In this document: one piece after another, positions 1-64,000 of the stretch
How positions within the stretch are numbered: position 1 is the first letter of the stretch
Layout of the letters: the number at the start of each line of letters is the position of its first letter
Source: Eledone cirrhosa
Lineage: Eukaryota
Direction: 5' to 3'
DNA length: 64,000 nt
Assembly: GCA_964016885.1 (NCBI GenBank)
Contig: OZ024741.1
Location: forward strand, 262,012,001-262,076,000
Notes under the pieces: model-generated
Seen by the model: the letters and a program-made list of their open reading frames with translations, nothing else
Databases searched by the model: none
What the model was told of the DNA's origin: nothing
Translations under genes and position numbers: made by a program

Positions 1-115
1 TTCACAATTTATGATTACACAATATTTTATATTCTCATCTGTAATAGAATTTTAATTAAATTAAATTTATAGGTTAACTAACATTTAAATTAAATTAATT
101 TCTAAAATAATGTTA

Positions 116-2557
116 TTAATTAGGTTTATAATATTTAAATGTTTTTTTTAGTTTATGATTACACGATATAATTAATTCCTGTCGTTTATTTAATAGGATA
201 TCCTTAGATTTCATTATTTCAAATAGTTCTTGGGAACATAATCTACATTCATTTCTATTATTTTGATAAGGGGTGGCTCTTTTGAGCACACTCCAGGTCA
301 AATCATATTCTATATTCTTATTTTTATAACTATTGATTTTTTCTGCTAGAGATGTTGTATTAGCCAGTGCGGCATTTTTAAAACTATGCTTGTGGGTATT
401 AAACCTTGTCTTAAAATTGTTAGAGGTAGCTCCTATATATGAGCAAATAGAATCTTTAGTTTTAACATTACATTTATAGACTATGTTGTTAACAAGACAA
501 TTCCCTTTTAATGGGCAGTTTGCTTTGTTTCTACAGTTACAACCTTTCGTTAATTCTGTATTTGAGGAGATATTATGGTTAATTTGATGTACTGGTGGTA
601 TACTTATGGTTTTCTTACATTTATATGCATTATAGGCACTTATATTTTGTTTTATGTTATTTGTTGTAGAGTATGAGAATTTAACTGTAGACCTATTTAA
701 GATCTGATGGTATTTGTGGTTTGGCGGGAAGTTTTTCTCTAGGATATAAAAAAAATTTTTAGCAATATTATCCTTAATTTGTAAATTAAATGGAGCATTA
801 TACCAGGTAACCCGTCTATTACGGTTTCTATGTTGTTTATTATTTTTATTATTTTTATAGGTTGTATCGTGATGTTTACTAGGAGGATTAATGTTAATGA
901 TCTCACCACAACTATTTTTAGTTATATTTGTAGATTTAGGTGTTTTATCCTTTTTATTAGGAGTTTTATTATTAATATTTATTAGAGTTGTATGATGAGT
1001 AGTTTTTTGAGAGTTACTATATTTTATATTAGAAGATTTGGTATTTTGGGGTATAGTGTGGGTGGCATTTAGGTGTGTACTTTTCATTTGGTGTTTGTTG
1101 GTAATATTAGGTTGTATGCTTTTAGTATTTTTAGTAGAAGGTATATATTCTAATCTATTTTTGTGGCCACTTCTATCTAGAGCTTCGTTATAGAAGGTCG
1201 CATTTTTATCAAATACATCTTGGTTAGAAGAAAGGTTAGAAATTCTAAGTGATATATTATATGCAAGGTTTTTAAGGATAGATTTAGGGTGATTAGATTG
1301 TGAGTGTATGTAATGTAAGTTTTGGTTTGGTTTATGGTAAGGTTGGTAGATACCCGTAGCTAAATCTAAAGTTATATCTAGGAAATTTACTACTTTACTT
1401 GTTTTTTCAAAAGTAATATGAAGATTATAATAGTCTTTAAGGAAAGTTCTAATATGTTTTTTGTTTTTTTCAATTTCTGAAAGGCTAAGGTTGTTAGAAA
1501 GAAGAAGACAGTCATCACGATATAAACCACCTTTGAGGTGGGGAAAGGAGGCATTTATGTTGAAAAGGAGAAAGAGGCCCACAAGATCAGTAATTTGGGC
1601 GGAATCGCTTGAACCCATAGTAATATCAAATAGATTACTATATGTGTTTCTGGTCCAGTATTCATTCTGAAATTCAATAAGTGTTAGTCTAGCATGTGTA
1701 ATAATATTAATGTCATCCAAAGTTAAGTTAGATCTATTTTTAGCAAATATCAATGCTTTGTTCAGGAGTATAGGTGATATAGAAGAGTAGTAATTATCTA
1801 TATGAAATTGTAGAAATGAAGCAGAAGATTTACATCTAATATTTTTAAACCAGTTAATTACCTGGGAGGTGTTTTCCCAGAGTGGTAAAATAACGTGTTT
1901 TCTTATTTGTGGGATGACTCTATCCAGAATTTTTTTGCTAATTATTCCAATATCTGATTTGGAGGGACATATAAGTCTAATAGAAGGATTTGAGTTAAAG
2001 TTTGATTTATGATCCTTCAGGTTGAAGTGTGGTCTTTTCAATGCCAAAGGTTCAGTTCTATCTTCAATGTTTAGTTTTTTTACTATGTTGTGTGTTTTGT
2101 TGTTGATGTTGGTGAGTGACGCATTATTAGATTTTTTATAATTTTTTCTGAGTTCTTTATATATGAACTCATTATAATGTTCAATATCCATATGATACAA
2201 GTTACCAGTTTTGTCCGAGTGGACATGGATTTTTTTAGACTTTTTTAGGTCCAATAGGGTAGAATCAAGGTCCTTTTGAAAGACGGATTTATACTTTTTA
2301 AATTTGAGGTGTTTAATTAAATTAAAAAGGTCTTTCTCGAAGTCTTCAAGTAAAAAGTTGTGTGGTGGATTCTTGTAAGTATTGAAATCATACATATATT
2401 TCCGATCTGCTTGTTTAGATTTTTTATCGAAGTGGTAGGCTCTCCATCTAACCCTTCTGATAAAATTATTAGTTTTTTGAATCATAAGGAGTAAGAAGTC
2501 ATCCTTAGAAGGTATTGGTATGTTTTTTAAAGAGGTTCCCAAATATTGTTTTTCCAT
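116..2557 (-). CDS. Penelope-like element (Naiad-like) RT + GIY-YIG endonuclease, copy 1 (813 aa from first ATG)
   Basis: Uninterrupted ORF. N-terminal SLKNIPIP..FIRRVRWRAYHF, DKT motif, RT motifs (FHIDNYYSSI, ITMGSSDSAQ, GLYRDD, FLDITL), WYNAPF, CNCxxxxxCPLxGxC linker, VY..YIGAT..FKTRF..H, CRLC..E, LLNKR. The track start at 2578 is a TTG; the first ATG is 7 codons later. Confidence 0.93.
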   Translation of the reverse strand: MEKQYLGTSLKNIPIPSKDDFLLLMIQKTNNFIRRVRWRAYHFDKKSKQADRKYMYDFNTYKNPPHNFLLEDFEKDLFNLIKHLKFKKYKSVFQKDLDSTLLDLKKSKKIHVHSDKTGNLYHMDIEHYNEFIYKELRKNYKKSNNASLTNINNKTHNIVKKLNIEDRTEPLALKRPHFNLKDHKSNFNSNPSIRLICPSKSDIGIISKKILDRVIPQIRKHVILPLWENTSQVINWFKNIRCKSSASFLQFHIDNYYSSISPILLNKALIFAKNRSNLTLDDINIITHARLTLIEFQNEYWTRNTYSNLFDITMGSSDSAQITDLVGLFLLFNINASFPHLKGGLYRDDCLLLSNNLSLSEIEKNKKHIRTFLKDYYNLHITFEKTSKVVNFLDITLDLATGIYQPYHKPNQNLHYIHSQSNHPKSILKNLAYNISLRISNLSSNQDVFDKNATFYNEALDRSGHKNRLEYIPSTKNTKSIQPNITNKHQMKSTHLNATHTIPQNTKSSNIKYSNSQKTTHHTTLININNKTPNKKDKTPKSTNITKNSCGEIININPPSKHHDTTYKNNKNNKQHRNRNRRVTWYNAPFNLQIKDNIAKNFFYILEKNFPPNHKYHQILNRSTVKFSYSTTNNIKQNISAYNAYKCKKTISIPPVHQINHNISSNTELTKGCNCRNKANCPLKGNCLVNNIVYKCNVKTKDSICSYIGATSNNFKTRFNTHKHSFKNAALANTTSLAEKINSYKNKNIEYDLTWSVLKRATPYQNNRNECRLCSQELFEIMKSKDILLNKRQELIISCNHKLKKTFKYYKPN

Positions 2558-2907
2558 TGTGATATGGATGATGGACAATTGAAAGAGCTCAACTAAATGT
2601 ATATGGGTTTATAAAATCATACATATATATGTATATACACAAATATAAAATTAATACACACATACAGTACAAAAATACGAATATTTCCGTGAAAATAGGA
2701 GCAAAATTATGTAGATAAATCTACCAAGAGTTTACGGTAGTGTCCAATCCGTATGAAGAACTCAATGTATTCCGGATATCATGGAAAGAAGAGATGTAAT
2801 GAAAAATCACTTTCGGTGAAAGATAAACGGTATACAGAGTCAAGATAAAATATTAAACAAATAATGAATAAAACAATGAAACAGTTCCTTATATTAAACA
2901 AAAAAAG

Positions 2908-3061
2908 TTCATTATTTAACGATCGTTTCTAGGATATATATGTGTTAGAATTGGTATGCATATTCAACAGATCTATGTACAAAATTATACAGAATTATAC
3001 AAACTATCAAGATTAAATATACATACCAACACATATATACGCCGTCTTCAGAAATAATGAA
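2908..3061 (-). ncRNA. Type I hammerhead ribozyme with long stem II (PLE copy 1)
   Basis: Reverse complement of 15842-15995. Confidence 0.8.
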
Positions 3062-3659
3062 ATATATTTATTGATAATAACAACAATTCAAAATTTCAGG
3101 TCCGTTTGGGAACAAAATTGACCAATGAAAATACAAAAGGTTTTATGCCGTTCGGTGTGTGTATATACATGTAACTACCCTTACACATATTTTACAAAAA
3201 TGTATGCTCAACATGTATACGCATACCAAAAGGATGGATGCAAATACAAAATTTCAAGGTTAATGTCTCTGTAAGTTTATAATGCACAGATAAGATGCGT
3301 ATAGACACATAAATATGAAATAAGTGTATACACATATTCTCATACTCACACATATCCGTACAATCACACACACGCGCGCGTATATGCATAAACATACACA
3401 TAATTACGAACATACAAACACACACACACCCCCACTCACATATATATATATGTGGATATCATAAGCACATGGATATTAATTCACTCACATAAACACTGCC
3501 ACACACATTTAGATCAAGATACAGAAATTAGGTGGGAGGGGGGAGAGGTCAGTATTCAACGGTTTGGGCAGACTGCTTATTATAGATGTATCTATAAACT
3601 AAGAAAATAAAAAATAAAAATTAAAAGGAAAGAAAAGAAAAAGAAAAGAAAAAAGAAAT

Positions 3660-3670
3660 ATATCAAGAAA

Positions 3671-3701
<31 letters not shown>

Positions 3702-3706
3702 CATAC

Positions 3707-3739
<33 letters not shown>

Positions 3740-3845
3740 AACACACACATACATATACACACATCCACACTTAGAACATACATACACACACATATATAAA
3801 CATATACATATACTCACATACACACATATACACACATACATATAA

Positions 3846-3896
<51 letters not shown>

Positions 3897-4438
3897 TACA
3901 CATATAATCACACATACTATATAGACACACATATATATACACACATACACGCACATATACATACACATACATACTTATATACATACAGATATACACATAC
4001 ATACCTATATATACACACAAATACATACAGACATACATACATACATACACACAAATACTTACGCATCCATATATCGGTATATACATACAAACACCACTAC
4101 ACTCTCACACAACTCAGACATACAAAGAAAAAGGTATATACCTATACACATATACATATACAAATAGAGATACATATACATATATATATATACATATATA
4201 TACACATACATATATACATATACATATATATATATATATATACATACACATATACACACACATACATACATACACATACATACATGTACACACACATACA
4301 TATACATACATACACACATACACACATACATATATAGTCATACACACACATACACCTACACGAACATACACATACACATATATAAAGATATATATACACA
4401 CACACACATACACACACACACATATATATAAAAAATAA

Positions 4439-4493
<55 letters not shown>

Positions 4494-4826
4494 CATATAC
4501 ATACACACATACATAAACATATATGTACATACATAGACATACATACATACATATACACATATATATACATATATATATACACACATAGACACATACATAC
4601 ATACATACACAACATACATACACACACATATATACTCATACATAGAATTAGATATATATTCATACATACATACGCACTTACATATACTCATATATACAAA
4701 TACATACGCATCCATATATGCGTATATACATACAAACACCACTACACCCTCACACAACTCAGACATACAAAGAAAAAGGCATATACATATACATATATAC
4801 ACACATTAATAGAGATATATATACAC

Positions 4827-4857
<31 letters not shown>

Positions 4858-5066
4858 CATTTATATATATACACCCACACACACATACAACCATAAACAC
4901 ACATACAAATACACACATACACATATATATACACATACATATATATACACACACACAAAAAACAGACATACACATATATATTTTTTTACACACATATATA
5001 CACATATATATACATATACACACCCTCACATATACACACATACACATAAGTTATATTATAATAATA

Positions 5067-5109
<43 letters not shown>

Positions 5110-5348
5110 CGAATATAGACATATATACACACATAGATATACATATATATATACATATACACACACACACACACACACTCACATATATATGTGCGCATAC
5201 GTACATATATACACATACACACATATACTCGTAAACACATACATGTGCATACATGCACATACACACATATACCCACATAGATACGAAGATAGACATATAA
5301 ATAGAGAGACATACATATATATACACACACATATATACATACATACAT

Positions 5349-5393
<45 letters not shown>

Positions 5394-5600
5394 CATACAC
5401 ACATACACGCCCACGCGCATATACACATATACATATATATATACATACACACATACACATACACATATATATACATATGCATATATACACATATATATAT
5501 ACATACACACATATATATACACACAATCTTACATTCTTATTTGCATGCGCATATATGTATTTTTATATTCAGATATAAATACCCAAACATATATACACCT
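3660..5600. repeat. Mosaic (TA)n/(CA)n/(CATA)n microsatellite inside the PLE unit
   Basis: The same mosaic recurs at ~10320-12240 and, inverted, at ~19990-21860 and 14669-15230. Confidence 0.95.
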
Positions 5601-6233
5601 ACCTACATATATATTCTTTCATACATACACGCTTACAAACACAGATGATAATAGTATGGGGGAAAGGGGGGGGGGGGGGTTGGAGAAGGGGATTATAGTA
5701 AATATATGTTTCAAGAAACATAGAATATTATCTGTATCTGGATCCAATGTATGTTTTTACATAGTTTCAGTGTTAGGAAATACAAGAAATAAGGCAAAAT
5801 TTATGCATTTCAAAATAAATAAGTATACCATTAATTATATGTTAACTAAACTAAAGATAGTTAACATATTGATTTCTAAGGTGTAAATTAGTTAGGTTTA
5901 TAATATTTGAAGCAGAATTTTGAAGTTAAATAGTAGTAGAGTATTAATTATAGTATAACTAAATTAAAGTTAATAACGTTATGGTATCAATATTAGGAAA
6001 TGAATTTAGTAATAGGGAAAAAAACAAATAAAGTATTACATCGGTAGTAGAATATAAATTATAGGTTAACTAAATTAAAAATTATATATTAATTTCTATA
6101 GTATATGTTAATTAGGTATATAATAAATAAAACAGATATTGTATTTTATCAATAGCAGAATATAATTATATGCAAATAGAAATCAAAATTAATACATATA
6201 CATATACATATACATACACATACATATATATAC

Positions 6234-6282
<49 letters not shown>

Positions 6283-6769
6283 TACACATACATATACATA
6301 CATACATATACATATTTTTTCAAAAATTGCAAAGAATATATTAACTAGGTATACATCCAAAACACATCCCATTCTATGATTACATGACATTCTGCAATCC
6401 GTCTGTATAAGGATACTAATTTTAAGCCAATTAAATTAAATTTTAGGTTGACTAAATTTAAAACCAAATTATAAATATATTTCTAAAATGTATATTAATT
6501 AGGTCTATAATACTAAAAATTATTTCTCTGTCATTGGATACACGATATTTTGTTATATTTTATCTGTAAAGGAATTTTAATAAAAGGTTTAAATAAATTA
6601 AAATTAATCTATAAATTAAATTACTAAGTATATATTAGTAATATTTAAAGGTTTTTCACAATTTATGATTACACAATATTTTATATTCTCATCTGTAATA
6701 GAATTTTAATTAAATTAAATTTATAGGTTAACTAACATTTAAATTAAATTAATTTCTAAAATAATGTTA

Positions 6770-9211
6770 TTAATTAGGTTTATAATATTTAAATGTTTTT
6801 TTTAGTTTATGATTACACGATATAATTAATTCCTGTCGTTTATTTAATAGGATATCCTTAGATTTCATTATTTCAAATAGTTCTTGGGAACATAATCTAC
6901 ATTCATTTCTATTATTTTGATAAGGGGTGGCTCTTTTGAGCACACTCCAGGTCAAATCATATTCTATATTCTTATTTTTATAACTATTGATTTTTTCTGC
7001 TAGAGATGTTGTATTAGCCAGTGCGGCATTTTTAAAACTATGCTTGTGGGTATTAAACCTTGTCTTAAAATTGTTAGAGGTAGCTCCTATATATGAGCAA
7101 ATAGAATCTTTAGTTTTAACATTACATTTATAGACTATGTTGTTAACAAGACAATTCCCTTTTAATGGGCAGTTTGCTTTGTTTCTACAGTTACAACCTT
7201 TCGTTAATTCTGTATTTGAGGAGATATTATGGTTAATTTGATGTACTGGTGGTATACTTATGGTTTTCTTACATTTATATGCATTATAGGCACTTATATT
7301 TTGTTTTATGTTATTTGTTGTAGAGTATGAGAATTTAACTGTAGACCTATTTAAGATCTGATGGTATTTGTGGTTTGGCGGGAAGTTTTTCTCTAGGATA
7401 TAAAAAAATTTTTTAGCAATATTATCCTTAATTTGTAAATTAAATGGAGCATTATACCAGGTAACCCGTCTATTACGGTTTCTATGTTGTTTATTATTTT
7501 TATTATTTTTATAGGTTGTATCGTGATGTTTACTAGGAGGATTAATGTTAATGATCTCACCACAACTATTTTTAGTTATATTTGTAGATTTAGGTGTTTT
7601 ATCCTTTTTATTAGGAGTTTTATTATTAATATTTATTAGAGTTGTATGATGAGTAGTTTTTTGAGAGTTACTATATTTTATATTAGAAGATTTGGTATTT
7701 TGGGGTATAGTGTGGGTGGCATTTAGGTGTGTACTTTTCATTTGGTGTTTGTTGGTAATATTAGGTTGTATGCTTTTAGTATTTTTAGTAGAAGGTATAT
7801 ATTCTAATCTATTTTTGTGGCCACTTCTATCTAGAGCTTCGTTATAGAAGGTCGCATTTTTATCAAATACATCTTGGTTAGAAGAAAGGTTAGAAATTCT
7901 AAGTGATATATTATATGCAAGGTTTTTAAGGATAGATTTAGGGTGATTAGATTGTGAGTGTATGTAATGTAAGTTTTGGTTTGGTTTATGGTAAGGTTGG
8001 TAGATACCCGTAGCTAAATCTAAAGTTATATCTAGGAAATTTACTACTTTACTTGTTTTTTCAAAAGTAATATGAAGATTATAATAGTCTTTAAGGAAAG
8101 TTCTAATATGTTTTTTGTTTTTTTCAATTTCTGAAAGGCTAAGGTTGTTAGAAAGAAGAAGACAGTCATCACGATATAAACCACCTTTGAGGTGGGGAAA
8201 GGAGGCATTTATGTTGAAAAGGAGAAAGAGGCCCACAAGATCAGTAATTTGGGCGGAATCGCTTGAACCCATAGTAATATCAAATAGATTACTATATGTG
8301 TTTCTGGTCCAGTATTCATTCTGAAATTCAATAAGTGTTAGTCTAGCATGTGTAATAATATTAATGTCATCCAAAGTTAAGTTAGATCTATTTTTAGCAA
8401 ATATCAATGCTTTGTTCAGGAGTATAGGTGATATAGAAGAGTAGTAATTATCTATATGAAATTGTAGAAATGAAGCAGAAGATTTACATCTAATATTTTT
8501 AAACCAGTTAATTACCTGGGAGGTGTTTTCCCAGAGTGGTAAAATAACGTGTTTTCTTATTTGTGGGATGACTCTATCCAGAATTTTTTTGCTAATTATT
8601 CCAATATCTGATTTGGAGGGACATATAAGTCTAATAGAAGGATTTGAGTTAAAGTTTGATTTATGATCCTTCAGGTTGAAGTGTGGTCTTTTCAATGCCA
8701 AAGGTTCAGTTCTATCTTCAATGTTTAGTTTTTTTACTATGTTGTGTGTTTTGTTGTTGATGTTGGTGAGTGACGCATTATTAGATTTTTTATAATTTTT
8801 TCTGAGTTCTTTATATATGAACTCATTATAATGTTCAATATCCATATGATACAAGTTACCAGTTTTGTCCGAGTGGACATGGATTTTTTTAGACTTTTTT
8901 AGGTCCAATAGGGTAGAATCAAGGTCCTTTTGAAAGACGGATTTATACTTTTTAAATTTGAGGTGTTTAATTAAATTAAAAAGGTCTTTCTCGAAGTCTT
9001 CAAGTAAAAAGTTGTGTGGTGGATTCTTGTAAGTATTGAAATCATACATATATTTCCGATCTGCTTGTTTAGATTTTTTATCGAAGTGGTAGGCTCTCCA
9101 TCTAACCCTTCTGATAAAATTATTAGTTTTTTGAATCATAAGGAGTAAGAAGTCATCCTTAGAAGGTATTGGTATGTTTTTTAAAGAGGTTCCCAAATAT
9201 TGTTTTTCCAT
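6770..9211 (-). CDS. Penelope-like element RT + GIY-YIG endonuclease, copy 2
   Basis: Translation matches copy 1 except one N/K change (IAKNFF vs IAKKFF); offset 6654 bp. Confidence 0.93.
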   Translation of the reverse strand: MEKQYLGTSLKNIPIPSKDDFLLLMIQKTNNFIRRVRWRAYHFDKKSKQADRKYMYDFNTYKNPPHNFLLEDFEKDLFNLIKHLKFKKYKSVFQKDLDSTLLDLKKSKKIHVHSDKTGNLYHMDIEHYNEFIYKELRKNYKKSNNASLTNINNKTHNIVKKLNIEDRTEPLALKRPHFNLKDHKSNFNSNPSIRLICPSKSDIGIISKKILDRVIPQIRKHVILPLWENTSQVINWFKNIRCKSSASFLQFHIDNYYSSISPILLNKALIFAKNRSNLTLDDINIITHARLTLIEFQNEYWTRNTYSNLFDITMGSSDSAQITDLVGLFLLFNINASFPHLKGGLYRDDCLLLSNNLSLSEIEKNKKHIRTFLKDYYNLHITFEKTSKVVNFLDITLDLATGIYQPYHKPNQNLHYIHSQSNHPKSILKNLAYNISLRISNLSSNQDVFDKNATFYNEALDRSGHKNRLEYIPSTKNTKSIQPNITNKHQMKSTHLNATHTIPQNTKSSNIKYSNSQKTTHHTTLININNKTPNKKDKTPKSTNITKNSCGEIININPPSKHHDTTYKNNKNNKQHRNRNRRVTWYNAPFNLQIKDNIAKKFFYILEKNFPPNHKYHQILNRSTVKFSYSTTNNIKQNISAYNAYKCKKTISIPPVHQINHNISSNTELTKGCNCRNKANCPLKGNCLVNNIVYKCNVKTKDSICSYIGATSNNFKTRFNTHKHSFKNAALANTTSLAEKINSYKNKNIEYDLTWSVLKRATPYQNNRNECRLCSQELFEIMKSKDILLNKRQELIISCNHKLKKTFKYYKPN

Positions 9212-9561
9212 TGTGATATGGATGATGGACAATTGAAAGAGCTCAACTAAATGTATATGGGTTTATAAAATCATACATATATATGTATATACACAAATAT
9301 AAAATTAATACACACATACAGTACAAAAATACGAATATTTCCGTGAAAATAGGAGCAAAATTATGTAGATAAATCTACCAAGAGTTTACGGTAGTGTCCA
9401 ATCCGTATGAAGAACTCAATGTATTCCGGATATCATGGAAAGAAGAGATGTAATGAAAAATCACTTTCGGTGAAAGATAAACGGTATACAGAGTCAAGAT
9501 AAAATATTAAACAAATAATGAATAAAACAATGAAACAGTTCCTTATATTAAACAAAAAAAG

Positions 9562-9715
9562 TTCATTATTTAACGATCGTTTCTAGGATATATATGTGTT
9601 AGAATTGGTATGCATATTCAACAGATCTATGTACAAAATTATACAGAATTATACAAACTATCAAGATTAAATATACATACCAACACATATATACGCCGTC
9701 TTCAGAAATAATGAA
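9562..9715 (-). ncRNA. Type I hammerhead ribozyme with long stem II (PLE copy 2)
   Basis: Reverse complement of 15842-15995. Confidence 0.8.
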
Positions 9716-10319
9716 ATATATTTATTGATAATAACAACAATTCAAAATTTCAGGTCCGTTTGGGAACAAAATTGACCAATGAAAATACAAAAGGTTTTAT
9801 GCCGTTCGGTGTGTGTATATACATGTAACTACCCTTACACATATTTTACAAAAATGTATGCTCAACATGTATACGCATACCAAAAGGATGGATGCAAATA
9901 CAAAATTTCAAGGTTAATGTCTCTGTAAGATTATAATGCACAGATAAGATGCGTATAGACACATAAATATGAAATAAGTGTATACACATATTCTCATACT
10001 CACACATATCCGTACAATCACACACACGCGCGCGTATATGCATAAACATACACATAATTACGAACATACAAACACACACACACCCCCACTCACATATATA
10101 TATATGTGGATATCATAAGCACATGGATATTAATTCACTCACATAAACACTGCCACACACATTTAGATCAAGATACAGAAATTAGGTGGGAGGGGGGAGA
10201 GGTCAGTATTCAACGGTTTGGGCAGACTGCTTATTATAGATGTATCTATAAACTAAGTAAATAAAAAATAAAAATTAAAAGGAAAGAAAAGAAAAAGAAA
10301 AGAAAAAAGAAATATATCA

Positions 10320-10324
10320 AGAAA

Positions 10325-10355
<31 letters not shown>

Positions 10356-10360
10356 CATAC

Positions 10361-10393
<33 letters not shown>

Positions 10394-10493
10394 AACACAC
10401 ACATACATATACACACATCCACACTTAGAACATACATACACACACATATATAAACATATACATATACATACATACACACATATACACACATAC

Positions 10494-10544
<51 letters not shown>

Positions 10545-11086
10545 TACACATATAATCACACATACTATATAGACACACATATATATACACACATACACGC
10601 ACATATACATACACATACATACTTATATACATACAGATATACACATACATACCTATATATACACACAAATACATACAGACATACATACATACATACACAC
10701 AAATACTTACGCATCCATATATCGGTATATACATACAAACACCACTACACTCTCACACAACTCAGACATACAAAGAAAAAGGTATATACCTATACACATA
10801 TACATATACAAATAGAGATACATATACATATATATATATACATATATATACACATACATATATACATATACATATATATATATATATATACATACACATA
10901 TACACACACATACATACATACACATACATACATGTACACACACATACATATACATACATACACACATACACACATACATATATAGTCATACACACACATA
11001 CACCTACACGAACATACACATACACATATATAAAGATATATATACACACACACACATACACACACACACATATATATAAAAAATAA

Positions 11087-11125
<39 letters not shown>

Positions 11126-11696
11126 CATATACATACACACATACATAAACATATATGTACATACATAGACATACATACATACATATACACATATATATAC
11201 ATATATATATACACACATAGACACATACATACATACATACACAACATACATACACACACATATATACTCATACATAGAATTAGATATATATTCATACATA
11301 CATACGCACTTACATATACTCATATATACAAATACATACGCATCCATATATGCGTATATACATACAAACACCACTACACCCTCACACAACTCAGACATAC
11401 AAAGAAAAAGGCATATACATATACATATATACACACATTAATAGAGATATATATACACATATATATATATATATATATATACACATACATTTATATATAT
11501 ACACCCACACACACATACAACCATAAACACACATACAAATACACACATACACATATATATACACATACATATATATACACACACACAAAAAACAGACATA
11601 CACATATATATTTTTTTACACACATATATACACATATATATACATATACACACCCTCACATATACACACATACACATAAGTTATATTATAATAATA

Positions 11697-11749
<53 letters not shown>

Positions 11750-11988
11750 CGAATATAGACATATATACACACATAGATATACATATATATATACATATAC
11801 ACACACACACACACACACTCACATATATATGTGCGCATACGTACATATATACACATACACACATATACTCGTAAACACATACATGTGCATACATGCACAT
11901 ACACACATATACCCACATAGATACGAAGATAGACATATAAATAGAGAGACATACATATATATACACACACATATATACATACATACAT

Positions 11989-12035
<47 letters not shown>

Positions 12036-12240
12036 CATACACACATACACGCCCACGCGCATATACACATATACATATATATATACATACACACATACAC
12101 ATACACATATATATACATATGCATATATACACATATATATATACATACACACATATATATACACACAATCTTACATTCTTATTTGCATGCGCATATATGT
12201 ATTTTTATATTCAGATATAAATACCCAAACATATATACAC
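10320..12240. repeat. Mosaic microsatellite inside the PLE unit
   Basis: Copy of 3660-5600. Confidence 0.95.
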
Positions 12241-12870
12241 CTACCTACATATATATTCTTTCATACATACACGCTTACAAACACAGATGATAATAGTATG
12301 GGGGAAAGGGGGGGGGGTGGAGAAGGGGATTATAGTAAATATATGTTTCAAGAAACATAGAATATTATCTGTATCTGGATCCAATGTATGTTTTTACATA
12401 GTTTCAGTGTTAGGAAATACAAGAAATAAGGCAAAATTTATGCATTTCAAAATAAATAAGTATACCATTAATTATATGTTAACTAAACTAAAGATAGTTA
12501 ACATATTGATTTCTAAGGTGTAAATTAGTTAGGTTTATAATATTTGAAGCAGAATTTTGAAGTTAAATAGTAGTAGAGTATTAATTATAGTATAACTAAA
12601 TTAAAGTTAATAACGTTATGGTATCAATATTAGGAAATGAATTTAGTAATAGGGAAAAAAACAAATAAAGTATTACATCGGTAGTAGAATATAAATTATA
12701 GGTTAACTAAATTAAAAATTATATATTAATTTCTATAGTATATGTTAATTAGGTATATAATAAATAAAACAGATATTGTATTTTATCAATAGCAGAATAT
12801 AATTATATGCAAATAGAAATCAAAATTAATACATATACATATACATATACATACACATACATATATATAC

Positions 12871-12919
<49 letters not shown>

Positions 12920-13406
12920 TACACATACATATACATACATACATATACATATTTTTTCAAAAATTGCAAAGAATATATTAACTAGGTATACATCCAAAAC
13001 ACATCCCATTCTATGATTACATGACATTCTGCAATCCGTCTGTATAAGGATACTAATTTTAAGCCAATTAAATTAAATTTTAGGTTGACTAAATTTAAAA
13101 CCAAATTATAAATATATTTCTAAAATGTATATTAATTAGGTCTATAATACTAAAAATTATTTCTCTGTCATTGGATACACGATATTTTGTTATATTTTAT
13201 CTGTAAAGGAATTTTAATAAAAGGTTTAAATAAATTAAAATTAATCTATAAATTAAATTACTAAGTATATATTAGTAATATTTAAAGGTTTTTCACAATT
13301 TATGATTACACAATATTTTATATTCTCATCTGTAATAGAATTTTAATTAAATTAAATTTATAGGTTAACTAACATTTAAATTAAATTAATTTCTAAAATA
13401 ATGTTA

Positions 13407-14636
13407 TTAATTAGGTTTATAATATTTAAATGTTTTTTTTAGTTTATGATTACACGATATAATTAATTCCTGTCGTTTATTTAATAGGATATCCTTAGAT
13501 TTCATTATTTCAAATAGTTCTTGGGAACATAATCTACATTCATTTCTATTATTTTGATAAGGGGTGGCTCTTTTGAGCACACTCCAGGTCAAATCATATT
13601 CTATATTCTTATTTTTATAACTATTGATTTTTTCTGCTAGAGATGTTGTATTAGCCAGTGCGGCATTTTTAAAACTATTTAGAGGTAGCTCCTATATATG
13701 AGCAAATAGAATCTTTAGTTTTAACATTACATTTATAGACTATGTTGTTAACAAGACAATTCCCTTTTAATGGGCAGTTTGCTTTGTTTCTACAGTTACA
13801 ACCTTTCGTTAATTCTGTATTTGAGGAGATATTATGGTTAATTTGATGTACTGGTGGTATACTTATGGTTTTCTTACATTTATATGCATTATAGGCACTT
13901 ATATTTTGTTTTATGTTATTTGTTGTAGAGTATGAGAATTTAACTGTAGACCTATTTAAGATTTGATGGTATTTGTGGTTTGGCGGGAAGTTTTTCTCTA
14001 GGATATAAAAAATTTTTTAGCAATATTATCCTTAATTTGTAAATTAAATGGAGCATTATACCAGGTAACCCGTCTATTACGGTTTCTATGTTGTTTATTA
14101 TTTTTATTATTTTTATAGGTTGTATCGTGATGTTTACTAGGAGGATTAATGTTAATGATCTCACCACAACTATTTTTAGTTATATTTGTAGATTTAGGTG
14201 TTTTATCCTTTTTATTAGGAGTTTTATTATTAATATTTATTAGAGTTGTATGATGAGTAGTTTTTTGAGAGTTACTATATTTTATATTAGAAGATTTGGT
14301 ATTTTGGGGTATAGTGTGGGTGGCATTTAGGTGTGTACTTTTCATTTGGTGTTTGTTGGTAATATTAGGTTGTATGCTTTTAGTATTTTTAGTAGAAGGT
14401 ATATATTCTAATCTATTTTTGTGGCCACTTCTATCTAGAGCTTCGTTATAGAAGGTCGCATTTTTATCAAATACATCTTGGTTAGAAGAAAGGTTAGAAA
14501 TTCTAAGTGATATATTATATGCAAGGTTTTTAAGGATAGATTTAGGGTGATTAGATTGTGAGTGTATGTAATGTAAGTTTTGGTTTGGTTTATGGTAAGG
14601 TTCGTAGATACCCGTAGCTAAATCTAAAGTTATATC
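13407..14636 (-). pseudogene. 5'-truncated, frameshifted copy of the PLE ORF (C-terminal half)
   Basis: Matches copy 1 positions ~116-1378. Has a 32-bp deletion at 13678/13679 in the endonuclease region, a 1-bp loss in the A/T run near 14010 and a few substitutions. Stops at the inversion junction. Confidence 0.92.
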
Positions 14637-14999
14637 TATGTATATGTATATAAATCTAAAGTTATATCATATGTATATGTATATATGTATGTGTATATAT
14701 ATGTATATATATATATGTATATGTATCTCTATTTGTATATGTATATGTGTATAGGTATATACCTTTTTCTTTGTATGTCTGAGTTGTGTGAGAGTGTAGT
14801 GGTGTTTGTATGTATATACCGATATATGGATGCGTAAGTATTTGTGTGTATGTATGTATGTATGTCTGTATGTATTTGTGTGTATATATAGGTATGTATG
14901 TGTATATCTGTATGTATATAAGTATGTATGTGTATGTATATGTGCGTGTATGTGTGTATATATATGTGTGTCTATATAGTATGTGTGATTATATGTGTA

Positions 15000-15068
<69 letters not shown>

Positions 15069-15168
15069 GTATGTGTGTATATGTGTGTATGTGTGTATAT
15101 GTATATGTTTATATATGTGTGTGTATGTATGTTCTAAGTGTGGATGTGTGTATATGTATGTGTGTGTT

Positions 15169-15201
<33 letters not shown>

Positions 15202-15841
15202 GTATGTATGTGTATATATATATATATATATTTTCTTGATATATTTCTTTTTTCTTTTCTTTTTCTTTTCTTTCCTTTTAATTTTTATTTTTTATTTTCT
15301 TAGTTTATAGATACATCTATAATAAGCAGTCTGCCCAAACCGTTGAATACTGACCTCTCCCCCCCCTCCCACCTAATTTCTGTATCTTGATCTAAATGTG
15401 TGTGGCAGTGTTTATGTGAGTGAATTAATATCCATGTGCTTATGATATCCACATATATATATATGTGAGTGGGGGTGTGTGTGTGTTTGTATGTTCGTAA
15501 TTATGTTATGTTTATGCATATACGCGCGCGTGTGTGTGATTGTACGGATATGTGTGAGTATGAGAATATGTGTATACACTTATTTCATATTTATGTGTCT
15601 ATACGCATCTTATCTGTGCATTATAAACTTACAGAGACATTAACCTTGAAATTTTGTATTTGCATCCATCCTTTTGGTATGCGTATACATGTTGAGCATA
15701 CATTTTTGTAAAATATGTGTAAGGGTAGTTACATGTATATACACACACCGAACGGCATAAAACCTTTTGTATTTTTATTGGTCAATTTTGTTCCCAAACG
15801 GACCTGAAATTTTGAATTGTTGTTATTATCAATAAATATAT

Positions 15842-15995
15842 TTCATTATTTCTGAAGACGGCGTATATATGTGTTGGTATGTATATTTAATCTTGATAGT
15901 TTGTATAATTCTGTATAATTTTGTACATAGATCTGTTGAATATGCATACCAATTCTAACACATATATATCCTAGAAACGATCGTTAAATAATGAA
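15842..15995 (+). ncRNA. Type I hammerhead ribozyme with long stem II (5' pLTR)
   Basis: Stem I TTCATTATTT/AAATAATGAA (10 perfect bp), core CTGAAGA...GAAA, palindromic stem III ACGATCGT, GUU cleavage triplet (cut after 15985), ~115-nt stem II insert with TATATATGTGTT/AACACATATATA and GGTATGTATATT/AATATGCATACC pairings. Confidence 0.82.
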
Positions 15996-16345
15996 CTTTT
16001 TTTGTTTAATATAAGGAACTGTTTCATTGTTTTATTCATTATTTGTTTAATATTTTATCTTGACTCTGTATACCGTTTATCTTTCACCGAAAGTGATTTT
16101 TTATTACATCTCTTCTTTCCATGATATCCGGAATACATTGAGTTCTTCATACGGATTGGACACTACCGTAAACTCTTGGTAGATTTATCTACATAATTTT
16201 GCTCCTATTTTCACGGAAATATTCGTATTTTTGTACTGTATGTGTGTATTAATTTTATATTTGTGTATATACATATATATGTATGATTTTATAAACCCAT
16301 ATACATTTAGTTGAGCTCTTTCAATTGTCCATCATCCATATCACA

Positions 16346-18787
16346 ATGGAAAAACAATATTTGGGAACCTCTTTAAAAAACATACCAATACCTTCTAAGG
16401 ATGACTTCTTACTCCTTATGATTCAAAAAACTAATAATTTTATCAGAAGGGTTAGATGGAGAGCCTACCACTTCGATAAAAAATCTAAACAAGCAGATCG
16501 GAAATATATGTATGATTTCAATACTTACAAGAATCCACCACACAACTTTTTACTTGAAGACTTCGAGAAAGACCTTTTTAATTTAATTAAACACCTCAAA
16601 TTTAAAAAGTATAAATCCGTCTTTCAAAAGGACCTTGATTCTACCCTATTGGACCTAAAAAAGTCTAAAAAAATCCATGTCCACTCGGACAAAACTGGTA
16701 ACTTGTATCATATGGATATTGAACATTATAATGAGTTCATATATAAAGAACTCAGAAAAAATTATAAAAAATCTAATAATGCGTCACTCACCAACATCAA
16801 CAACAAAACACACAACATAGTAAAAAAACTAAACATTGAAGATAGAACTGAACCTTTGGCATTGAAAAGACCACACTTCAACCTGAAGGATCATAAATCA
16901 AACTTTAACTCAAATCCTTCTATTAGACTTATATGTCCCTCCAAATCAGATATTGGAATAATTAGCAAAAAAATTCTGGATAGAGTCATCCCACAAATAA
17001 GAAAACACGTTATTTTACCACTCTGGGAAAACACCTCCCAGGTAATTAACTGGTTTAAAAATATTAGATGTAAATCTTCTGCTTCATTTCTACAATTTCA
17101 TATAGATAATTACTACTCTTCTATATCACCTATACTCCTGAACAAAGCATTGATATTTGCTAAAAATAGATCTAACTTAACTTTGGATGACATTAATATT
17201 ATTACACATGCTAGACTAACACTTATTGAATTTCAGAATGAATACTGGACCAGAAACACATATAGTAATCTATTTGATATTACTATGGGTTCAAGCGATT
17301 CCGCCCAAATTACTGATCTTGTGGGCCTCTTTCTCCTTTTCAACATAAATGCCTCCTTTCCCCACCTCAAAGGTGGTTTATATCGTGATGACTGTCTTCT
17401 TCTTTCTAACAACCTTAGCCTTTCAGAAATTGAAAAAAACAAAAAACATATTAGAACTTTCCTTAAAGACTATTATAATCTTCATATTACTTTTGAAAAA
17501 ACAAGTAAAGTAGTAAATTTCCTAGATATAACTTTAGATTTAGCTACGGGTATCTACCAACCTTACCATAAACCAAACCAAAACTTACATTACATACACT
17601 CACAATCTAATCACCCTAAATCTATCCTTAAAAACCTTGCATATAATATATCACTTAGAATTTCTAACCTTTCTTCTAACCAAGATGTATTTGATAAAAA
17701 TGCGACCTTCTATAACGAAGCTCTAGATAGAAGTGGCCACAAAAATAGATTAGAATATATACCTTCTACTAAAAATACTAAAAGCATACAACCTAATATT
17801 ACCAACAAACACCAAATGAAAAGTACACACCTAAATGCCACCCACACTATACCCCAAAATACCAAATCTTCTAATATAAAATATAGTAACTCTCAAAAAA
17901 CTACTCATCATACAACTCTAATAAATATTAATAATAAAACTCCTAATAAAAAGGATAAAACACCTAAATCTACAAATATAACTAAAAATAGTTGTGGTGA
18001 GATCATTAACATTAATCCTCCTAGTAAACATCACGATACAACCTATAAAAATAATAAAAATAATAAACAACATAGAAACCGTAATAGACGGGTTACCTGG
18101 TATAATGCTCCATTTAATTTACAAATTAAGGATAATATTGCTAAAAAATTTTTTTATATCCTAGAGAAAAACTTCCCGCCAAACCACAAATACCATCAGA
18201 TCTTAAATAGGTCTACAGTTAAATTCTCATACTCTACAACAAATAACATAAAACAAAATATAAGTGCCTATAATGCATATAAATGTAAGAAAACCATAAG
18301 TATACCACCAGTACATCAAATTAACCATAATATCTCCTCAAATACAGAATTAACGAAAGGTTGTAACTGTAGAAACAAAGCAAACTGCCCATTAAAAGGG
18401 AATTGTCTTGTTAACAACATAGTCTATAAATGTAATGTTAAAACTAAAGATTCTATTTGCTCATATATAGGAGCTACCTCTAACAATTTTAAGACAAGGT
18501 TTAATACCCACAAGCATAGTTTTAAAAATGCCGCACTGGCTAATACAACATCTCTAGCAGAAAAAATCAATAGTTATAAAAATAAGAATATAGAATATGA
18601 TTTGACCTGGAGTGTGCTCAAAAGAGCCACCCCTTATCAAAATAATAGAAATGAATGTAGATTATGTTCCCAAGAACTATTTGAAATAATGAAATCTAAG
18701 GATATCCTATTAAATAAACGACAGGAATTAATTATATCGTGTAATCATAAACTAAAAAAAACATTTAAATATTATAAACCTAATTAA
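16346..18787 (+). CDS. Penelope-like element RT + GIY-YIG endonuclease, copy 3 (inverted arm)
   Basis: Same translation as copy 2. YRDD at 17381-17392, ATG at 16346, TAA stop. Confidence 0.93.
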   Translation: MEKQYLGTSLKNIPIPSKDDFLLLMIQKTNNFIRRVRWRAYHFDKKSKQADRKYMYDFNTYKNPPHNFLLEDFEKDLFNLIKHLKFKKYKSVFQKDLDSTLLDLKKSKKIHVHSDKTGNLYHMDIEHYNEFIYKELRKNYKKSNNASLTNINNKTHNIVKKLNIEDRTEPLALKRPHFNLKDHKSNFNSNPSIRLICPSKSDIGIISKKILDRVIPQIRKHVILPLWENTSQVINWFKNIRCKSSASFLQFHIDNYYSSISPILLNKALIFAKNRSNLTLDDINIITHARLTLIEFQNEYWTRNTYSNLFDITMGSSDSAQITDLVGLFLLFNINASFPHLKGGLYRDDCLLLSNNLSLSEIEKNKKHIRTFLKDYYNLHITFEKTSKVVNFLDITLDLATGIYQPYHKPNQNLHYIHSQSNHPKSILKNLAYNISLRISNLSSNQDVFDKNATFYNEALDRSGHKNRLEYIPSTKNTKSIQPNITNKHQMKSTHLNATHTIPQNTKSSNIKYSNSQKTTHHTTLININNKTPNKKDKTPKSTNITKNSCGEIININPPSKHHDTTYKNNKNNKQHRNRNRRVTWYNAPFNLQIKDNIAKKFFYILEKNFPPNHKYHQILNRSTVKFSYSTTNNIKQNISAYNAYKCKKTISIPPVHQINHNISSNTELTKGCNCRNKANCPLKGNCLVNNIVYKCNVKTKDSICSYIGATSNNFKTRFNTHKHSFKNAALANTTSLAEKINSYKNKNIEYDLTWSVLKRATPYQNNRNECRLCSQELFEIMKSKDILLNKRQELIISCNHKLKKTFKYYKPN

Positions 18788-19274
18788 TAACATTATTTTA
18801 GAAATTAATTTAATTTAAATGTTAGTTAACCTATAAATTTAATTTAATTAAAATTCTATTACAGATGAGAATATAAAATATTGTGTAATCATAAATTGTG
18901 AAAAACCTTTAAATATTACTAATATATACTTAGTAATTTAATTTATAGATTAATTTTAATTTATTTAAACCTTTTATTAAAATTCCTTTACAGATAAAAT
19001 ATAACAAAATATCGTGTATCCAATGACAGAGAAATAATTTTTAGTATTATAGACCTAATTAATATACATTTTAGAAATATATTTATAATTTGGTTTTAAA
19101 TTTAGTCAACCTAAAATTTAATTTAATTGGCTTAAAATTAGTATCCTTATACAGACGGATTGCAGAATGTCATGTAATCATAGAATGGGATGTGTTTTGG
19201 ATGTATACCTAGTTAATATATTCTTTGCAATTTTTGAAAAAATATGTATATGTATGTATGTATATGTATGTGTA

Positions 19275-19323
<49 letters not shown>

Positions 19324-19730
19324 GTATATATATGTATGTGTATGTATATGTATATGTATATGTATTAATTTTGATTTCTATTTGCATATAATTATATTCT
19401 GCTATTGATAAAATACAATATCTGTTTTATTTATTATATACCTAATTAACATATACTATAGAAATTAATATATAATTTTTAATTTAGTTAACCTATAATT
19501 TATATTCTACTACCGATGTAATACTTTATTTGTTTTTTTCCCTATTACTAAATTCATTTCCTAATATTGATACCATAACGTTATTAACTTTAATTTAGTT
19601 ATACTATAATTAATACTCTACTACTATTTAACTTCAAAATTCTGCTTCAAATATTATAAACCTAACTAATTTACACCTTAGAAATCAATATGTTAACTAT
19701 CTTTAGTTTAGTTAACATATAATTAATGGT
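18734..19730 (+). repeat. Degenerate ~130-160-bp repeats overlapping the PLE stop codon and 3' UTR
   Basis: ATATCGTGTAATCATAAA-like starts at 18734, 18878, 19009 and 19167; ACCTAATTAA..TAGAAAT..TTAGTTAACCT-like motifs at ~18778, 19053, 19440 and 19660. Confidence 0.75.
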
Positions 19731-19989
19731 ATACTTATTTATTTTGAAATGCATAAATTTTGCCTTATTTCTTGTATTTCCTAACACTGAAACTATGTAA
19801 AAACATACATTGGATCCAGATACAGATAATATTCTATGTTTCTTGAAACATATATTTACTATAATCCCCTTCTCCAACCCCCCCCCCCTTTCCCCCATAC
19901 TATTATCATCTGTGTTTGTAAGCGTGTATGTATGAAAGAATATATATGTAGGTAGGTGTATATATGTTTGGGTATTTATATCTGAATAT

Positions 19990-20160
19990 AAAAATACATA
20001 TATGCGCATGCAAATAAGAATGTAAGATTGTGTGTATATATATGTGTGTATGTATATATATATGTGTATATATGCATATGTATATATATGTGTATGTGTA
20101 TGTGTGTATGTATATATATATGTATATGTGTATATGCGCGTGGGCGTGTATGTGTGTATG

Positions 20161-20205
<45 letters not shown>

Positions 20206-20444
20206 ATGTATGTATGTATATATGTGTGTGTATATATATGTATGTCTCTCTATTTATATGTCTATCTTCGTATCTATGTGGGTATATGTGTGTATGTGCA
20301 TGTATGCACATGTATGTGTTTACGAGTATATGTGTGTATGTGTATATATGTACGTATGCGCACATATATATGTGAGTGTGTGTGTGTGTGTGTGTATATG
20401 TATATATATATGTATATCTATGTGTGTATATATGTCTATATTCG

Positions 20445-20487
<43 letters not shown>

Positions 20488-20696
20488 TATTATTATAATA
20501 TAACTTATGTGTATGTGTGTATATGTGAGGGTGTGTATATGTATATATATGTGTATATATGTGTGTAAAAAAATATATATGTGTATGTCTGTTTTTTGTG
20601 TGTGTGTATATATATGTATGTGTATATATATGTGTATGTGTGTATTTGTATGTGTGTTTATGGTTGTATGTGTGTGTGGGTGTATATATATAAATG

Positions 20697-20727
<31 letters not shown>

Positions 20728-21060
20728 GTGTATATATATCTCTATTAATGTGTGTATATATGTATATGTATATGCCTTTTTCTTTGTATGTCTGAGTTGT
20801 GTGAGGGTGTAGTGGTGTTTGTATGTATATACGCATATATGGATGCGTATGTATTTGTATATATGAGTATATGTAAGTGCGTATGTATGTATGAATATAT
20901 ATCTAATTCTATGTATGAGTATATATGTGTGTGTATGTATGTTGTGTATGTATGTATGTATGTGTCTATGTGTGTATATATATATGTATATATATGTGTA
21001 TATGTATGTATGTATGTCTATGTATGTACATATATGTTTATGTATGTGTGTATGTATATG

Positions 21061-21091
<31 letters not shown>

Positions 21092-21635
21092 CTTTATTTT
21101 TTATATATATGTGTGTGTGTGTATGTGTGTGTGTGTATATATATCTTTATATATGTGTATGTGTATGTTCGTGTAGGTGTATGTGTGTGTATGACTATAT
21201 ATGTATGTGTGTATGTGTGTATGTATGTATATGTATGTGTGTGTACATGTATGTATGTGTATGTATGTATGTGTGTGTATATGTGTATGTATATATATAT
21301 ATATATATGTATATGTATATATGTATGTGTATATATATGTATATATATATATGTATATGTATCTCTATTTGTATATGTATATGTGTATAGGTATATACCT
21401 TTTTCTTTGTATGTCTGAGTTGTGTGAGAGTGTAGTGGTGTTTGTATGTATATACCGATATATGGATGCGTAAGTATTTGTGTGTATGTATGTATGTATG
21501 TCTGTATGTATTTGTGTGTATATATAGGTATGTATGTGTATATCTGTATGTATATAAGTATGTATGTGTATGTATATGTGCGTGTATGTGTGTATATATA
21601 TGTGTGTCTATATAGTATGTGTGATTATATGTGTA

Positions 21636-21692
<57 letters not shown>

Positions 21693-21792
21693 GTATGTGT
21701 GTATATGTGTGTATGTGTGTATATGTATATGTTTATATATGTGTGTGTATGTATGTTCTAAGTGTGGATGTGTGTATATGTATGTGTGTGTT

Positions 21793-21827
<35 letters not shown>

Positions 21828-21832
21828 GTATG

Positions 21833-21860
<28 letters not shown>
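19990..21860. repeat. Mosaic (TA)n/(TG)n/(TATG)n microsatellite in the PLE 3' UTR
   Basis: Inverted copy of 3660-5600. Confidence 0.95.
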
Positions 21861-21863
<3 letters not shown>

Positions 21864-22472
21864 TTTCTTGATATATTTCTTTTTTCTTTTCTTTTTCTTT
21901 TCTTTCCTTTTAATTTTTATTTTTTATTTTCTTAGTTTATAGATACATCTATAATAAGCAGTCTGCCCAAACCGTTGAATACTGACCTCTCCCCCCTCCC
22001 ACCTAATTTCTGTATCTTGATCTAAATGTGTGTGGCAGTGTTTATGTGAGTGAATTAATATCCATGTGCTTATGATATCCACATATATATATATGTGAGT
22101 GGGGGTGTGTGTGTGTTTGTATGTTCGTAATTATGTGTATGTTTATGCATATACGCGCGCGTGTGTGTGATTGTACGGATATGTGTGAGTATGAGAATAT
22201 GTGTATACACTTATTTCATATTTATGTGTCTATACGCATCTTATCTGTGCATTATAAACTTACAGAGACATTAACCTTGAAATTTTGTATTTGCATCCAT
22301 CCTTTTGGTATGCGTATACATGTTGAGCATACATTTTTGTAAAATATGTGTAAGGGTAGTTACATGTATATACACACACCGAACGGCATAAAACCTTTTG
22401 TATTTTCATTGGTCAATTTTGTTCCCAAACGGACCTGAAATTTTGAATTGTTGTTATTATCAATAAATATAT

Positions 22473-22626
22473 TTCATTATTTCTGAAGACGGCGTATATA
22501 TGTGTTGGTATGTATATTTAATCTTGATAGTTTGTATAATTCTGTATAATTTTGTACATAGATCTGTTGAATATGCATACCAATTCTAACACATATATAT
22601 CCTAGAAACGATCGTTAAATAATGAA
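22473..22626 (+). ncRNA. Type I hammerhead ribozyme with long stem II (3' pLTR)
   Basis: Same sequence as 15842-15995; the element ends 73 nt after the predicted cut site (22616). Confidence 0.82.
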
Positions 22627-22711
22627 CTTTTTTTGTTTAATATAAGGAACTGTTTCATTGTTTTATTCATTATTTGTTTAATATTTTATATATATATATA
22701 TATGTATATGC

Positions 22712-23142
22712 ATGCTACTGTACGTCTGTATACATATATGTATGTACGTATACATACATACTTACATTTAAGTAAGTGCCGTACTAAGAGTGAGAAATGA
22801 AATTTCGTTTTCATTTTATTACAACTCATCGTTCTCGGTGCGCCTGACCGATTTAACTCACTCGATATGCAAATTAGGCTGCTCAGCCGTTAATTTTCAT
22901 AAGGAAAGTATATACTTTCGAACGTTCAACTATCTGGCACATGGGTATACGGTGCTGATGATAGCTAACAAGCTTGAAACTAGTACATCGTTCCTGTGTC
23001 AGTGTTGAACAAAAAGGTGACGTGGTTGCCTTAACACCGTGCGGCATAAATTCAGGCTGTTCAGTTTGTTTACAAACGAACAAAGCGGGCGCTATAATAA
23101 GCGTCCGCTAAACTGATGCGTACATATATATATGTGTACCTG

Positions 23143-23211
<69 letters not shown>

Positions 23212-23320
23212 TACTGTACGTCTGTATACATATATGTATGTACGTATACATACATACTTACATTTAAGTAAGTGCCGTACTAAGAGTGAGAAATGAAATT
23301 TCGTTTTCATTTTATTACAA

Positions 23321-23323
<3 letters not shown>
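22712..23323 (+). mobile_element. Small non-coding hammerhead element (retrozyme-like / non-autonomous PLE), 496-bp period
   Basis: 116-bp direct repeats at 22712-22827 and 23208-23323, an internal hammerhead, several hairpins, (TA)n on both sides, no credible ORF. Confidence 0.7.
22924..23010 (+). ncRNA. Minimal type I hammerhead ribozyme
   Basis: ACGGTG-CTGATGA-TAGCT(AACA)AGCTT-GAAA-CTAG-TA-CATCGT. Palindromic stem III ACTAGT, GUA triplet (cut after 22985). Stem I extends via CTGGCACA/TGTGTCAG and GTTCAAC/GTTGAAC. Confidence 0.88.
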
Positions 23324-23371
<48 letters not shown>

Positions 23372-23392
23372 TATATATTATAACTAGACCTG

Positions 23393-23429
<37 letters not shown>

Positions 23430-23434
<5 letters not shown>

Positions 23435-24200
23435 CTAGACCTGAAAAATGTGAAAGCTCAAAAGACCCACAGAATGTTATAATAAACCTTCAAAAGTGTG
23501 GGACTAGAGTTGTTGCTCAAAAATATTGTATTCATTATCTCTCGTACACTCTGTGGCATCATTTTATAAAAAAGAGACTCATAACGAACTCAAGACGACA
23601 CGATCATTATTTAAGCTAATGTTCAATATCTCATATTAGATGTTTAGTAATGATTAATACGAAATGCACTTCAACCGAATTCTATATTATAAATTCACTT
23701 AAGAAAAAACCTAAAATCTTGATTCTTCACCCTAAAATAGCATAAATTAAATATTTTCAAACTTAACCGTTTAACTTTCGGAAAATCTCCTTCTACATAT
23801 ATTACCACTTATCTTCCCTCTCTCTATATATATATATATTATCCCACCGGCTCTTATTGACCGCTTTCCCTGATAAATTGTAGTATCATACATTTTAAAA
23901 TCTCTATAACTGTTACATTAGGCAACGTTTTTCTTACTCACACATTCACTATTGAATTTATTACGTTTTCGCATTTTCTCATTATTAGGGTATAAATGTT
24001 AAACTTTCTCTTAGGTTAATCACTACCTTGATTAAATCTTAACCATTTAACATCTCAGGGTATGTCATGTATCATTATATTTTGTCTGATGAGGACGTGC
24101 TGTTGTACATCTGAAATATGTATAATAAAATGTAATTGATAAAAAGAACATCTATTTTATTAATATTTGTATTTTAATATTAATAACTCTGTAAAATTAT
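23430..24200 (+). pseudogene. Decayed 3' fragment of a second PLE family (possible GIY-YIG remnant plus pLTR)
   Basis: With frameshifts, 23520-23615 reads NIVF..TLCG/HHFIK-ETHNELKT, resembling NxVYxIxCxxCxxxYIGET...L..R. A hammerhead lies downstream at 24076. Confidence 0.45.
24076..24134 (+). ncRNA. Degenerate type I hammerhead ribozyme
   Basis: TATATTTTGT-CTGATGA-GGACGTGC(TGTT)GTACATCT-GAAA-TATGTA-TA-ATAAAATGTA. Stem I 10 bp with two G-U, stem II with one mismatch, near-palindromic stem III. Confidence 0.72.
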
Positions 24201-24800
24201 TTTTCATAGAGTGCTTCCAATCTACAGTAAAATTCATTCTTTGATATACTCATTGAATCTTGTTTAACTCTTTAATATATATATATATATATATATGGGG
24301 GGGTGTATGTATATATATGTATATATGTATATATATATAAGGACACGTGACCTCACTGCCAAATTTACTAGTACAGTCGAATGGCTGTGTTTTCTCAGGA
24401 ATAGATGAACGTGGATACTTGGAACGAAAGACCTGTTGACGAAGGGATATCCACGTACCATCTTAGGATACATTACTGACTTGCATATACATTACGCATC
24501 TTGGAGTGTAACTTCCGTGCTCAGAAACCCATCCAAAGTATTTATCGATTAGTATCTATCGATCAGGTCCAGGTTCGTCTTTAATTTGTCTGTATTTTTC
24601 GTTGTTGTAGTATTAATGTGGCAACATGTCTCTGGTCACATTATTCATTGTGTCACTATTACCTAACTTGCTGTGTTCACTCTGAGGGGAAATTTATTAA
24701 TTACTTTATGATCGAGTCCTTTGTAATGGTCTTCTATTTGATTTGCAAGATTTCTGATCTGAAAACATGTGTTGAAACAGATATTGTTATAATTTAGTGA

Positions 24801-25249
24801 GGTCTTGCTGCCAATAAAAACACACACACCAGTTGTGTTTTACTTCAATTAAATATAAACTTCCAGATGGTTAGTTTAATAACCCGATGGTTATTTATTA
24901 GTATATTGTCAAATCTCTTTCGTCACACATGCTGAGACCTCCCCAGTGGCTAATTTGTTATTGTTTGTCTACCTTTGTTCTGTCCTAGTCTATCTTGTTT
25001 TTGTGAGCTAATAAAAACAAGATGGTGCAGGACAGAACAAAGGAGGGACAAAAAAATAACAAATTAGTCACTGGGGAGGACACAGAATGTGTGACGAAAG
25101 GGCTTTGACAATTAACAAATAAACAGAATGTGTGACGAAAGAGTTTTGACAATTAACAAATAAACGGTTATTAAACTAACGAACTGGAAGTGTATAATTG
25201 ATTAATGTAAAAGCAAACAGGTGCGGGTGTTTTTATTGGCAGCATGACC
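24801..25249. mobile_element. Foldback/palindromic MITE-like element (~450 bp)
   Basis: Arms are diverged reverse complements over ~200 bp (TGCTGCCAATAAAAACAC...GTGTTTTTATTGGCAGCA; CCTCCCCAGTG/CACTGGGGAGG; ATCTTGTTTTT/AAAAACAAGAT), centre ~25003-25012. The right arm has a ~41-bp tandem duplication. Confidence 0.75.
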
Positions 25250-25290
25250 CCCCCCCCCACTCAACCCACCCACCCCAAAAAAAGATTATG

Positions 25291-25325
<35 letters not shown>

Positions 25326-25474
25326 CTGTCTATGCATCAGTTGAACTTTTCCTTTAGTTAAGTCGATCCTTACTTTGATTATCTCTATTTTAGATAACCC
25401 ATGGAAGACAAAGTATTTAAGTAAAATTATATTCGACATTGCATGCAGTATGAATTTCAATGCAGTAATTACAA

Positions 25475-26354
25475 TGACGAAAGAGCTTTGACAATTAACA
25501 AATAAAGATCCACATTAAAGCATCAAAGATTTGTCCAAGAACCTTAATATCTCAGGGACCCCTACTCAGGAACATCTTAAGAAAGTTGGAAATGTGTATA
25601 TGGAGGGGATTTGGGTGCCACATGAACTGCCTCTGGGCAGCAAAGCTTTGCATTCAACAATTTACAAGTTTGCTGATCCGGAATAAAAATTCACCTTCCC
25701 CTGGTCGAATTGTTACCGGAGATGAGAAATGGATTGGTTTTATAACCAATAAACATAAGGTACTCCAGTTCCAACACCCAAGCCAGCATTGCACCAAAAG
25801 AATGTAATGATCTACACTTGGTTGAATAATAGAAGTGTAGTTCACTTTGAGTTATTAGAAGAAAGGGAAAGTGTGACTACAAAACTTGATTGTCAACAAC
25901 TTGATCTACTGAATGAAGCTTTGCGTAGAACGTATCCTGCTCTGCTGAACAAAAAGGGAATCATTTTTCAACATGATAATGCAAGGACACATTCTTCAAA
26001 AGAAATCCAAGAAAAAAGTTGTCATTAGTCTGGGAACTTTTATCCTTACTTCCATATTCATCAGACTTCGCTCGATCAGATATTCATATATTCAAATGCC
26101 TTGAACATTTTATCAGTGGGAAAAGATTCACAAGTAATGCAGAGTTTGAAGCTTCAATTAATTCCATTCTTTCTTCCAAAGACCAAGATTATTTTGAACG
26201 GGGAATAAAAAAAATCTCCTCTCAAAATGACAAAGGTTATATCTAATGCTGGTGTTTATGTTGTTAATAAATACATTTGATAATATTTTGTCTTTTCTTT
26301 GTCAATTATAGTACCTAACAAAAAATGCGACATTGCTTTCCTATACCCTAAATA
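25475..26354 (+). pseudogene. Mariner (DD34D-type) transposase remnant with right TIR
   Basis: WVPHEL (25612-25629), RIVTGDEKWI, IIFQHDNARTH and PYSSDFARSD (YSPDLAPSD-like) across stops and frameshifts. TIR-like AAAATGCGACATTGCTTTCCTATACCCTAAATA at ~26322-26354 followed by TA. The 5' end is missing. Confidence 0.92.
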
Positions 26355-26698
26355 TATATGTGAGACTATTCTAGGATCAATACCCATTACGAGACCTATG
26401 TATATTTAATATAAACAGATTGTATATGTTTTCATATAATCCTCCTCTGCACCTCTCTCTCTCTACCTGTCTAATGTATATATATCTAAACTATAATATA
26501 TATAATAAAATATAAGAGAACAAAAATCAGTGTTGTATCATATACGTATTTAATTACATATTACATATGTTTCACTGTCGATCAGCTTGAGGAACGTTCG
26601 ATTAAAGTTCGATCCTGACTCTGGAATCGGAAGCTCCTCAGATATGTGTTAACATGCAGACTCGCCTCTAAGAGTAGTTGGATATTTATCCCGGTTCA

Positions 26699-26880
26699 GA
26701 TTGGCAGTATCAGTAGAGGGTCGGACGCCATGCTTTCCCGCATAGTTACGTCCCTTTACGATCTGAGTTCAAATCCCGCCGAGATTGACTTTGCCTTTGA
26801 TCCTTACGGGGTCGATAAAATAAAGTACCAGTAATGTACTGGGTATTTGCTGGCCTTGTGCCTAAAGTAGAAACAATTAT
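26699..26880 (+). mobile_element. tRNA-derived SINE (abundant octopus-type family)
   Basis: A-box-like TGGCAGTATCAG, B-box GAGTTCAAATCC, central GCCTTT(G/C)ATCCTTACGGGGTCGATAAAATAAAGTACCAG, 3' GGCCTTGTGCCTAAAGTAGAAA. Family recognised from memory. Confidence 0.8.
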
Positions 26881-27118
26881 TTTATGCTGCCACTCACTCT
26901 GTTAAAGGAATGTGTTATCACTGTATTCATCCTGTTACTGCTATTTGTTGGTCAAGGCGGCATTTTCATTCTTGCGTGGCGGCCAGTCTGCCGGAACTCT
27001 GCTGTTACAGTCTTTGAAGTAAGTTCGAAGTGAATAAAGCAATACAAAAATACAACAGTAAAAAAAATTAAAAGATAAATCCAATCTTTACAAAGATAAA
27101 GATGCGATAAGAAAATAA

Positions 27119-27304
27119 ATAATTGTTTCTACTTTTCGCACAAGGCCAGCAATTATCCCAGTGTATTACTGGTACTTTATTTTATCGACCCCCGTAAGGA
27201 TGAAAGGCAAGGTTAACCTCGACGGGATTTGAACTCAGACCATAAAGGGGGGTAACTCTTTGCTACAAAGCATGGCGTCAGACCCTCTACCGATACTGCC
27301 AATC
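27119..27304 (-). mobile_element. SINE copy 2
   Basis: Reverse-complement homologue of 26699-26880. Confidence 0.8.
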
Positions 27305-27315
27305 CAAGAAAATAT

Positions 27316-27493
27316 ATAATTGTTTCTATTTTTGGTACAAGGCCAGCAATTACCCAGTACATTACTGGTACTTTATTTTATCGACTCCGTAAGGATGAAA
27401 GGCAAAGTTAACCTCGGCCGGATTTGAACTCAGATCGTAAAGGGACGTAACTATGCTGGAAAGCATGTCCGACCCTCTACCGATACTGCCAAT
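27316..27493 (-). mobile_element. SINE copy 3 (tandem with copy 2)
   Basis: Reverse-complement homologue of 26699-26880. Confidence 0.8.
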
Positions 27494-27580
27494 TCACCAT
27501 ACGGACATAGAAGATTGGCAGTGAGATAGAGAATAAAGGGATAAGGTGAATAAGTAAAAAAGTAAAAGAATAAGACACTG

Positions 27581-27703
27581 TCCGACAGTGGAAACACGTG
27601 CGTAGAGAGAGAGTGAGAGTGAAAGAAAGAGACAGACTACGAGAGGGGGTAGCGGGAGGGAGAGAGGGAGAGAGGGAGAGTGAATAGACACTAAAACACG
27701 TGC
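27581..27703. repeat. GA-rich dispersed repeat, also at 29037-29181 and 29181-29280
   Basis: Shared TCCGACAGTGGAAA...CGTAGAGAGAGAGTGAGAGTGAAAGAAAGAGACAGACTAC...GAATAGAC.CTAAAACACGTG. Confidence 0.85.
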
Positions 27704-27833
27704 TATAGAAACATTACCTTCCCCTCTCGACTGACTTTGGTCACTAAGGCCGAGGGAATCGCTGGTTGCTATAGAGACACCTTGCACAAGCCAGAAGTAA
27801 CCAGTTCGAGGCGGTTCTGACTTGACACCATGC

Positions 27834-28049
27834 GAAGAAGGTTGCCATTGAATTTGTGGTTTGAAGAAGGTTGCCATTGAATTTGTGGTTTGAAGAAGGT
27901 TGCCATTGAATTTGTGGTTGTTGCTGCTGATAATAAGGACCATTTGAAGAAGGTTGCCATTGAATTTGTGGTTTGAAGAAGGTTGCCATTGAATTTGTGG
28001 TTGTTGCTGCTGATAATAATAAGGACCATTTGAAGAAGGTTGCTGCTGA
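27834..28049. repeat. Minisatellite of GAAGAAGGTTGCCATTGAATTTGTGGTTT (29 bp) with longer variant units
   Basis: Five full copies plus one partial; two are extended by GTTGCTGCTGATAATAAGGACCATTT. Confidence 0.9.
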
Positions 28050-28716
28050 TGAGGTAATTTATTAATCAGATTGCGCAGTTCCATAACCTACGTTTGATTT
28101 GTTCAATTTTTTTCTTCAATTTTTTTTTGTTGTTTTTTTTTTATTTCTTATTAAAAAAATATAAATAATAAAATAAGGTTAGAAATTTAAATACAATTAA
28201 ATACGGTTTTATTCCCATTTCCAGCAGTCAATGTCCAGTGTTCAATTTCATGAAAAAATTGGAAATAATTCAAAAAATTGAAGTTTAACTTTTGAACATT
28301 TGTTTTGACAATAAAAAATATTTCCTTATTCACACCTAATGGTATGATCAAAATTTCATAGGAATATTTTTTTCTAACCGCCAGTTATTTAAATATTATT
28401 AAAAATAAATTTTTTTTTTAAAAGAATGGAAGATTTTGTGGATTTTTTTACCACCTTCCAAGCCTTAAACACTAATTCTCGCGAATTTGTGTTTTGTAAT
28501 GACCCTCATGACGCTGCTATTGTTGATTCCAATAGTGCCTGGTATTCGAATATGTTAGTATACAATTTTTTGAATAAAATTAAGGCGCAATTAGAGCTGC
28601 CAAACAAAATTTTTTTCGGCTTCGGCCCCTATTATTTTTGGGAAAATTCTATTGGCTCTAATGAGTCTGCCTCTGTTGGCGTTATTTGCGACAGTCACCA
28701 TTTCTTGACTTTCAAG

Positions 28717-29524
28717 TCTATATATGTAAAGCTGAGGTTGTCTGTCTGTCTACTAAAGCCTTCGGCACACATCTCCTCTTAAACCGTACGTTTAAATTTC
28801 GGGGAAATTGCTACACTTATAGATGAAGGTCCGGCGGAGTCACTGTCTGTCTATCTGTCTACTAAAACCTTCGGCACACATCTCCTCTTAAACCGTACGT
28901 TCAAATTTCGGTGAAATTGCTACACTTATAGATGAAGGTCCGGCGGAGTCAAAATGTTTCAAATCGACCCACGCCAAGTGTAAAAATCGAATAAAAATCC
29001 TTATAATATATAACCAGCAATTTCTCTGTCTGTCTTTCCGACAGTGGAAAAATTGCTGGCGCGCGTGCGAATGTTTTTTGCGCACGCGTAGAGAGAGAGT
29101 GAGAGTGAAAGAAAGAGACAGACTACGAGAGGGGGATAGCGGGAGGGAGAGAGAGAGAGTGAATAGACGCTAAAACACGTGCGCGCGTGCGAATGTTTTT
29201 TGCGCACGCGTAGAGAGAGAGTGAGAGTGAAAGAAAGAGACAGACTACAAGAGGGAGATAGCGGGAGGGAGAGAGGGGGGAATTGAGGAGTGCTACAGAA
29301 ACATATATACATTTCTGTGTGTGTGTAATATATATATATACGCACAGAAATATATATACATTTCTGTGTGTGTAATATATATATATATATACACAGAGAA
29401 ATATATATACATTTCGGTGTGTGTAATATATATATATATACACACAGAAATATATATACATTTCTGTGTGTGTAATATATATATATACTAGCAGAAAACC
29501 ACCCGATGGGTGGTTTTCTGCTAG
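28717..29524 (+). mobile_element. Non-autonomous Helitron-like element A
   Basis: 5' TCTATATATGTAAAGCTGAGGTTGTCTGTCTGTCT (TC start plus TGTC microsatellite), internal 109-bp duplication (28741-28951) and ~40-bp palindromic repeats (29295-29485), 3' hairpin ending in CTAG. Confidence 0.65.
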
Positions 29525-30983
29525 TCTCTATATATATAAAACGGATGTCTGTCTGTGTGTGTGTGTATGAGTTTTATGCATTTCCACATTTCTCTACCGA
29601 TTTTGATGATTTTTTTCCAATGTGCTTCAAATTGACCAAGGCTGGTCAACGCGTAATAAAGTTTGCCAAAAGTTTCCTGCTTCTATGAAAAAATCGATAA
29701 AACTAAATACATGCTGTAACCCTCTCTCTTACACGTTTATTCACTCTCACTACTACCTTCAACAATCTATGAAACTACATACATGTTGCAACTCTCTTTA
29801 AAAGGTTCATCGTTTCCTCTACTCCACTCTCAATCTCCTCTGCAACTCTCTTTAAAAGGTTCATCCCTCCCTCTACCCCCCCCCCCCAATCTCCTCTGCA
29901 ACTCTCTTTAAAAGGTTACTGCCTCCGTCTACTACCCTATCACCATTACAGTTTAGAACAGCGACAAAACTTCTTTTCAAGGAACGCGACACAAACTTTG
30001 AAAACTAAGCAACACATCGATTTATACAACAACAAACATAGCTTCACTCTCTCCGTCGCTCTTCCCTCTCTCTACAATAGATTATTCCCTTCTCTATAAT
30101 TTAACTACTTTGCTGTCTTCATGCTTCGAGGTTTAACACACCTCCTTATGGTTTCTTAGCTTCATTCTATCCGTCGCTCTACCCCTCTCTCTATAATAGA
30201 TCATTCCCCCTCTTCGTTCAGGAACGCGAAATAAACTTTGATAACTAAGCAACACATCATTTTATACAACAACAAACATAGTCATAACGACGCTCATATA
30301 TCAAATAACAAAACTTAAAAAGCCGATAACACTAAATACATATTCCTCTCTCAACGTTACATTCTACATCAAATAATAAATGTATTTATAAAACAACAGA
30401 TGTATTTATAAAACAACAGATGTATTTATAAAACAACAGATGTATTTATAAAACAACAAACGTAATCATAACGACGCTTAAGCATTCATTTACTTGAATC
30501 TCAACAAAGACATTATATTTTATTGTTGTCCATTTTGTAATTTTTTTTCTTTGTTTTTCGCAATATGAGACAAAAAATGTGTGCTCCTAAATATCACCCC
30601 TGTTTACACTCTTTTGTGCTATAACTCAGACGGGCTTGGCTTACAGGTTTGACCTACTATTTGACGTGCATTCTTCATACAACTTACTTAATACTCACTT
30701 TCCACTTATTCACTGATCAGTTGAAATGTTTCGCTACTCCCCTCGATACCCAGCAGCATCAGGGCCACCATCTTGCAACTTTGGTCTGCTAAATTCGCTA
30801 TTGGAAGATTATTAACCCATCATTGATTGTCTAAAATTCTAATTGGTTCGTAACTTTTAATAACCTGTTCAACTGCTTTATGTACATAATTGATAAGCTT
30901 TTTCGCTTTCAAGCCACGTTTACCTGTGTGTAACTTTTCATAGCAAATGAACAAACCCGAGCAACACCGGGCTAAACTGCTAG
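29525..30983 (+). mobile_element. Non-autonomous Helitron-like element B
   Basis: 5' TCTCTATATATATAAAACGGATGTCTGTCTGTGTGTG; 3' CCCG-AGCAACAC-CGGG hairpin then CTAAACTG-CTAG|T; internal tandem repeats (~55 bp x3 at 29787-29920, 20 bp x4 at 30380-30460, two ~60-bp copies 240 bp apart). Confidence 0.75.
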
Positions 30984-31120
30984 TAAAAGATAAAGTAATA
31001 ACAATGCAGATCAAGGATAAACAGTAATAAATAATAAAATATATAAATGTATAAGTTGGAAAAGTGACAGGAATAGTGAATGTCTTGACTGACTTCATAT
31101 TGAATCCGGTGAACCGTTAT

Positions 31121-31176
31121 TACCTTAATATATAATGGGCATTTCTCTGTTTGTTTGTCTGTCTGTCCGTCTGTAA
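31121..31176 (+). mobile_element. Helitron-like 5' terminus directly preceding the satellite
   Basis: TACCTTAATATATAATGGGCATTTCTCTGTTTGTTTGTCTGTCTGTCCGTCTGT has the same layout as the starts of elements A and B but lacks a perfect TC. Confidence 0.5.
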
Positions 31177-34100
31177 AAAATAACAAATAGACGCGGTTTC
31201 AAATCTCTATGCTTTTCAAATTCATTACATTACTCTTTATTTATACGTTTCGCTTTACGAGTGTTTCGACTTACGAGTGTTTCGACTTACGAGTGTTTCG
31301 ACTTACGAGTGTTTCGACTTACGAGTGTTTTGACTTACGAGTGTTTCGACTTACGAGTGTTTTGACTTATGGGTGTTTCGACTTACGAGCGTTTCGACTT
31401 ACGAGTGTTTCGACTTACGAGTGTTTCGGCTTACGAGTATTTCGGCTTACGGGTGTTTCGGCTTACGAGTGTTTCGGCTTACGAGTGTTTCGACTTACGA
31501 ATGTTTTGACTTACGAGTGTTTCGGCGTACGAGTGTTTCGACGTACGAGTGTTTCGACGTACGAGTGTTTCGACTTACGAGTGTTTTGCCTTACGAGTGT
31601 TTTGACTTACGGGTGTTTCGGCTTACGTGTGTTTCGACTTACGGGTGTTTCGACTTACGAATGTTTTGACTTACGGGTGTTTCGGCTTACGAGTGTTCTG
31701 AATTACGAGTGTTCTGACTTACGAGTGTTCTGACTTACGAGTGTTCTGACTTACGAGTGTTCTGACTTAAGAGTGTTCCGACTTATGAGTGTTCCGACTT
31801 ACGAGTGTTTCGGCTCACGAGTGTTTCGGCTTACGAGTGTTTCGACTTACGAAAATAACAAATAGACGCGGTTTCAAATCTCTATGCTTTTCAAATTCAT
31901 TACATTGATCTTTATTTACACGTTTCGCTTTACGAGTGTTTCGACTTACGAGTGTTTCGACTTACGAGTGTTTTGACTTACGAGTGTTCTGACTTACGAG
32001 TGTTCTGACTTACGAGTGTTTCGACTTACGAGTGTTCTGACTTAGGAGTGTTCTGACTTACGAGTGTTCCGACTTACGAGTGTTTCGACTTACGAGTGTT
32101 TCGACTTACGAGTGTTTCGACTTACGAGTGTTTCGGCTTACGAGTGTTTTGACTTACGAGTGTTCTGACTACGAGTGTTCTGACTTACGAGTGTTTCGGC
32201 TTATGAGTGTTTCGACTTACGAGTGTTTCGGCTTACGAGTGTTTCGACTTACGAGTGTTTCGACTTACGAGTGTTTCGACTTACGGGTGTTTCGACTTAC
32301 GAGTGTTTCGACTACGAGTGTTTCGACTTACGAGTGTTTCGGCTTACGAGTGTTTCGACTTACGAGTGTTCTGACTTACGAGTGTTCTGACTTATGAGTG
32401 TTCTGACTTACGAGTGTTCTGACTTACGAGTGTTCTGACTTACGAGTGTTCTGACTTACGAGTGTTCTAACTTACGAGTGTTCTGACTTACGAGTGTTCT
32501 GACTTACGAGTGTTCCGACTTACGAGTGTTTCGCCTCACAAGTGTTTCGGCTTACGAGTGTTTCGACTTACTAAAATAACAAATAGACGCGGTTTCAAAT
32601 CTCTATGCTTTTCAAATTCATTACATTAATCTTTATTTATACGCTTCGCTTTACGAGTGTTTCGACTTACGAGTGTTTCGACTTACGAGTGTTTCGGCTT
32701 ACGAGTGTTTTGACTTACGAGTGTTTTGACTTACATGTGTTTCGACTTACGCGTGTTTAGACTTACGAGTGTTTCGACTTGCGAGTGTTTCGACTACGGG
32801 TGTTTCGACTTACGAATGTTTTGACTTACGAATGTTTTGACTTACGGGTGTTTCGGCTTACGTGTGTTTCGACTTACGAGTGTTCTGACTTACGAGTGTT
32901 CTGACTTACGAGTGTTCCGACTTACGAGTGTTTCGACTTAAGAGTGTTTCGGATTACGAGTGCTTCGACTTACGAGTGTTTCGGCTTACGAGTGTTTCGA
33001 CTTACGAGTGTTCTGACTACGAGTGTTCTGACTTACGGGTGTTCTGACTTACGAGTGTTCCGACTTACGAGTGTTTCGGCTCACAAGTGTTTCGGCTTAC
33101 GAGTGTTTCGACTTACGAAAATAACAAATAGACGCGGTTTCAAATCTCTATGCTTTTCAAATTCATTACATTAATCTTTATTTATACGCTTCGCTTTACG
33201 AGTGTTTCGACTTACGAGTGTTTCGACTTACGAGTGTTTCGGCTTACGAGTGTTTTGACTTACGAGTGTTTTGACTTACATGTGTTTCGACTTACGCGTG
33301 TTTAGACTTACGAGTGTTTCGACTTGCGAGTGTTTCGACTACGGGTGTTTCGACTTACGAATGATTTGACTTACGAATGTTTTGACTTACGGGTGTTTCG
33401 GCTTACGTGTGTTTCGATTTACGAGTGTTCTGACTTACGAGTGTTCTGACTTACGAGTGTTCCGACTTACGAGTGTTTCGGCTTATGAGTGTTTCGACTT
33501 ACGAGTGTTTCCGCTTTCGAGTGTTTCGACTTACGAGTGTTTCGGGTTACGAGTGTTTCGACTTACGAATGTTTTCGCTTACGAGTGTTTCCGCTTACGA
33601 GTGTTTCGACTTACGAGTGTTTTGACTTACGGTTTTTCGGCTTGCGAGTGTTTCCACATACGAGTGTTTTGACTTACGGGCGTTTCGACTTACGGGTGTT
33701 TCGACTTACGAGTGTTTCGACTTACGAGTGTTCTGACTTACGAGTGTTCTGACTTACGAGTGTTTTGACTTACGAGTGTTCTGACTTACGAGTGTTCCGA
33801 CTTACGGGTGTTTCCGGCTTACGAGTGTTTCGGCTTACGAATGTTTTGACTTACGGTGTTTCGGCTTACGAGTGATTCGACTTACGAGTGTTTTGACTTA
33901 CGGGTGTTTTGACTTACGGGTGTTGTGAATTACGAGTGTTCCGATTTACGAGTGTTTTGACTTACGGTGTTTCGGCTTACGAGTGTTTCGACATACGAGT
34001 GTTTTGCCTTACGGGTGTTTCGACTTACGGGTGTTTCGGCTTACGAGTGTTTCGACTTACGAGTGTTTCGGCTTACGAGTGTTTCGACTTACTAATGTTT

Positions 34101-37100
34101 TTACTTACGCGTGTTTCGGCGTACGAGAGTTTTGACTTACGGGTGTTTCGACTTACGAGTGTTTTGACTTACGAATGTTTTGACTTATGGGTGTTTCGGC
34201 TTACGAGTGTTTCGACTTACGAGTCTTTCGGCTTACGAGTGTTTCGACTTACTAATGTTTTTACTTACGAGTGTTTCGGCGTACGAATGTTTCGACTTAC
34301 GAGTATTTCGACTTACGGGTGTTTTGACTTACGGGTGTTTCGGCTTACGAGTGTTTCGACTTACGAGTGTTTGACTTAAGGGTGTTTCGACTTACGAGTA
34401 TTTTTGGCTTACGAGTGTTTCGACTTACGAGTGTTTTGACTTACGAGTGTTCTGATTTACGGATGTTTCGACATACGAGTGTTTCGACTTACGAGTGTTT
34501 CGACTTATGAGTGTTTCGACTTACGAGTGTTTCGACTTACGAGTGTTTCGGCTTATGAGTGTTTCGACTTACGAGTGTTTTGACTTACGGTGTTTCGGCT
34601 TACGAGTGTTTCGACTTACGAGTGTTTTGACTTACGGGTGTTTTGACATACGAGTGTTTCGATACGAGTGTTCTGACTTACGAGTGTTCTGACTTACGAG
34701 TGTTTTGACTTACGTGTGTTCTGACTTACGAGTGTTCCGACTTACGAGTGTTCCGACTTACGAGTGTTTCGGCTTACGAGTGTTTCCGGCTTACGAGTGT
34801 TTCGACTTACGAGTGTTTTGACTTACGGGTGTTGTGACTTACGAGTGTTCCGATTTACGAGTGTTTTGACTTACGGTGTTTCGGCTTACGAGTGATTCGA
34901 CTTACGAATGTTTTGACTTACGGGTGTTTCGGCTTGCGAGTGTTTCGACTTACGAGTGTTTCGGGTTATTAGTGTTTCGTCTTACTAATGTTTTTACTTA
35001 CGAGTGTTTCGGCGTACGAGTGTTTTGACTTACGATTGTTTCGACTTACGAGTGTTTTGACTTACGAATGTTTTGACTTACGGGTGTTTCGGCTTACGAG
35101 TGTTTCGACTTACGAGTGTTTCGGCTTGCGAGTGTTTCGACTTACTAATGTTTTTACTTACGAGTGTTTCGGCGTACGAGTGTTTCGACTTACGAGTGTT
35201 TCGACTTACGGGTGTTTTGACTTACGGGTGTTGTGAATTACGAGTGTTCCGATTTACGAGTGTTTTGACTTACGGTGTTTCGGCTTACGAATGATTTGAC
35301 TTACGAATGTTTTGACTTACGGGTGTTTCGGCTTGCGAGTGTTTCGACTTACGAGAGTTTTGACTTACGAGTGTTTCGACTTACGAGTGTTTTGACTTAA
35401 GGGTGTTTCGACTTACGAGTTATTTCGGCTTACGAGTGTTTCGACTTACGAGTGTTTTGACTTACGAGTGTTCTGATTTACGGATGTTTCGACATACGAG
35501 TGTTTTCACTTACGGTGTTTCGGCTTACGAGTGATTCGACTTACGAGTGTTTTGACTTACGGATGTTTTGACTTACGGGTGTTGTGAATTACGAGTGTTC
35601 CTATTTACGAGTGTTTTGACTTACGGTGTTTCGGCTTACGAGTGATTCGACTTACGAATGTTTTGACTTACGGGTGTTTCGGCTTGCGAGTGTTTCGACT
35701 TACGAGTGTTTCGGCTTATGAGTGTTTCGACTTACTAATGGTTTTACTTACGAGTGTTTCGGCGTACGAGTGTTTTGACTTACGACTGTTTCGACTTACG
35801 AGTGTTTTGACTTACGAATGTTTTGAACGACGGGTGTTTCGGCTTACGAGTGTTTCGACTTACGAGTGTTTCGGCTTGCGAGTGTTTCGACTTACTAATG
35901 TTTTTACTTACGAGTGTTTGGGCGTACGAGTGTTTCGACATACGAGTGTTTTGACTTACGGGTGTTTCGACTTACGAGTGTTTTGACTTACGAATGTTTT
36001 GACTTACGGGTGTTTCGGCTTACGAGTGTTTCGACTTATGAGTGTTTCGGCTTACGAGTGTTTCGACTTACTAATGTTTTTACTTACGATTGTTTCGGCG
36101 TACGAGAGTTTTGACTTACAAGTGTTTCGACTTACGAGTGTTTCGACTTACGAGTGTTTTGACTTACGAATGTTTTGACTTACGGGTGTTTCGGCTTACG
36201 AGTGTTTCGACTTACGAGTCTTTCGGCTTACGAGTGTCTCGACTTACTAATGTTTTTACTTACGAGTGTTTCGGCGTACGAGTGTTTAGACTTACGAGTA
36301 TTTCGACTTACGGGTGTTTTGACTTACGGGTGTTTCGGCTTACGAGTGTTTCGACTTACGAGTGTTTGACTTAAGGGTGTTTCGACTTACGAGTATTTTT
36401 GGCTTACGAGTGTTTCGACTTACGAGTGTTTTGACTTACGAGTGTTCTGATTTACGGATGTTTCGACATACGAGTGTTTGGACTTACGAGTGTTTCGACT
36501 TATGAGTGTTTCGACTTACGAGTGTTTCGAGTTACGAGTGTTTCGGCTTATGAGTGTTTCGACTTACGAGTGTTTTGACTTACGGTGTTTCGGCTTACGA
36601 GTGTTTCGACTTACGAGTGTTTTGACATACGGGTGTTTTGACATACGAGTGTTTCGATACGAGTGTTCTGACTTACGAGTGTTCTGACTTACGAGGGTTC
36701 CGACTTACGAGTGTTCCGACTTACGAGTGTTTTGGCTTACGGTGTTTCGGCTTACGAGTGTTTCGAGTTACGAGTGTTTTGACTTACGCGTGTTTTGACA
36801 TACGAGTGTTTCGATACGAGGGTTCTGACTTTCGAGTGTTCTGACTTACGAGTGTTCTGACTTACGAGTGTTCTGACTTACGAGTGTTCCGACTTTACGA
36901 GTGTTTCGGCTCACGAGTGTTTTGGCTTACGGTGTTTCGGCTTACGAGTGTTTCGAGTTACGAGTGTTTTGACTTACGCGTGTTTTGACATACGAGTGTT
37001 TCTATACGAGTGTTCTGACTTACGAGTGTTCTGACTTACGAGTGTTCTGACTTACGAGTGTTCTGACTTACGAGTGTTCTGACTTACGAGTGTATCGACT

Positions 37101-40100
37101 TACGAAAATAACAAATAGACGCGGTTTCAAATCTCTATGCTTTTCAAATTCATTACATTAATCTTTATTTATACGTTTCGCTTTACGAGTGTTTCAGCTT
37201 ACGAGTGTTTTGATTTACGAGTGTTTTGACTTACGGGTGTTTCGACTTTCGCGTGTTTCGACTTACGAGTGTTTCGACTTACGAGTGTTTCGACTTACGA
37301 GTGTTTCGGCTTACGAGTGTTTCGAATTACGAGTCTTTTGGCATACGAATGTTTTCACTGACGGGTGTTTCGACTTACGAGTGTTTCGACTTACGAGTGT
37401 TTTGACTTACGAGTGTTCTGACTTACGAGTGTTCTGACTTACGAGTGTTCCGACTAACAAGTGTTCCGACTTACGAGTGTTTCGGCTTACGTGTGTTTCG
37501 GCTTACGAGTGTTTCGGCTTACGAGTGTTTTGACTTACGAGTGTTCTGACTACGAGTGTTCTGACTTACGAGTGTTCTGACTTACGAGTGTTCCGACATA
37601 CGAGTGTTTCGGCTTATGAGTGTTTCGACTTACGGGCGTTTCGACTTACGGGTGTTTCGACTTACGAGTGTTTTGACTTACGAGTGTTCTGACTTCCGAG
37701 TGTTCTGACTTACGAGTGTTCCGACTTACGACTGTTTCGACTTACGAGTGTTTTGACTTACGAGTGTTCCGACTTACGAGTGTTTAAGCTTACGGGTGTT
37801 TCGACGTACGAGTATTTTTGGCTTACGAGTGTTTCGACTTACAAGTGTTTTGAATTACGATTGTTTCGGCTTACGAGTGTTTCGACTTACGAGTATTTCG
37901 ACTTACGAGTGTTTTGACTTACGGGTGTTTTGACATTCGAGTGTTTCGATACGAGTGCTCTGACTTACGAGTGTTCTGAATTACGAGTGTTCTGACTTAC
38001 GAGTGTTCGGACTTACAGGTGTTCTGACTTACGTGTGTTCCGACTTACGAGTGTTTCGGCTATGGGTGTTTCGACTTACGAGTGTTTCGACTTACGAATG
38101 TTTTGGCTTACGAGTGTTTCGGCTTACGAGTGTTTCGACTTACGAATGTTTTGAATTACGGTGTTTCGGCTTACGAGTTATTCGACATACGTGTGTTTCG
38201 ACTTACGGGTGTTTCGACTTACGGGTGTTTCGACTTACGAGTGTTTCGGCTTACGTGAGTTTTGACTTAAGAGTGTTCTTACGAGTGTTTTGACTTACGA
38301 ATGTTTTGACTTACGGGTGTTTCGGCTTACGAGTGTTTCGACTTACCAGTGTTTCGGCTTGCGAGTGTTTCGACTTACTAATGTTTTTCCTTACGAGTTT
38401 TCGGCGTACGAGTGTTTCGACTTACGAGTGTTTCGACTTACGAGTGTTTCGGCTTATGAGTGTTTCGACTTACGAGTGTTTTGACTTACGGGTGTTTTGA
38501 CATACGAGTGTTTCGATACGAGTGTTCTGACTTACGAGTGTTCTGACTTACGAGTGTTCTGACTTACGAGTGTTCTGACTTACGGGTGTTCTGACTTACG
38601 AGTGTTCCGACTTACGAGTGTTTCGGCTATGAGTGTTTTGACTTACGGGTGTTTCAACTTACGGGTGTTTCGACTTACGAGTGTTTCGACTTACGAGTGT
38701 TTCCGCTTACGAGTGTTTCGGCTTACGAGTGTTTCGACATACTAATGTTTTTACTTACGAGTGTTTCGGTGTACGAGTGTTTCGACTTAAGGATGCTTCG
38801 ACTTACGAGTGTTTCGAATTACGAGTGTTTTGGCTTACGAATGTTTTCACTTACGGGTGTTTCGACTTACGGGTGTTTAGGCTTACGAGTGTTTCGACTT
38901 ACGAGTGTTTTGACTTACGAGTGTTCTGACTTACGAGTGTTCTGACTACGAGTGTTCTGACTTACGGGTGTTCTGACTTACGAGTGTTCCGACTTACGAG
39001 TGTTTCGGCTTATGAAGGTTTCGACTTACGGGCGTTTCGACTTACGGGTGTTTCGACTTACGAGTGTTTTGACTTACGAGTGTTCTGACTTACGAGTGTT
39101 CTGTCTTACGAGTGTTCCGACTTACGACTGTTTCGACTTACGAGTGTTTCGACTTAAGAGTGTTTTGAATTACGATTGTTTCGGCTTACGAGTGTTTCGA
39201 CTTACGAGTATTTCGACTTACGAGTGATTCGGCTATGGGTGTTTCGACTTACGAGTGTTTCGACTTACGAATGTTTTGGCTTACGAGTGTTTCGGCTTAC
39301 GAGTGTTTCGACTTACGAATGTTTTAGCTTACGAGTGTTTCGGCTTACGGGCGTTTCGACTTACGAGTGTTTCGACTTACGAGTGTTTTGACTTACGGTG
39401 TTTCGGCTTACGAGTTATTCGACATACGAGAGTTTCGACTCACGGGTGTTTCGACTTACGGGTGTTTCGACTTACGAGTGTTTCGACTTATGAGTGTTTC
39501 GACTTACGAGTGTTCTGACTTACGAGTGTTCTGACTTACGAGTGTTCCGACTTACGAGTGTTTCGGTTTACGAGTGTTTCGACATACGAGTGTTTTGACT
39601 TACGGGTGTTTCGACTTACGGGTGTTTCGACTTACGAGTGTTTCGGCTTACGAGTGTTTCGACTTACTAATGTTTTTACTTACGAGTGTTTCGGTGTACG
39701 AGTGTTTCGACTTAAGGATGTTTCGACTTACGAGTGTTTCGACTTACGTGTGTTTCGGCTTACGTGAGTTTCGACTTAAGAGTGTTCTGATTTACGAGTG
39801 TTCTGACTTGCGGGTGTTCTGATTTACGAGTGTTCCGACTTACGAGTGTTTCGGCTTATGAGTGTTTCGACTTACGAGTGTTTCGGCTTACGAGTGTTTC
39901 GACTTACGGTGTTTCGGCTTACGAGTGTTTCGACATACGAGTGTTTTGACTTACGGGTGTTTCGACTTACGAGTGTTTTGACTTACGAATGTTTTGACTT
40001 ACGGGTGTTTCGGCTTACGAGTGTTTCGACTTACGAGTGTTTCGGCTTACGAGTGTTTCGACTTACTAATGTTTTTACTTACGAGTGTTTCGGCGTACGA

Positions 40101-43100
40101 GAGTTTTGACTTACGAGTGTTTCGACTTGCGGGTGTTTCGACTTACGAGTGTTTTGACTTACGAATGTTTTGACTTACGGGTTTTTCGGCTTACGAGTGT
40201 TTCGACTTACGAGTCTTTCTGCTTACAAGTGTTTCGACTTACTATTGTTTTTACTTACGAGTGTTTCGGCTTACGAGTGTTTCGACTTACGAGTGTTCTG
40301 ACTTATGAGTGTTCTGACTTACGAGTGTTCTGACTTACGAGTGTTCCGACTTACGAGTGTTTCGGCTTACGAGTGTTTCGACTTACGAGTGTTTCGACTT
40401 ACTAATGTTTTTACTTACGAGTGTTTCGGCGTACGAGTGTTTCGACTTACGAGTATTTCGACTTACGGGTGTTTTGACTTACGGGTGTTTCGGCTTACGA
40501 GTGTTTCGACTTACGAGTGTTTGACTTAAGGGTGTTTCGACTTACGAGTATTTTTGGCTTACGAGTGTTTCGACTTACGAGTGTTTTGACTTACGAGTGT
40601 TCTGATTTACGGATGTTTCGACATACGAGTGTTTCGACTTACGAGTGTTTCGACTTATGAGTGTTTCGACTTACGAGTGTTTCGACTTACGAGTGTTTCG
40701 GCTTATGAGTGTTTCGACTTACGAGTGTTTTGACTTACGGTGTTTCGGCTTACGAGTGTTTCGACTTACGAGTGTTTTGACTTACGGGTGTTTTGACATA
40801 CGAGTGTTTCGATATGAGTGTTCTGACTTACGAGTGTTCTGACTTACGAGTGTTTTGACTTACGTGTGTTCTGACTTACGAGTGTTCCGACTTACGAGTG
40901 TTCCGACTTACGAGTGTTTCGGCTTACGAGTGTTTCCGGCTTACGAGTGTTTCGACTTACGAGTGTTTTGACTTACGGTGTTTCGGCTTACGAGTGATTC
41001 GACTTACGAGTGTTTTGACTTACGGGTGTTTTGACTTACGGGTGTTGTGAATTACGAGTGTTCCGATTTACGAGTGTTTTGACTTACGGTGTTTCGGCTT
41101 ACGAGTGATTCGACTTACGAATGTTTTGACTTACGGGTGTTTCGGCTTGCGAGTGTTTCGACTTACGAGTGTTTCGGCTTATGAGTGTTTCGTCTTACTA
41201 ATGTTTTTACTTACGAGTGTTTCGGCGTACGAGTGTTTTGACTTACGATTGTTTCGACTTACGAGTGTTTTGACTTACGAATGTTTTGACTTACGGGTGT
41301 TTCGGCTTACGAGTGTTTCGACTTACGAGTGTTTCGGCTTGCGAGTGTTTCGACTTACTAATGTTTTTACTTACGAGTGTTTCGGCGTACGAGTGTTTCG
41401 ACTTACGAGTGTTTCGACTTACGGGTGTTTTGACTTACGGGTGTTGTGAATTACGAGTGTTCCGATTTACGAGTGTTTTGACTTACGGTGTTTCGGCTTA
41501 CGAGTGATTTGACTTACGAATGTTTTGACTTACGAGTGTTTCGACTTACGAGTGTTTTGACTTACGAGTGTTCTGATTTACGGATGTTTCTACATACGAG
41601 TGTTTTCACTTACGGTGTTTCGGCTTACGAGTGATTCGACTTACGAGTGTTTTGACTTACGGGTGTTTTGACTTACGGGTGTTGTGAATTACGAGTGTTC
41701 CGATTTACGAGTGTTTTGACTTACGGTTTCGGCTTACGAGTGATTCGACTTACGAATGTTTTGACTTATGGGTGTTTCGGATTGCGAGTGTTTCGACTTA
41801 CGAGTGTTTCGGCTTATGAGTGTTTCGACTTACTAATGTTTTTACTTACGAGTGTTTGGGCGTACGAGTGTTTCGACATACGAGTGTTTTGACTTACGGG
41901 TGTTTCGACTTACGAGTGTTTTGACTTACGAATGTTTTGACTTACGGGTGTTTCGGCTTACGAGTGTTTCGACTTACGAGTCTTTCGGCTTACGAGTGTC
42001 TCGACTTACTAATGTTTTTACTTACGAGTGTTTCGGCGTACGAGTGTTTAGACTTACGAGTATTTCGACTTACGGGTGTTTTGACTTACGGGTGTTTCGG
42101 CTTACGAGTGTTTCGACTTACGAGTGTTTGACTTAAGGGTGTTTCGACTTACGAGTATTTTTGGCTTACGAGTGTTTCGACTTACGAGTGTTTTGACTTA
42201 CGAGTGTTCTGATTTACGGATGTTTCGACATACGAGTGTTTCGACTTACGAGTGTTTCGACTTATGAGTGTTTCGACTTACGAGTGTTTCGACTTACGAG
42301 TGTTTCGGCTTATGAGTGTTTCGACTTACGAGTGTTTTGACTTACGGTGTTTCGGCTTACGAGTGTTTCGACTTACGAGTGTTTTGACATACGGGTGTTT
42401 TGACATACGAGTGTTTCGATACGAGTGTTCTGACTTACGAGTGTTCTGACTTACGAGGGTTCCGACTTACGAGTGTTCCGACTTACGAGTGTTTTGGCTT
42501 ACGGTGTTTCGGCTTACGAGTGTTTCGAGTTACGAGTGTTTTGACTTACGCGTGTTTTGACATACGAGTGTTTCGATACGAGGGTTCTGACTTTCTAGTG
42601 TTCTGACTTACGAGTGTTCTGACTTACGAGTGTTCGGACTTACGAATGTTCCGACTTTACGAGTGTTTCGGCTCACGAGTGTTTTGGCTTACGGTGTTTC
42701 GGCTTACGAGTGTTTCGAGTTACGAGTGTTTTGACTTACGCGTTTTTTGACATACGAGTGTTTCGATACGAGTGTTCTGACTTACGAGTGTTCTGACTTA
42801 CGAGTGTTCTGACTTACGAGTGTTCTGACTTACGAGTGTTCTGACTTACGAGTGTATCGACTTACGAAAATAACAAATAGACGCGGTTTCAAATCTCTAT
42901 GCTTTTCAAATTCATTACATTAATCTTTATTTATACGTTTCGCTTTACGAGTGTTTCGACTTACGAGTCTTTCGACATACGAGTGTATCAGCTTACGAGT
43001 GTTTTGATTTACGAGTGTTTTGACTTACGGGTGTTTCGACTTACGAGTGTTTCGGCTTACGAGTGTTTCGAATTACGAGTGTTTTGGCATACGAATGTTT

Positions 43101-46100
43101 TCACTGACGGGTGTTTCGACTTACGGGTGTTTCGGCTTACGAGTGTTTCGACTTACGAGTGTTTTGACTTAGGAGTGTTCTGACTTACGAGTGTTCTGAC
43201 TTACGAGTGTTCCGACTAACAAGTGTTCCGACTTACGAGTGTTTCGGCTTACGTGTGTTTCGGCTTACGAGTGTTTCGGCTTACGAGTGTTTTGACTTAC
43301 GAGTGTTCTGACTACGAGTGTTCTGACTTACGAGTGTTCTGACTTACGAGTGTTCCGACTTACGAGTGTTTCGGCTTATGAGTGTTTCGACTTACGGGCG
43401 TTTCGACTTACGAGTGTTTTGACTTACGAGTGTTCTGACTTACGAGTGTTCTGACTTACGAGTGTTCCGACTTACGACTGTTTCGACTTACGAGTGTTTT
43501 GACTTACGAGTGTTCCGACTTACGAGTGTTTCGGCTTACGGGTCTTTCGACGTACGAGTATTTTTGGCTTACGAGTGTTTCGACTTACGAGTGTTTTGAA
43601 TTACGATTGTTTCGGCTTACGAGTGTTTCGACTTACGAGTATTTCGACTTACGAGTGTTTTGACTTACGGGTGTTTTGACATTCGAGTGTTTCGATACGA
43701 GTGCTCTGACTTACGAGTGTTCTGAATTACGAGTGTTCTGACTTACGAGTGTTCGGACTTACAGGTGTTCTGACTTACGTGTGTTCCGACTTACGAGTGT
43801 TTCGGCTATGGGTGTTTCGACTTACGAGTGTTTCGACTTACGAATGTTTTGGCTTACGAGTGTTTCGGCTTACGAGTGTTTCGACTTACGAATGTTTTGG
43901 CTTACGGTGTTTCGGCTTACGAGTGTTTCGACTTACGAGTGTTTTGACTTACGGTGTTTCGGCTTACGAGTTATTCGACATACGAGTGTTTCGACTTATG
44001 AGTGTTTCGACTTACGAGTGTTCTGACTTACGAGTGTTCTGACTTACGAGTGTTCCGACTTACGAGTGTTTCGGTTTACGAGTGTTTCGACATACGAGTG
44101 TTTTGACTTACGGGTGTTTCGACTTACGGGTGTTTCGACTTACGAGTGTTTCGGCTTACGAGTGTTTCGACTTACTAATGTTTTTATTTACGAGTGTTAC
44201 GGTGTACGAGTGTTTCGACTTAAGGATGTTTCGACTTACGAGTGTTTCGACTTACGAGTGTTTCGGCTTACGTGAGTTTTGACTTAAGAGTGTTCTTACG
44301 AGTGTTTTGACTTACGAATGTTTTGACTTACGGGTGTTTCGGCTTACGAGTGTTTCGACTTACCAGTGTTTCGGCTTGCGAGTGTTTCGACTTACTAATG
44401 TTTTTCCTTACGAGTTTTCGGCGTACGAGTGTTTCGACTTACGAGTGTTTCGACTTACGGGTGTTTTGACTTACGGGTGTTTCGGCTTACGAGTGTTTCG
44501 ACTTACGAGTGTTTCGGCTTATGAGTGTTTCGACTTACGAGTGTTTTGACTTACGAGTGTTCTGACTTACGAGTGTTCTGACTTACGGGTGTTCTGACTT
44601 ACGAGTGTTCCGACTTACGAGTGTTTCGGCTATGAGTGTTTTGACTTACGGGTGTTTCGACTTACGGGTGTTTCGACTTACGAGTGTTTCGACTTACGAG
44701 TGTTTCCGCTTACGAGTGTTTCGGCTTACGAGTGTTTCGACATACTAATGTTTTTACTTACGAGTGTTTCGGTGTACGAGTGTTTCGACTTAAGGATGCT
44801 TCGACTTACGAGTGTTTCGACTTACGAGTGTTTCGACTTACGAGTGTTTCGAATTACGAGTGTTTTGGCTTACGAATGTTTTCACTTACGGGTGTTTCGA
44901 CTTACGGGTGTTTAGGCTTACGAGTGTTTCGACTTACGAGTGTTTTGACTTACGAGTGTTCTGACTTACGAGTGTTCTGACTACGAGTGTTCTGACTTAC
45001 GGGTGTTCTGACTTACGAGTGTTCCGACTTACGAGTGTTTCGGCTTATGAAGGTTTCGACTTACGGGCGTTTCGACTTACGGGTGTTTCGACTTACGAGT
45101 GTTTTGACTTACGAGTGTTCTGACTTACGAGTGTTCTGTCTTACGAGTGTTCCGACTTACGACTGTTTCGACTTACGAGTGTTTCGACTTAAGAGTGTTT
45201 TGAATTACGATTGTTTCGGCTTACGAGTGTTTCGACTTACGAGTATTTCGACTTACGAGTGATTCGGCTATGGGTGTTTCGACTTACGAGTGTTTCGACT
45301 TACGAATGTTTTGGCTTACGAGTGTTTCGGCTTACGAGTGTTTCGACTTACGAATGTTTTAGCTTACGAGTGTTTCGACTTACGGGCGTTTCGACTTACG
45401 AGTGTTTCGACTTACGAGTGTTTTGACTTACGGTGTTTCGGCTTACGAGTTATTCGACATACGAGAGTTTCGACTCACGGGTGTTTCGACTTACGGGTGT
45501 TTCGACTTACGAGTGTTTCGACTTATGAGTGTTTCGACTTACGAGTGTTCTGACTTACGAGTGTTCTGACTTACGAGTGTTCCGACTTACGAGTGTTTCG
45601 GTTTACGAGTGTTTCGACATACGAGTGTTTTGACTTACGGGTGTTTCGACTTACGGGTGTTTCGACTTACGAGTGTTTCGGCTTACGAGTGTTTCGACTT
45701 ACTAATGTTTTTACTTACGAGTGTTTCGGTGTACGAGTGTTTCGACTTAAGGATGTTTCGACTTACGAGTGTTTCGACTTACGTGTGTTTCGGCTTACGT
45801 GAGTTTCGACTTAAGAGTGTTCTGATTTACGAGTGTTCTGACTTGCGGGTGTTCTGATTTACGAGTGTTCCGACTTACGAGTGTTTCGGCTTACGAGTGT
45901 TTCGACTTACGGTGTTTCGGCTTACGAGTGTTTCGACATACGAGTGTTTTGACTTACGGGTGTTTCGACTTACGAGTGTTTTGACTTACGAATGTTTTGA
46001 CTTACGGGTGTTTCGGCTTACGAGTGTTTCGACTTACGAGTGTTTCGGCTTACGAGTGTTTCGACTTACTAATGTTTTTACTTACGAGTGTTTCGGCGTA

Positions 46101-49100
46101 CGAGAGTTTTGACTTACGAGTGTTTCGACTTGCGGGTGTTTCGACTTACGAGTGTTTTGACTTACGAATGTTTTGACTTACGGATTTTTCGGCTTACGAG
46201 TGTTTCGACTTACGAGTCTTTCTTCTTACAAGTGTTTCGACTTACTATTGTTTTTACTTACGAGTGTTTCGGCTTACGAGTGTTTCGACTTACGAGTGTT
46301 CTGACTTATGAGTGTTCTGACTTACGAGTGTTCTGACTTACGAGTGTTCCGACTTACGAGTGTTTCGGCTTACGAGTGTTTCGACTTACGAGTGTTTCGA
46401 CTTACTAATGTTTTTACTTGCGAGTGTTTCGGCGTACGAGTGTTTCGACTTACGAGTATTTCGACTTACGGGTGTTTTGACTTACGGGTGTTTCGGCTTA
46501 CGAGTGTTTCGACTTACGAGTGTTTGACTTAAGGGTGTTTCGACTTACGAGTATTTTTGGCTTACGAGTGTTTCGACTTACGAGTGTTTTAACTTACGAG
46601 TGTTCTGATTTACGGATGTTTCGACATACGAGTGTTTCGACTTACGAGTGTTTCGACTTATGAGTGTTTCGACTTACGAGTGTTTCGACTTACGAGTGTT
46701 TCGGCTTATGAGTGTTTCGACTTACGAGTGTTTTGACTTACGGTGTTTCGGCTTACGAGTGTTTCGACTTACGAGTGTTTTGACTTACGGGTGTTTTGAC
46801 ATACGAGTGTTTCGATACGAGTGTTCTGACTTACGAGTGTTCTGACTTACGAGTGTTTTGACTTACGTGTGTTCTGACTTACGAGTGTTCCGACTTACGA
46901 GTGTTCCGACTTACGAGTGTTTCGGCTTACGAGTGTTTCCGGCTTACGAGTGTTTCGACTTACGAGTGTTTTGACTTACGGTGTTTCGGCTTACGAGTGA
47001 TTCAACTTACGAGTGTTTTGACTTACGGGTGTTTTGACTTACGGGTGTTGTGAATTACGAGTGTTCCGATTTACGAGTGTTTTGACTTACCGTGTTTCGG
47101 CTTACGAGTGATTCGACTTACGAATGTTTTGACTTACGGGTGTTTCGGCTTGCGAGTGTTTCGACTTACGAGTGTTTCGGCTTATGAGTGTTTCGTCTTA
47201 CTAATGTTTTTACTTACGAGTGTTTCGGCGTACGAGTGTTTTGACTTACGATTGTTTCGACTTACGAGTGTTTTGACTTACGAATGTTTTGACTTACGGG
47301 TGTTTCGGCTTACGAGTGTTTCGACTTACGAGTGTTTCGGCTTGCGAGTGTTTCGACTTACTAATGTTTTTACTTACGAGTGTTTCGGCGTACGAGTGTT
47401 TCGACTTACGAGTGTTTCGACTTACGGGTGTTTTGACTTACGGGTGTTGTGAATTACGAGTGTTCCGATTTACGAGTGTTTTGACTTACGGTGTTTCGGC
47501 TTACGAGTGATTTGACTTACGAATGTTTTGACTTACGGGTGTTTCGGCTTGCGAGTGTTTCGACTTACGAGAGTTTTGACTTACGAGTGTTTCGACTTAC
47601 GAGTGTTTTGACTTACGAGTGTTCTGATTTACGGATGTTTCTACATACGAGTGTTTTCACTTACGGTGTTTCGGCTTACGAGTGATTCGACTTACGAGTG
47701 TTTTGACTTACGGGTGTTTTGACTTACGGGTGGTGTGAATTACGAGTGTTCCGATTTACGAGTGTTTTGACTTACGGTGTTTCGGCTTACGAGTGATTCG
47801 ACTTACTAATGTTTTTACTTACGAGTGTTTGGGCGTACGAGTGTTTCGACATACGAGTGTTTTGACTTACGGGTGTTTCGACTTACGAGTGTTTTGACTT
47901 ACGAATGTTTTGACTTACGGGTGTTTCGGCTTACGAGTGTTTCGACTTACGAGTCTTTCGGCTTACGGGCGTTTCGGCTTATGAGTGTTTCGACTTACTA
48001 ATGTTTTGACTTATGGGTGTTTCGGCTTGCGAGTGTTTCGACTTACGAGTGTTTCGGCTTATGAGTGTTTCGACTTACTAATGTTTTTACTTACGAGTGT
48101 TTGGGCGTACGAGTGTTTCGACATACGAGTGTTTTGACTTACGGGTGTTTCGACTTACGAGTGTTTTGACTTACGAATGTTTTGACTTACGGGTGTTTCG
48201 GCTTACGAGTGTTTCGACTTACGAGTCTTTCGGCTTACGAGTGTCTCGACTTACTAATGTTTTTACTTACGAGTGTTTCGGCGTACGAGTGTTTAGACTT
48301 ACGAGTATTTCGACTTACGGGTGTTTTGACTTACGGGTGTTTCGGCTTACGAGTGTTTCGACTTACGAGTGTTTGACTTAAGGGTGTTTCGACTTACGAG
48401 TATTTTTGGCTTACGAGTGTTTCGACTTACGAGTGTTTTGACTTACGAGTGTTCTGATTTACGGATGTTTCGACATACGAGTGTTTCGACTTACGAGTGT
48501 TTCGACTTATGAGTGTTTCGACTTACGAGTGTTTCGACTTACGAGTGTTTCGGCTTATGAGTGTTTCGACTTACGAGTGTTTTGACTTACGGTGTTTCGG
48601 CTTACGAGTGTTTCGACTTACGAGTGTTTTGACATACGGGTGTTTTGACATACGAGTGTTTCGATACGAGTGTTCTGACTTACGAGTGTTCTGACTTACG
48701 AGGGTTCCGACTTACGAGTGTTCCGACTTACGAGTGTTTTGGCTTACGGTGTTTCGGCTTACGAGTGTTTCGAGTTACGAGTGTTTTGACTTACGCGTGT
48801 TTTGACATACGAGTGTTTCGATACGAGGGTTCTGACTTTCGAGTGTTCTGACTTACGAGTGTTCTGACTTACGAGTGTTCTGACTTACGAATGTTCCGAC
48901 TTTACGAGTGTTTCGGCTCACGAGTGTTTTGGCTTACGGTGTTTCGGCTTACGAGTGTTTCGAGTTACGAGTGTTTTGACTTACGCGTTTTTTGACATAC
49001 GAGTGTTTCGATACGATTGTTCTGACTTACGAGTGTTCTGACTTACGAGTGTTCTGACTTACGAGTGTTCTGACTTACGAGTGTTCTGACTTACGAGTGT

Positions 49101-52100
49101 ATCGACTTACGAAAATAACAAATAGACGCGGTTTCAAATCTCTATGCTTTTCAAATTCATTACATTAATCTTTATTTATACGTTTCGCTTTACGAGTGTT
49201 TCGACTTACGAGTCTTTCGACATACGAGTGTTTCAGCTTACGAGTGTTTTGATTTACGAGTGTTTTGACTTACGGGTGTTTCGACTTTCGCGTGTTTCGA
49301 CTTACGAGTGTTTCGACTTACGAGTGTTTCGACCTACGAGTGTTTCGGCTTACGAGTGTTTCGAATTACGAGTGTTTTGGCATACGAATGTTTTCACTGA
49401 CGGGTGTTTCGACTTACGGGTGTTTCGGCTTACGAGTGTTTCGACTTACGAGTCTTTCGGCTTACGAGTGTCTCGACTTACTAATGTTTTTACTTACGAG
49501 TGTTTCGGCGTACGAGTGTTTAGACTTACGAGTATTTCGACTTACGGGTGTTTTGACTTACGGGTGTTTCGGCTTACGAGTGTTTCGACTTACGAGTGTT
49601 TGACTTAAGGGTGTTTCGACTTACGAGTATTTTTGGCTTACGAGTGTTTCGACTTACGAGTGTTTTGACTTACGAGTGTTCTGATTTACGGATGTTTCGA
49701 CATACGAGTGTTTCGACTTACGAGTGTTTCGACTTATGAGTGTTTCGACTTACGAGTGTTTCGACTTACGAGTGTTTCGGCTTATGAGTGTTTCGACTTA
49801 CGAGTGTTTTGACTTACGGTGTTTCGGCTTACGAGTGTTTCGACTTACGAGTGTTTTGACATACGGGTGTTTTGACATACGAGTGTTTCGATACGAGTGT
49901 TCTGACTTACGAGTGTTCTGACTTACGAGGGTTCCGACTTACGAGTGTTCCGACTTACGAGTGTTTTGGCTTACGGTGTTTCGGCTTACGAGTGTTTCGA
50001 GTTACGAGTGTTTTGACTTACGCGTGTTTTGACATACGAGTGTTTCGATACGAGGGTTCTGACTTTCTAGTGTTCTGACTTACGAGTGTTCTGACTTACG
50101 AGTGTTCGGACTTACGAATGTTCCGACTTTACGAGTGTTTCGGCTCACGAGTGTTTTGGCTTACGGTGTTTCGGCTTACGAGTGTTTCGAGTTACGAGTG
50201 TTTTGACTTACGCGTTTTTTGACATACGAGTGTTTCGATACGAGTGTTCTGACTTACGAGTGTTCTGACTTACGAGTGTTCTGACTTACGAGTGTTCTGA
50301 CTTACGAGTGTTCTGACTTACGAGTGTATCGACTTACGAAAATAACAAATAGACGCGGTTTCAAATCTCTATGCTTTTCAAATTCATTACATTAATCTTT
50401 ATTTATACGTTTCGCTTTACGAGTGTTTCGACTTACGAATCTTTCGACATACGAGTGTATCAGCTTACGAGTGTTTTGATTTACGAGTGTTTTGACTTAC
50501 GGGTGTTTCGACTTACGAGTGTTTCGGCTTACGAGTGTTTCGAATTACGAGTGTTTTGGCATACGAATGTTTTCACTGACGGGTGTTTCGACTTACGGGT
50601 GTTTCGGCTTACGAGTGTTTCGACTTACGAGTGTTTTGACTTAGGAGTGTTCTGACTTACGAGTGTTCTGACTTACGAGTGTTCCGACTAACAAGTGTTC
50701 CGACTTACGAGTGTTTCGGCTTACGTGTGTTTCGGCTTACGAGTGTTTCGGCTTACGAGTGTTTTGACTTACGAGTGTTCTGACTACGAGTGTTCTGACT
50801 TACGAGTGTTCTGACTTACGAGTGTTCCGACTTACGAGTGTTTCGGCTTATGAGTGTTTCGACTTACGGGCGTTTCGACTTACGAGTGTTTTGACTTACG
50901 AGTGTTCTGACTTACGAGTGTTCTGACTTACGAGTGTTCCGACTTACGACTGTTTCGACTTACGAGTGTTTTGACTTACGAGTGTTCCGACTTACGAGTG
51001 TTTCGGCTTACGGGTCTTTCGACGTACGAGTATTTTTGGCTTACGAGTGTTTCGACTTACGAGTGTTTTGAATTACGATTGTTTCGGCTTACGAGTGTTT
51101 CGACTTACGAGTATTTCGACTTACGAGTGTTTTGACTTACGGGTGTTTTGACATTCGAGTGTTTCGATACGAGTGCTCTGACTTACGAGTGTTCTGAATT
51201 ACGAGTGTTCTGACTTACGAGTGTTCGGACTTACAGGTGTTCTGACTTACGTGTGTTCCGACTTACGAGTGTTTCGGCTATGGGTGTTTCGACTTACGAG
51301 TGTTTCGACTTACGAATGTTTTGGCTTACGAGTGTTTCGGCTTACGAGTGTTTCGACTTACGAATGTTTTGGCTTACGGTGTTTCGGCTTACGAGTGTTT
51401 CGACTTACGAGTGTTTTGACTTACGGTGTTTCGGCTTACGAGTTATTCGACATACGAGTGTTTCGACTTATGAGTGTTTCGACTTACGAGTGTTCTGACT
51501 TACGAGTGTTCTGACTTACGAGTGTTCCGACTTACGAGTGTTTCGGTTTACGAGTGTTTCGACATACGAGTGTTTTGACTTACGGGTGTTTCGACTTACG
51601 GGTGTTTCGACTTACGAGTGTTTCGGCTTACGAGTGTTTCGACTTACTAATGTTTTTATTTACGAGTGTTACGGTGTACGAGTGTTTCGACTTAAGGATG
51701 TTTCGACTTACGAGTGTTTCGACTTACGAGTGTTTCGGCTTACGTGAGTTTTGACTTAAGAGTGTTCTTACGAGTGTTTTGACTTACGAATGTTTTGACT
51801 TACGGGTGTTTCGGCTTACGAGTGTTTCGACTTACCAGTGTTTCGGCTTGCGAGTGTTTCGACTTACTAATGTTTTTCCTTACGAGTTTTCGGCGTACGA
51901 GTGTTTCGACTTACGAGTGTTTCGACTTACGGGTGTTTTGACTTACGGGTGTTTCGGCTTACGAGTGTTTCGACTTACGAGTGTTTCGGCTTATGAGTGT
52001 TTCGACTTACGAGTGTTTTGACTTACGGGTGTTTTGACATACGAGTGTTTCGATACGAGTGTTCTGACTTACGAGTGTTCTGACTTACGAGTGTTCTGAC

Positions 52101-55100
52101 TTACGAGTGTTCTGACTTACGGGTGTTCTGACTTACGAGTGTTCCGACTTACGAGTGTTTCGGCTATGAGTGTTTTGACTTACGGGTGTTTCGACTTACG
52201 GGTGTTTCGACTTACGAGTGTTTCGACTTACGAGTGTTTCCGCATACGAGTGTTTCGGCTTACGAGTGTTTCGACATACTAATGTTTTTACTTACGAGTG
52301 TTTCGGTGTACGAGTGTTTCGACTTAAGGATGCTTCGACTTACGAGTGTTTCGACTTACGAGTGTTTCGACTTACGAGTGTTTCGAATTACGAGTGTTTT
52401 GGCTTACGAATGTTTTCACTTACGGGTGTTTCGACTTACGGGTGTTTAGGCTTACGAGTGTTTCGACTTACGAGTGTTTTGACTTACGAGTGTTCTGACT
52501 TACGAGTGTTCTGACTACGAGTGTTCTGACTTACGGGTGTTCTGACTTACGAGTGTTCCGACTTACGAGTGTTTCGGCTTATGAAGGTTTCGACTTACGG
52601 GCGTTTCGACTTACGGGTGTTTCGACTTACGAGTGTTTTGACTTACGAGTGTTCTGACTTACGAGTGTTCTGTCTTACGAGTGTTCCGACTTACGACTGT
52701 TTCGACTTACGAGTGTTTCGACTTAAGAGTGTTTTGAATTACGATTGTTTCGGCTTACGAGTGTTTCGACTTACGAGTATTTCGACTTACGAGTGATTCG
52801 GCTATGGGTGTTTCGACTTACGAGTGTTTCGACTTACGAATGTTTTGGCTTACGAGTGTTTCGGCTTACGAGTGTTTCGACTTACGAATGTTTTAGCTTA
52901 CGAGTGTTTCGGCTTACGGGCGTTTCGACTTACGAGTGTTTCGACTTACGAGTGTTTTGACTTACGGTGTTTCGGCTTACGAGTTATTCGACATACGAGA
53001 GTTTCGACTCACGGGTGTTTCGACTTACGAGTGTTTCGACTTATGAGTGTTTCGACTTACGAGTGTTCTGACTTACGAGTGTTCTGACTTACGAGTGTTC
53101 CGACTTACGAGTGTTTCGGTTTACGAGTGTTTCGACATACGAGTGTTTTGACTTACGGGTGTTTCGACTTACGGGTGTTTCGACTTACGAGTGTTTCGGC
53201 TTACGAGTGTTTCGACTTACTAATGTTTTTACTTACGAGTGTTTCGGTGTACGAGTGTTTCGACTTAAGGATGTTTCGACTTACGAGTGTTTCGACTTAC
53301 GTGTGTTTCGGCTTACGTGAGTTTCGACTTAAGAGTGTTCTGATTTACGAGTGTTCTGACTTGCGGGTGTTCTGATTTACGAGTGTTCCGACTTACGAGT
53401 GTTTCGGCTTACGAGTGTTTCGACTTACGGTGTTTCGGCTTACGAGTGTTTCGACATACGAGTGTTTTGACTTACGGGTGTTTCGACTTACGAGTGTTTT
53501 GACTTACGAATGTTTTGACTTACGGGTGTTTCGGCTTACGAGTGTTTCGACTTACGAGTGTTTCGGCTTACGAGTGTTTCGACTTACTAATGTTTTTACT
53601 TACGAGTGTTTCGGCGTACGAGAGTTTTGACTTACGAGTGTTTCGACTTGCGGGTGTTTCGACTTACGAGTGTTTTGACTTACGAATGTTTTGACTTACG
53701 GGTTTTTCGGCTTACGAGTGTTTCGACTTACGAGTCTTTCTTCTTACAAGTGTTTCGACTTACTATTGTTTTTACTTACGAGTGTTTCGGCTTACGAGTG
53801 TTTCGACTTACGAGTGTTCTGACTTATGAGTGTTCTGACTTACGAGTGTTCTGACTTACGAGTGTTCCGACTTACGAGTGTTTCGGCTTACGAGTGTTTC
53901 GACTTACGAGTGTTTCGACTTACTAATGTTTTTACTTGCGAGTGTTTCGGCGTACGAGTGTTTCGACTTACGAGTATTTCGACTTACGGGTGTTTTGACT
54001 TACGGGTGTTTCGGCTTACGAGTGTTTCGACTTACGAGTGTTTGACTTAAGGGTGTTTCGACTTACGAGTATTTTTGGCTTACGAGTGTTTCGACTTACG
54101 AGTGTTTTAACTTACGAGTGTTCTGATTTACGGATGTTTCGACATACGAGTGTTTCGACTTACGAGTGTTTCGACTTATGAGTGTTTCGACTTACGAGTG
54201 TTTCGACTTACGAGTGTTTCGGCTTATGAGTGTTTCGACTTACGAGTGTTTTGACTTACGGTGTTTCGGCTTACGAGTGTTTCGACTTACGAGTGTTTTG
54301 ACTTACGGGTGTTTTGACATACGAGTGTTTCGATACGAGTGTTCTGACTTACGAGTGTTCTGACTTACGAGTGTTTTGACTTACGTGTGTTCTGACTTAC
54401 GAGTGTTCCGACTTACGAGTGTTCCGACTTACGAGTGTTTCGGCTTACGAGTGTTTCCGGCTTACGAGTGTTTCGACTTACGAGTGTTTTGACTTACGGT
54501 GTTTCGGCTTACGAGTGATTCAACTTACGAGTGTTTTGACTTACGGGTGTTTTGACTTACGGGTGTTGTGAATTACGAGTGTTCCGATTTACGAGTGTTT
54601 TGACTTACCGTGTTTCGGCTTACGAGTGATTCGACTTACGAATGTTTTGACTTACGGGTGTTTCGGCTTGCGAGTGTTTCGACTTACGAGTGTTTCGGCT
54701 TATGAGTGTTTCGTCTTACTAATGTTTTTACTTACGAGTGTTTCGGCGTACGAGTGTTTTGACTTACGATTGTTTCGACTTACGAGTGTTTTGACTTACG
54801 AATGTTTTGACTTACGGGTGTTTCGGCTTACGAGTGTTTCGACTTACGAGTGTTTCGGCTTGCGAGTGTTTCGACTTACTAATGTTTTTACTTACGAGTG
54901 TTTCGGCGTACGAGTGTTTCGACTTACGAGTGTTTCGACTTACGGGTGTTTTGACTTACGGGTGTTGTGAATTACGAGTGTTCCGATTTACGAGTGTTTT
55001 GACTTACGGTGTTTCGGCTTACGAGTGATTTGACTTACGAATGTTTTGACTTACGGGTGTTTCGGCTTGCGAGTGTTTCGACTTACGAGAGTTTTGACTT

Positions 55101-58100
55101 ACGAGTGTTTCGACTTACGAGTGTTTTGACTTACGAGTGTTCTGATTTACGGATGTTTCTACATACGAGTGTTTTCACTTACGGTGTTTCGGCTTACGAG
55201 TGATTCGACTTACGAGTGTTTTGACTTACGGGTGTTTTGACTTACGGGTGGTGTGAATTACGAGTGTTCCGATTTACGAGTGTTTTGACTTACGGTGTTT
55301 CGGCTTACGAGTGATTCGACTTACTAATGTTTTTACTTACGAGTGTTTGGGCGTACGAGTGTTTCGACATACGAGTGTTTTGACTTACGGGTGTTTCGAC
55401 TTACGAGTGTTTTGACTTACGAATGTTTTGACTTACGGGTGTTTCGGCTTACGAGTGTTTCGACTTACGAGTCTTTCGGCTTACGGGCGTTTCGGCTTAT
55501 GAGTGTTTCGACTTACTAATGTTTTGACTTATGGGTGTTTCGGCTTGCGAGTGTTTCGACTTACGAGTGTTTCGGCTTATGAGTGTTTCGACTTACTAAT
55601 GTTTTTACTTACGAGTGTTTGGGCGTACGAGTGTTTCGACATACGAGTTTTTTGACTTACGGGTGTTTCGACTTACGAGTGTTTTGACTTACGAATGTTT
55701 TGACTTACGGGTGTTTCGGCTTACGAGTGTTTCGACTTACGAGTCTTTCGGCTTACGAGTGTCTCGACTTACTAATGTTTTTACTTACGAGTGTTTCGGC
55801 GTACGAGTGTTTAGACTTACGAGTATTTCGACTTACGGGTGTTTTGACTTACGGGTGTTTCGGCTTACGAGTGTTTCGACTTACGAGTGTTTGACTTAAG
55901 GGTGTTTCGACTTACGAGTATTTTTGGCTTACGAGTGTTTCGACTTACGAGTGTTTTGACTTACGAGTGTTCTGATTTACGGATGTTTCGACATACGAGT
56001 GTTTCGACTTACGAGTGTTTCGACTTATGAGTGTTTCGACTTACGAGTGTTTCGACTTACGAGTGTTTCGGCTTATGAGTGTTTCGACTTACGAGTGTTT
56101 TGACTTACGGTGTTTCGGCTTACGAGTGTTTCGACTTACGAGTGTTTTGACATACGGGTGTTTTGACATACGAGTGTTTCGATACGAGTGTTCTGACTTA
56201 CGAGTGTTCTGACTTACGAGGGTTCCGACTTACGAGTGTTCCGACTTACGAGTGTTTTAGCTTACGGTGTTTCGGCTTACGAGTGTTTCGAGTTACGAGT
56301 GTTTTGACTTACGCGTGTTTTGACATACGAGTGTTTCGATACGAGGGTTCTGACTTTCGAGTGTTCTGACTTACGAGTGTTCTGACTTACGAGTGTTCTG
56401 ACTTACGAATGTTCCAACTTTACGAGTGTTTCGGCTCACGAGTGTTTTGGCTTACGGTGTTTCGGCTTACGAGTGTTTCGAGTTACGAGTGTTTTGACTT
56501 ACGCGTTTTTTGACATACGAGTGTTTCGATACGATTGTTCTGACTTACGAGTGTTCTGACTTACGAGTGTTCTGACTTACGAGTGTTCTGACTTACGAGT
56601 GTTCTGACTTACGAGTGTATCGACTTACGAAAATAACAAATAGACGCGGTTTCAAATCTCTATGCTTTTCAAATTCATTACATTAATCTTTATTTATACG
56701 TTTCGCTTTACGAGTGTTTCGACTTACGAGTCTTTCGACATACGAGTGTTTCAGCTTACGAGTGTTTTGATTTACGAGTGTTTTGACTTACGGGTGTTTC
56801 GACTTTCGCGTGTTTCGACTTACGAGTGTTTCGACTTACGAGTGTTTCGACCTACGAGTGTTTCGGCTTACGAGTGTTTCGAATTACGAGTGTTTTGGCA
56901 TACGAATGTTTTCACTGACGGGTGTTTCGACTTACGGGTGTTTCGGCTTACGAGTGTTTCGACTTACGAGTGTTTTGACTTACGAGTGTTCTGACTTACG
57001 AGTGTTCTGACTTACGAGTGTTCCGACTAACAAGTGTTCCGACTTACGAGTGTTTCGGCTTACGTGTGTTTCGGCTTACGAGTGTTTCGGCTTACGAGTG
57101 TTTTGACTTACGAGTGTTCTGACTACGAGTGTTCTGACTTACGAGTGTTCTGACTTACGAGTGTTCCGACTTACGAGTGTTTCGGCTTATGAGTGTTTCG
57201 ACTTACGGGCGTTTCGACTTACGAGTGTTTTGACTTACGAGTGTTCTGACTTACGAGTGTTCTGACTTACGAGTGTTCCGACTTACGACTGTTTCGACTT
57301 ACGAGTGTTTTGACTTACGAGTGTTCCGACTTACGAGTGTTTCGGCTTACGGGTGTTTCGACGTACGAGTATTTTTGGCTTACGAGTGTTTCGACTTACG
57401 AGTGTTTTGAATTACGATTGTTTCGGCTTACGAGTGTTTCAACTTACGAGTATTTCGACTTACGAGTGTTTTGACTTACGGGTGTTTTGACATTCGAGTG
57501 TTTCGATACGAGTGCTCTGACTTACGAGTGTTCTGAATTACGAGTGTTCTGACTTACGAGTGTTCGGACTTACAGGTGTTCTGACTTACGTGTGTTCCGA
57601 CTTACGAGTGTTTCGGCTATGGGTGTTTCGACTTACGAGTGTTTCGACTTACGAATGTTTTGGCTTACGAGTGTTTCGGCTTACGAGTGTTTCGACTTAC
57701 GAATGTTTTGGCTTACGGTGTTTCGGCTTACGAGTGTTTCGACTTACGAGTGTTTTGACTTACGGTGTTTCGGCTTACGAGTTATTCGACATACGAGTGT
57801 TTCGACTTACGGGTGTTTCGACTTACGGGTGTTTCGACTTACGAGTGTTTCGACTTATGAGTGTTTCGACTTACGAGTGTTCTGACTTACGAGTGTTCTG
57901 ACTTACGAGTGTTCCGACTTACGAGTGTTTCGGTTTACGAGTGTTTCGACATACGGGTGTTTTGAATTACGGGTGTTTCGACTTACGGGTGTTTCGACTT
58001 ACGAGTGTTTCGGCTTACGAGTGTTTCGACTTACTAATGTTTTTATTTACGAGTGTTTCGGTGTACGAGTGTTTCGACTTAAGGATGTTTCGACTTACGA

Positions 58101-61100
58101 GTGTTTCGACTTACGAGTGTTTCGCCTTACGTGAGTTTTGACTTAAGAGTGTTCTTACGAGTGTTTTGACTTACGAATGTTTTGACTTACGGGTGTTTCG
58201 GCTTACGAGTGTTTCGACTTACCAGTGTTTCGGCTTGCGAGTGTTTCGACTTACTAATGTTTTTCCTTACGAGTTTTCGGCGTACGAGTGTTTCGACTTA
58301 CGAGTGTTTCGACTTACGGGTGTTTTGACTTACGGGTGTTTCGGCTTACGAGTGTTTCGACTTACGAGTGTTTCGGCTTATGAGTGTTTCGACTTACGAG
58401 TGTTTTGACTTACGGGTGTTTTGACATACGAGTGTTTCGATACGAGTGTTCTGACTTACGAGTGTTCTGACTTACGAGTGTTCTGACTTACGAGTGTTCT
58501 GACTTACGGGTGTTCTGACTTACGAGTGTTCCGACTTACGAGTGTTTCGGCTATGAGTGTTTTGACTTACGGGTGTTTCGACTTACGGGTGTTTCGACTT
58601 ACGAGTGTTTCGACTTACGAGTGTTTCCGCTTACGAGTGTTTCGGCTTACGAGTGTTTCGACATACTAATGTTTTTACTTACGAGTGTTTCGGTGTACGA
58701 GTGTTTCGACTTAAGGATGCTTCGACTTACGAGTGTTTCGACTTACGAGTGTTTCGACTTACGAGTGTTTCGAATTACGAGTGTTTTGGCTTACGAATGT
58801 TTTCACTTACGGGTGTTTCGACTTACGGGTGTTTCGGCTTACGAGTGTTTCGACTTACGAGTGTTTTGACTTACGAGTGTTCTGACTTACGAGTGTTCTG
58901 ACTACGAGTGTTCTGACTTACGGGTGTTCTGACTAACGAGTGTTCCGACTTACGAGTGTTTCGGCTTATGAAGGTTTCGACTTACGGGCGTTTCGACTTA
59001 CGGGTGTTTCGACTTACGAGTGTTTTGACTTACGAGTGTTCTGACTTACGAGTGTTCTGTCTTACGAGTGTTCCGACTTACGACTGTTTCGACTTACGAG
59101 TGTTTCGACTTAAGAGTGTTTTGAATTACGATTGTTTCGGCTTACGAGTGTTTCGACTTACGAGTATTTCGACTTACGAGTGATTCGGCTATGGGTGTTT
59201 CGACTTACGAGTGTTTCGACTTACGAATGTTTTGGCTTACGAGTGTTTCGGCTTACGAGTGTTTCGACTTACGAATGTTTTAGCTTACGAGTGTTTCGGC
59301 TTACGGGCGTTTCGACTTACGAGTGTTTCGACTTACGAGTGTTTTGACTTACGGTGTTTCGGCTTACGAGTTATTCGACATACGAGAGTTTCGACTCACG
59401 GGTGTTTCGACTTACGGGTGTTTCGACTTACGAGTGTTTCGACTTATGAGTGTTTCGACTTACGAGTGTTCTGACTTACGAGTGTTGTGACTTACGAGTG
59501 TTCCGACTTACGAGTGTTTCGGTTTACGAGTGTTTCGACATACGAGTGTTTTGACTTACGGGTGTTTCGACTTACGGGTGTTTCGACTTACGAGTGTTTC
59601 GGCTTACGAGTGTTTCGACTTACTAATGTTTTTACCTACGAGTGTTTCGGTGTACGAGTGTTTCGACTTAAGGATGTTTCGACTTACGAGTGTTTCGACT
59701 TACGTGTGTTTCGGCTTACGTGACTTTCGACTTAAGAGTGTTCTGATTTACGAGTGTTCTGACTTGCGGGTGTTCTGATTTACGAGTGTTCCGACTTACG
59801 AGTGTTTCGGCTTATGAGTGTTTCGACTTACGAGTGTTTCGGCTTACGAGTGTTTCGACATACGAGTGTTTTTACTTACGGGTGTTTCGACTTACGAGTG
59901 TTTTGACTTACGAATGTTTTGACTTACGGGTGTTTCGGCTTACGAGTGTTTCGACTTACGAGTGTTTCGGCTTACGAGTGTTTCGACTTACTAATGTTTT
60001 TACTTACGAGTGTTTCGGCGTACGAGAGTTTTGACTTACGAGTGTTTCGACTTGCGGGTGTTTCGACTTACGAGTGTTTTGACTTACGAATGTTTTGACT
60101 TACGGGTTTTTCGGCTTACGAGTGTTTCGACTTACGAGTCTTTCTGCTTACAAGTGTTTCGACTTACTATTGTTTTTACTTACGAGTGTTTCGGCTTACG
60201 AGTGTTTCGACTTACGAGTGTTCTGACTTACGAGTGTTCTGACTTATGAGTGTTCTGACTTACGAGTGTTCTGACTTACGAGTGTTCCGACTTACGAGTG
60301 TTTCGGCTTACGAGTGTTTCGACTTACGAGTGTTTCGACTTACAAGTGTTTCGACTTACGAGTGTTTTGACTTACGGTGTTTCGGCTTACGAGTGTTTCG
60401 ACTTACGAGTGTTTTGACTTACTGGTGTTTTGACATACGAGTGTTTCGATACGAGTGTTTCGACTTACGAGTGTTCTGACTTACGAGTGTTCTGACTTAC
60501 GAGTGTTCTGACTTACGAGTGTTCTAACTTACGAGTGTTCTGACTTACGAGTGTTCTAACTTACGAGTGTTTTGACTTACGATTGTTTCGGCTTACGAGT
60601 GTTTCGACTTACGAGTGTTTCGACTTACGAGTGTTTTGACTTACGGGTGTTTTGACATACGAGTGTTTCGATACGAGTGTTCTGACTTACGAGTGTTCTG
60701 ACTTACGAGTGTTCTGACTTACGAGTGTTCCGACTTACGAGTGTTTCGGCTCACGAGTGTTTCGGCTTACGAGTGTTTCCACTTACGAAAATAACAAATA
60801 GACGCGGTTTCAAATTACTATGCTTTTCAAGTTCATTACATTAATATTTATTTATACGTTTCGCTTTACGAATGTTTCGACTTACGAGTGTTTCGACTTA
60901 CGAGTGTTTCGACTTACGAGTGCTTTGACTTACGGGTCTTTCGACTTACGCGTGTTTCGACTTACGAGTGTTCTGACTTACGAGTGTTCTGACTTACGAG
61001 TGTTCCGACTTACGAGTGTTTTGACTTACGAGTGTTTCGGCTTACAAGTGTTTCGACTTACGAGAGTTTTGACTTACGAGTGTTTCGACTTACGAGAGTT

Positions 61101-64000
61101 TTGACTTACGAATGTTTTGCCTTACGGGTGTTCCGGTTTACGAGTGTTTCGACTTACGAGTATTCTGACTTACGAGTGTTCCGACTTACGGGTGTTTCGA
61201 CTTACGAATGTTTCGACTTACGAGTGTGCCGACCTACGAGGGTTTCGGCTTAAGGCTGTTCTGACTTACGAGTATTTTCGACTTAAGGATGTTTCGAGTT
61301 ACGAGTGGTTCGACTTACGAGTGTTTCGGCTTACGTGAGTTTCGACTTAAGAGTGTTCTGATTTACGAGTGTTCTGACTTACGAGTGTTTCGGCTTATGA
61401 GTGTTTCGACTTACGAGTGTTTCGGCTTACGTGAGTTTCGACTTAAGAGTGTTCTGATTTACGAGTGTTCTGACTTACGAGTGTTTCGGCTTATGAGTGT
61501 TTCGACTTACGAGTGTTTCGGCTTACGAGTGTTTCGACTTATGGGTGTTTCGACTTACGAGTGTTTTTACTTACGGTGTTTCGGCTTACGAGTGTTTCGA
61601 CATACGAGTGTTTTGACTTACGGGTGTTTCGACTTACGAGTGTTTTGACTTACGAATCTTTTGACTTACGGGTGTTTCGGCTTACGAGTGTTTCGACTTA
61701 CGAGTGTTTCGGCTTACGAGTGTTTCGACTTACTAATCTTTTTACTTACGAGTGTTTCGGCGTACGAGAGTTTTGACTTACGAGTGTTTCGACTTACGAG
61801 TGTTTCGATTTACGAGTGTTTTGACTTACGAATGTTTTGACTTACGGGTGTTTCGGCTTACGAGTGTTTAGACTTACGAGTGTTTTGACTTAAGGGTGTT
61901 TCGACTTACGAGTATTTTTGGCTTACGAGTGTTTCGACTTACGAGTGTTTTGACTTACGAGTCTTCTTACTTACGAGTGTTCCGACTTACGGGTGTTTCG
62001 ACTTACGAGTGTTTCGACTTACGAGTGTTCCGACCTACGAGGGTTTCGGCTTAAGGCTGTTCCGACTTACGAGTATTTTCGGCTTACGAGTGTTTCGACT
62101 TACGAGTGTTTTGACTTACGGGTGTTTTGACATACGAGTGTTTCGATACGAGTGTTCTGACTTACGAGTGTTCTGACTTACGAGTGTTCTGACTTACGAG
62201 TGTTCCGACTTACGAGTGTTTCGGCTCACGAGTGTTTCGGCTTACGAGTGTTTCGACTTACGAAAATAACAAATAGACGCGGTTTCAAATCTCTATGCTT
62301 TTCAAGTTCATTACATTAATCTTTATTTATATGTTTCGCTTCACGAATGTTTCGACTTACGAGTGTTTCGGCTAACAAGTGTTTCGACTTACGAGTGTTT
62401 CGGCTTACGAGTGTTTTGACTTACGAGTGTTTTGACTTATATGTGTTTCGACTTACGCTTGTTTCGACTTACGAGTTTTTCGACTTGCGAGTGTTTCGAC
62501 TACGGGTGATTCGACTTACGAATGTTTTGACTTACGGATGTTTTGACTTACGGGTGTTTCGGCTTACGTGTGTTTCGACTTACGAGTGTTCTGACTACGA
62601 GTGTTCTGTCTTACGGGTGTTCTGACTTACGAGTGTTCCGACTTACGAGTGTTTCGGCTTATGAGTGTTTCGACTTACGAGTGTTTCCGCTTTCGAGTGT
62701 TTCGACTTACGAGTGTTTCGGGTTACGAGTGTTTCGACTTACGAATGTTTTCCCTTACGAGTGTTTCCGCTTACGAGTGTTTCGACTTACGAGTGTTTTG
62801 ACTTACGGTTTTTCGGCTTGCGAGTGTTTCGACATACGAGTGTTTTGGCTTACGGGCGTTTCGACTTACGGGTGTTGCGACTTACGAGTGTTTCGACTTA
62901 CGAGTGTTCTGACTTACGAGTGTTCTGACTTGCGAGTGTTCCGACTTACGAGTGTTTCGGCTTACGAGTGTTTCGACATACGAGTGCTTTGACTTACGGA
63001 TGTTTCGACTTACGGGTGTTTCGATTTACGAGTGTTTCGACTTACGAGTGTTCTGACTACGAGTGTTACGACTTACGGGTGCTCTGACTTACGAGTGTTT
63101 CGACTTACGAGTGTTTCGACTTACGAGTGTTTCGACTTACGAATGTTTCGGCTTACGAGTGTTTCGACTTACGAGAGTTTTGACTTACGAATGTTTTGCC
63201 TTACGGGTGTTCCGGTTTACGAGTGTTTCGACTTACGAGTATTCTGACTTACGGGTGTTTCGACTTACGAGTGTTTCGACTTACGAGTGTTCCGACCTAC
63301 GAGGGTTTCGGCTTAAGGCTGTTCCTACTTACGAGTATTTTCGGCTTACGAGTGTTTCGACTTACGAGTGTTTTGACTTACGGGTGTTTTGACATACGAG
63401 TGTTTCGATACGAGTGTTCTGACTTACGAGTGTTCTGACTTACGAGTGTTCTGACTTACGAGTGTTCCGACTTACGAGTGTTTCGGCTCACGAGTGTTTC
63501 GGCTTACGAGTGTTTCGACTTACGAAAATAACAAATAGACGCGGTTTCAAATCTCTATGCTTTTCAAGTTCATTACATTAATCTTTATTTATATGTTTCG
63601 CTTTACGAATGTTTCGACATACGAGTGTTTCGGCTTACAAGTGTTTCGACTTACGAGTGTTTCGGCTTACGAGTGTTTCGACTTACGAGTGTTCTGACTA
63701 CGAGTGTTCTGACTTACGGGTGTTCTGACTTACGAGTGTTTCAGCTTACGAGTGTTTCGGCTCACGAGTGTTTCGACTTACGAGTGTTTCGACTTACGAG
63801 TGTTTCGACTTGTGAGTGTTTCGACTTACGAGTGATTTTGCCATACGGGTGTTTCGGTTTACGTGTGTTTCGACTTACGAGTGTTCTGACTTACGAGTGT
63901 TCCGACCTACGAGCGTTTCGGCTTACGGGTGTTCCGACCTACGAGTGTTTCCACTTACGAGTGTTTTGACTTACGATTGTTTCGGCTTACGAGTGTTTCG
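31177..64000. repeat. Satellite array: 16-bp monomer GACTTACGAGTGTTTC with 12 interspersed ~70-bp AT-rich spacers and ~6-kb higher-order repeats
   Basis: Continuous single-orientation monomers (roughly 2000, from length/16). Spacer AAAATAACAAATAGACGCGGTTTCAAATCTCTATGCTTTTCAAATTCATTACATTAATCTTTATTTATACG starts at 31177, 31852, 32573, 33118, 37105, 42867, 49112, 50339, 56630, 60788, 62263 and 63525. Confidence 0.97.

Follow-up and report, generated by a model that had tools for sequence, protein, structure and literature searches.

The array described here probably arose as a single insertion of a Penelope-like element of the Hydra clade. A break in (TA)n would have primed copying of one RNA from both of its ends, this RNA being most plausibly a circle made by the hammerhead ribozyme, and the units were probably recopied later. 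It spans 26.6 kb, is arranged head-to-head in (TA)n, and holds 2.8 + 1.2 units when followed past the edge of the window (the whole 64,000-nucleotide stretch analysed). The way in which Penelope-like elements (PLEs) come to be inserted as tandem and inverted copies, and the role of their hammerheads, are stated to be open in those portions of PMC8557442 and PMC11167929 on which we draw. Judged from sequence, the kind of system is already known and the mechanism is unusually testable: the family is young, with thousands of assembled insertions, which makes its predictions countable.

The array and its element

Self-alignment of positions 1–31,247 of the window gave a minus-strand tandem with a period of ~6,654 and an inverted plus arm (14639–22689) at ~99.2% identity, which bears out the head-to-head Penelope-like array in both orientations, joined at ~14640, of the initial annotation. 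Individual units are 6,631–6,664 nt long. The ~1.2 units proposed for the plus arm hold; the minus arm, for which a minimum of 2.2 had been given, is longer, continuing for 3,957 bases to the left of the window and comprising 2.8 units in total. Its outer end lies in (TA)n, 210 nt past the hammerhead cut, and not at the ~73 nt that had been anticipated. As noted at the outset, the arms start at different points: the left at unit position 1538, within the ORF, and the right at ~5320, within the microsatellite, further copies of which lie at 3671–5525, 10325–12167 and 14669–15231. Across the junction, the end of the left arm is followed by 12 nt from the start of the right arm, a second copy of the left arm's final 18 nt, and then the right arm (Table 1). 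The repeat unit contains no flank DNA, and both flanks rejoin one host element. A long target-site duplication (319 bp, 99.4%, in both flanks) was considered and rejected, the match being two adjacent units of the small host element. A satellite is also present in the window, and a metagenome scan found no related loci.

Table 1. Features of the array, in window coordinates.
Feature	Position	Strand	Description
Left arm, in-window part	1..14638	-	5'-truncated unit (1538-6631), then full units
ORF 3	116..2557	-	Carries K601N; Asp252His at base 1804
Hammerhead, internal, left arm	2918..3051	-	Motif
ORF 2	6770..9211	-	Protein identical to plus-strand copy; Asp252His at base 8458
Hammerhead, internal, left arm	9572..9705	-	Motif
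ORF fragment	13407..14638	-	5'-truncated; 1-nt and 32-nt deletions; family base at unit position 2214
Head-to-head junction	14619..14668	.	Templated insertion
Right arm	14669..22689	+	Microsatellite-start partial unit, full unit (15986-22616), 73-nt tail; 1.2 units
A at -140 from cut	15845..15845	+	Short family members begin here; putative transcription start
Hammerhead, inner, right arm	15852..15985	+	Type I, long stem II, palindromic stem III; predicted cut after 15985 (GUU)
ORF 1	16346..18787	+	Telomerase-like RT, then GIY-YIG endonuclease; Asp252His at base 17099
Complex (TA/TG) microsatellite within unit	20031..21863	+	
Hammerhead, outer, right arm	22483..22616	+	Motif
+73 tail	22617..22689	+	One of the family's two fixed outer ends
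Target	22690..23330	+	(TA)n tract, then small unrelated tandem element; remainder flanks left end

The three open ORFs of 813 aa differ, as first reported, at a single residue (K601N), and all three carry Asp252His, a change at the catalytic aspartate of RT motif A. The top eight Foldseek matches of a structure model (pLDDT 84.8) are telomerase RTs (best E 1.5e-8), and YRDD and VY..YIG..R..H are conserved across homologs. With the single protein as query, neither Pfam nor the PDB gave a significant sequence match; a Pfam GIY-YIG match was obtained for 3 of 61 aligned proteins, and a profile search returned one retron RT (E 0.002). The element has a telomerase-related RT and a GIY-YIG endonuclease in one ORF, as do Penelope-like elements.

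The motifs suggest assignment to the Hydra clade. In common with this endonuclease-positive clade, as described in the sections of Craig et al. 2021 (PMC8557442) used here, there is one ORF with the RT followed by a C-terminal GIY-YIG; there are DKT (residues 115–117), a CxCX5C linker (C673/C675/C681), and CxxC (C771/C774) and CxH (C799/H801) around E and N; the canonical hammerhead core matches the Hydra table; and the target is (TA)n (12 of 12 inspected ends). CCHH is absent, there being no conserved cysteine pair between VY and YIG in the homolog alignment. Unlike the clade, the element has a long internal microsatellite and a hammerhead stem II of ~40 bp, compared with the short stems of the table; its unit is 6.6 kb, whereas Hydra-clade elements are generally <3 kb, a feature that is descriptive and not diagnostic. 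It has RWR in place of RWK, which weighs neither for nor against the assignment: among 118 homologs, K is found in 52 and R in 36. Naiad/Chlamys was rejected, as these have an N-terminal endonuclease and no canonical hammerhead, whereas this element has its endonuclease at the C terminus and does carry a hammerhead.

Four hammerhead-like motifs were located, in keeping with the one ribozyme per unit that had been proposed; each has CUGAAGA, a long stem II and GAAACGAUCGUU. None of 200 shuffles was equally stable (z = -5.4), and Rfam at gathering score gave no match for the motif. Folding of the sequence downstream of the cut is not unusual (z = -1.3). A 10-bp palindrome is predicted to let two hammerheads pair. 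The -140 site fits the initiator consensus with one mismatch.

Outer ends and template across the family

There are 1,945 exact +73 ends in (TA)n genome-wide, and an implied 1,958 +210 ends (2,261 - 303). On C1:0-99.7 Mb, 33 of 44 +73 ends have a +210 end opposite them at a distance of no more than 45 kb (mean of 1.0 at random), the 11 unpaired ones having been left out of the sequence inspection; both fixed ends are present in 11 of 13 mapped regions, and related arrays have units of ~6.05-7.2 kb. The pairing of +73 with +210 is the family's rule, and therefore this locus is neither unique nor a segmental duplication. Tandem/inverted insertion with a one-ended tail, as in Penelope-like elements, is found here and family-wide. 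That priming occurred from both sides of one break, as the initial annotation proposed, is supported by arms ending at two fixed (TA)n sites and by a unit free of flank DNA.

By the first hammerhead, 53 of 66 arms reach -130 and 23 begin at -137 to -144, and none of 83 passes stops at -140 of a later hammerhead (Fisher p ~1e-11 vs the first). For full-pass arms that go beyond -140, this test covers the first 100 of 303 junctions listed; it should be noted that the -140 window was picked after the data had been seen and that arms were classed by eye. Insertions combining a -140 arm with a long partner number 0 of 14 (p ~2e-4), and both arms behave as copies of one RNA. All 203 of the cut junctions found are without indel. 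Of 100 full-pass arms, 6 have their ends at +1 to +14 (five insertions; 0.5 expected), which we take as a sign of hammerhead cutting in cells. Haplotypes of several long subfamilies occur in the short members (minis), which were on this ground rejected as one self-propagating lineage. The second junction is passed by 12 of 85 arms and the third by 3 of 12 (counted by eye); constant fall-off predicts 7% per unit, and passage is commoner than this, which weighs against the preferred reading. One insertion, at C2:36.3 Mb, has 2.9 + 2.9 units, with five single-unit variants and one shared, and its marker occurs at only two other places in the genome. The family-wide evidence favours a circular template for the long arms; we infer the circle, the start site and the cleavage alike from DNA.

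Alternatively, tandem donor arrays might have been read through into linear, uncut transcripts from which the long arms were copied, with no circle, which we consider unlikely. In vitro, Anolis PAc mainly uses uncut RNA, and a several-copy mRNA is proposed by the authors in the part of PMC11167929 consulted. The -140 minis indicate that uncut linear RNA is used in this family too, and in the array on C6 one site is common to the outermost unit and the opposite arm. Read-through RNAs would, however, begin at some -140 site, where none of the 83 later passes stops (upper bound 3.5%); the possible donors mostly have one internal junction (73 of 85 arms), and daughters of a linear template could never outgrow their donors. 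The C2:36.3 Mb marker is found in no second long array with several copies in a row.

Probable copying after insertion and other explanations

The bases 991C, 1114C and 2214G each occur three times in the genome, every time in this array. Three private changes, Asp252His among them, are common to all three full ORFs; at 2214 the family base is retained in the inner partial copy, which lacks the private changes where it is readable. These observations point to later DNA-level copying, which would make the locus a poor witness for the circle model. The closest pair of units spans both arms (5 events vs 12-20), and full units are nearer to each other than to partial ones at the locus (p ~0.006). 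We lean towards at least one DNA-level event here, and over some or all of its length the array was likely homogenised or duplicated once inserted. The original proposal of multi-pass copying round a circle is supported for the family; at this locus the units are unequally related, and DNA-level duplication, which had been named as the alternative, therefore likely shaped the locus too.

It could be argued that every arm had at most about one unit at insertion, with extra units gained by later unequal exchange or gene conversion, which is about as unlikely as read-through. The mutual closeness of the full units at this locus speaks for it, as do two arrays with clear DNA-level duplication: at C1:93.6 Mb, two left units share nine derived sites that the right arm lacks, and at C6:49.5 Mb, units 3 and 5 are near-twins. 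Such a history nevertheless does not explain why so many arms measure 1.0-1.4 units, crossing a single junction and ending at scattered points, or why the C2:36.3 Mb insertion has 2.9 units in each arm. Moreover, most within-array variants are found in a single unit (of 109 variable columns, 52 hold new singletons, 12 hold singletons of the family state and 4 hold shared variants). C4:180.6 Mb was rejected as a third member of this array's sub-lineage; it belongs to a different subfamily.

A slightly less probable template is a cut, unligated monomer, with the RT jumping precisely from the 5' end to the monomer's own 3' end. The R2 RT is known to jump end to end, which provides a precedent; the DNA predicted is the same as from a circle, and there are indeed arms that end at +1 to +14. 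Against this, the 203 junctions are all free of indels, and jumps to other RNAs were not seen, since the units of each array carry one set of lineage variants. Misassembly or segmental duplication is very improbable: the units are >99% identical and the block exceeds a typical accurate long read in length, but the two ends coincide with the sites fixed in the family, the junction bears a templated insertion, every unit has variants of its own and lacks flank DNA, the two flanks fit together into one host element, and the arrangement is found again across the genome.

Proposed mechanism and known systems

With a circular template, which we prefer, transcription would start at -140. Transcripts that originate at the outer end of an arm contain one hammerhead; these would remain uncut, and both RTs would run off the 5' end to give palindromic minis of ~550 bp. 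In a transcript with two, the hammerheads would pair via palindromic stem III and both be cut, and the RNA would be ligated into a 6.6-kb circle. Each break end would prime cDNA at one of the two sites, +73 or +210; because a circle has no 5' end, the RT would re-cross the junction repeatedly until it fell off, and the free cDNA ends would be joined by microhomology-type repair. That a 6.6-kb protein-coding circular RNA spreads an autonomous animal retrotransposon, with hammerhead pairing sorting the transcripts into uncut leaders and ligated circles and a dimeric RT rolling from two fixed sites, one for each strand of the break, is a serious possibility that we stop short of calling probable. 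If true, the pseudo-LTRs, tail, inversion and multi-unit arrays of Penelope-like elements would all follow from one scheme.

The partial tandems of PLEs, in the passages of PMC8557442 and PMC3846280 used here, have an inverted 5'-truncated copy and a one-sided tail of 30-40 bp. The head-to-head plan and the tail at one end only are shared; the 137-nt tail and the arms of several full units are not, and here, unlike in those passages, 1:1 end pairing is counted genome-wide. PMC3846280 accounts for the inversion through self-priming with an antisense template, a step that is not required where the outer ends are two fixed ones and the inner ends are unrelated. Poseidon PAc of Anolis was studied in vitro by Frangieh et al. 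2024 (PMC11167929); according to the sections consulted, the tail is delimited by two internal sites, downstream of the hammerhead, at which RT starts; cutting and extension affect both strands, a dimer is predicted and uncut RNA is used, all as proposed here. The strands are reported there not to differ in start site, whereas one of each is used per insertion here, and the long arms here have no 5'-end stop. RNA-seq of this PLE, the one reconstituted in vitro, gave no ends at the cut, with uncut RNA as the main substrate; these results weigh against the circle model. The words 'circular' and 'rolling' do not occur in the paper.

A circular template for PLEs was proposed, tentatively, by Cervera and de la Pena 2014 (PMC4209133). 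Hammerhead cuts, circle ligation, more-than-unit reverse transcription and dimeric hammerheads with a palindromic helix III are common to that model, to non-LTR retrozymes (PMC7229834) and to the present scheme, as far as the excerpts of both papers go. Retrozyme circles were shown for small non-coding RNAs, whereas the unit here is 6.6 kb and coding, and its footprint is genomic and not RNA. In the literature searched, mostly open-access, no test of a circular template for an autonomous PLE was found. The old idea now becomes directly testable: the predictions are two fixed RT starts used 1:1, run-off confined to the first hammerhead and seamless crossing of later ones, and primers and sites for an RNA test have been named. 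Caution is needed with any one array, since some are rewritten by subsequent copying at the DNA level; the present one is filled by an RT allele with Asp252His that is predicted to be catalytically dead.

Structure of the array and the insertion plan of its family

The window covers C2:262,012,001-262,076,000 of an assembly of 3.0 Gb. The Penelope-like array at its left side is real: a young Hydra-type family normally inserts in this form, and the array is a long instance of it. What makes it interesting is the footprint seen across the family. Alignment bore out the tandem arrangement and the inversion described in the initial annotation, at ~99.2% identity, along with three near-identical ORFs (813 aa each, separated by a single residue), and the proposed one ribozyme per unit was recovered as one hammerhead motif per unit. 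Unit positions are numbered from the first base past the predicted hammerhead cut (+1, window 15986), negative numbers lying upstream of the cut. The left arm, the minus-strand tandem, extends through neighbouring DNA as far as window -3957, which brings the block to 26.6 kb, with 2.8 + 1.2 units. Both arms terminate inside (TA)n, the plus-strand right arm at +73 and the left arm at +210; the minus arm had been expected to end in (TA)n ~73 nt past a hammerhead, of which the tract was found but not the distance. At the junction, the end of the left arm is followed by 12 nt of the right-arm start, a repeat of the left arm's final 18 nt and then the right arm. Templated insertions of this kind are typical of polymerase theta end joining. 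The flanks are two adjoining parts of a small tandem element, divided at its (TA)n tract; because they are neighbours in one split element, the repeated unit is free of flanking DNA, and a segmental duplication that includes such DNA is not borne out. The host element itself looks like a non-LTR retrozyme.

Across the family, head-to-head insertion is the rule. By exact-match counts there are 1,945 ends at +73 and 2,261 copies that continue past it, 303 of which pass +210, implying ~1,958 ends at +210 and a ratio of about 1:1. A direct +210 pattern gave 4,126 matches, the surplus probably arising because it also catches more distant subfamilies. Of the 44 +73 ends on C1:0-99.7 Mb, 33 have a facing +210 end no more than 45 kb away, compared with 1.0 for random places; the other 11 are unpaired by this pattern match. 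Both ends were present in 11 of the 13 regions mapped in detail and a single arm only in two. Inverted copies of Penelope-like elements with a one-sided tail are already known (PMC8557442, PMC3846280), and two RT start sites bounding the tail have been demonstrated in vitro (PMC11167929).

Coordinates of features (window positions unless a sequence of the same assembly, C1 to C4 or C6, is named; negative positions lie left of the window)
Feature	Location	Description
Host element of the array	22702-23330 and -4830 to -3975	~480 bp; inverted arm plus tandem copies
Hammerhead-like motif in host element	22955-22985	minimal; palindromic stem III at its end
Low-confidence protein stretch	17774-18062	Asn/Lys/Thr-rich, ~100 residues (477-572), between thumb and linker
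Separate hammerhead-like motif	26562-26641 (-)	CUGAGGA ... GAAAC with closing stem
Satellite	31247-64000	16-bp repeat, at least 2,054 copies, extending to the window's end
Minis (examples)	C1 sample; C6:49,517,208-49,517,764	short palindromic family members
Near-equal arm starts	C2:345.12 Mb, C1:49.91 Mb, C6:44.57 Mb, C1:421.2 Mb, C3:110.7 Mb	
Long two-armed insertion	C2:36,290,961-36,329,726	38.8 kb; 2.9 units in each arm; near star-like variation
Insertion present twice	C4:191,710,706-191,733,782	two-armed; junctions identical

Arm starts and short palindromic members

Among the 66 arms of 33 paired insertions, 23 have their first base within -137 to -144, in most cases the A of TCATTA at -140, while 13 stop short of this region and 30 extend beyond it. 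It should be noted that this interval was defined after the minis had been seen, that arm classes were assigned by eye on alignment tables, and that the sampled insertions and junctions are the first-listed places. The simplest reading is that -140 would be an RNA 5' end, since RT would be expected to stall where it runs into a helix rather than where it emerges from one, and the site has no AG before it. Palindromic minis of ~550 bp, whose two arms start at -140 and reach +73 and +210, account for 14 of the 33 sampled insertions; they bear haplotypes of several long subfamilies and could be mistaken for MITEs. A -140 arm was combined with a long partner arm in 0/14 insertions (p ~2e-4), and thus both arms appear to copy one RNA. 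Often, too, both arms begin at nearly one unit position (870/867, 1286/1287, 807/758), as though two RTs had halted together or reached one RNA end.

Passage of the unit junction

Were the template a one-unit transcript starting at -140, arms that complete a unit would have to stop at -140 or +1. The first 100 of the 303 junction passes include 83 that extend as far as -130, and stops between -130 and -150 number 0/83 (upper bound 3.5%), against 23/53 at the first hammerhead (Fisher p ~1e-11). Six arms in five insertions stop at +1 to +14 (0.5 expected), both arms doing so in one insertion; the others cross the junction, and their ends are scattered. Length is the same in all 203 cut junctions matched by search (197 exact, six with one substitution). 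Arms of several units are frequent: by eye, among the first 100 junctions listed, 73 arms contain one internal junction, nine two and three three. Passage rates of 14% and 25% for a second and a third junction are higher than the 7% per unit that follows if fall-off is constant at 0.4 per kb, a result that tells against a pure rolling-circle reading.

On these sequence data, the family-wide footprint speaks for two-site, two-strand priming on a single RNA and, as regards the long arms, makes an endless template the favoured one. Two copies of the hammerhead motif are predicted to pair via AACGAUCGUU, as PMC4209133 describes for metazoan hammerheads in their dimeric mode. Circles as templates for more-than-unit copying were proposed in the same paper and circles have been demonstrated for small retrozymes (PMC7229834, PMC5680766); for retrozyme tandems, a 2026 preprint favours local amplification (10.64898/2026.07.22.740005). 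A linear monomer on which RT makes a precise jump would yield DNA identical to that copied from a circle. Among the largely open-access papers covered by our literature search, none tests such a genomic footprint.

The encoded protein and the relationships of the units

The predicted structure of the 813-aa protein is confident (pLDDT 84.8), with telomerase RTs as its best structural matches. Residue 252 is His in all three ORFs of the array and Asp in 117 of 118 homologs, with a gap in one; genome counts are three for the His form and 432 for the Asp form. Because RT has its first catalytic aspartate at this position, the prediction for all three proteins is an inactive RT. The protein motifs agree with the definition of the Hydra clade in PMC8557442 (C-terminal GIY-YIG, DKT, CxCX5C, CxxC and CxH, with (TA)n targets). 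The unit measures over twice what is usual for Hydra elements. The Asn/Lys/Thr-rich stretch recalls the N-rich inserts of rotifer Penelope-like elements (PMC3846280).

The initial annotation read the array as fitting a rolling-circle product, with DNA-level duplication as the alternative. The family footprint agrees as far as an endless template is concerned, but units from a single template should be equally related, and those of the array are not, which points to DNA-level copying: five events separate the right unit from the inner full unit of the left arm, the closest pair, against 12-20 for the other five pairs. Across 109 variable columns (23 insertions) there were 52 new singletons, 12 family-base singletons, nine singletons seen elsewhere, four shared changes and 32 ties. 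Nine of the 12 family-base singletons come from C1:93.6 Mb, where a tandem pair of units shares derived bases absent from the other arm, and at C6:49.5 Mb alternate units are near-twins; both patterns suggest duplication after insertion. In the array, 991C, 1114C and 2214G are confined to the three full units, unlike the both-arm markers of two other tested insertions, which recur elsewhere. Of these three sites the inner partial unit covers 2214 alone, where it carries the family base, and private changes number nine in 6.4 kb of partial units against seven in 19.9 kb of full units (p ~0.006). Most likely, the RT-dead allele arose in one unit and was copied to the others; alternatively, an RT-dead donor was mobilised in trans, with a template switch or back-mutation in addition. 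The 38.8-kb insertion on C2 is a better test locus than the array.

The double insertion on C4 is either a DNA-level duplication or an assembly artefact; its first copy is cut short by ~2 kb of C-rich sequence ending in another hammerhead-like motif. Within the window, the separate motif on the minus strand has no relation to the array.

What the first reader, a model, noticed from the sequence alone, without database searches (positions are those of the whole stretch)
17087..17125. First RT catalytic aspartate appears replaced by histidine in all three intact ORFs
Seen: motif A reads FLQFHIDNYYSSI. The His codon CAT is at 17099-17101 (also 1802-1804 and 8456-8458 on the minus strand), one base from GAT. 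YRDD and the GIY-YIG motifs look intact. Known: PLE motif A is typically FDIxxFYPSI/FDVxSLF, with an essential Asp. Inference: either these copies encode a dead RT with a possibly live endonuclease and were mobilised in trans from one mutant template, or the family has a shifted active site using the Asp two residues downstream.
Basis: partly seen in the sequence, partly recalled or inferred. Interest (0 to 1): 0.75.

Follow-up and report, generated by a model that had tools for sequence, protein, structure and literature searches.

The report
Private Asp-to-His mutation in one retroelement cluster
Three near-identical copies of a very abundant Penelope-like retrotransposon, all in one local cluster, carry a one-base change that replaces a reverse-transcriptase aspartate kept by almost every other copy and relative, so this is an ordinary, likely inactivating, locus-specific mutation.

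Summary
All three 820-codon ORFs read FLQFHIDNYYSSI, with CAT at 17099-17101 (+), 8456-8458 (-) and 1802-1804 (-).

The His is not a family trait.
- In the window's own 3.0-Gb genome, the 21-mer around the codon occurs 885 times with GAT and 4 times with CAT.
- Three of the four CAT sites are the window's. The fourth lies in a decayed fragment 89.5% identical, without the window's haplotype.
- In 120 homologues from other organisms the column is Asp in 119 and Asn in 1.
- The Asp two residues downstream sits in a variable column (Val 65, Glu 17, Cys 13 and others). A shifted active site is therefore not supported.

The three copies are units of one composite insertion of a canonical Penelope-like element with a C-terminal GIY-YIG endonuclease. 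It is not a Naiad. A minus-strand tandem array lies head-to-head with a plus-strand unit, and both outer ends abut (TA)n.

The units differ at 2-3 sites per 3.6 kb. They also share two private synonymous changes found nowhere else in the genome.

The unit tree and a 5.2-kb tract with no differences suggest the mutation arose in place and spread by local DNA exchange. A single insertion copied from an already mutant RNA remains possible. The finding is of low interest.

The parts
17099..17101 (+). CAT (His259) in RT motif A of unit D; other copies of the family read GAT here
8456..8458 (-). the same His codon in unit B
1802..1804 (-). the same His codon in unit A
16325..18787 (+). ORF of unit D (820 codons from TTG; first ATG at 16346): TERT-like RT, disordered linker (residues 485-579), Cys-rich linker and C-terminal GIY-YIG endonuclease
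6770..9232 (-). ORF of unit B, protein identical to that of unit D
116..2578 (-). ORF of unit A, one residue different (K to N, base 18148-equivalent)
17381..17392 (+). YRDD (residues 353-356), RT motif C, intact; at the turn of the hairpin 348-353/356-362 in the model
14639..21275 (+). unit D, a full repeat unit of about 6.64 kb
21276..22689 (+). partial unit E (pseudo-LTR, repeats 14639-16058); ends against (TA)n
10905..14638 (-). unit C, 5'-truncated at the equivalent of 17523, head-to-head with unit D. It lacks motif A, keeps the ancestral A at the 18199-equivalent, and has its own changes, including a 1-base deletion
4257..10904 (-). unit B, a full unit; no differences from unit D over 16103-21275
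1..4256 (-). unit A. It runs on to the left of the window and is followed by a partial unit F that ends against (TA)n about 3.96 kb before the window's first base
16976..16976 (+). private synonymous C (Leu218); the 33-mer occurs only in units A, B and D in the whole genome
18199..18199 (+). private synonymous G (Gln625); the 33-mer occurs only in units A, B and D, not in unit C

Best explanation
The His is a private G-to-C substitution carried only by the three full units of one composite insertion of a Penelope-like retrotransposon. It is predicted to inactivate their reverse transcriptase, and it likely arose in place and was spread among the units by local DNA exchange. Shown: the family, in this genome and in other organisms, keeps Asp at this position, and the three copies are near-identical neighbours within one tandem/inverted array. 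Inferred: His at the motif A metal-binding position abolishes polymerisation, so these units cannot copy themselves. Also inferred: the change arose after the array was founded and spread by unequal crossing-over within the tandem array and by gene conversion between the inverted arms.
For: 1. Private to the locus. Of 30 loci fetched by DNA similarity, the 3 window copies read CAT and the 27 others GAT. Exact 33-mer with CAT: 3 in 3.0 Gb, all in the window. Exact 21-mer: 885 with GAT, 4 with CAT. The fourth CAT (C5:57911547) lies in a fragment 89.5% identical with 29 gap openings. It lacks the window's states at 16976, 18097 and 18199, so it is an independent hit.
2. Asp is conserved. An older subfamily about 95% identical also reads FDID. 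dN/dS between the window ORF and 8 of 8 such copies is 0.17-0.24. In 120 homologues the column is D 119, N 1, while the column of D261 is V 65, E 17, C 13, I 7, K 6, D 3 and others.
3. Position in the fold. In the AlphaFold model (pLDDT 86.5, pTM 0.84), His259 closes strand 253-260 and YRDD sits at the hairpin 348-353/356-362. The best PDB fold matches are telomerase RTs.
4. One clonal array. Units C-B-A-F lie on the minus strand, head-to-head with D-E on the plus strand, and both outer ends abut (TA)n. All 9 dispersed copies fetched with flanks show the same head-to-head partner. Array mates elsewhere are also near-identical and share private variants, against a median of 4.2 differences per kb between unlinked copies.
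5. Spread in place. Units A, B and D share 16976C, 17099C and 18199G, found nowhere else. Unit C of the same array keeps the ancestral 18199A. B and D have 0 differences over 16103-21275 (5.2 kb) but 5 substitutions in 15093-16102. A has 4 private substitutions and 1 indel within 17523-21275. This is a ladder-like tree, not a star.
6. Other sources of RT exist. 9 of the 27 young Asp-bearing copies have the full open frame.
Against: No activity was measured, so 'dead RT' rests on conservation and on what is known of RT motif A. One example is the catalytically inactive D712A mutant of human TERT (PMC6774720, passages). That D712 is the motif A Asp is my recall.
No tool gave a residue-by-residue superposition on a solved RT, and sequence searches of the PDB found no RT.
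Unit C does not cover motif A, so the order of 17099C relative to the founding of the array is inferred only from the co-distributed 18199G.
Unit C could have been copied from a different RNA, or be an older neighbouring insertion. In either case a mutant template would explain A, B and D equally well.
The 5' region might simply mutate faster than the rest, which would weaken the conversion-tract argument.
The window's C could not be checked in raw reads. Contigs of four public runs all read G at 17099 (13 contigs in all), but contigs drop rare variants.
Confidence: 0.6

Rival explanations
1. The whole composite (units A, B and D) was laid down in one retrotransposition event from an RNA that already carried CAT. 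The reverse transcriptase was supplied in trans by Asp-bearing copies. The few differences between units arose later.
For: Tandem plus inverted 5'-truncated structures are the normal product of PLE insertion (PMC8557442, passages). All 9 dispersed copies examined with flanks have such a structure. Array mates elsewhere share private variants, for example 5 in the C4:1917 pair. At least 9 of 27 sampled copies have an intact Asp-bearing ORF that could supply RT.
Against: No source copy or sister insertion with the haplotype exists in the assembly. Unit C of the same array has the ancestral 18199A. The differences between units are not star-like: B and D have 0 over 5.2 kb, while A has 4 substitutions and 1 indel, and C has 5 substitutions and 3 indels, in 17523-21275.
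Confidence: 0.3
2. The family, or this lineage of it, uses a variant active site in which His259, or Asp261 two residues downstream, takes over metal binding, so the copies encode a working RT.
For: The ORFs are fully open and all other motifs are intact. Asp261 is present.
Against: His is absent from all other copies examined and is outnumbered 885 to 4 genome-wide. The column is Asp in 119 of 120 homologues. The Asp261 column is variable, and Asp261 is equally present in the Asp259 copies (FDID), so it is not a compensating change. No daughter insertions exist.
Confidence: 0.02
3. The C at 17099 is an assembly or polishing artefact in a highly repeated element, and the real sequence is GAT.
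For: The family has hundreds to thousands of near-identical copies, which makes for difficult assembly. Every public contig laid over the site reads G.
Against: The same C appears in three separately assembled units, together with two further private bases (16976C, 18199G) that form one coherent haplotype. A random error would not recur in this way. Contigs cannot show a variant present in 3 of about 900 copies.
Confidence: 0.05

Closest known systems
Canonical EN+ Penelope-like elements with a Cys-rich linker (Neptune/Nematis type), as described by Craig et al. 2021 (PMC8557442, passages read)
   Same: A single ORF holds a TERT-like RT followed by a C-terminal GIY-YIG endonuclease. [quoted passage not shown] Other shared features are partial tandems that form pseudo-LTRs, an inverted 5'-truncated copy at the 5' end, frequent 5' truncation, and insertion next to (TA)n.
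   Different: No hammerhead ribozyme was found by Rfam at E up to 0.1. The repeat unit is long (about 6.64 kb) and includes internal repeats. A disordered linker of about 95 residues lies between RT and EN. The clade was not assigned, because no reference sequences were at hand. The three window copies have His in place of the motif A Asp.
Naiad PLEs
   Same: An RT of the same superfamily, the motif A pattern FDIxxFYPSI, (TA)n targets, a Cys linker and complex tandem/inverted insertions (PMC8557442).
   Different: Naiads have the GIY-YIG endonuclease at the N-terminus. Here, and in at least 113 of the 120 homologues that have residues in the EN columns, it is C-terminal.
Telomerase reverse transcriptase with a motif A Asp substitution (such as human TERT D712A)
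   Same: TERTs are the closest solved folds. Substitution of the essential Asp gives a catalytically inactive enzyme (PMC6774720, passages).
   Different: That substitution is to Ala, in a different protein. No Asp-to-His data were seen. The equivalence of D712 with motif A is recalled, not computed here.

Membership tests
Penelope-like element, canonical C-terminal EN+ type | RT domain related to telomerase RT | tested here: met
   Model pLDDT 86.5. The top Foldseek PDB hits are TERTs (6zdq, 3du5, 9swn, 7lma) at E about 1e-8. No Pfam RVT hit.
Penelope-like element, canonical C-terminal EN+ type | C-terminal GIY-YIG endonuclease with two Cys between GIY and YIG (CCHH) | tested here: met
   The sequence reads IVYKCNVKTKDSICSYIG...RFNTHKHSF. 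Y701, Y714, G716, R725, H729, E784 and N797 match near-invariant columns of homologues. No Pfam GIY-YIG hit, so this rests on motifs and alignment.
Penelope-like element, canonical C-terminal EN+ type | Cys-rich linker upstream of GIY-YIG (Neptune/Nematis type) | tested here: met
   C680, C682, C688 and C694 are conserved in 117-118 of 118-120 homologues. The feature is as described in PMC8557442.
Penelope-like element, canonical C-terminal EN+ type | Partial tandem (pseudo-LTR) and inverted 5'-truncated copy at the 5' end | tested here: met
   14639-16058 is repeated at 21276-22689. Unit C is inverted and truncated at the 17523-equivalent. The same architecture is seen in 9 of 9 dispersed copies.
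Penelope-like element, canonical C-terminal EN+ type | Hammerhead ribozyme in the pseudo-LTR | tested here: not met
   Rfam scan of 1-24000 at E up to 0.1 gave no hammerhead, only sub-threshold miRNA matches, which I take to reflect the AT-rich internal repeats. A divergent motif could be missed.
Penelope-like element, canonical C-terminal EN+ type | Insertion bias for microsatellites | tested here: met
   Both outer ends of the composite abut (TA)n. Only this locus was read base by base.
Naiad PLE | N-terminal GIY-YIG endonuclease followed by a CxC domain and a C-terminal RT | tested here: not met
   The RT occupies about residues 1-470 and the endonuclease about 680-800.
Catalytically competent RT | Asp in motif A together with the two Asp of motif C | tested here: not met
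   The motif C YRDD is present. Motif A has His259 where 119 of 120 homologues, and the GAT-bearing genomic copies, have Asp.

The most novel reading that the evidence does not exclude
The array with a dead RT but an intact endonuclease is not mere debris. A protein with an unbroken frame, intact nucleic-acid-binding surfaces and a live GIY-YIG nuclease, but no polymerase, is kept and amplified at one locus. It acts on the family, for instance as a dominant-negative competitor for PLE RNA or target sites, or His259 supports an unusual metal-binding chemistry.
Probability: 0.03. Interest if true: 0.55.

Novelty: already known. Interest (0 to 1): 0.1.

Why it matters
It matters little for enzyme mechanism: the family's active site is conventional, and the His is a private lesion. 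Two minor points are useful. First, the locus is a clean natural example of how units of a PLE tandem/inverted composite stay alike and can share a new mutation. This bears on using copy identity to date PLE insertions. Second, the family is very young and very abundant (at least 885 copies holding this motif, many with open frames), and it supplies natural Asp and His versions for a controlled RT assay.

Tried and rejected
- Pfam scan of the ORF: no family above threshold. The only hit was DUF7108_C at E 0.28.
- PDB sequence searches with the 121-sequence profile and with residues 190-426 alone: no RT matched. No residue-level alignment to a solved RT was therefore obtained.
- Rfam at E up to 0.1: no hammerhead, only sub-threshold miRNA matches, which I take to reflect the AT-rich repeats.
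- Public runs: 14 coded runs were listed and no RNA holder was listed.
- Contigs of X1, X2, X4 and X5 laid on 16940-17140: all read G at 17099 and T at 16976. Because contigs drop rare variants, this cannot test whether the window's C is real.
- Raw-read RAD-seq runs X12-X14: the tool could not be reached in four tries, so no raw reads were examined.
- Earlier notes of this scan: none for this genome.
- A large palindromic segmental duplication was considered as the origin of the two arms, because a 320-450-bp repeat flanks both ends in mirrored orientation. It was not pursued. The left flank holds that repeat in both orientations, and head-to-head pairs are the rule for this family.

Full report
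OBSERVATION. The window holds three open frames of 820 codons: 16325-18787 (+), 6770-9232 (-) and 116-2578 (-). Two give the same protein (P0001). The third differs by one residue, K to N. All three read FLQFHIDNYYSSI. The His codon CAT is at 17099-17101, and on the minus strand at 8456-8458 and 1802-1804. His is residue 259 counted from the first TTG; the first ATG is at 16346. YRDD (353-356) and the endonuclease motifs are intact.

WHAT THE ELEMENT IS. Pfam gives nothing above threshold, and sequence searches of the PDB find no RT. A search of the large protein collection found 300 proteins at E up to 0.001 among 8000 scored candidates, with the best at 567 bits. I aligned the 120 best-listed with the query. 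The AlphaFold model built on that alignment is confident (pLDDT 86.5, pTM 0.84), apart from a disordered stretch at 485-579 and a short one at 663-674. Its best matches among solved structures are telomerase reverse transcriptases: Candida 6zdq, Tribolium 3du5, yeast 9swn and Tetrahymena 7lma, at E about 1e-8.

The C-terminal quarter carries a Cys-rich linker (C680, C682, C688, C694) and a GIY-YIG core with two Cys between the two motifs. The R, H, E and N residues follow, all in columns that are near-invariant among the homologues. Passages of Craig et al. 2021 (PMC8557442) describe canonical EN+ Penelope-like elements as RT plus a C-terminal GIY-YIG with a CCHH motif. They describe the extra Cys linker as a mark of the Neptune and Nematis clades, and of Naiads. 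Naiads are the clade with the endonuclease at the N-terminus. This element is therefore a canonical C-terminal EN+ PLE, not a Naiad. I could not assign the clade.

IS HIS A FAMILY TRAIT? It is not.
- A DNA search of the window's own genome (3.0 Gb; the window is C2:262012001-262076000) returned at least 2283 first-look candidates. Forty were scored, and they gave 43 matches, the full-length ones at 99-100% identity.
- Of the 30 loci delivered, the three that are the window itself read CAT and the other 27 read GAT.
- The exact 33-mer with CAT occurs three times in the genome, all in the window.
- The shorter 21-mer occurs 885 times with GAT and 4 times with CAT.
- The fourth CAT, at C5:57911547, sits in a fragment 89.5% identical with 29 gap openings. 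It has the family's usual bases at the window's other private sites, so it is an unrelated hit in a decayed copy.
- An older subfamily about 95% identical (eight loci found by the GAT pattern) also has the Asp. dN/dS between the window ORF and each of these eight copies is 0.17-0.24, so the ORF evolved under purifying selection with Asp in place.
- Among the 120 homologues from other organisms, the column aligned with His259 is Asp in 119 and Asn in 1.
The Asp-bearing genomic copies read FDID, so Asp261 is not a compensating change.
- In the model, residue 259 closes the beta-strand 253-260, and YRDD sits at the turn of the hairpin 348-353/356-362. By my knowledge of RT folds, this is the usual arrangement of motifs A and C in the palm of an RT. 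No residue-level superposition was possible.
- Contigs of four public runs with four different organism labels all read G at 17099 (2, 9, 1 and 1 contigs) and T at 16976. This agrees with the family state but cannot test a variant present in 3 of about 900 copies.

WHY THREE COPIES SHARE IT. The three ORFs are not three insertions.
- The plus-strand stretch 14639-22689 aligns with the minus-strand stretch 10904-2845 at 99.1%, and with 4256 to beyond the window's start at 98.9%.
- 14639-16058 is repeated in direct orientation at 21276-22689.
- A 5'-truncated unit, starting at the equivalent of 17523, occupies 14638-10905.
- The locus therefore reads, on the minus strand, C (truncated), B, A and a partial F. 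Head-to-head with this, on the plus strand, lie D and a partial E. The unit is about 6.64 kb.
- Both outer ends run into (TA)n.
- This is the partial-tandem plus inverted-5'-truncated arrangement that PMC8557442 describes for PLEs. All 9 dispersed copies that I fetched with flanks show an inverted partner at their 5' end.
- Units of other arrays are also nearly identical to each other. The five units on C6 differ at 1-6 sites per 3.6 kb. The pair at C4:191.7 Mb shows no differences and shares 5 private variants. Unlinked copies differ by a median of 4.2 sites per kb.

WHEN THE CHANGE AROSE. Within the ORF, the window units differ from every other sampled copy at three sites: 16976C (synonymous), 17099C (Asp to His) and 18199G (synonymous). 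A fourth site, 18097C (synonymous), is shared with two other places. The 33-mers around 16976C and 18199G occur only in units A, B and D in the whole genome.

Unit C covers 18199 and has the ancestral A there. It also has its own changes: 17558G, a one-base deletion at 18149, and 18484-18485. B and D show no difference from 16103 to 21275 but 5 substitutions between 15093 and 16102. A has four private substitutions and one indel between 17523 and 21275.

The units thus form a ladder (C, then A, then B with D), not the star expected if all were copied at once and then drifted. The long tract without differences between the inverted B and D looks like recent gene conversion. I therefore favour this course: the three private changes arose in one unit after the array was founded, and they spread by unequal crossing-over and by conversion between the arms.

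The alternative is that A, B and D were copied in one event from an RNA that already carried CAT, with RT supplied in trans. At least 9 of the 27 sampled young copies have a full open frame with Asp. This alternative is not excluded, because unit C does not cover motif A and might derive from another template or an older insertion. In either case nothing in the assembly shows that the His-bearing haplotype ever moved elsewhere.

CONSEQUENCE. By established knowledge of polymerases of this fold, the motif A Asp binds the catalytic metal. In human TERT the substitution D712A gives the standard catalytically inactive enzyme (PMC6774720, passages). That D712 is the motif A residue is my recall. 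The three units are therefore predicted to encode an RT-dead protein with an intact endonuclease. This is inferred, not measured.

VERDICT. The family-wide variant active site is rejected, and the dead-RT reading is supported as a prediction. 'Three copies' reduces to one young clonal array. This is an ordinary private missense mutation in a copy of a known kind of retroelement. An assembly artefact is unlikely, because three units share a coherent three-base private haplotype, but raw reads could not be examined.

Noticed in passing
window 31247-64000: A 16-bp satellite (unit GTTTCGACTTACGAGT, about 2054 copies, 82% matches) fills the right half of the window and runs off its end.
   Followed up: no
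window 19878-21275 and 14639-15223 (and equivalents in units A-C): The non-coding part of each PLE unit holds internal repeats 73-80% alike over stretches of about 330-1300 bases. They make up much of the unusually long 6.64-kb unit and draw sub-threshold miRNA matches in Rfam.
   Followed up: partly
window 16103-21275 versus 4257-9440 (unit D versus unit B): There are no differences over 5.2 kb between inverted units, but 5 substitutions in the adjoining 1 kb (15093-16102). This looks like a recent gene-conversion tract between the arms.
   Followed up: partly
window 22816-23266 and L043:5253-6025 (left of the window): A 320-450-bp repeat bounded by (TA)n lies just outside both ends of the composite, mirrored. 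On the left it is present in both orientations as a palindrome. It could be a target-associated repeat, a foldback element or a trace of duplication.
   Followed up: partly
window 17777-18061 (+), residues 485-579 of the ORF: A low-complexity stretch rich in Asn, Lys, Thr and His lies between RT and endonuclease and is predicted disordered (pLDDT about 30). Most homologues are about 700 residues long and were aligned by BLAST over only 54-60% of the query.
   Followed up: no
window 1-24000: Rfam found no hammerhead ribozyme at E up to 0.1, although canonical EN+ PLEs usually carry one in the pseudo-LTR.
   Followed up: partly
G000:C5:57911547 (L065:5048): An independent CAT at the same codon lies in an old PLE fragment, 89.5% identical and truncated at both ends.
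   Followed up: yes
G000:C6:49530106-49557324 (L009-L013): A tandem array of five full units of the same element lies at about 6.65-kb spacing, all with Asp and four with the full open frame. Long arrays seem common for this family.
   Followed up: partly
window 27109-27493: A 195-bp unit is repeated twice (87% matches) between the PLE composite and the satellite.
   Followed up: no
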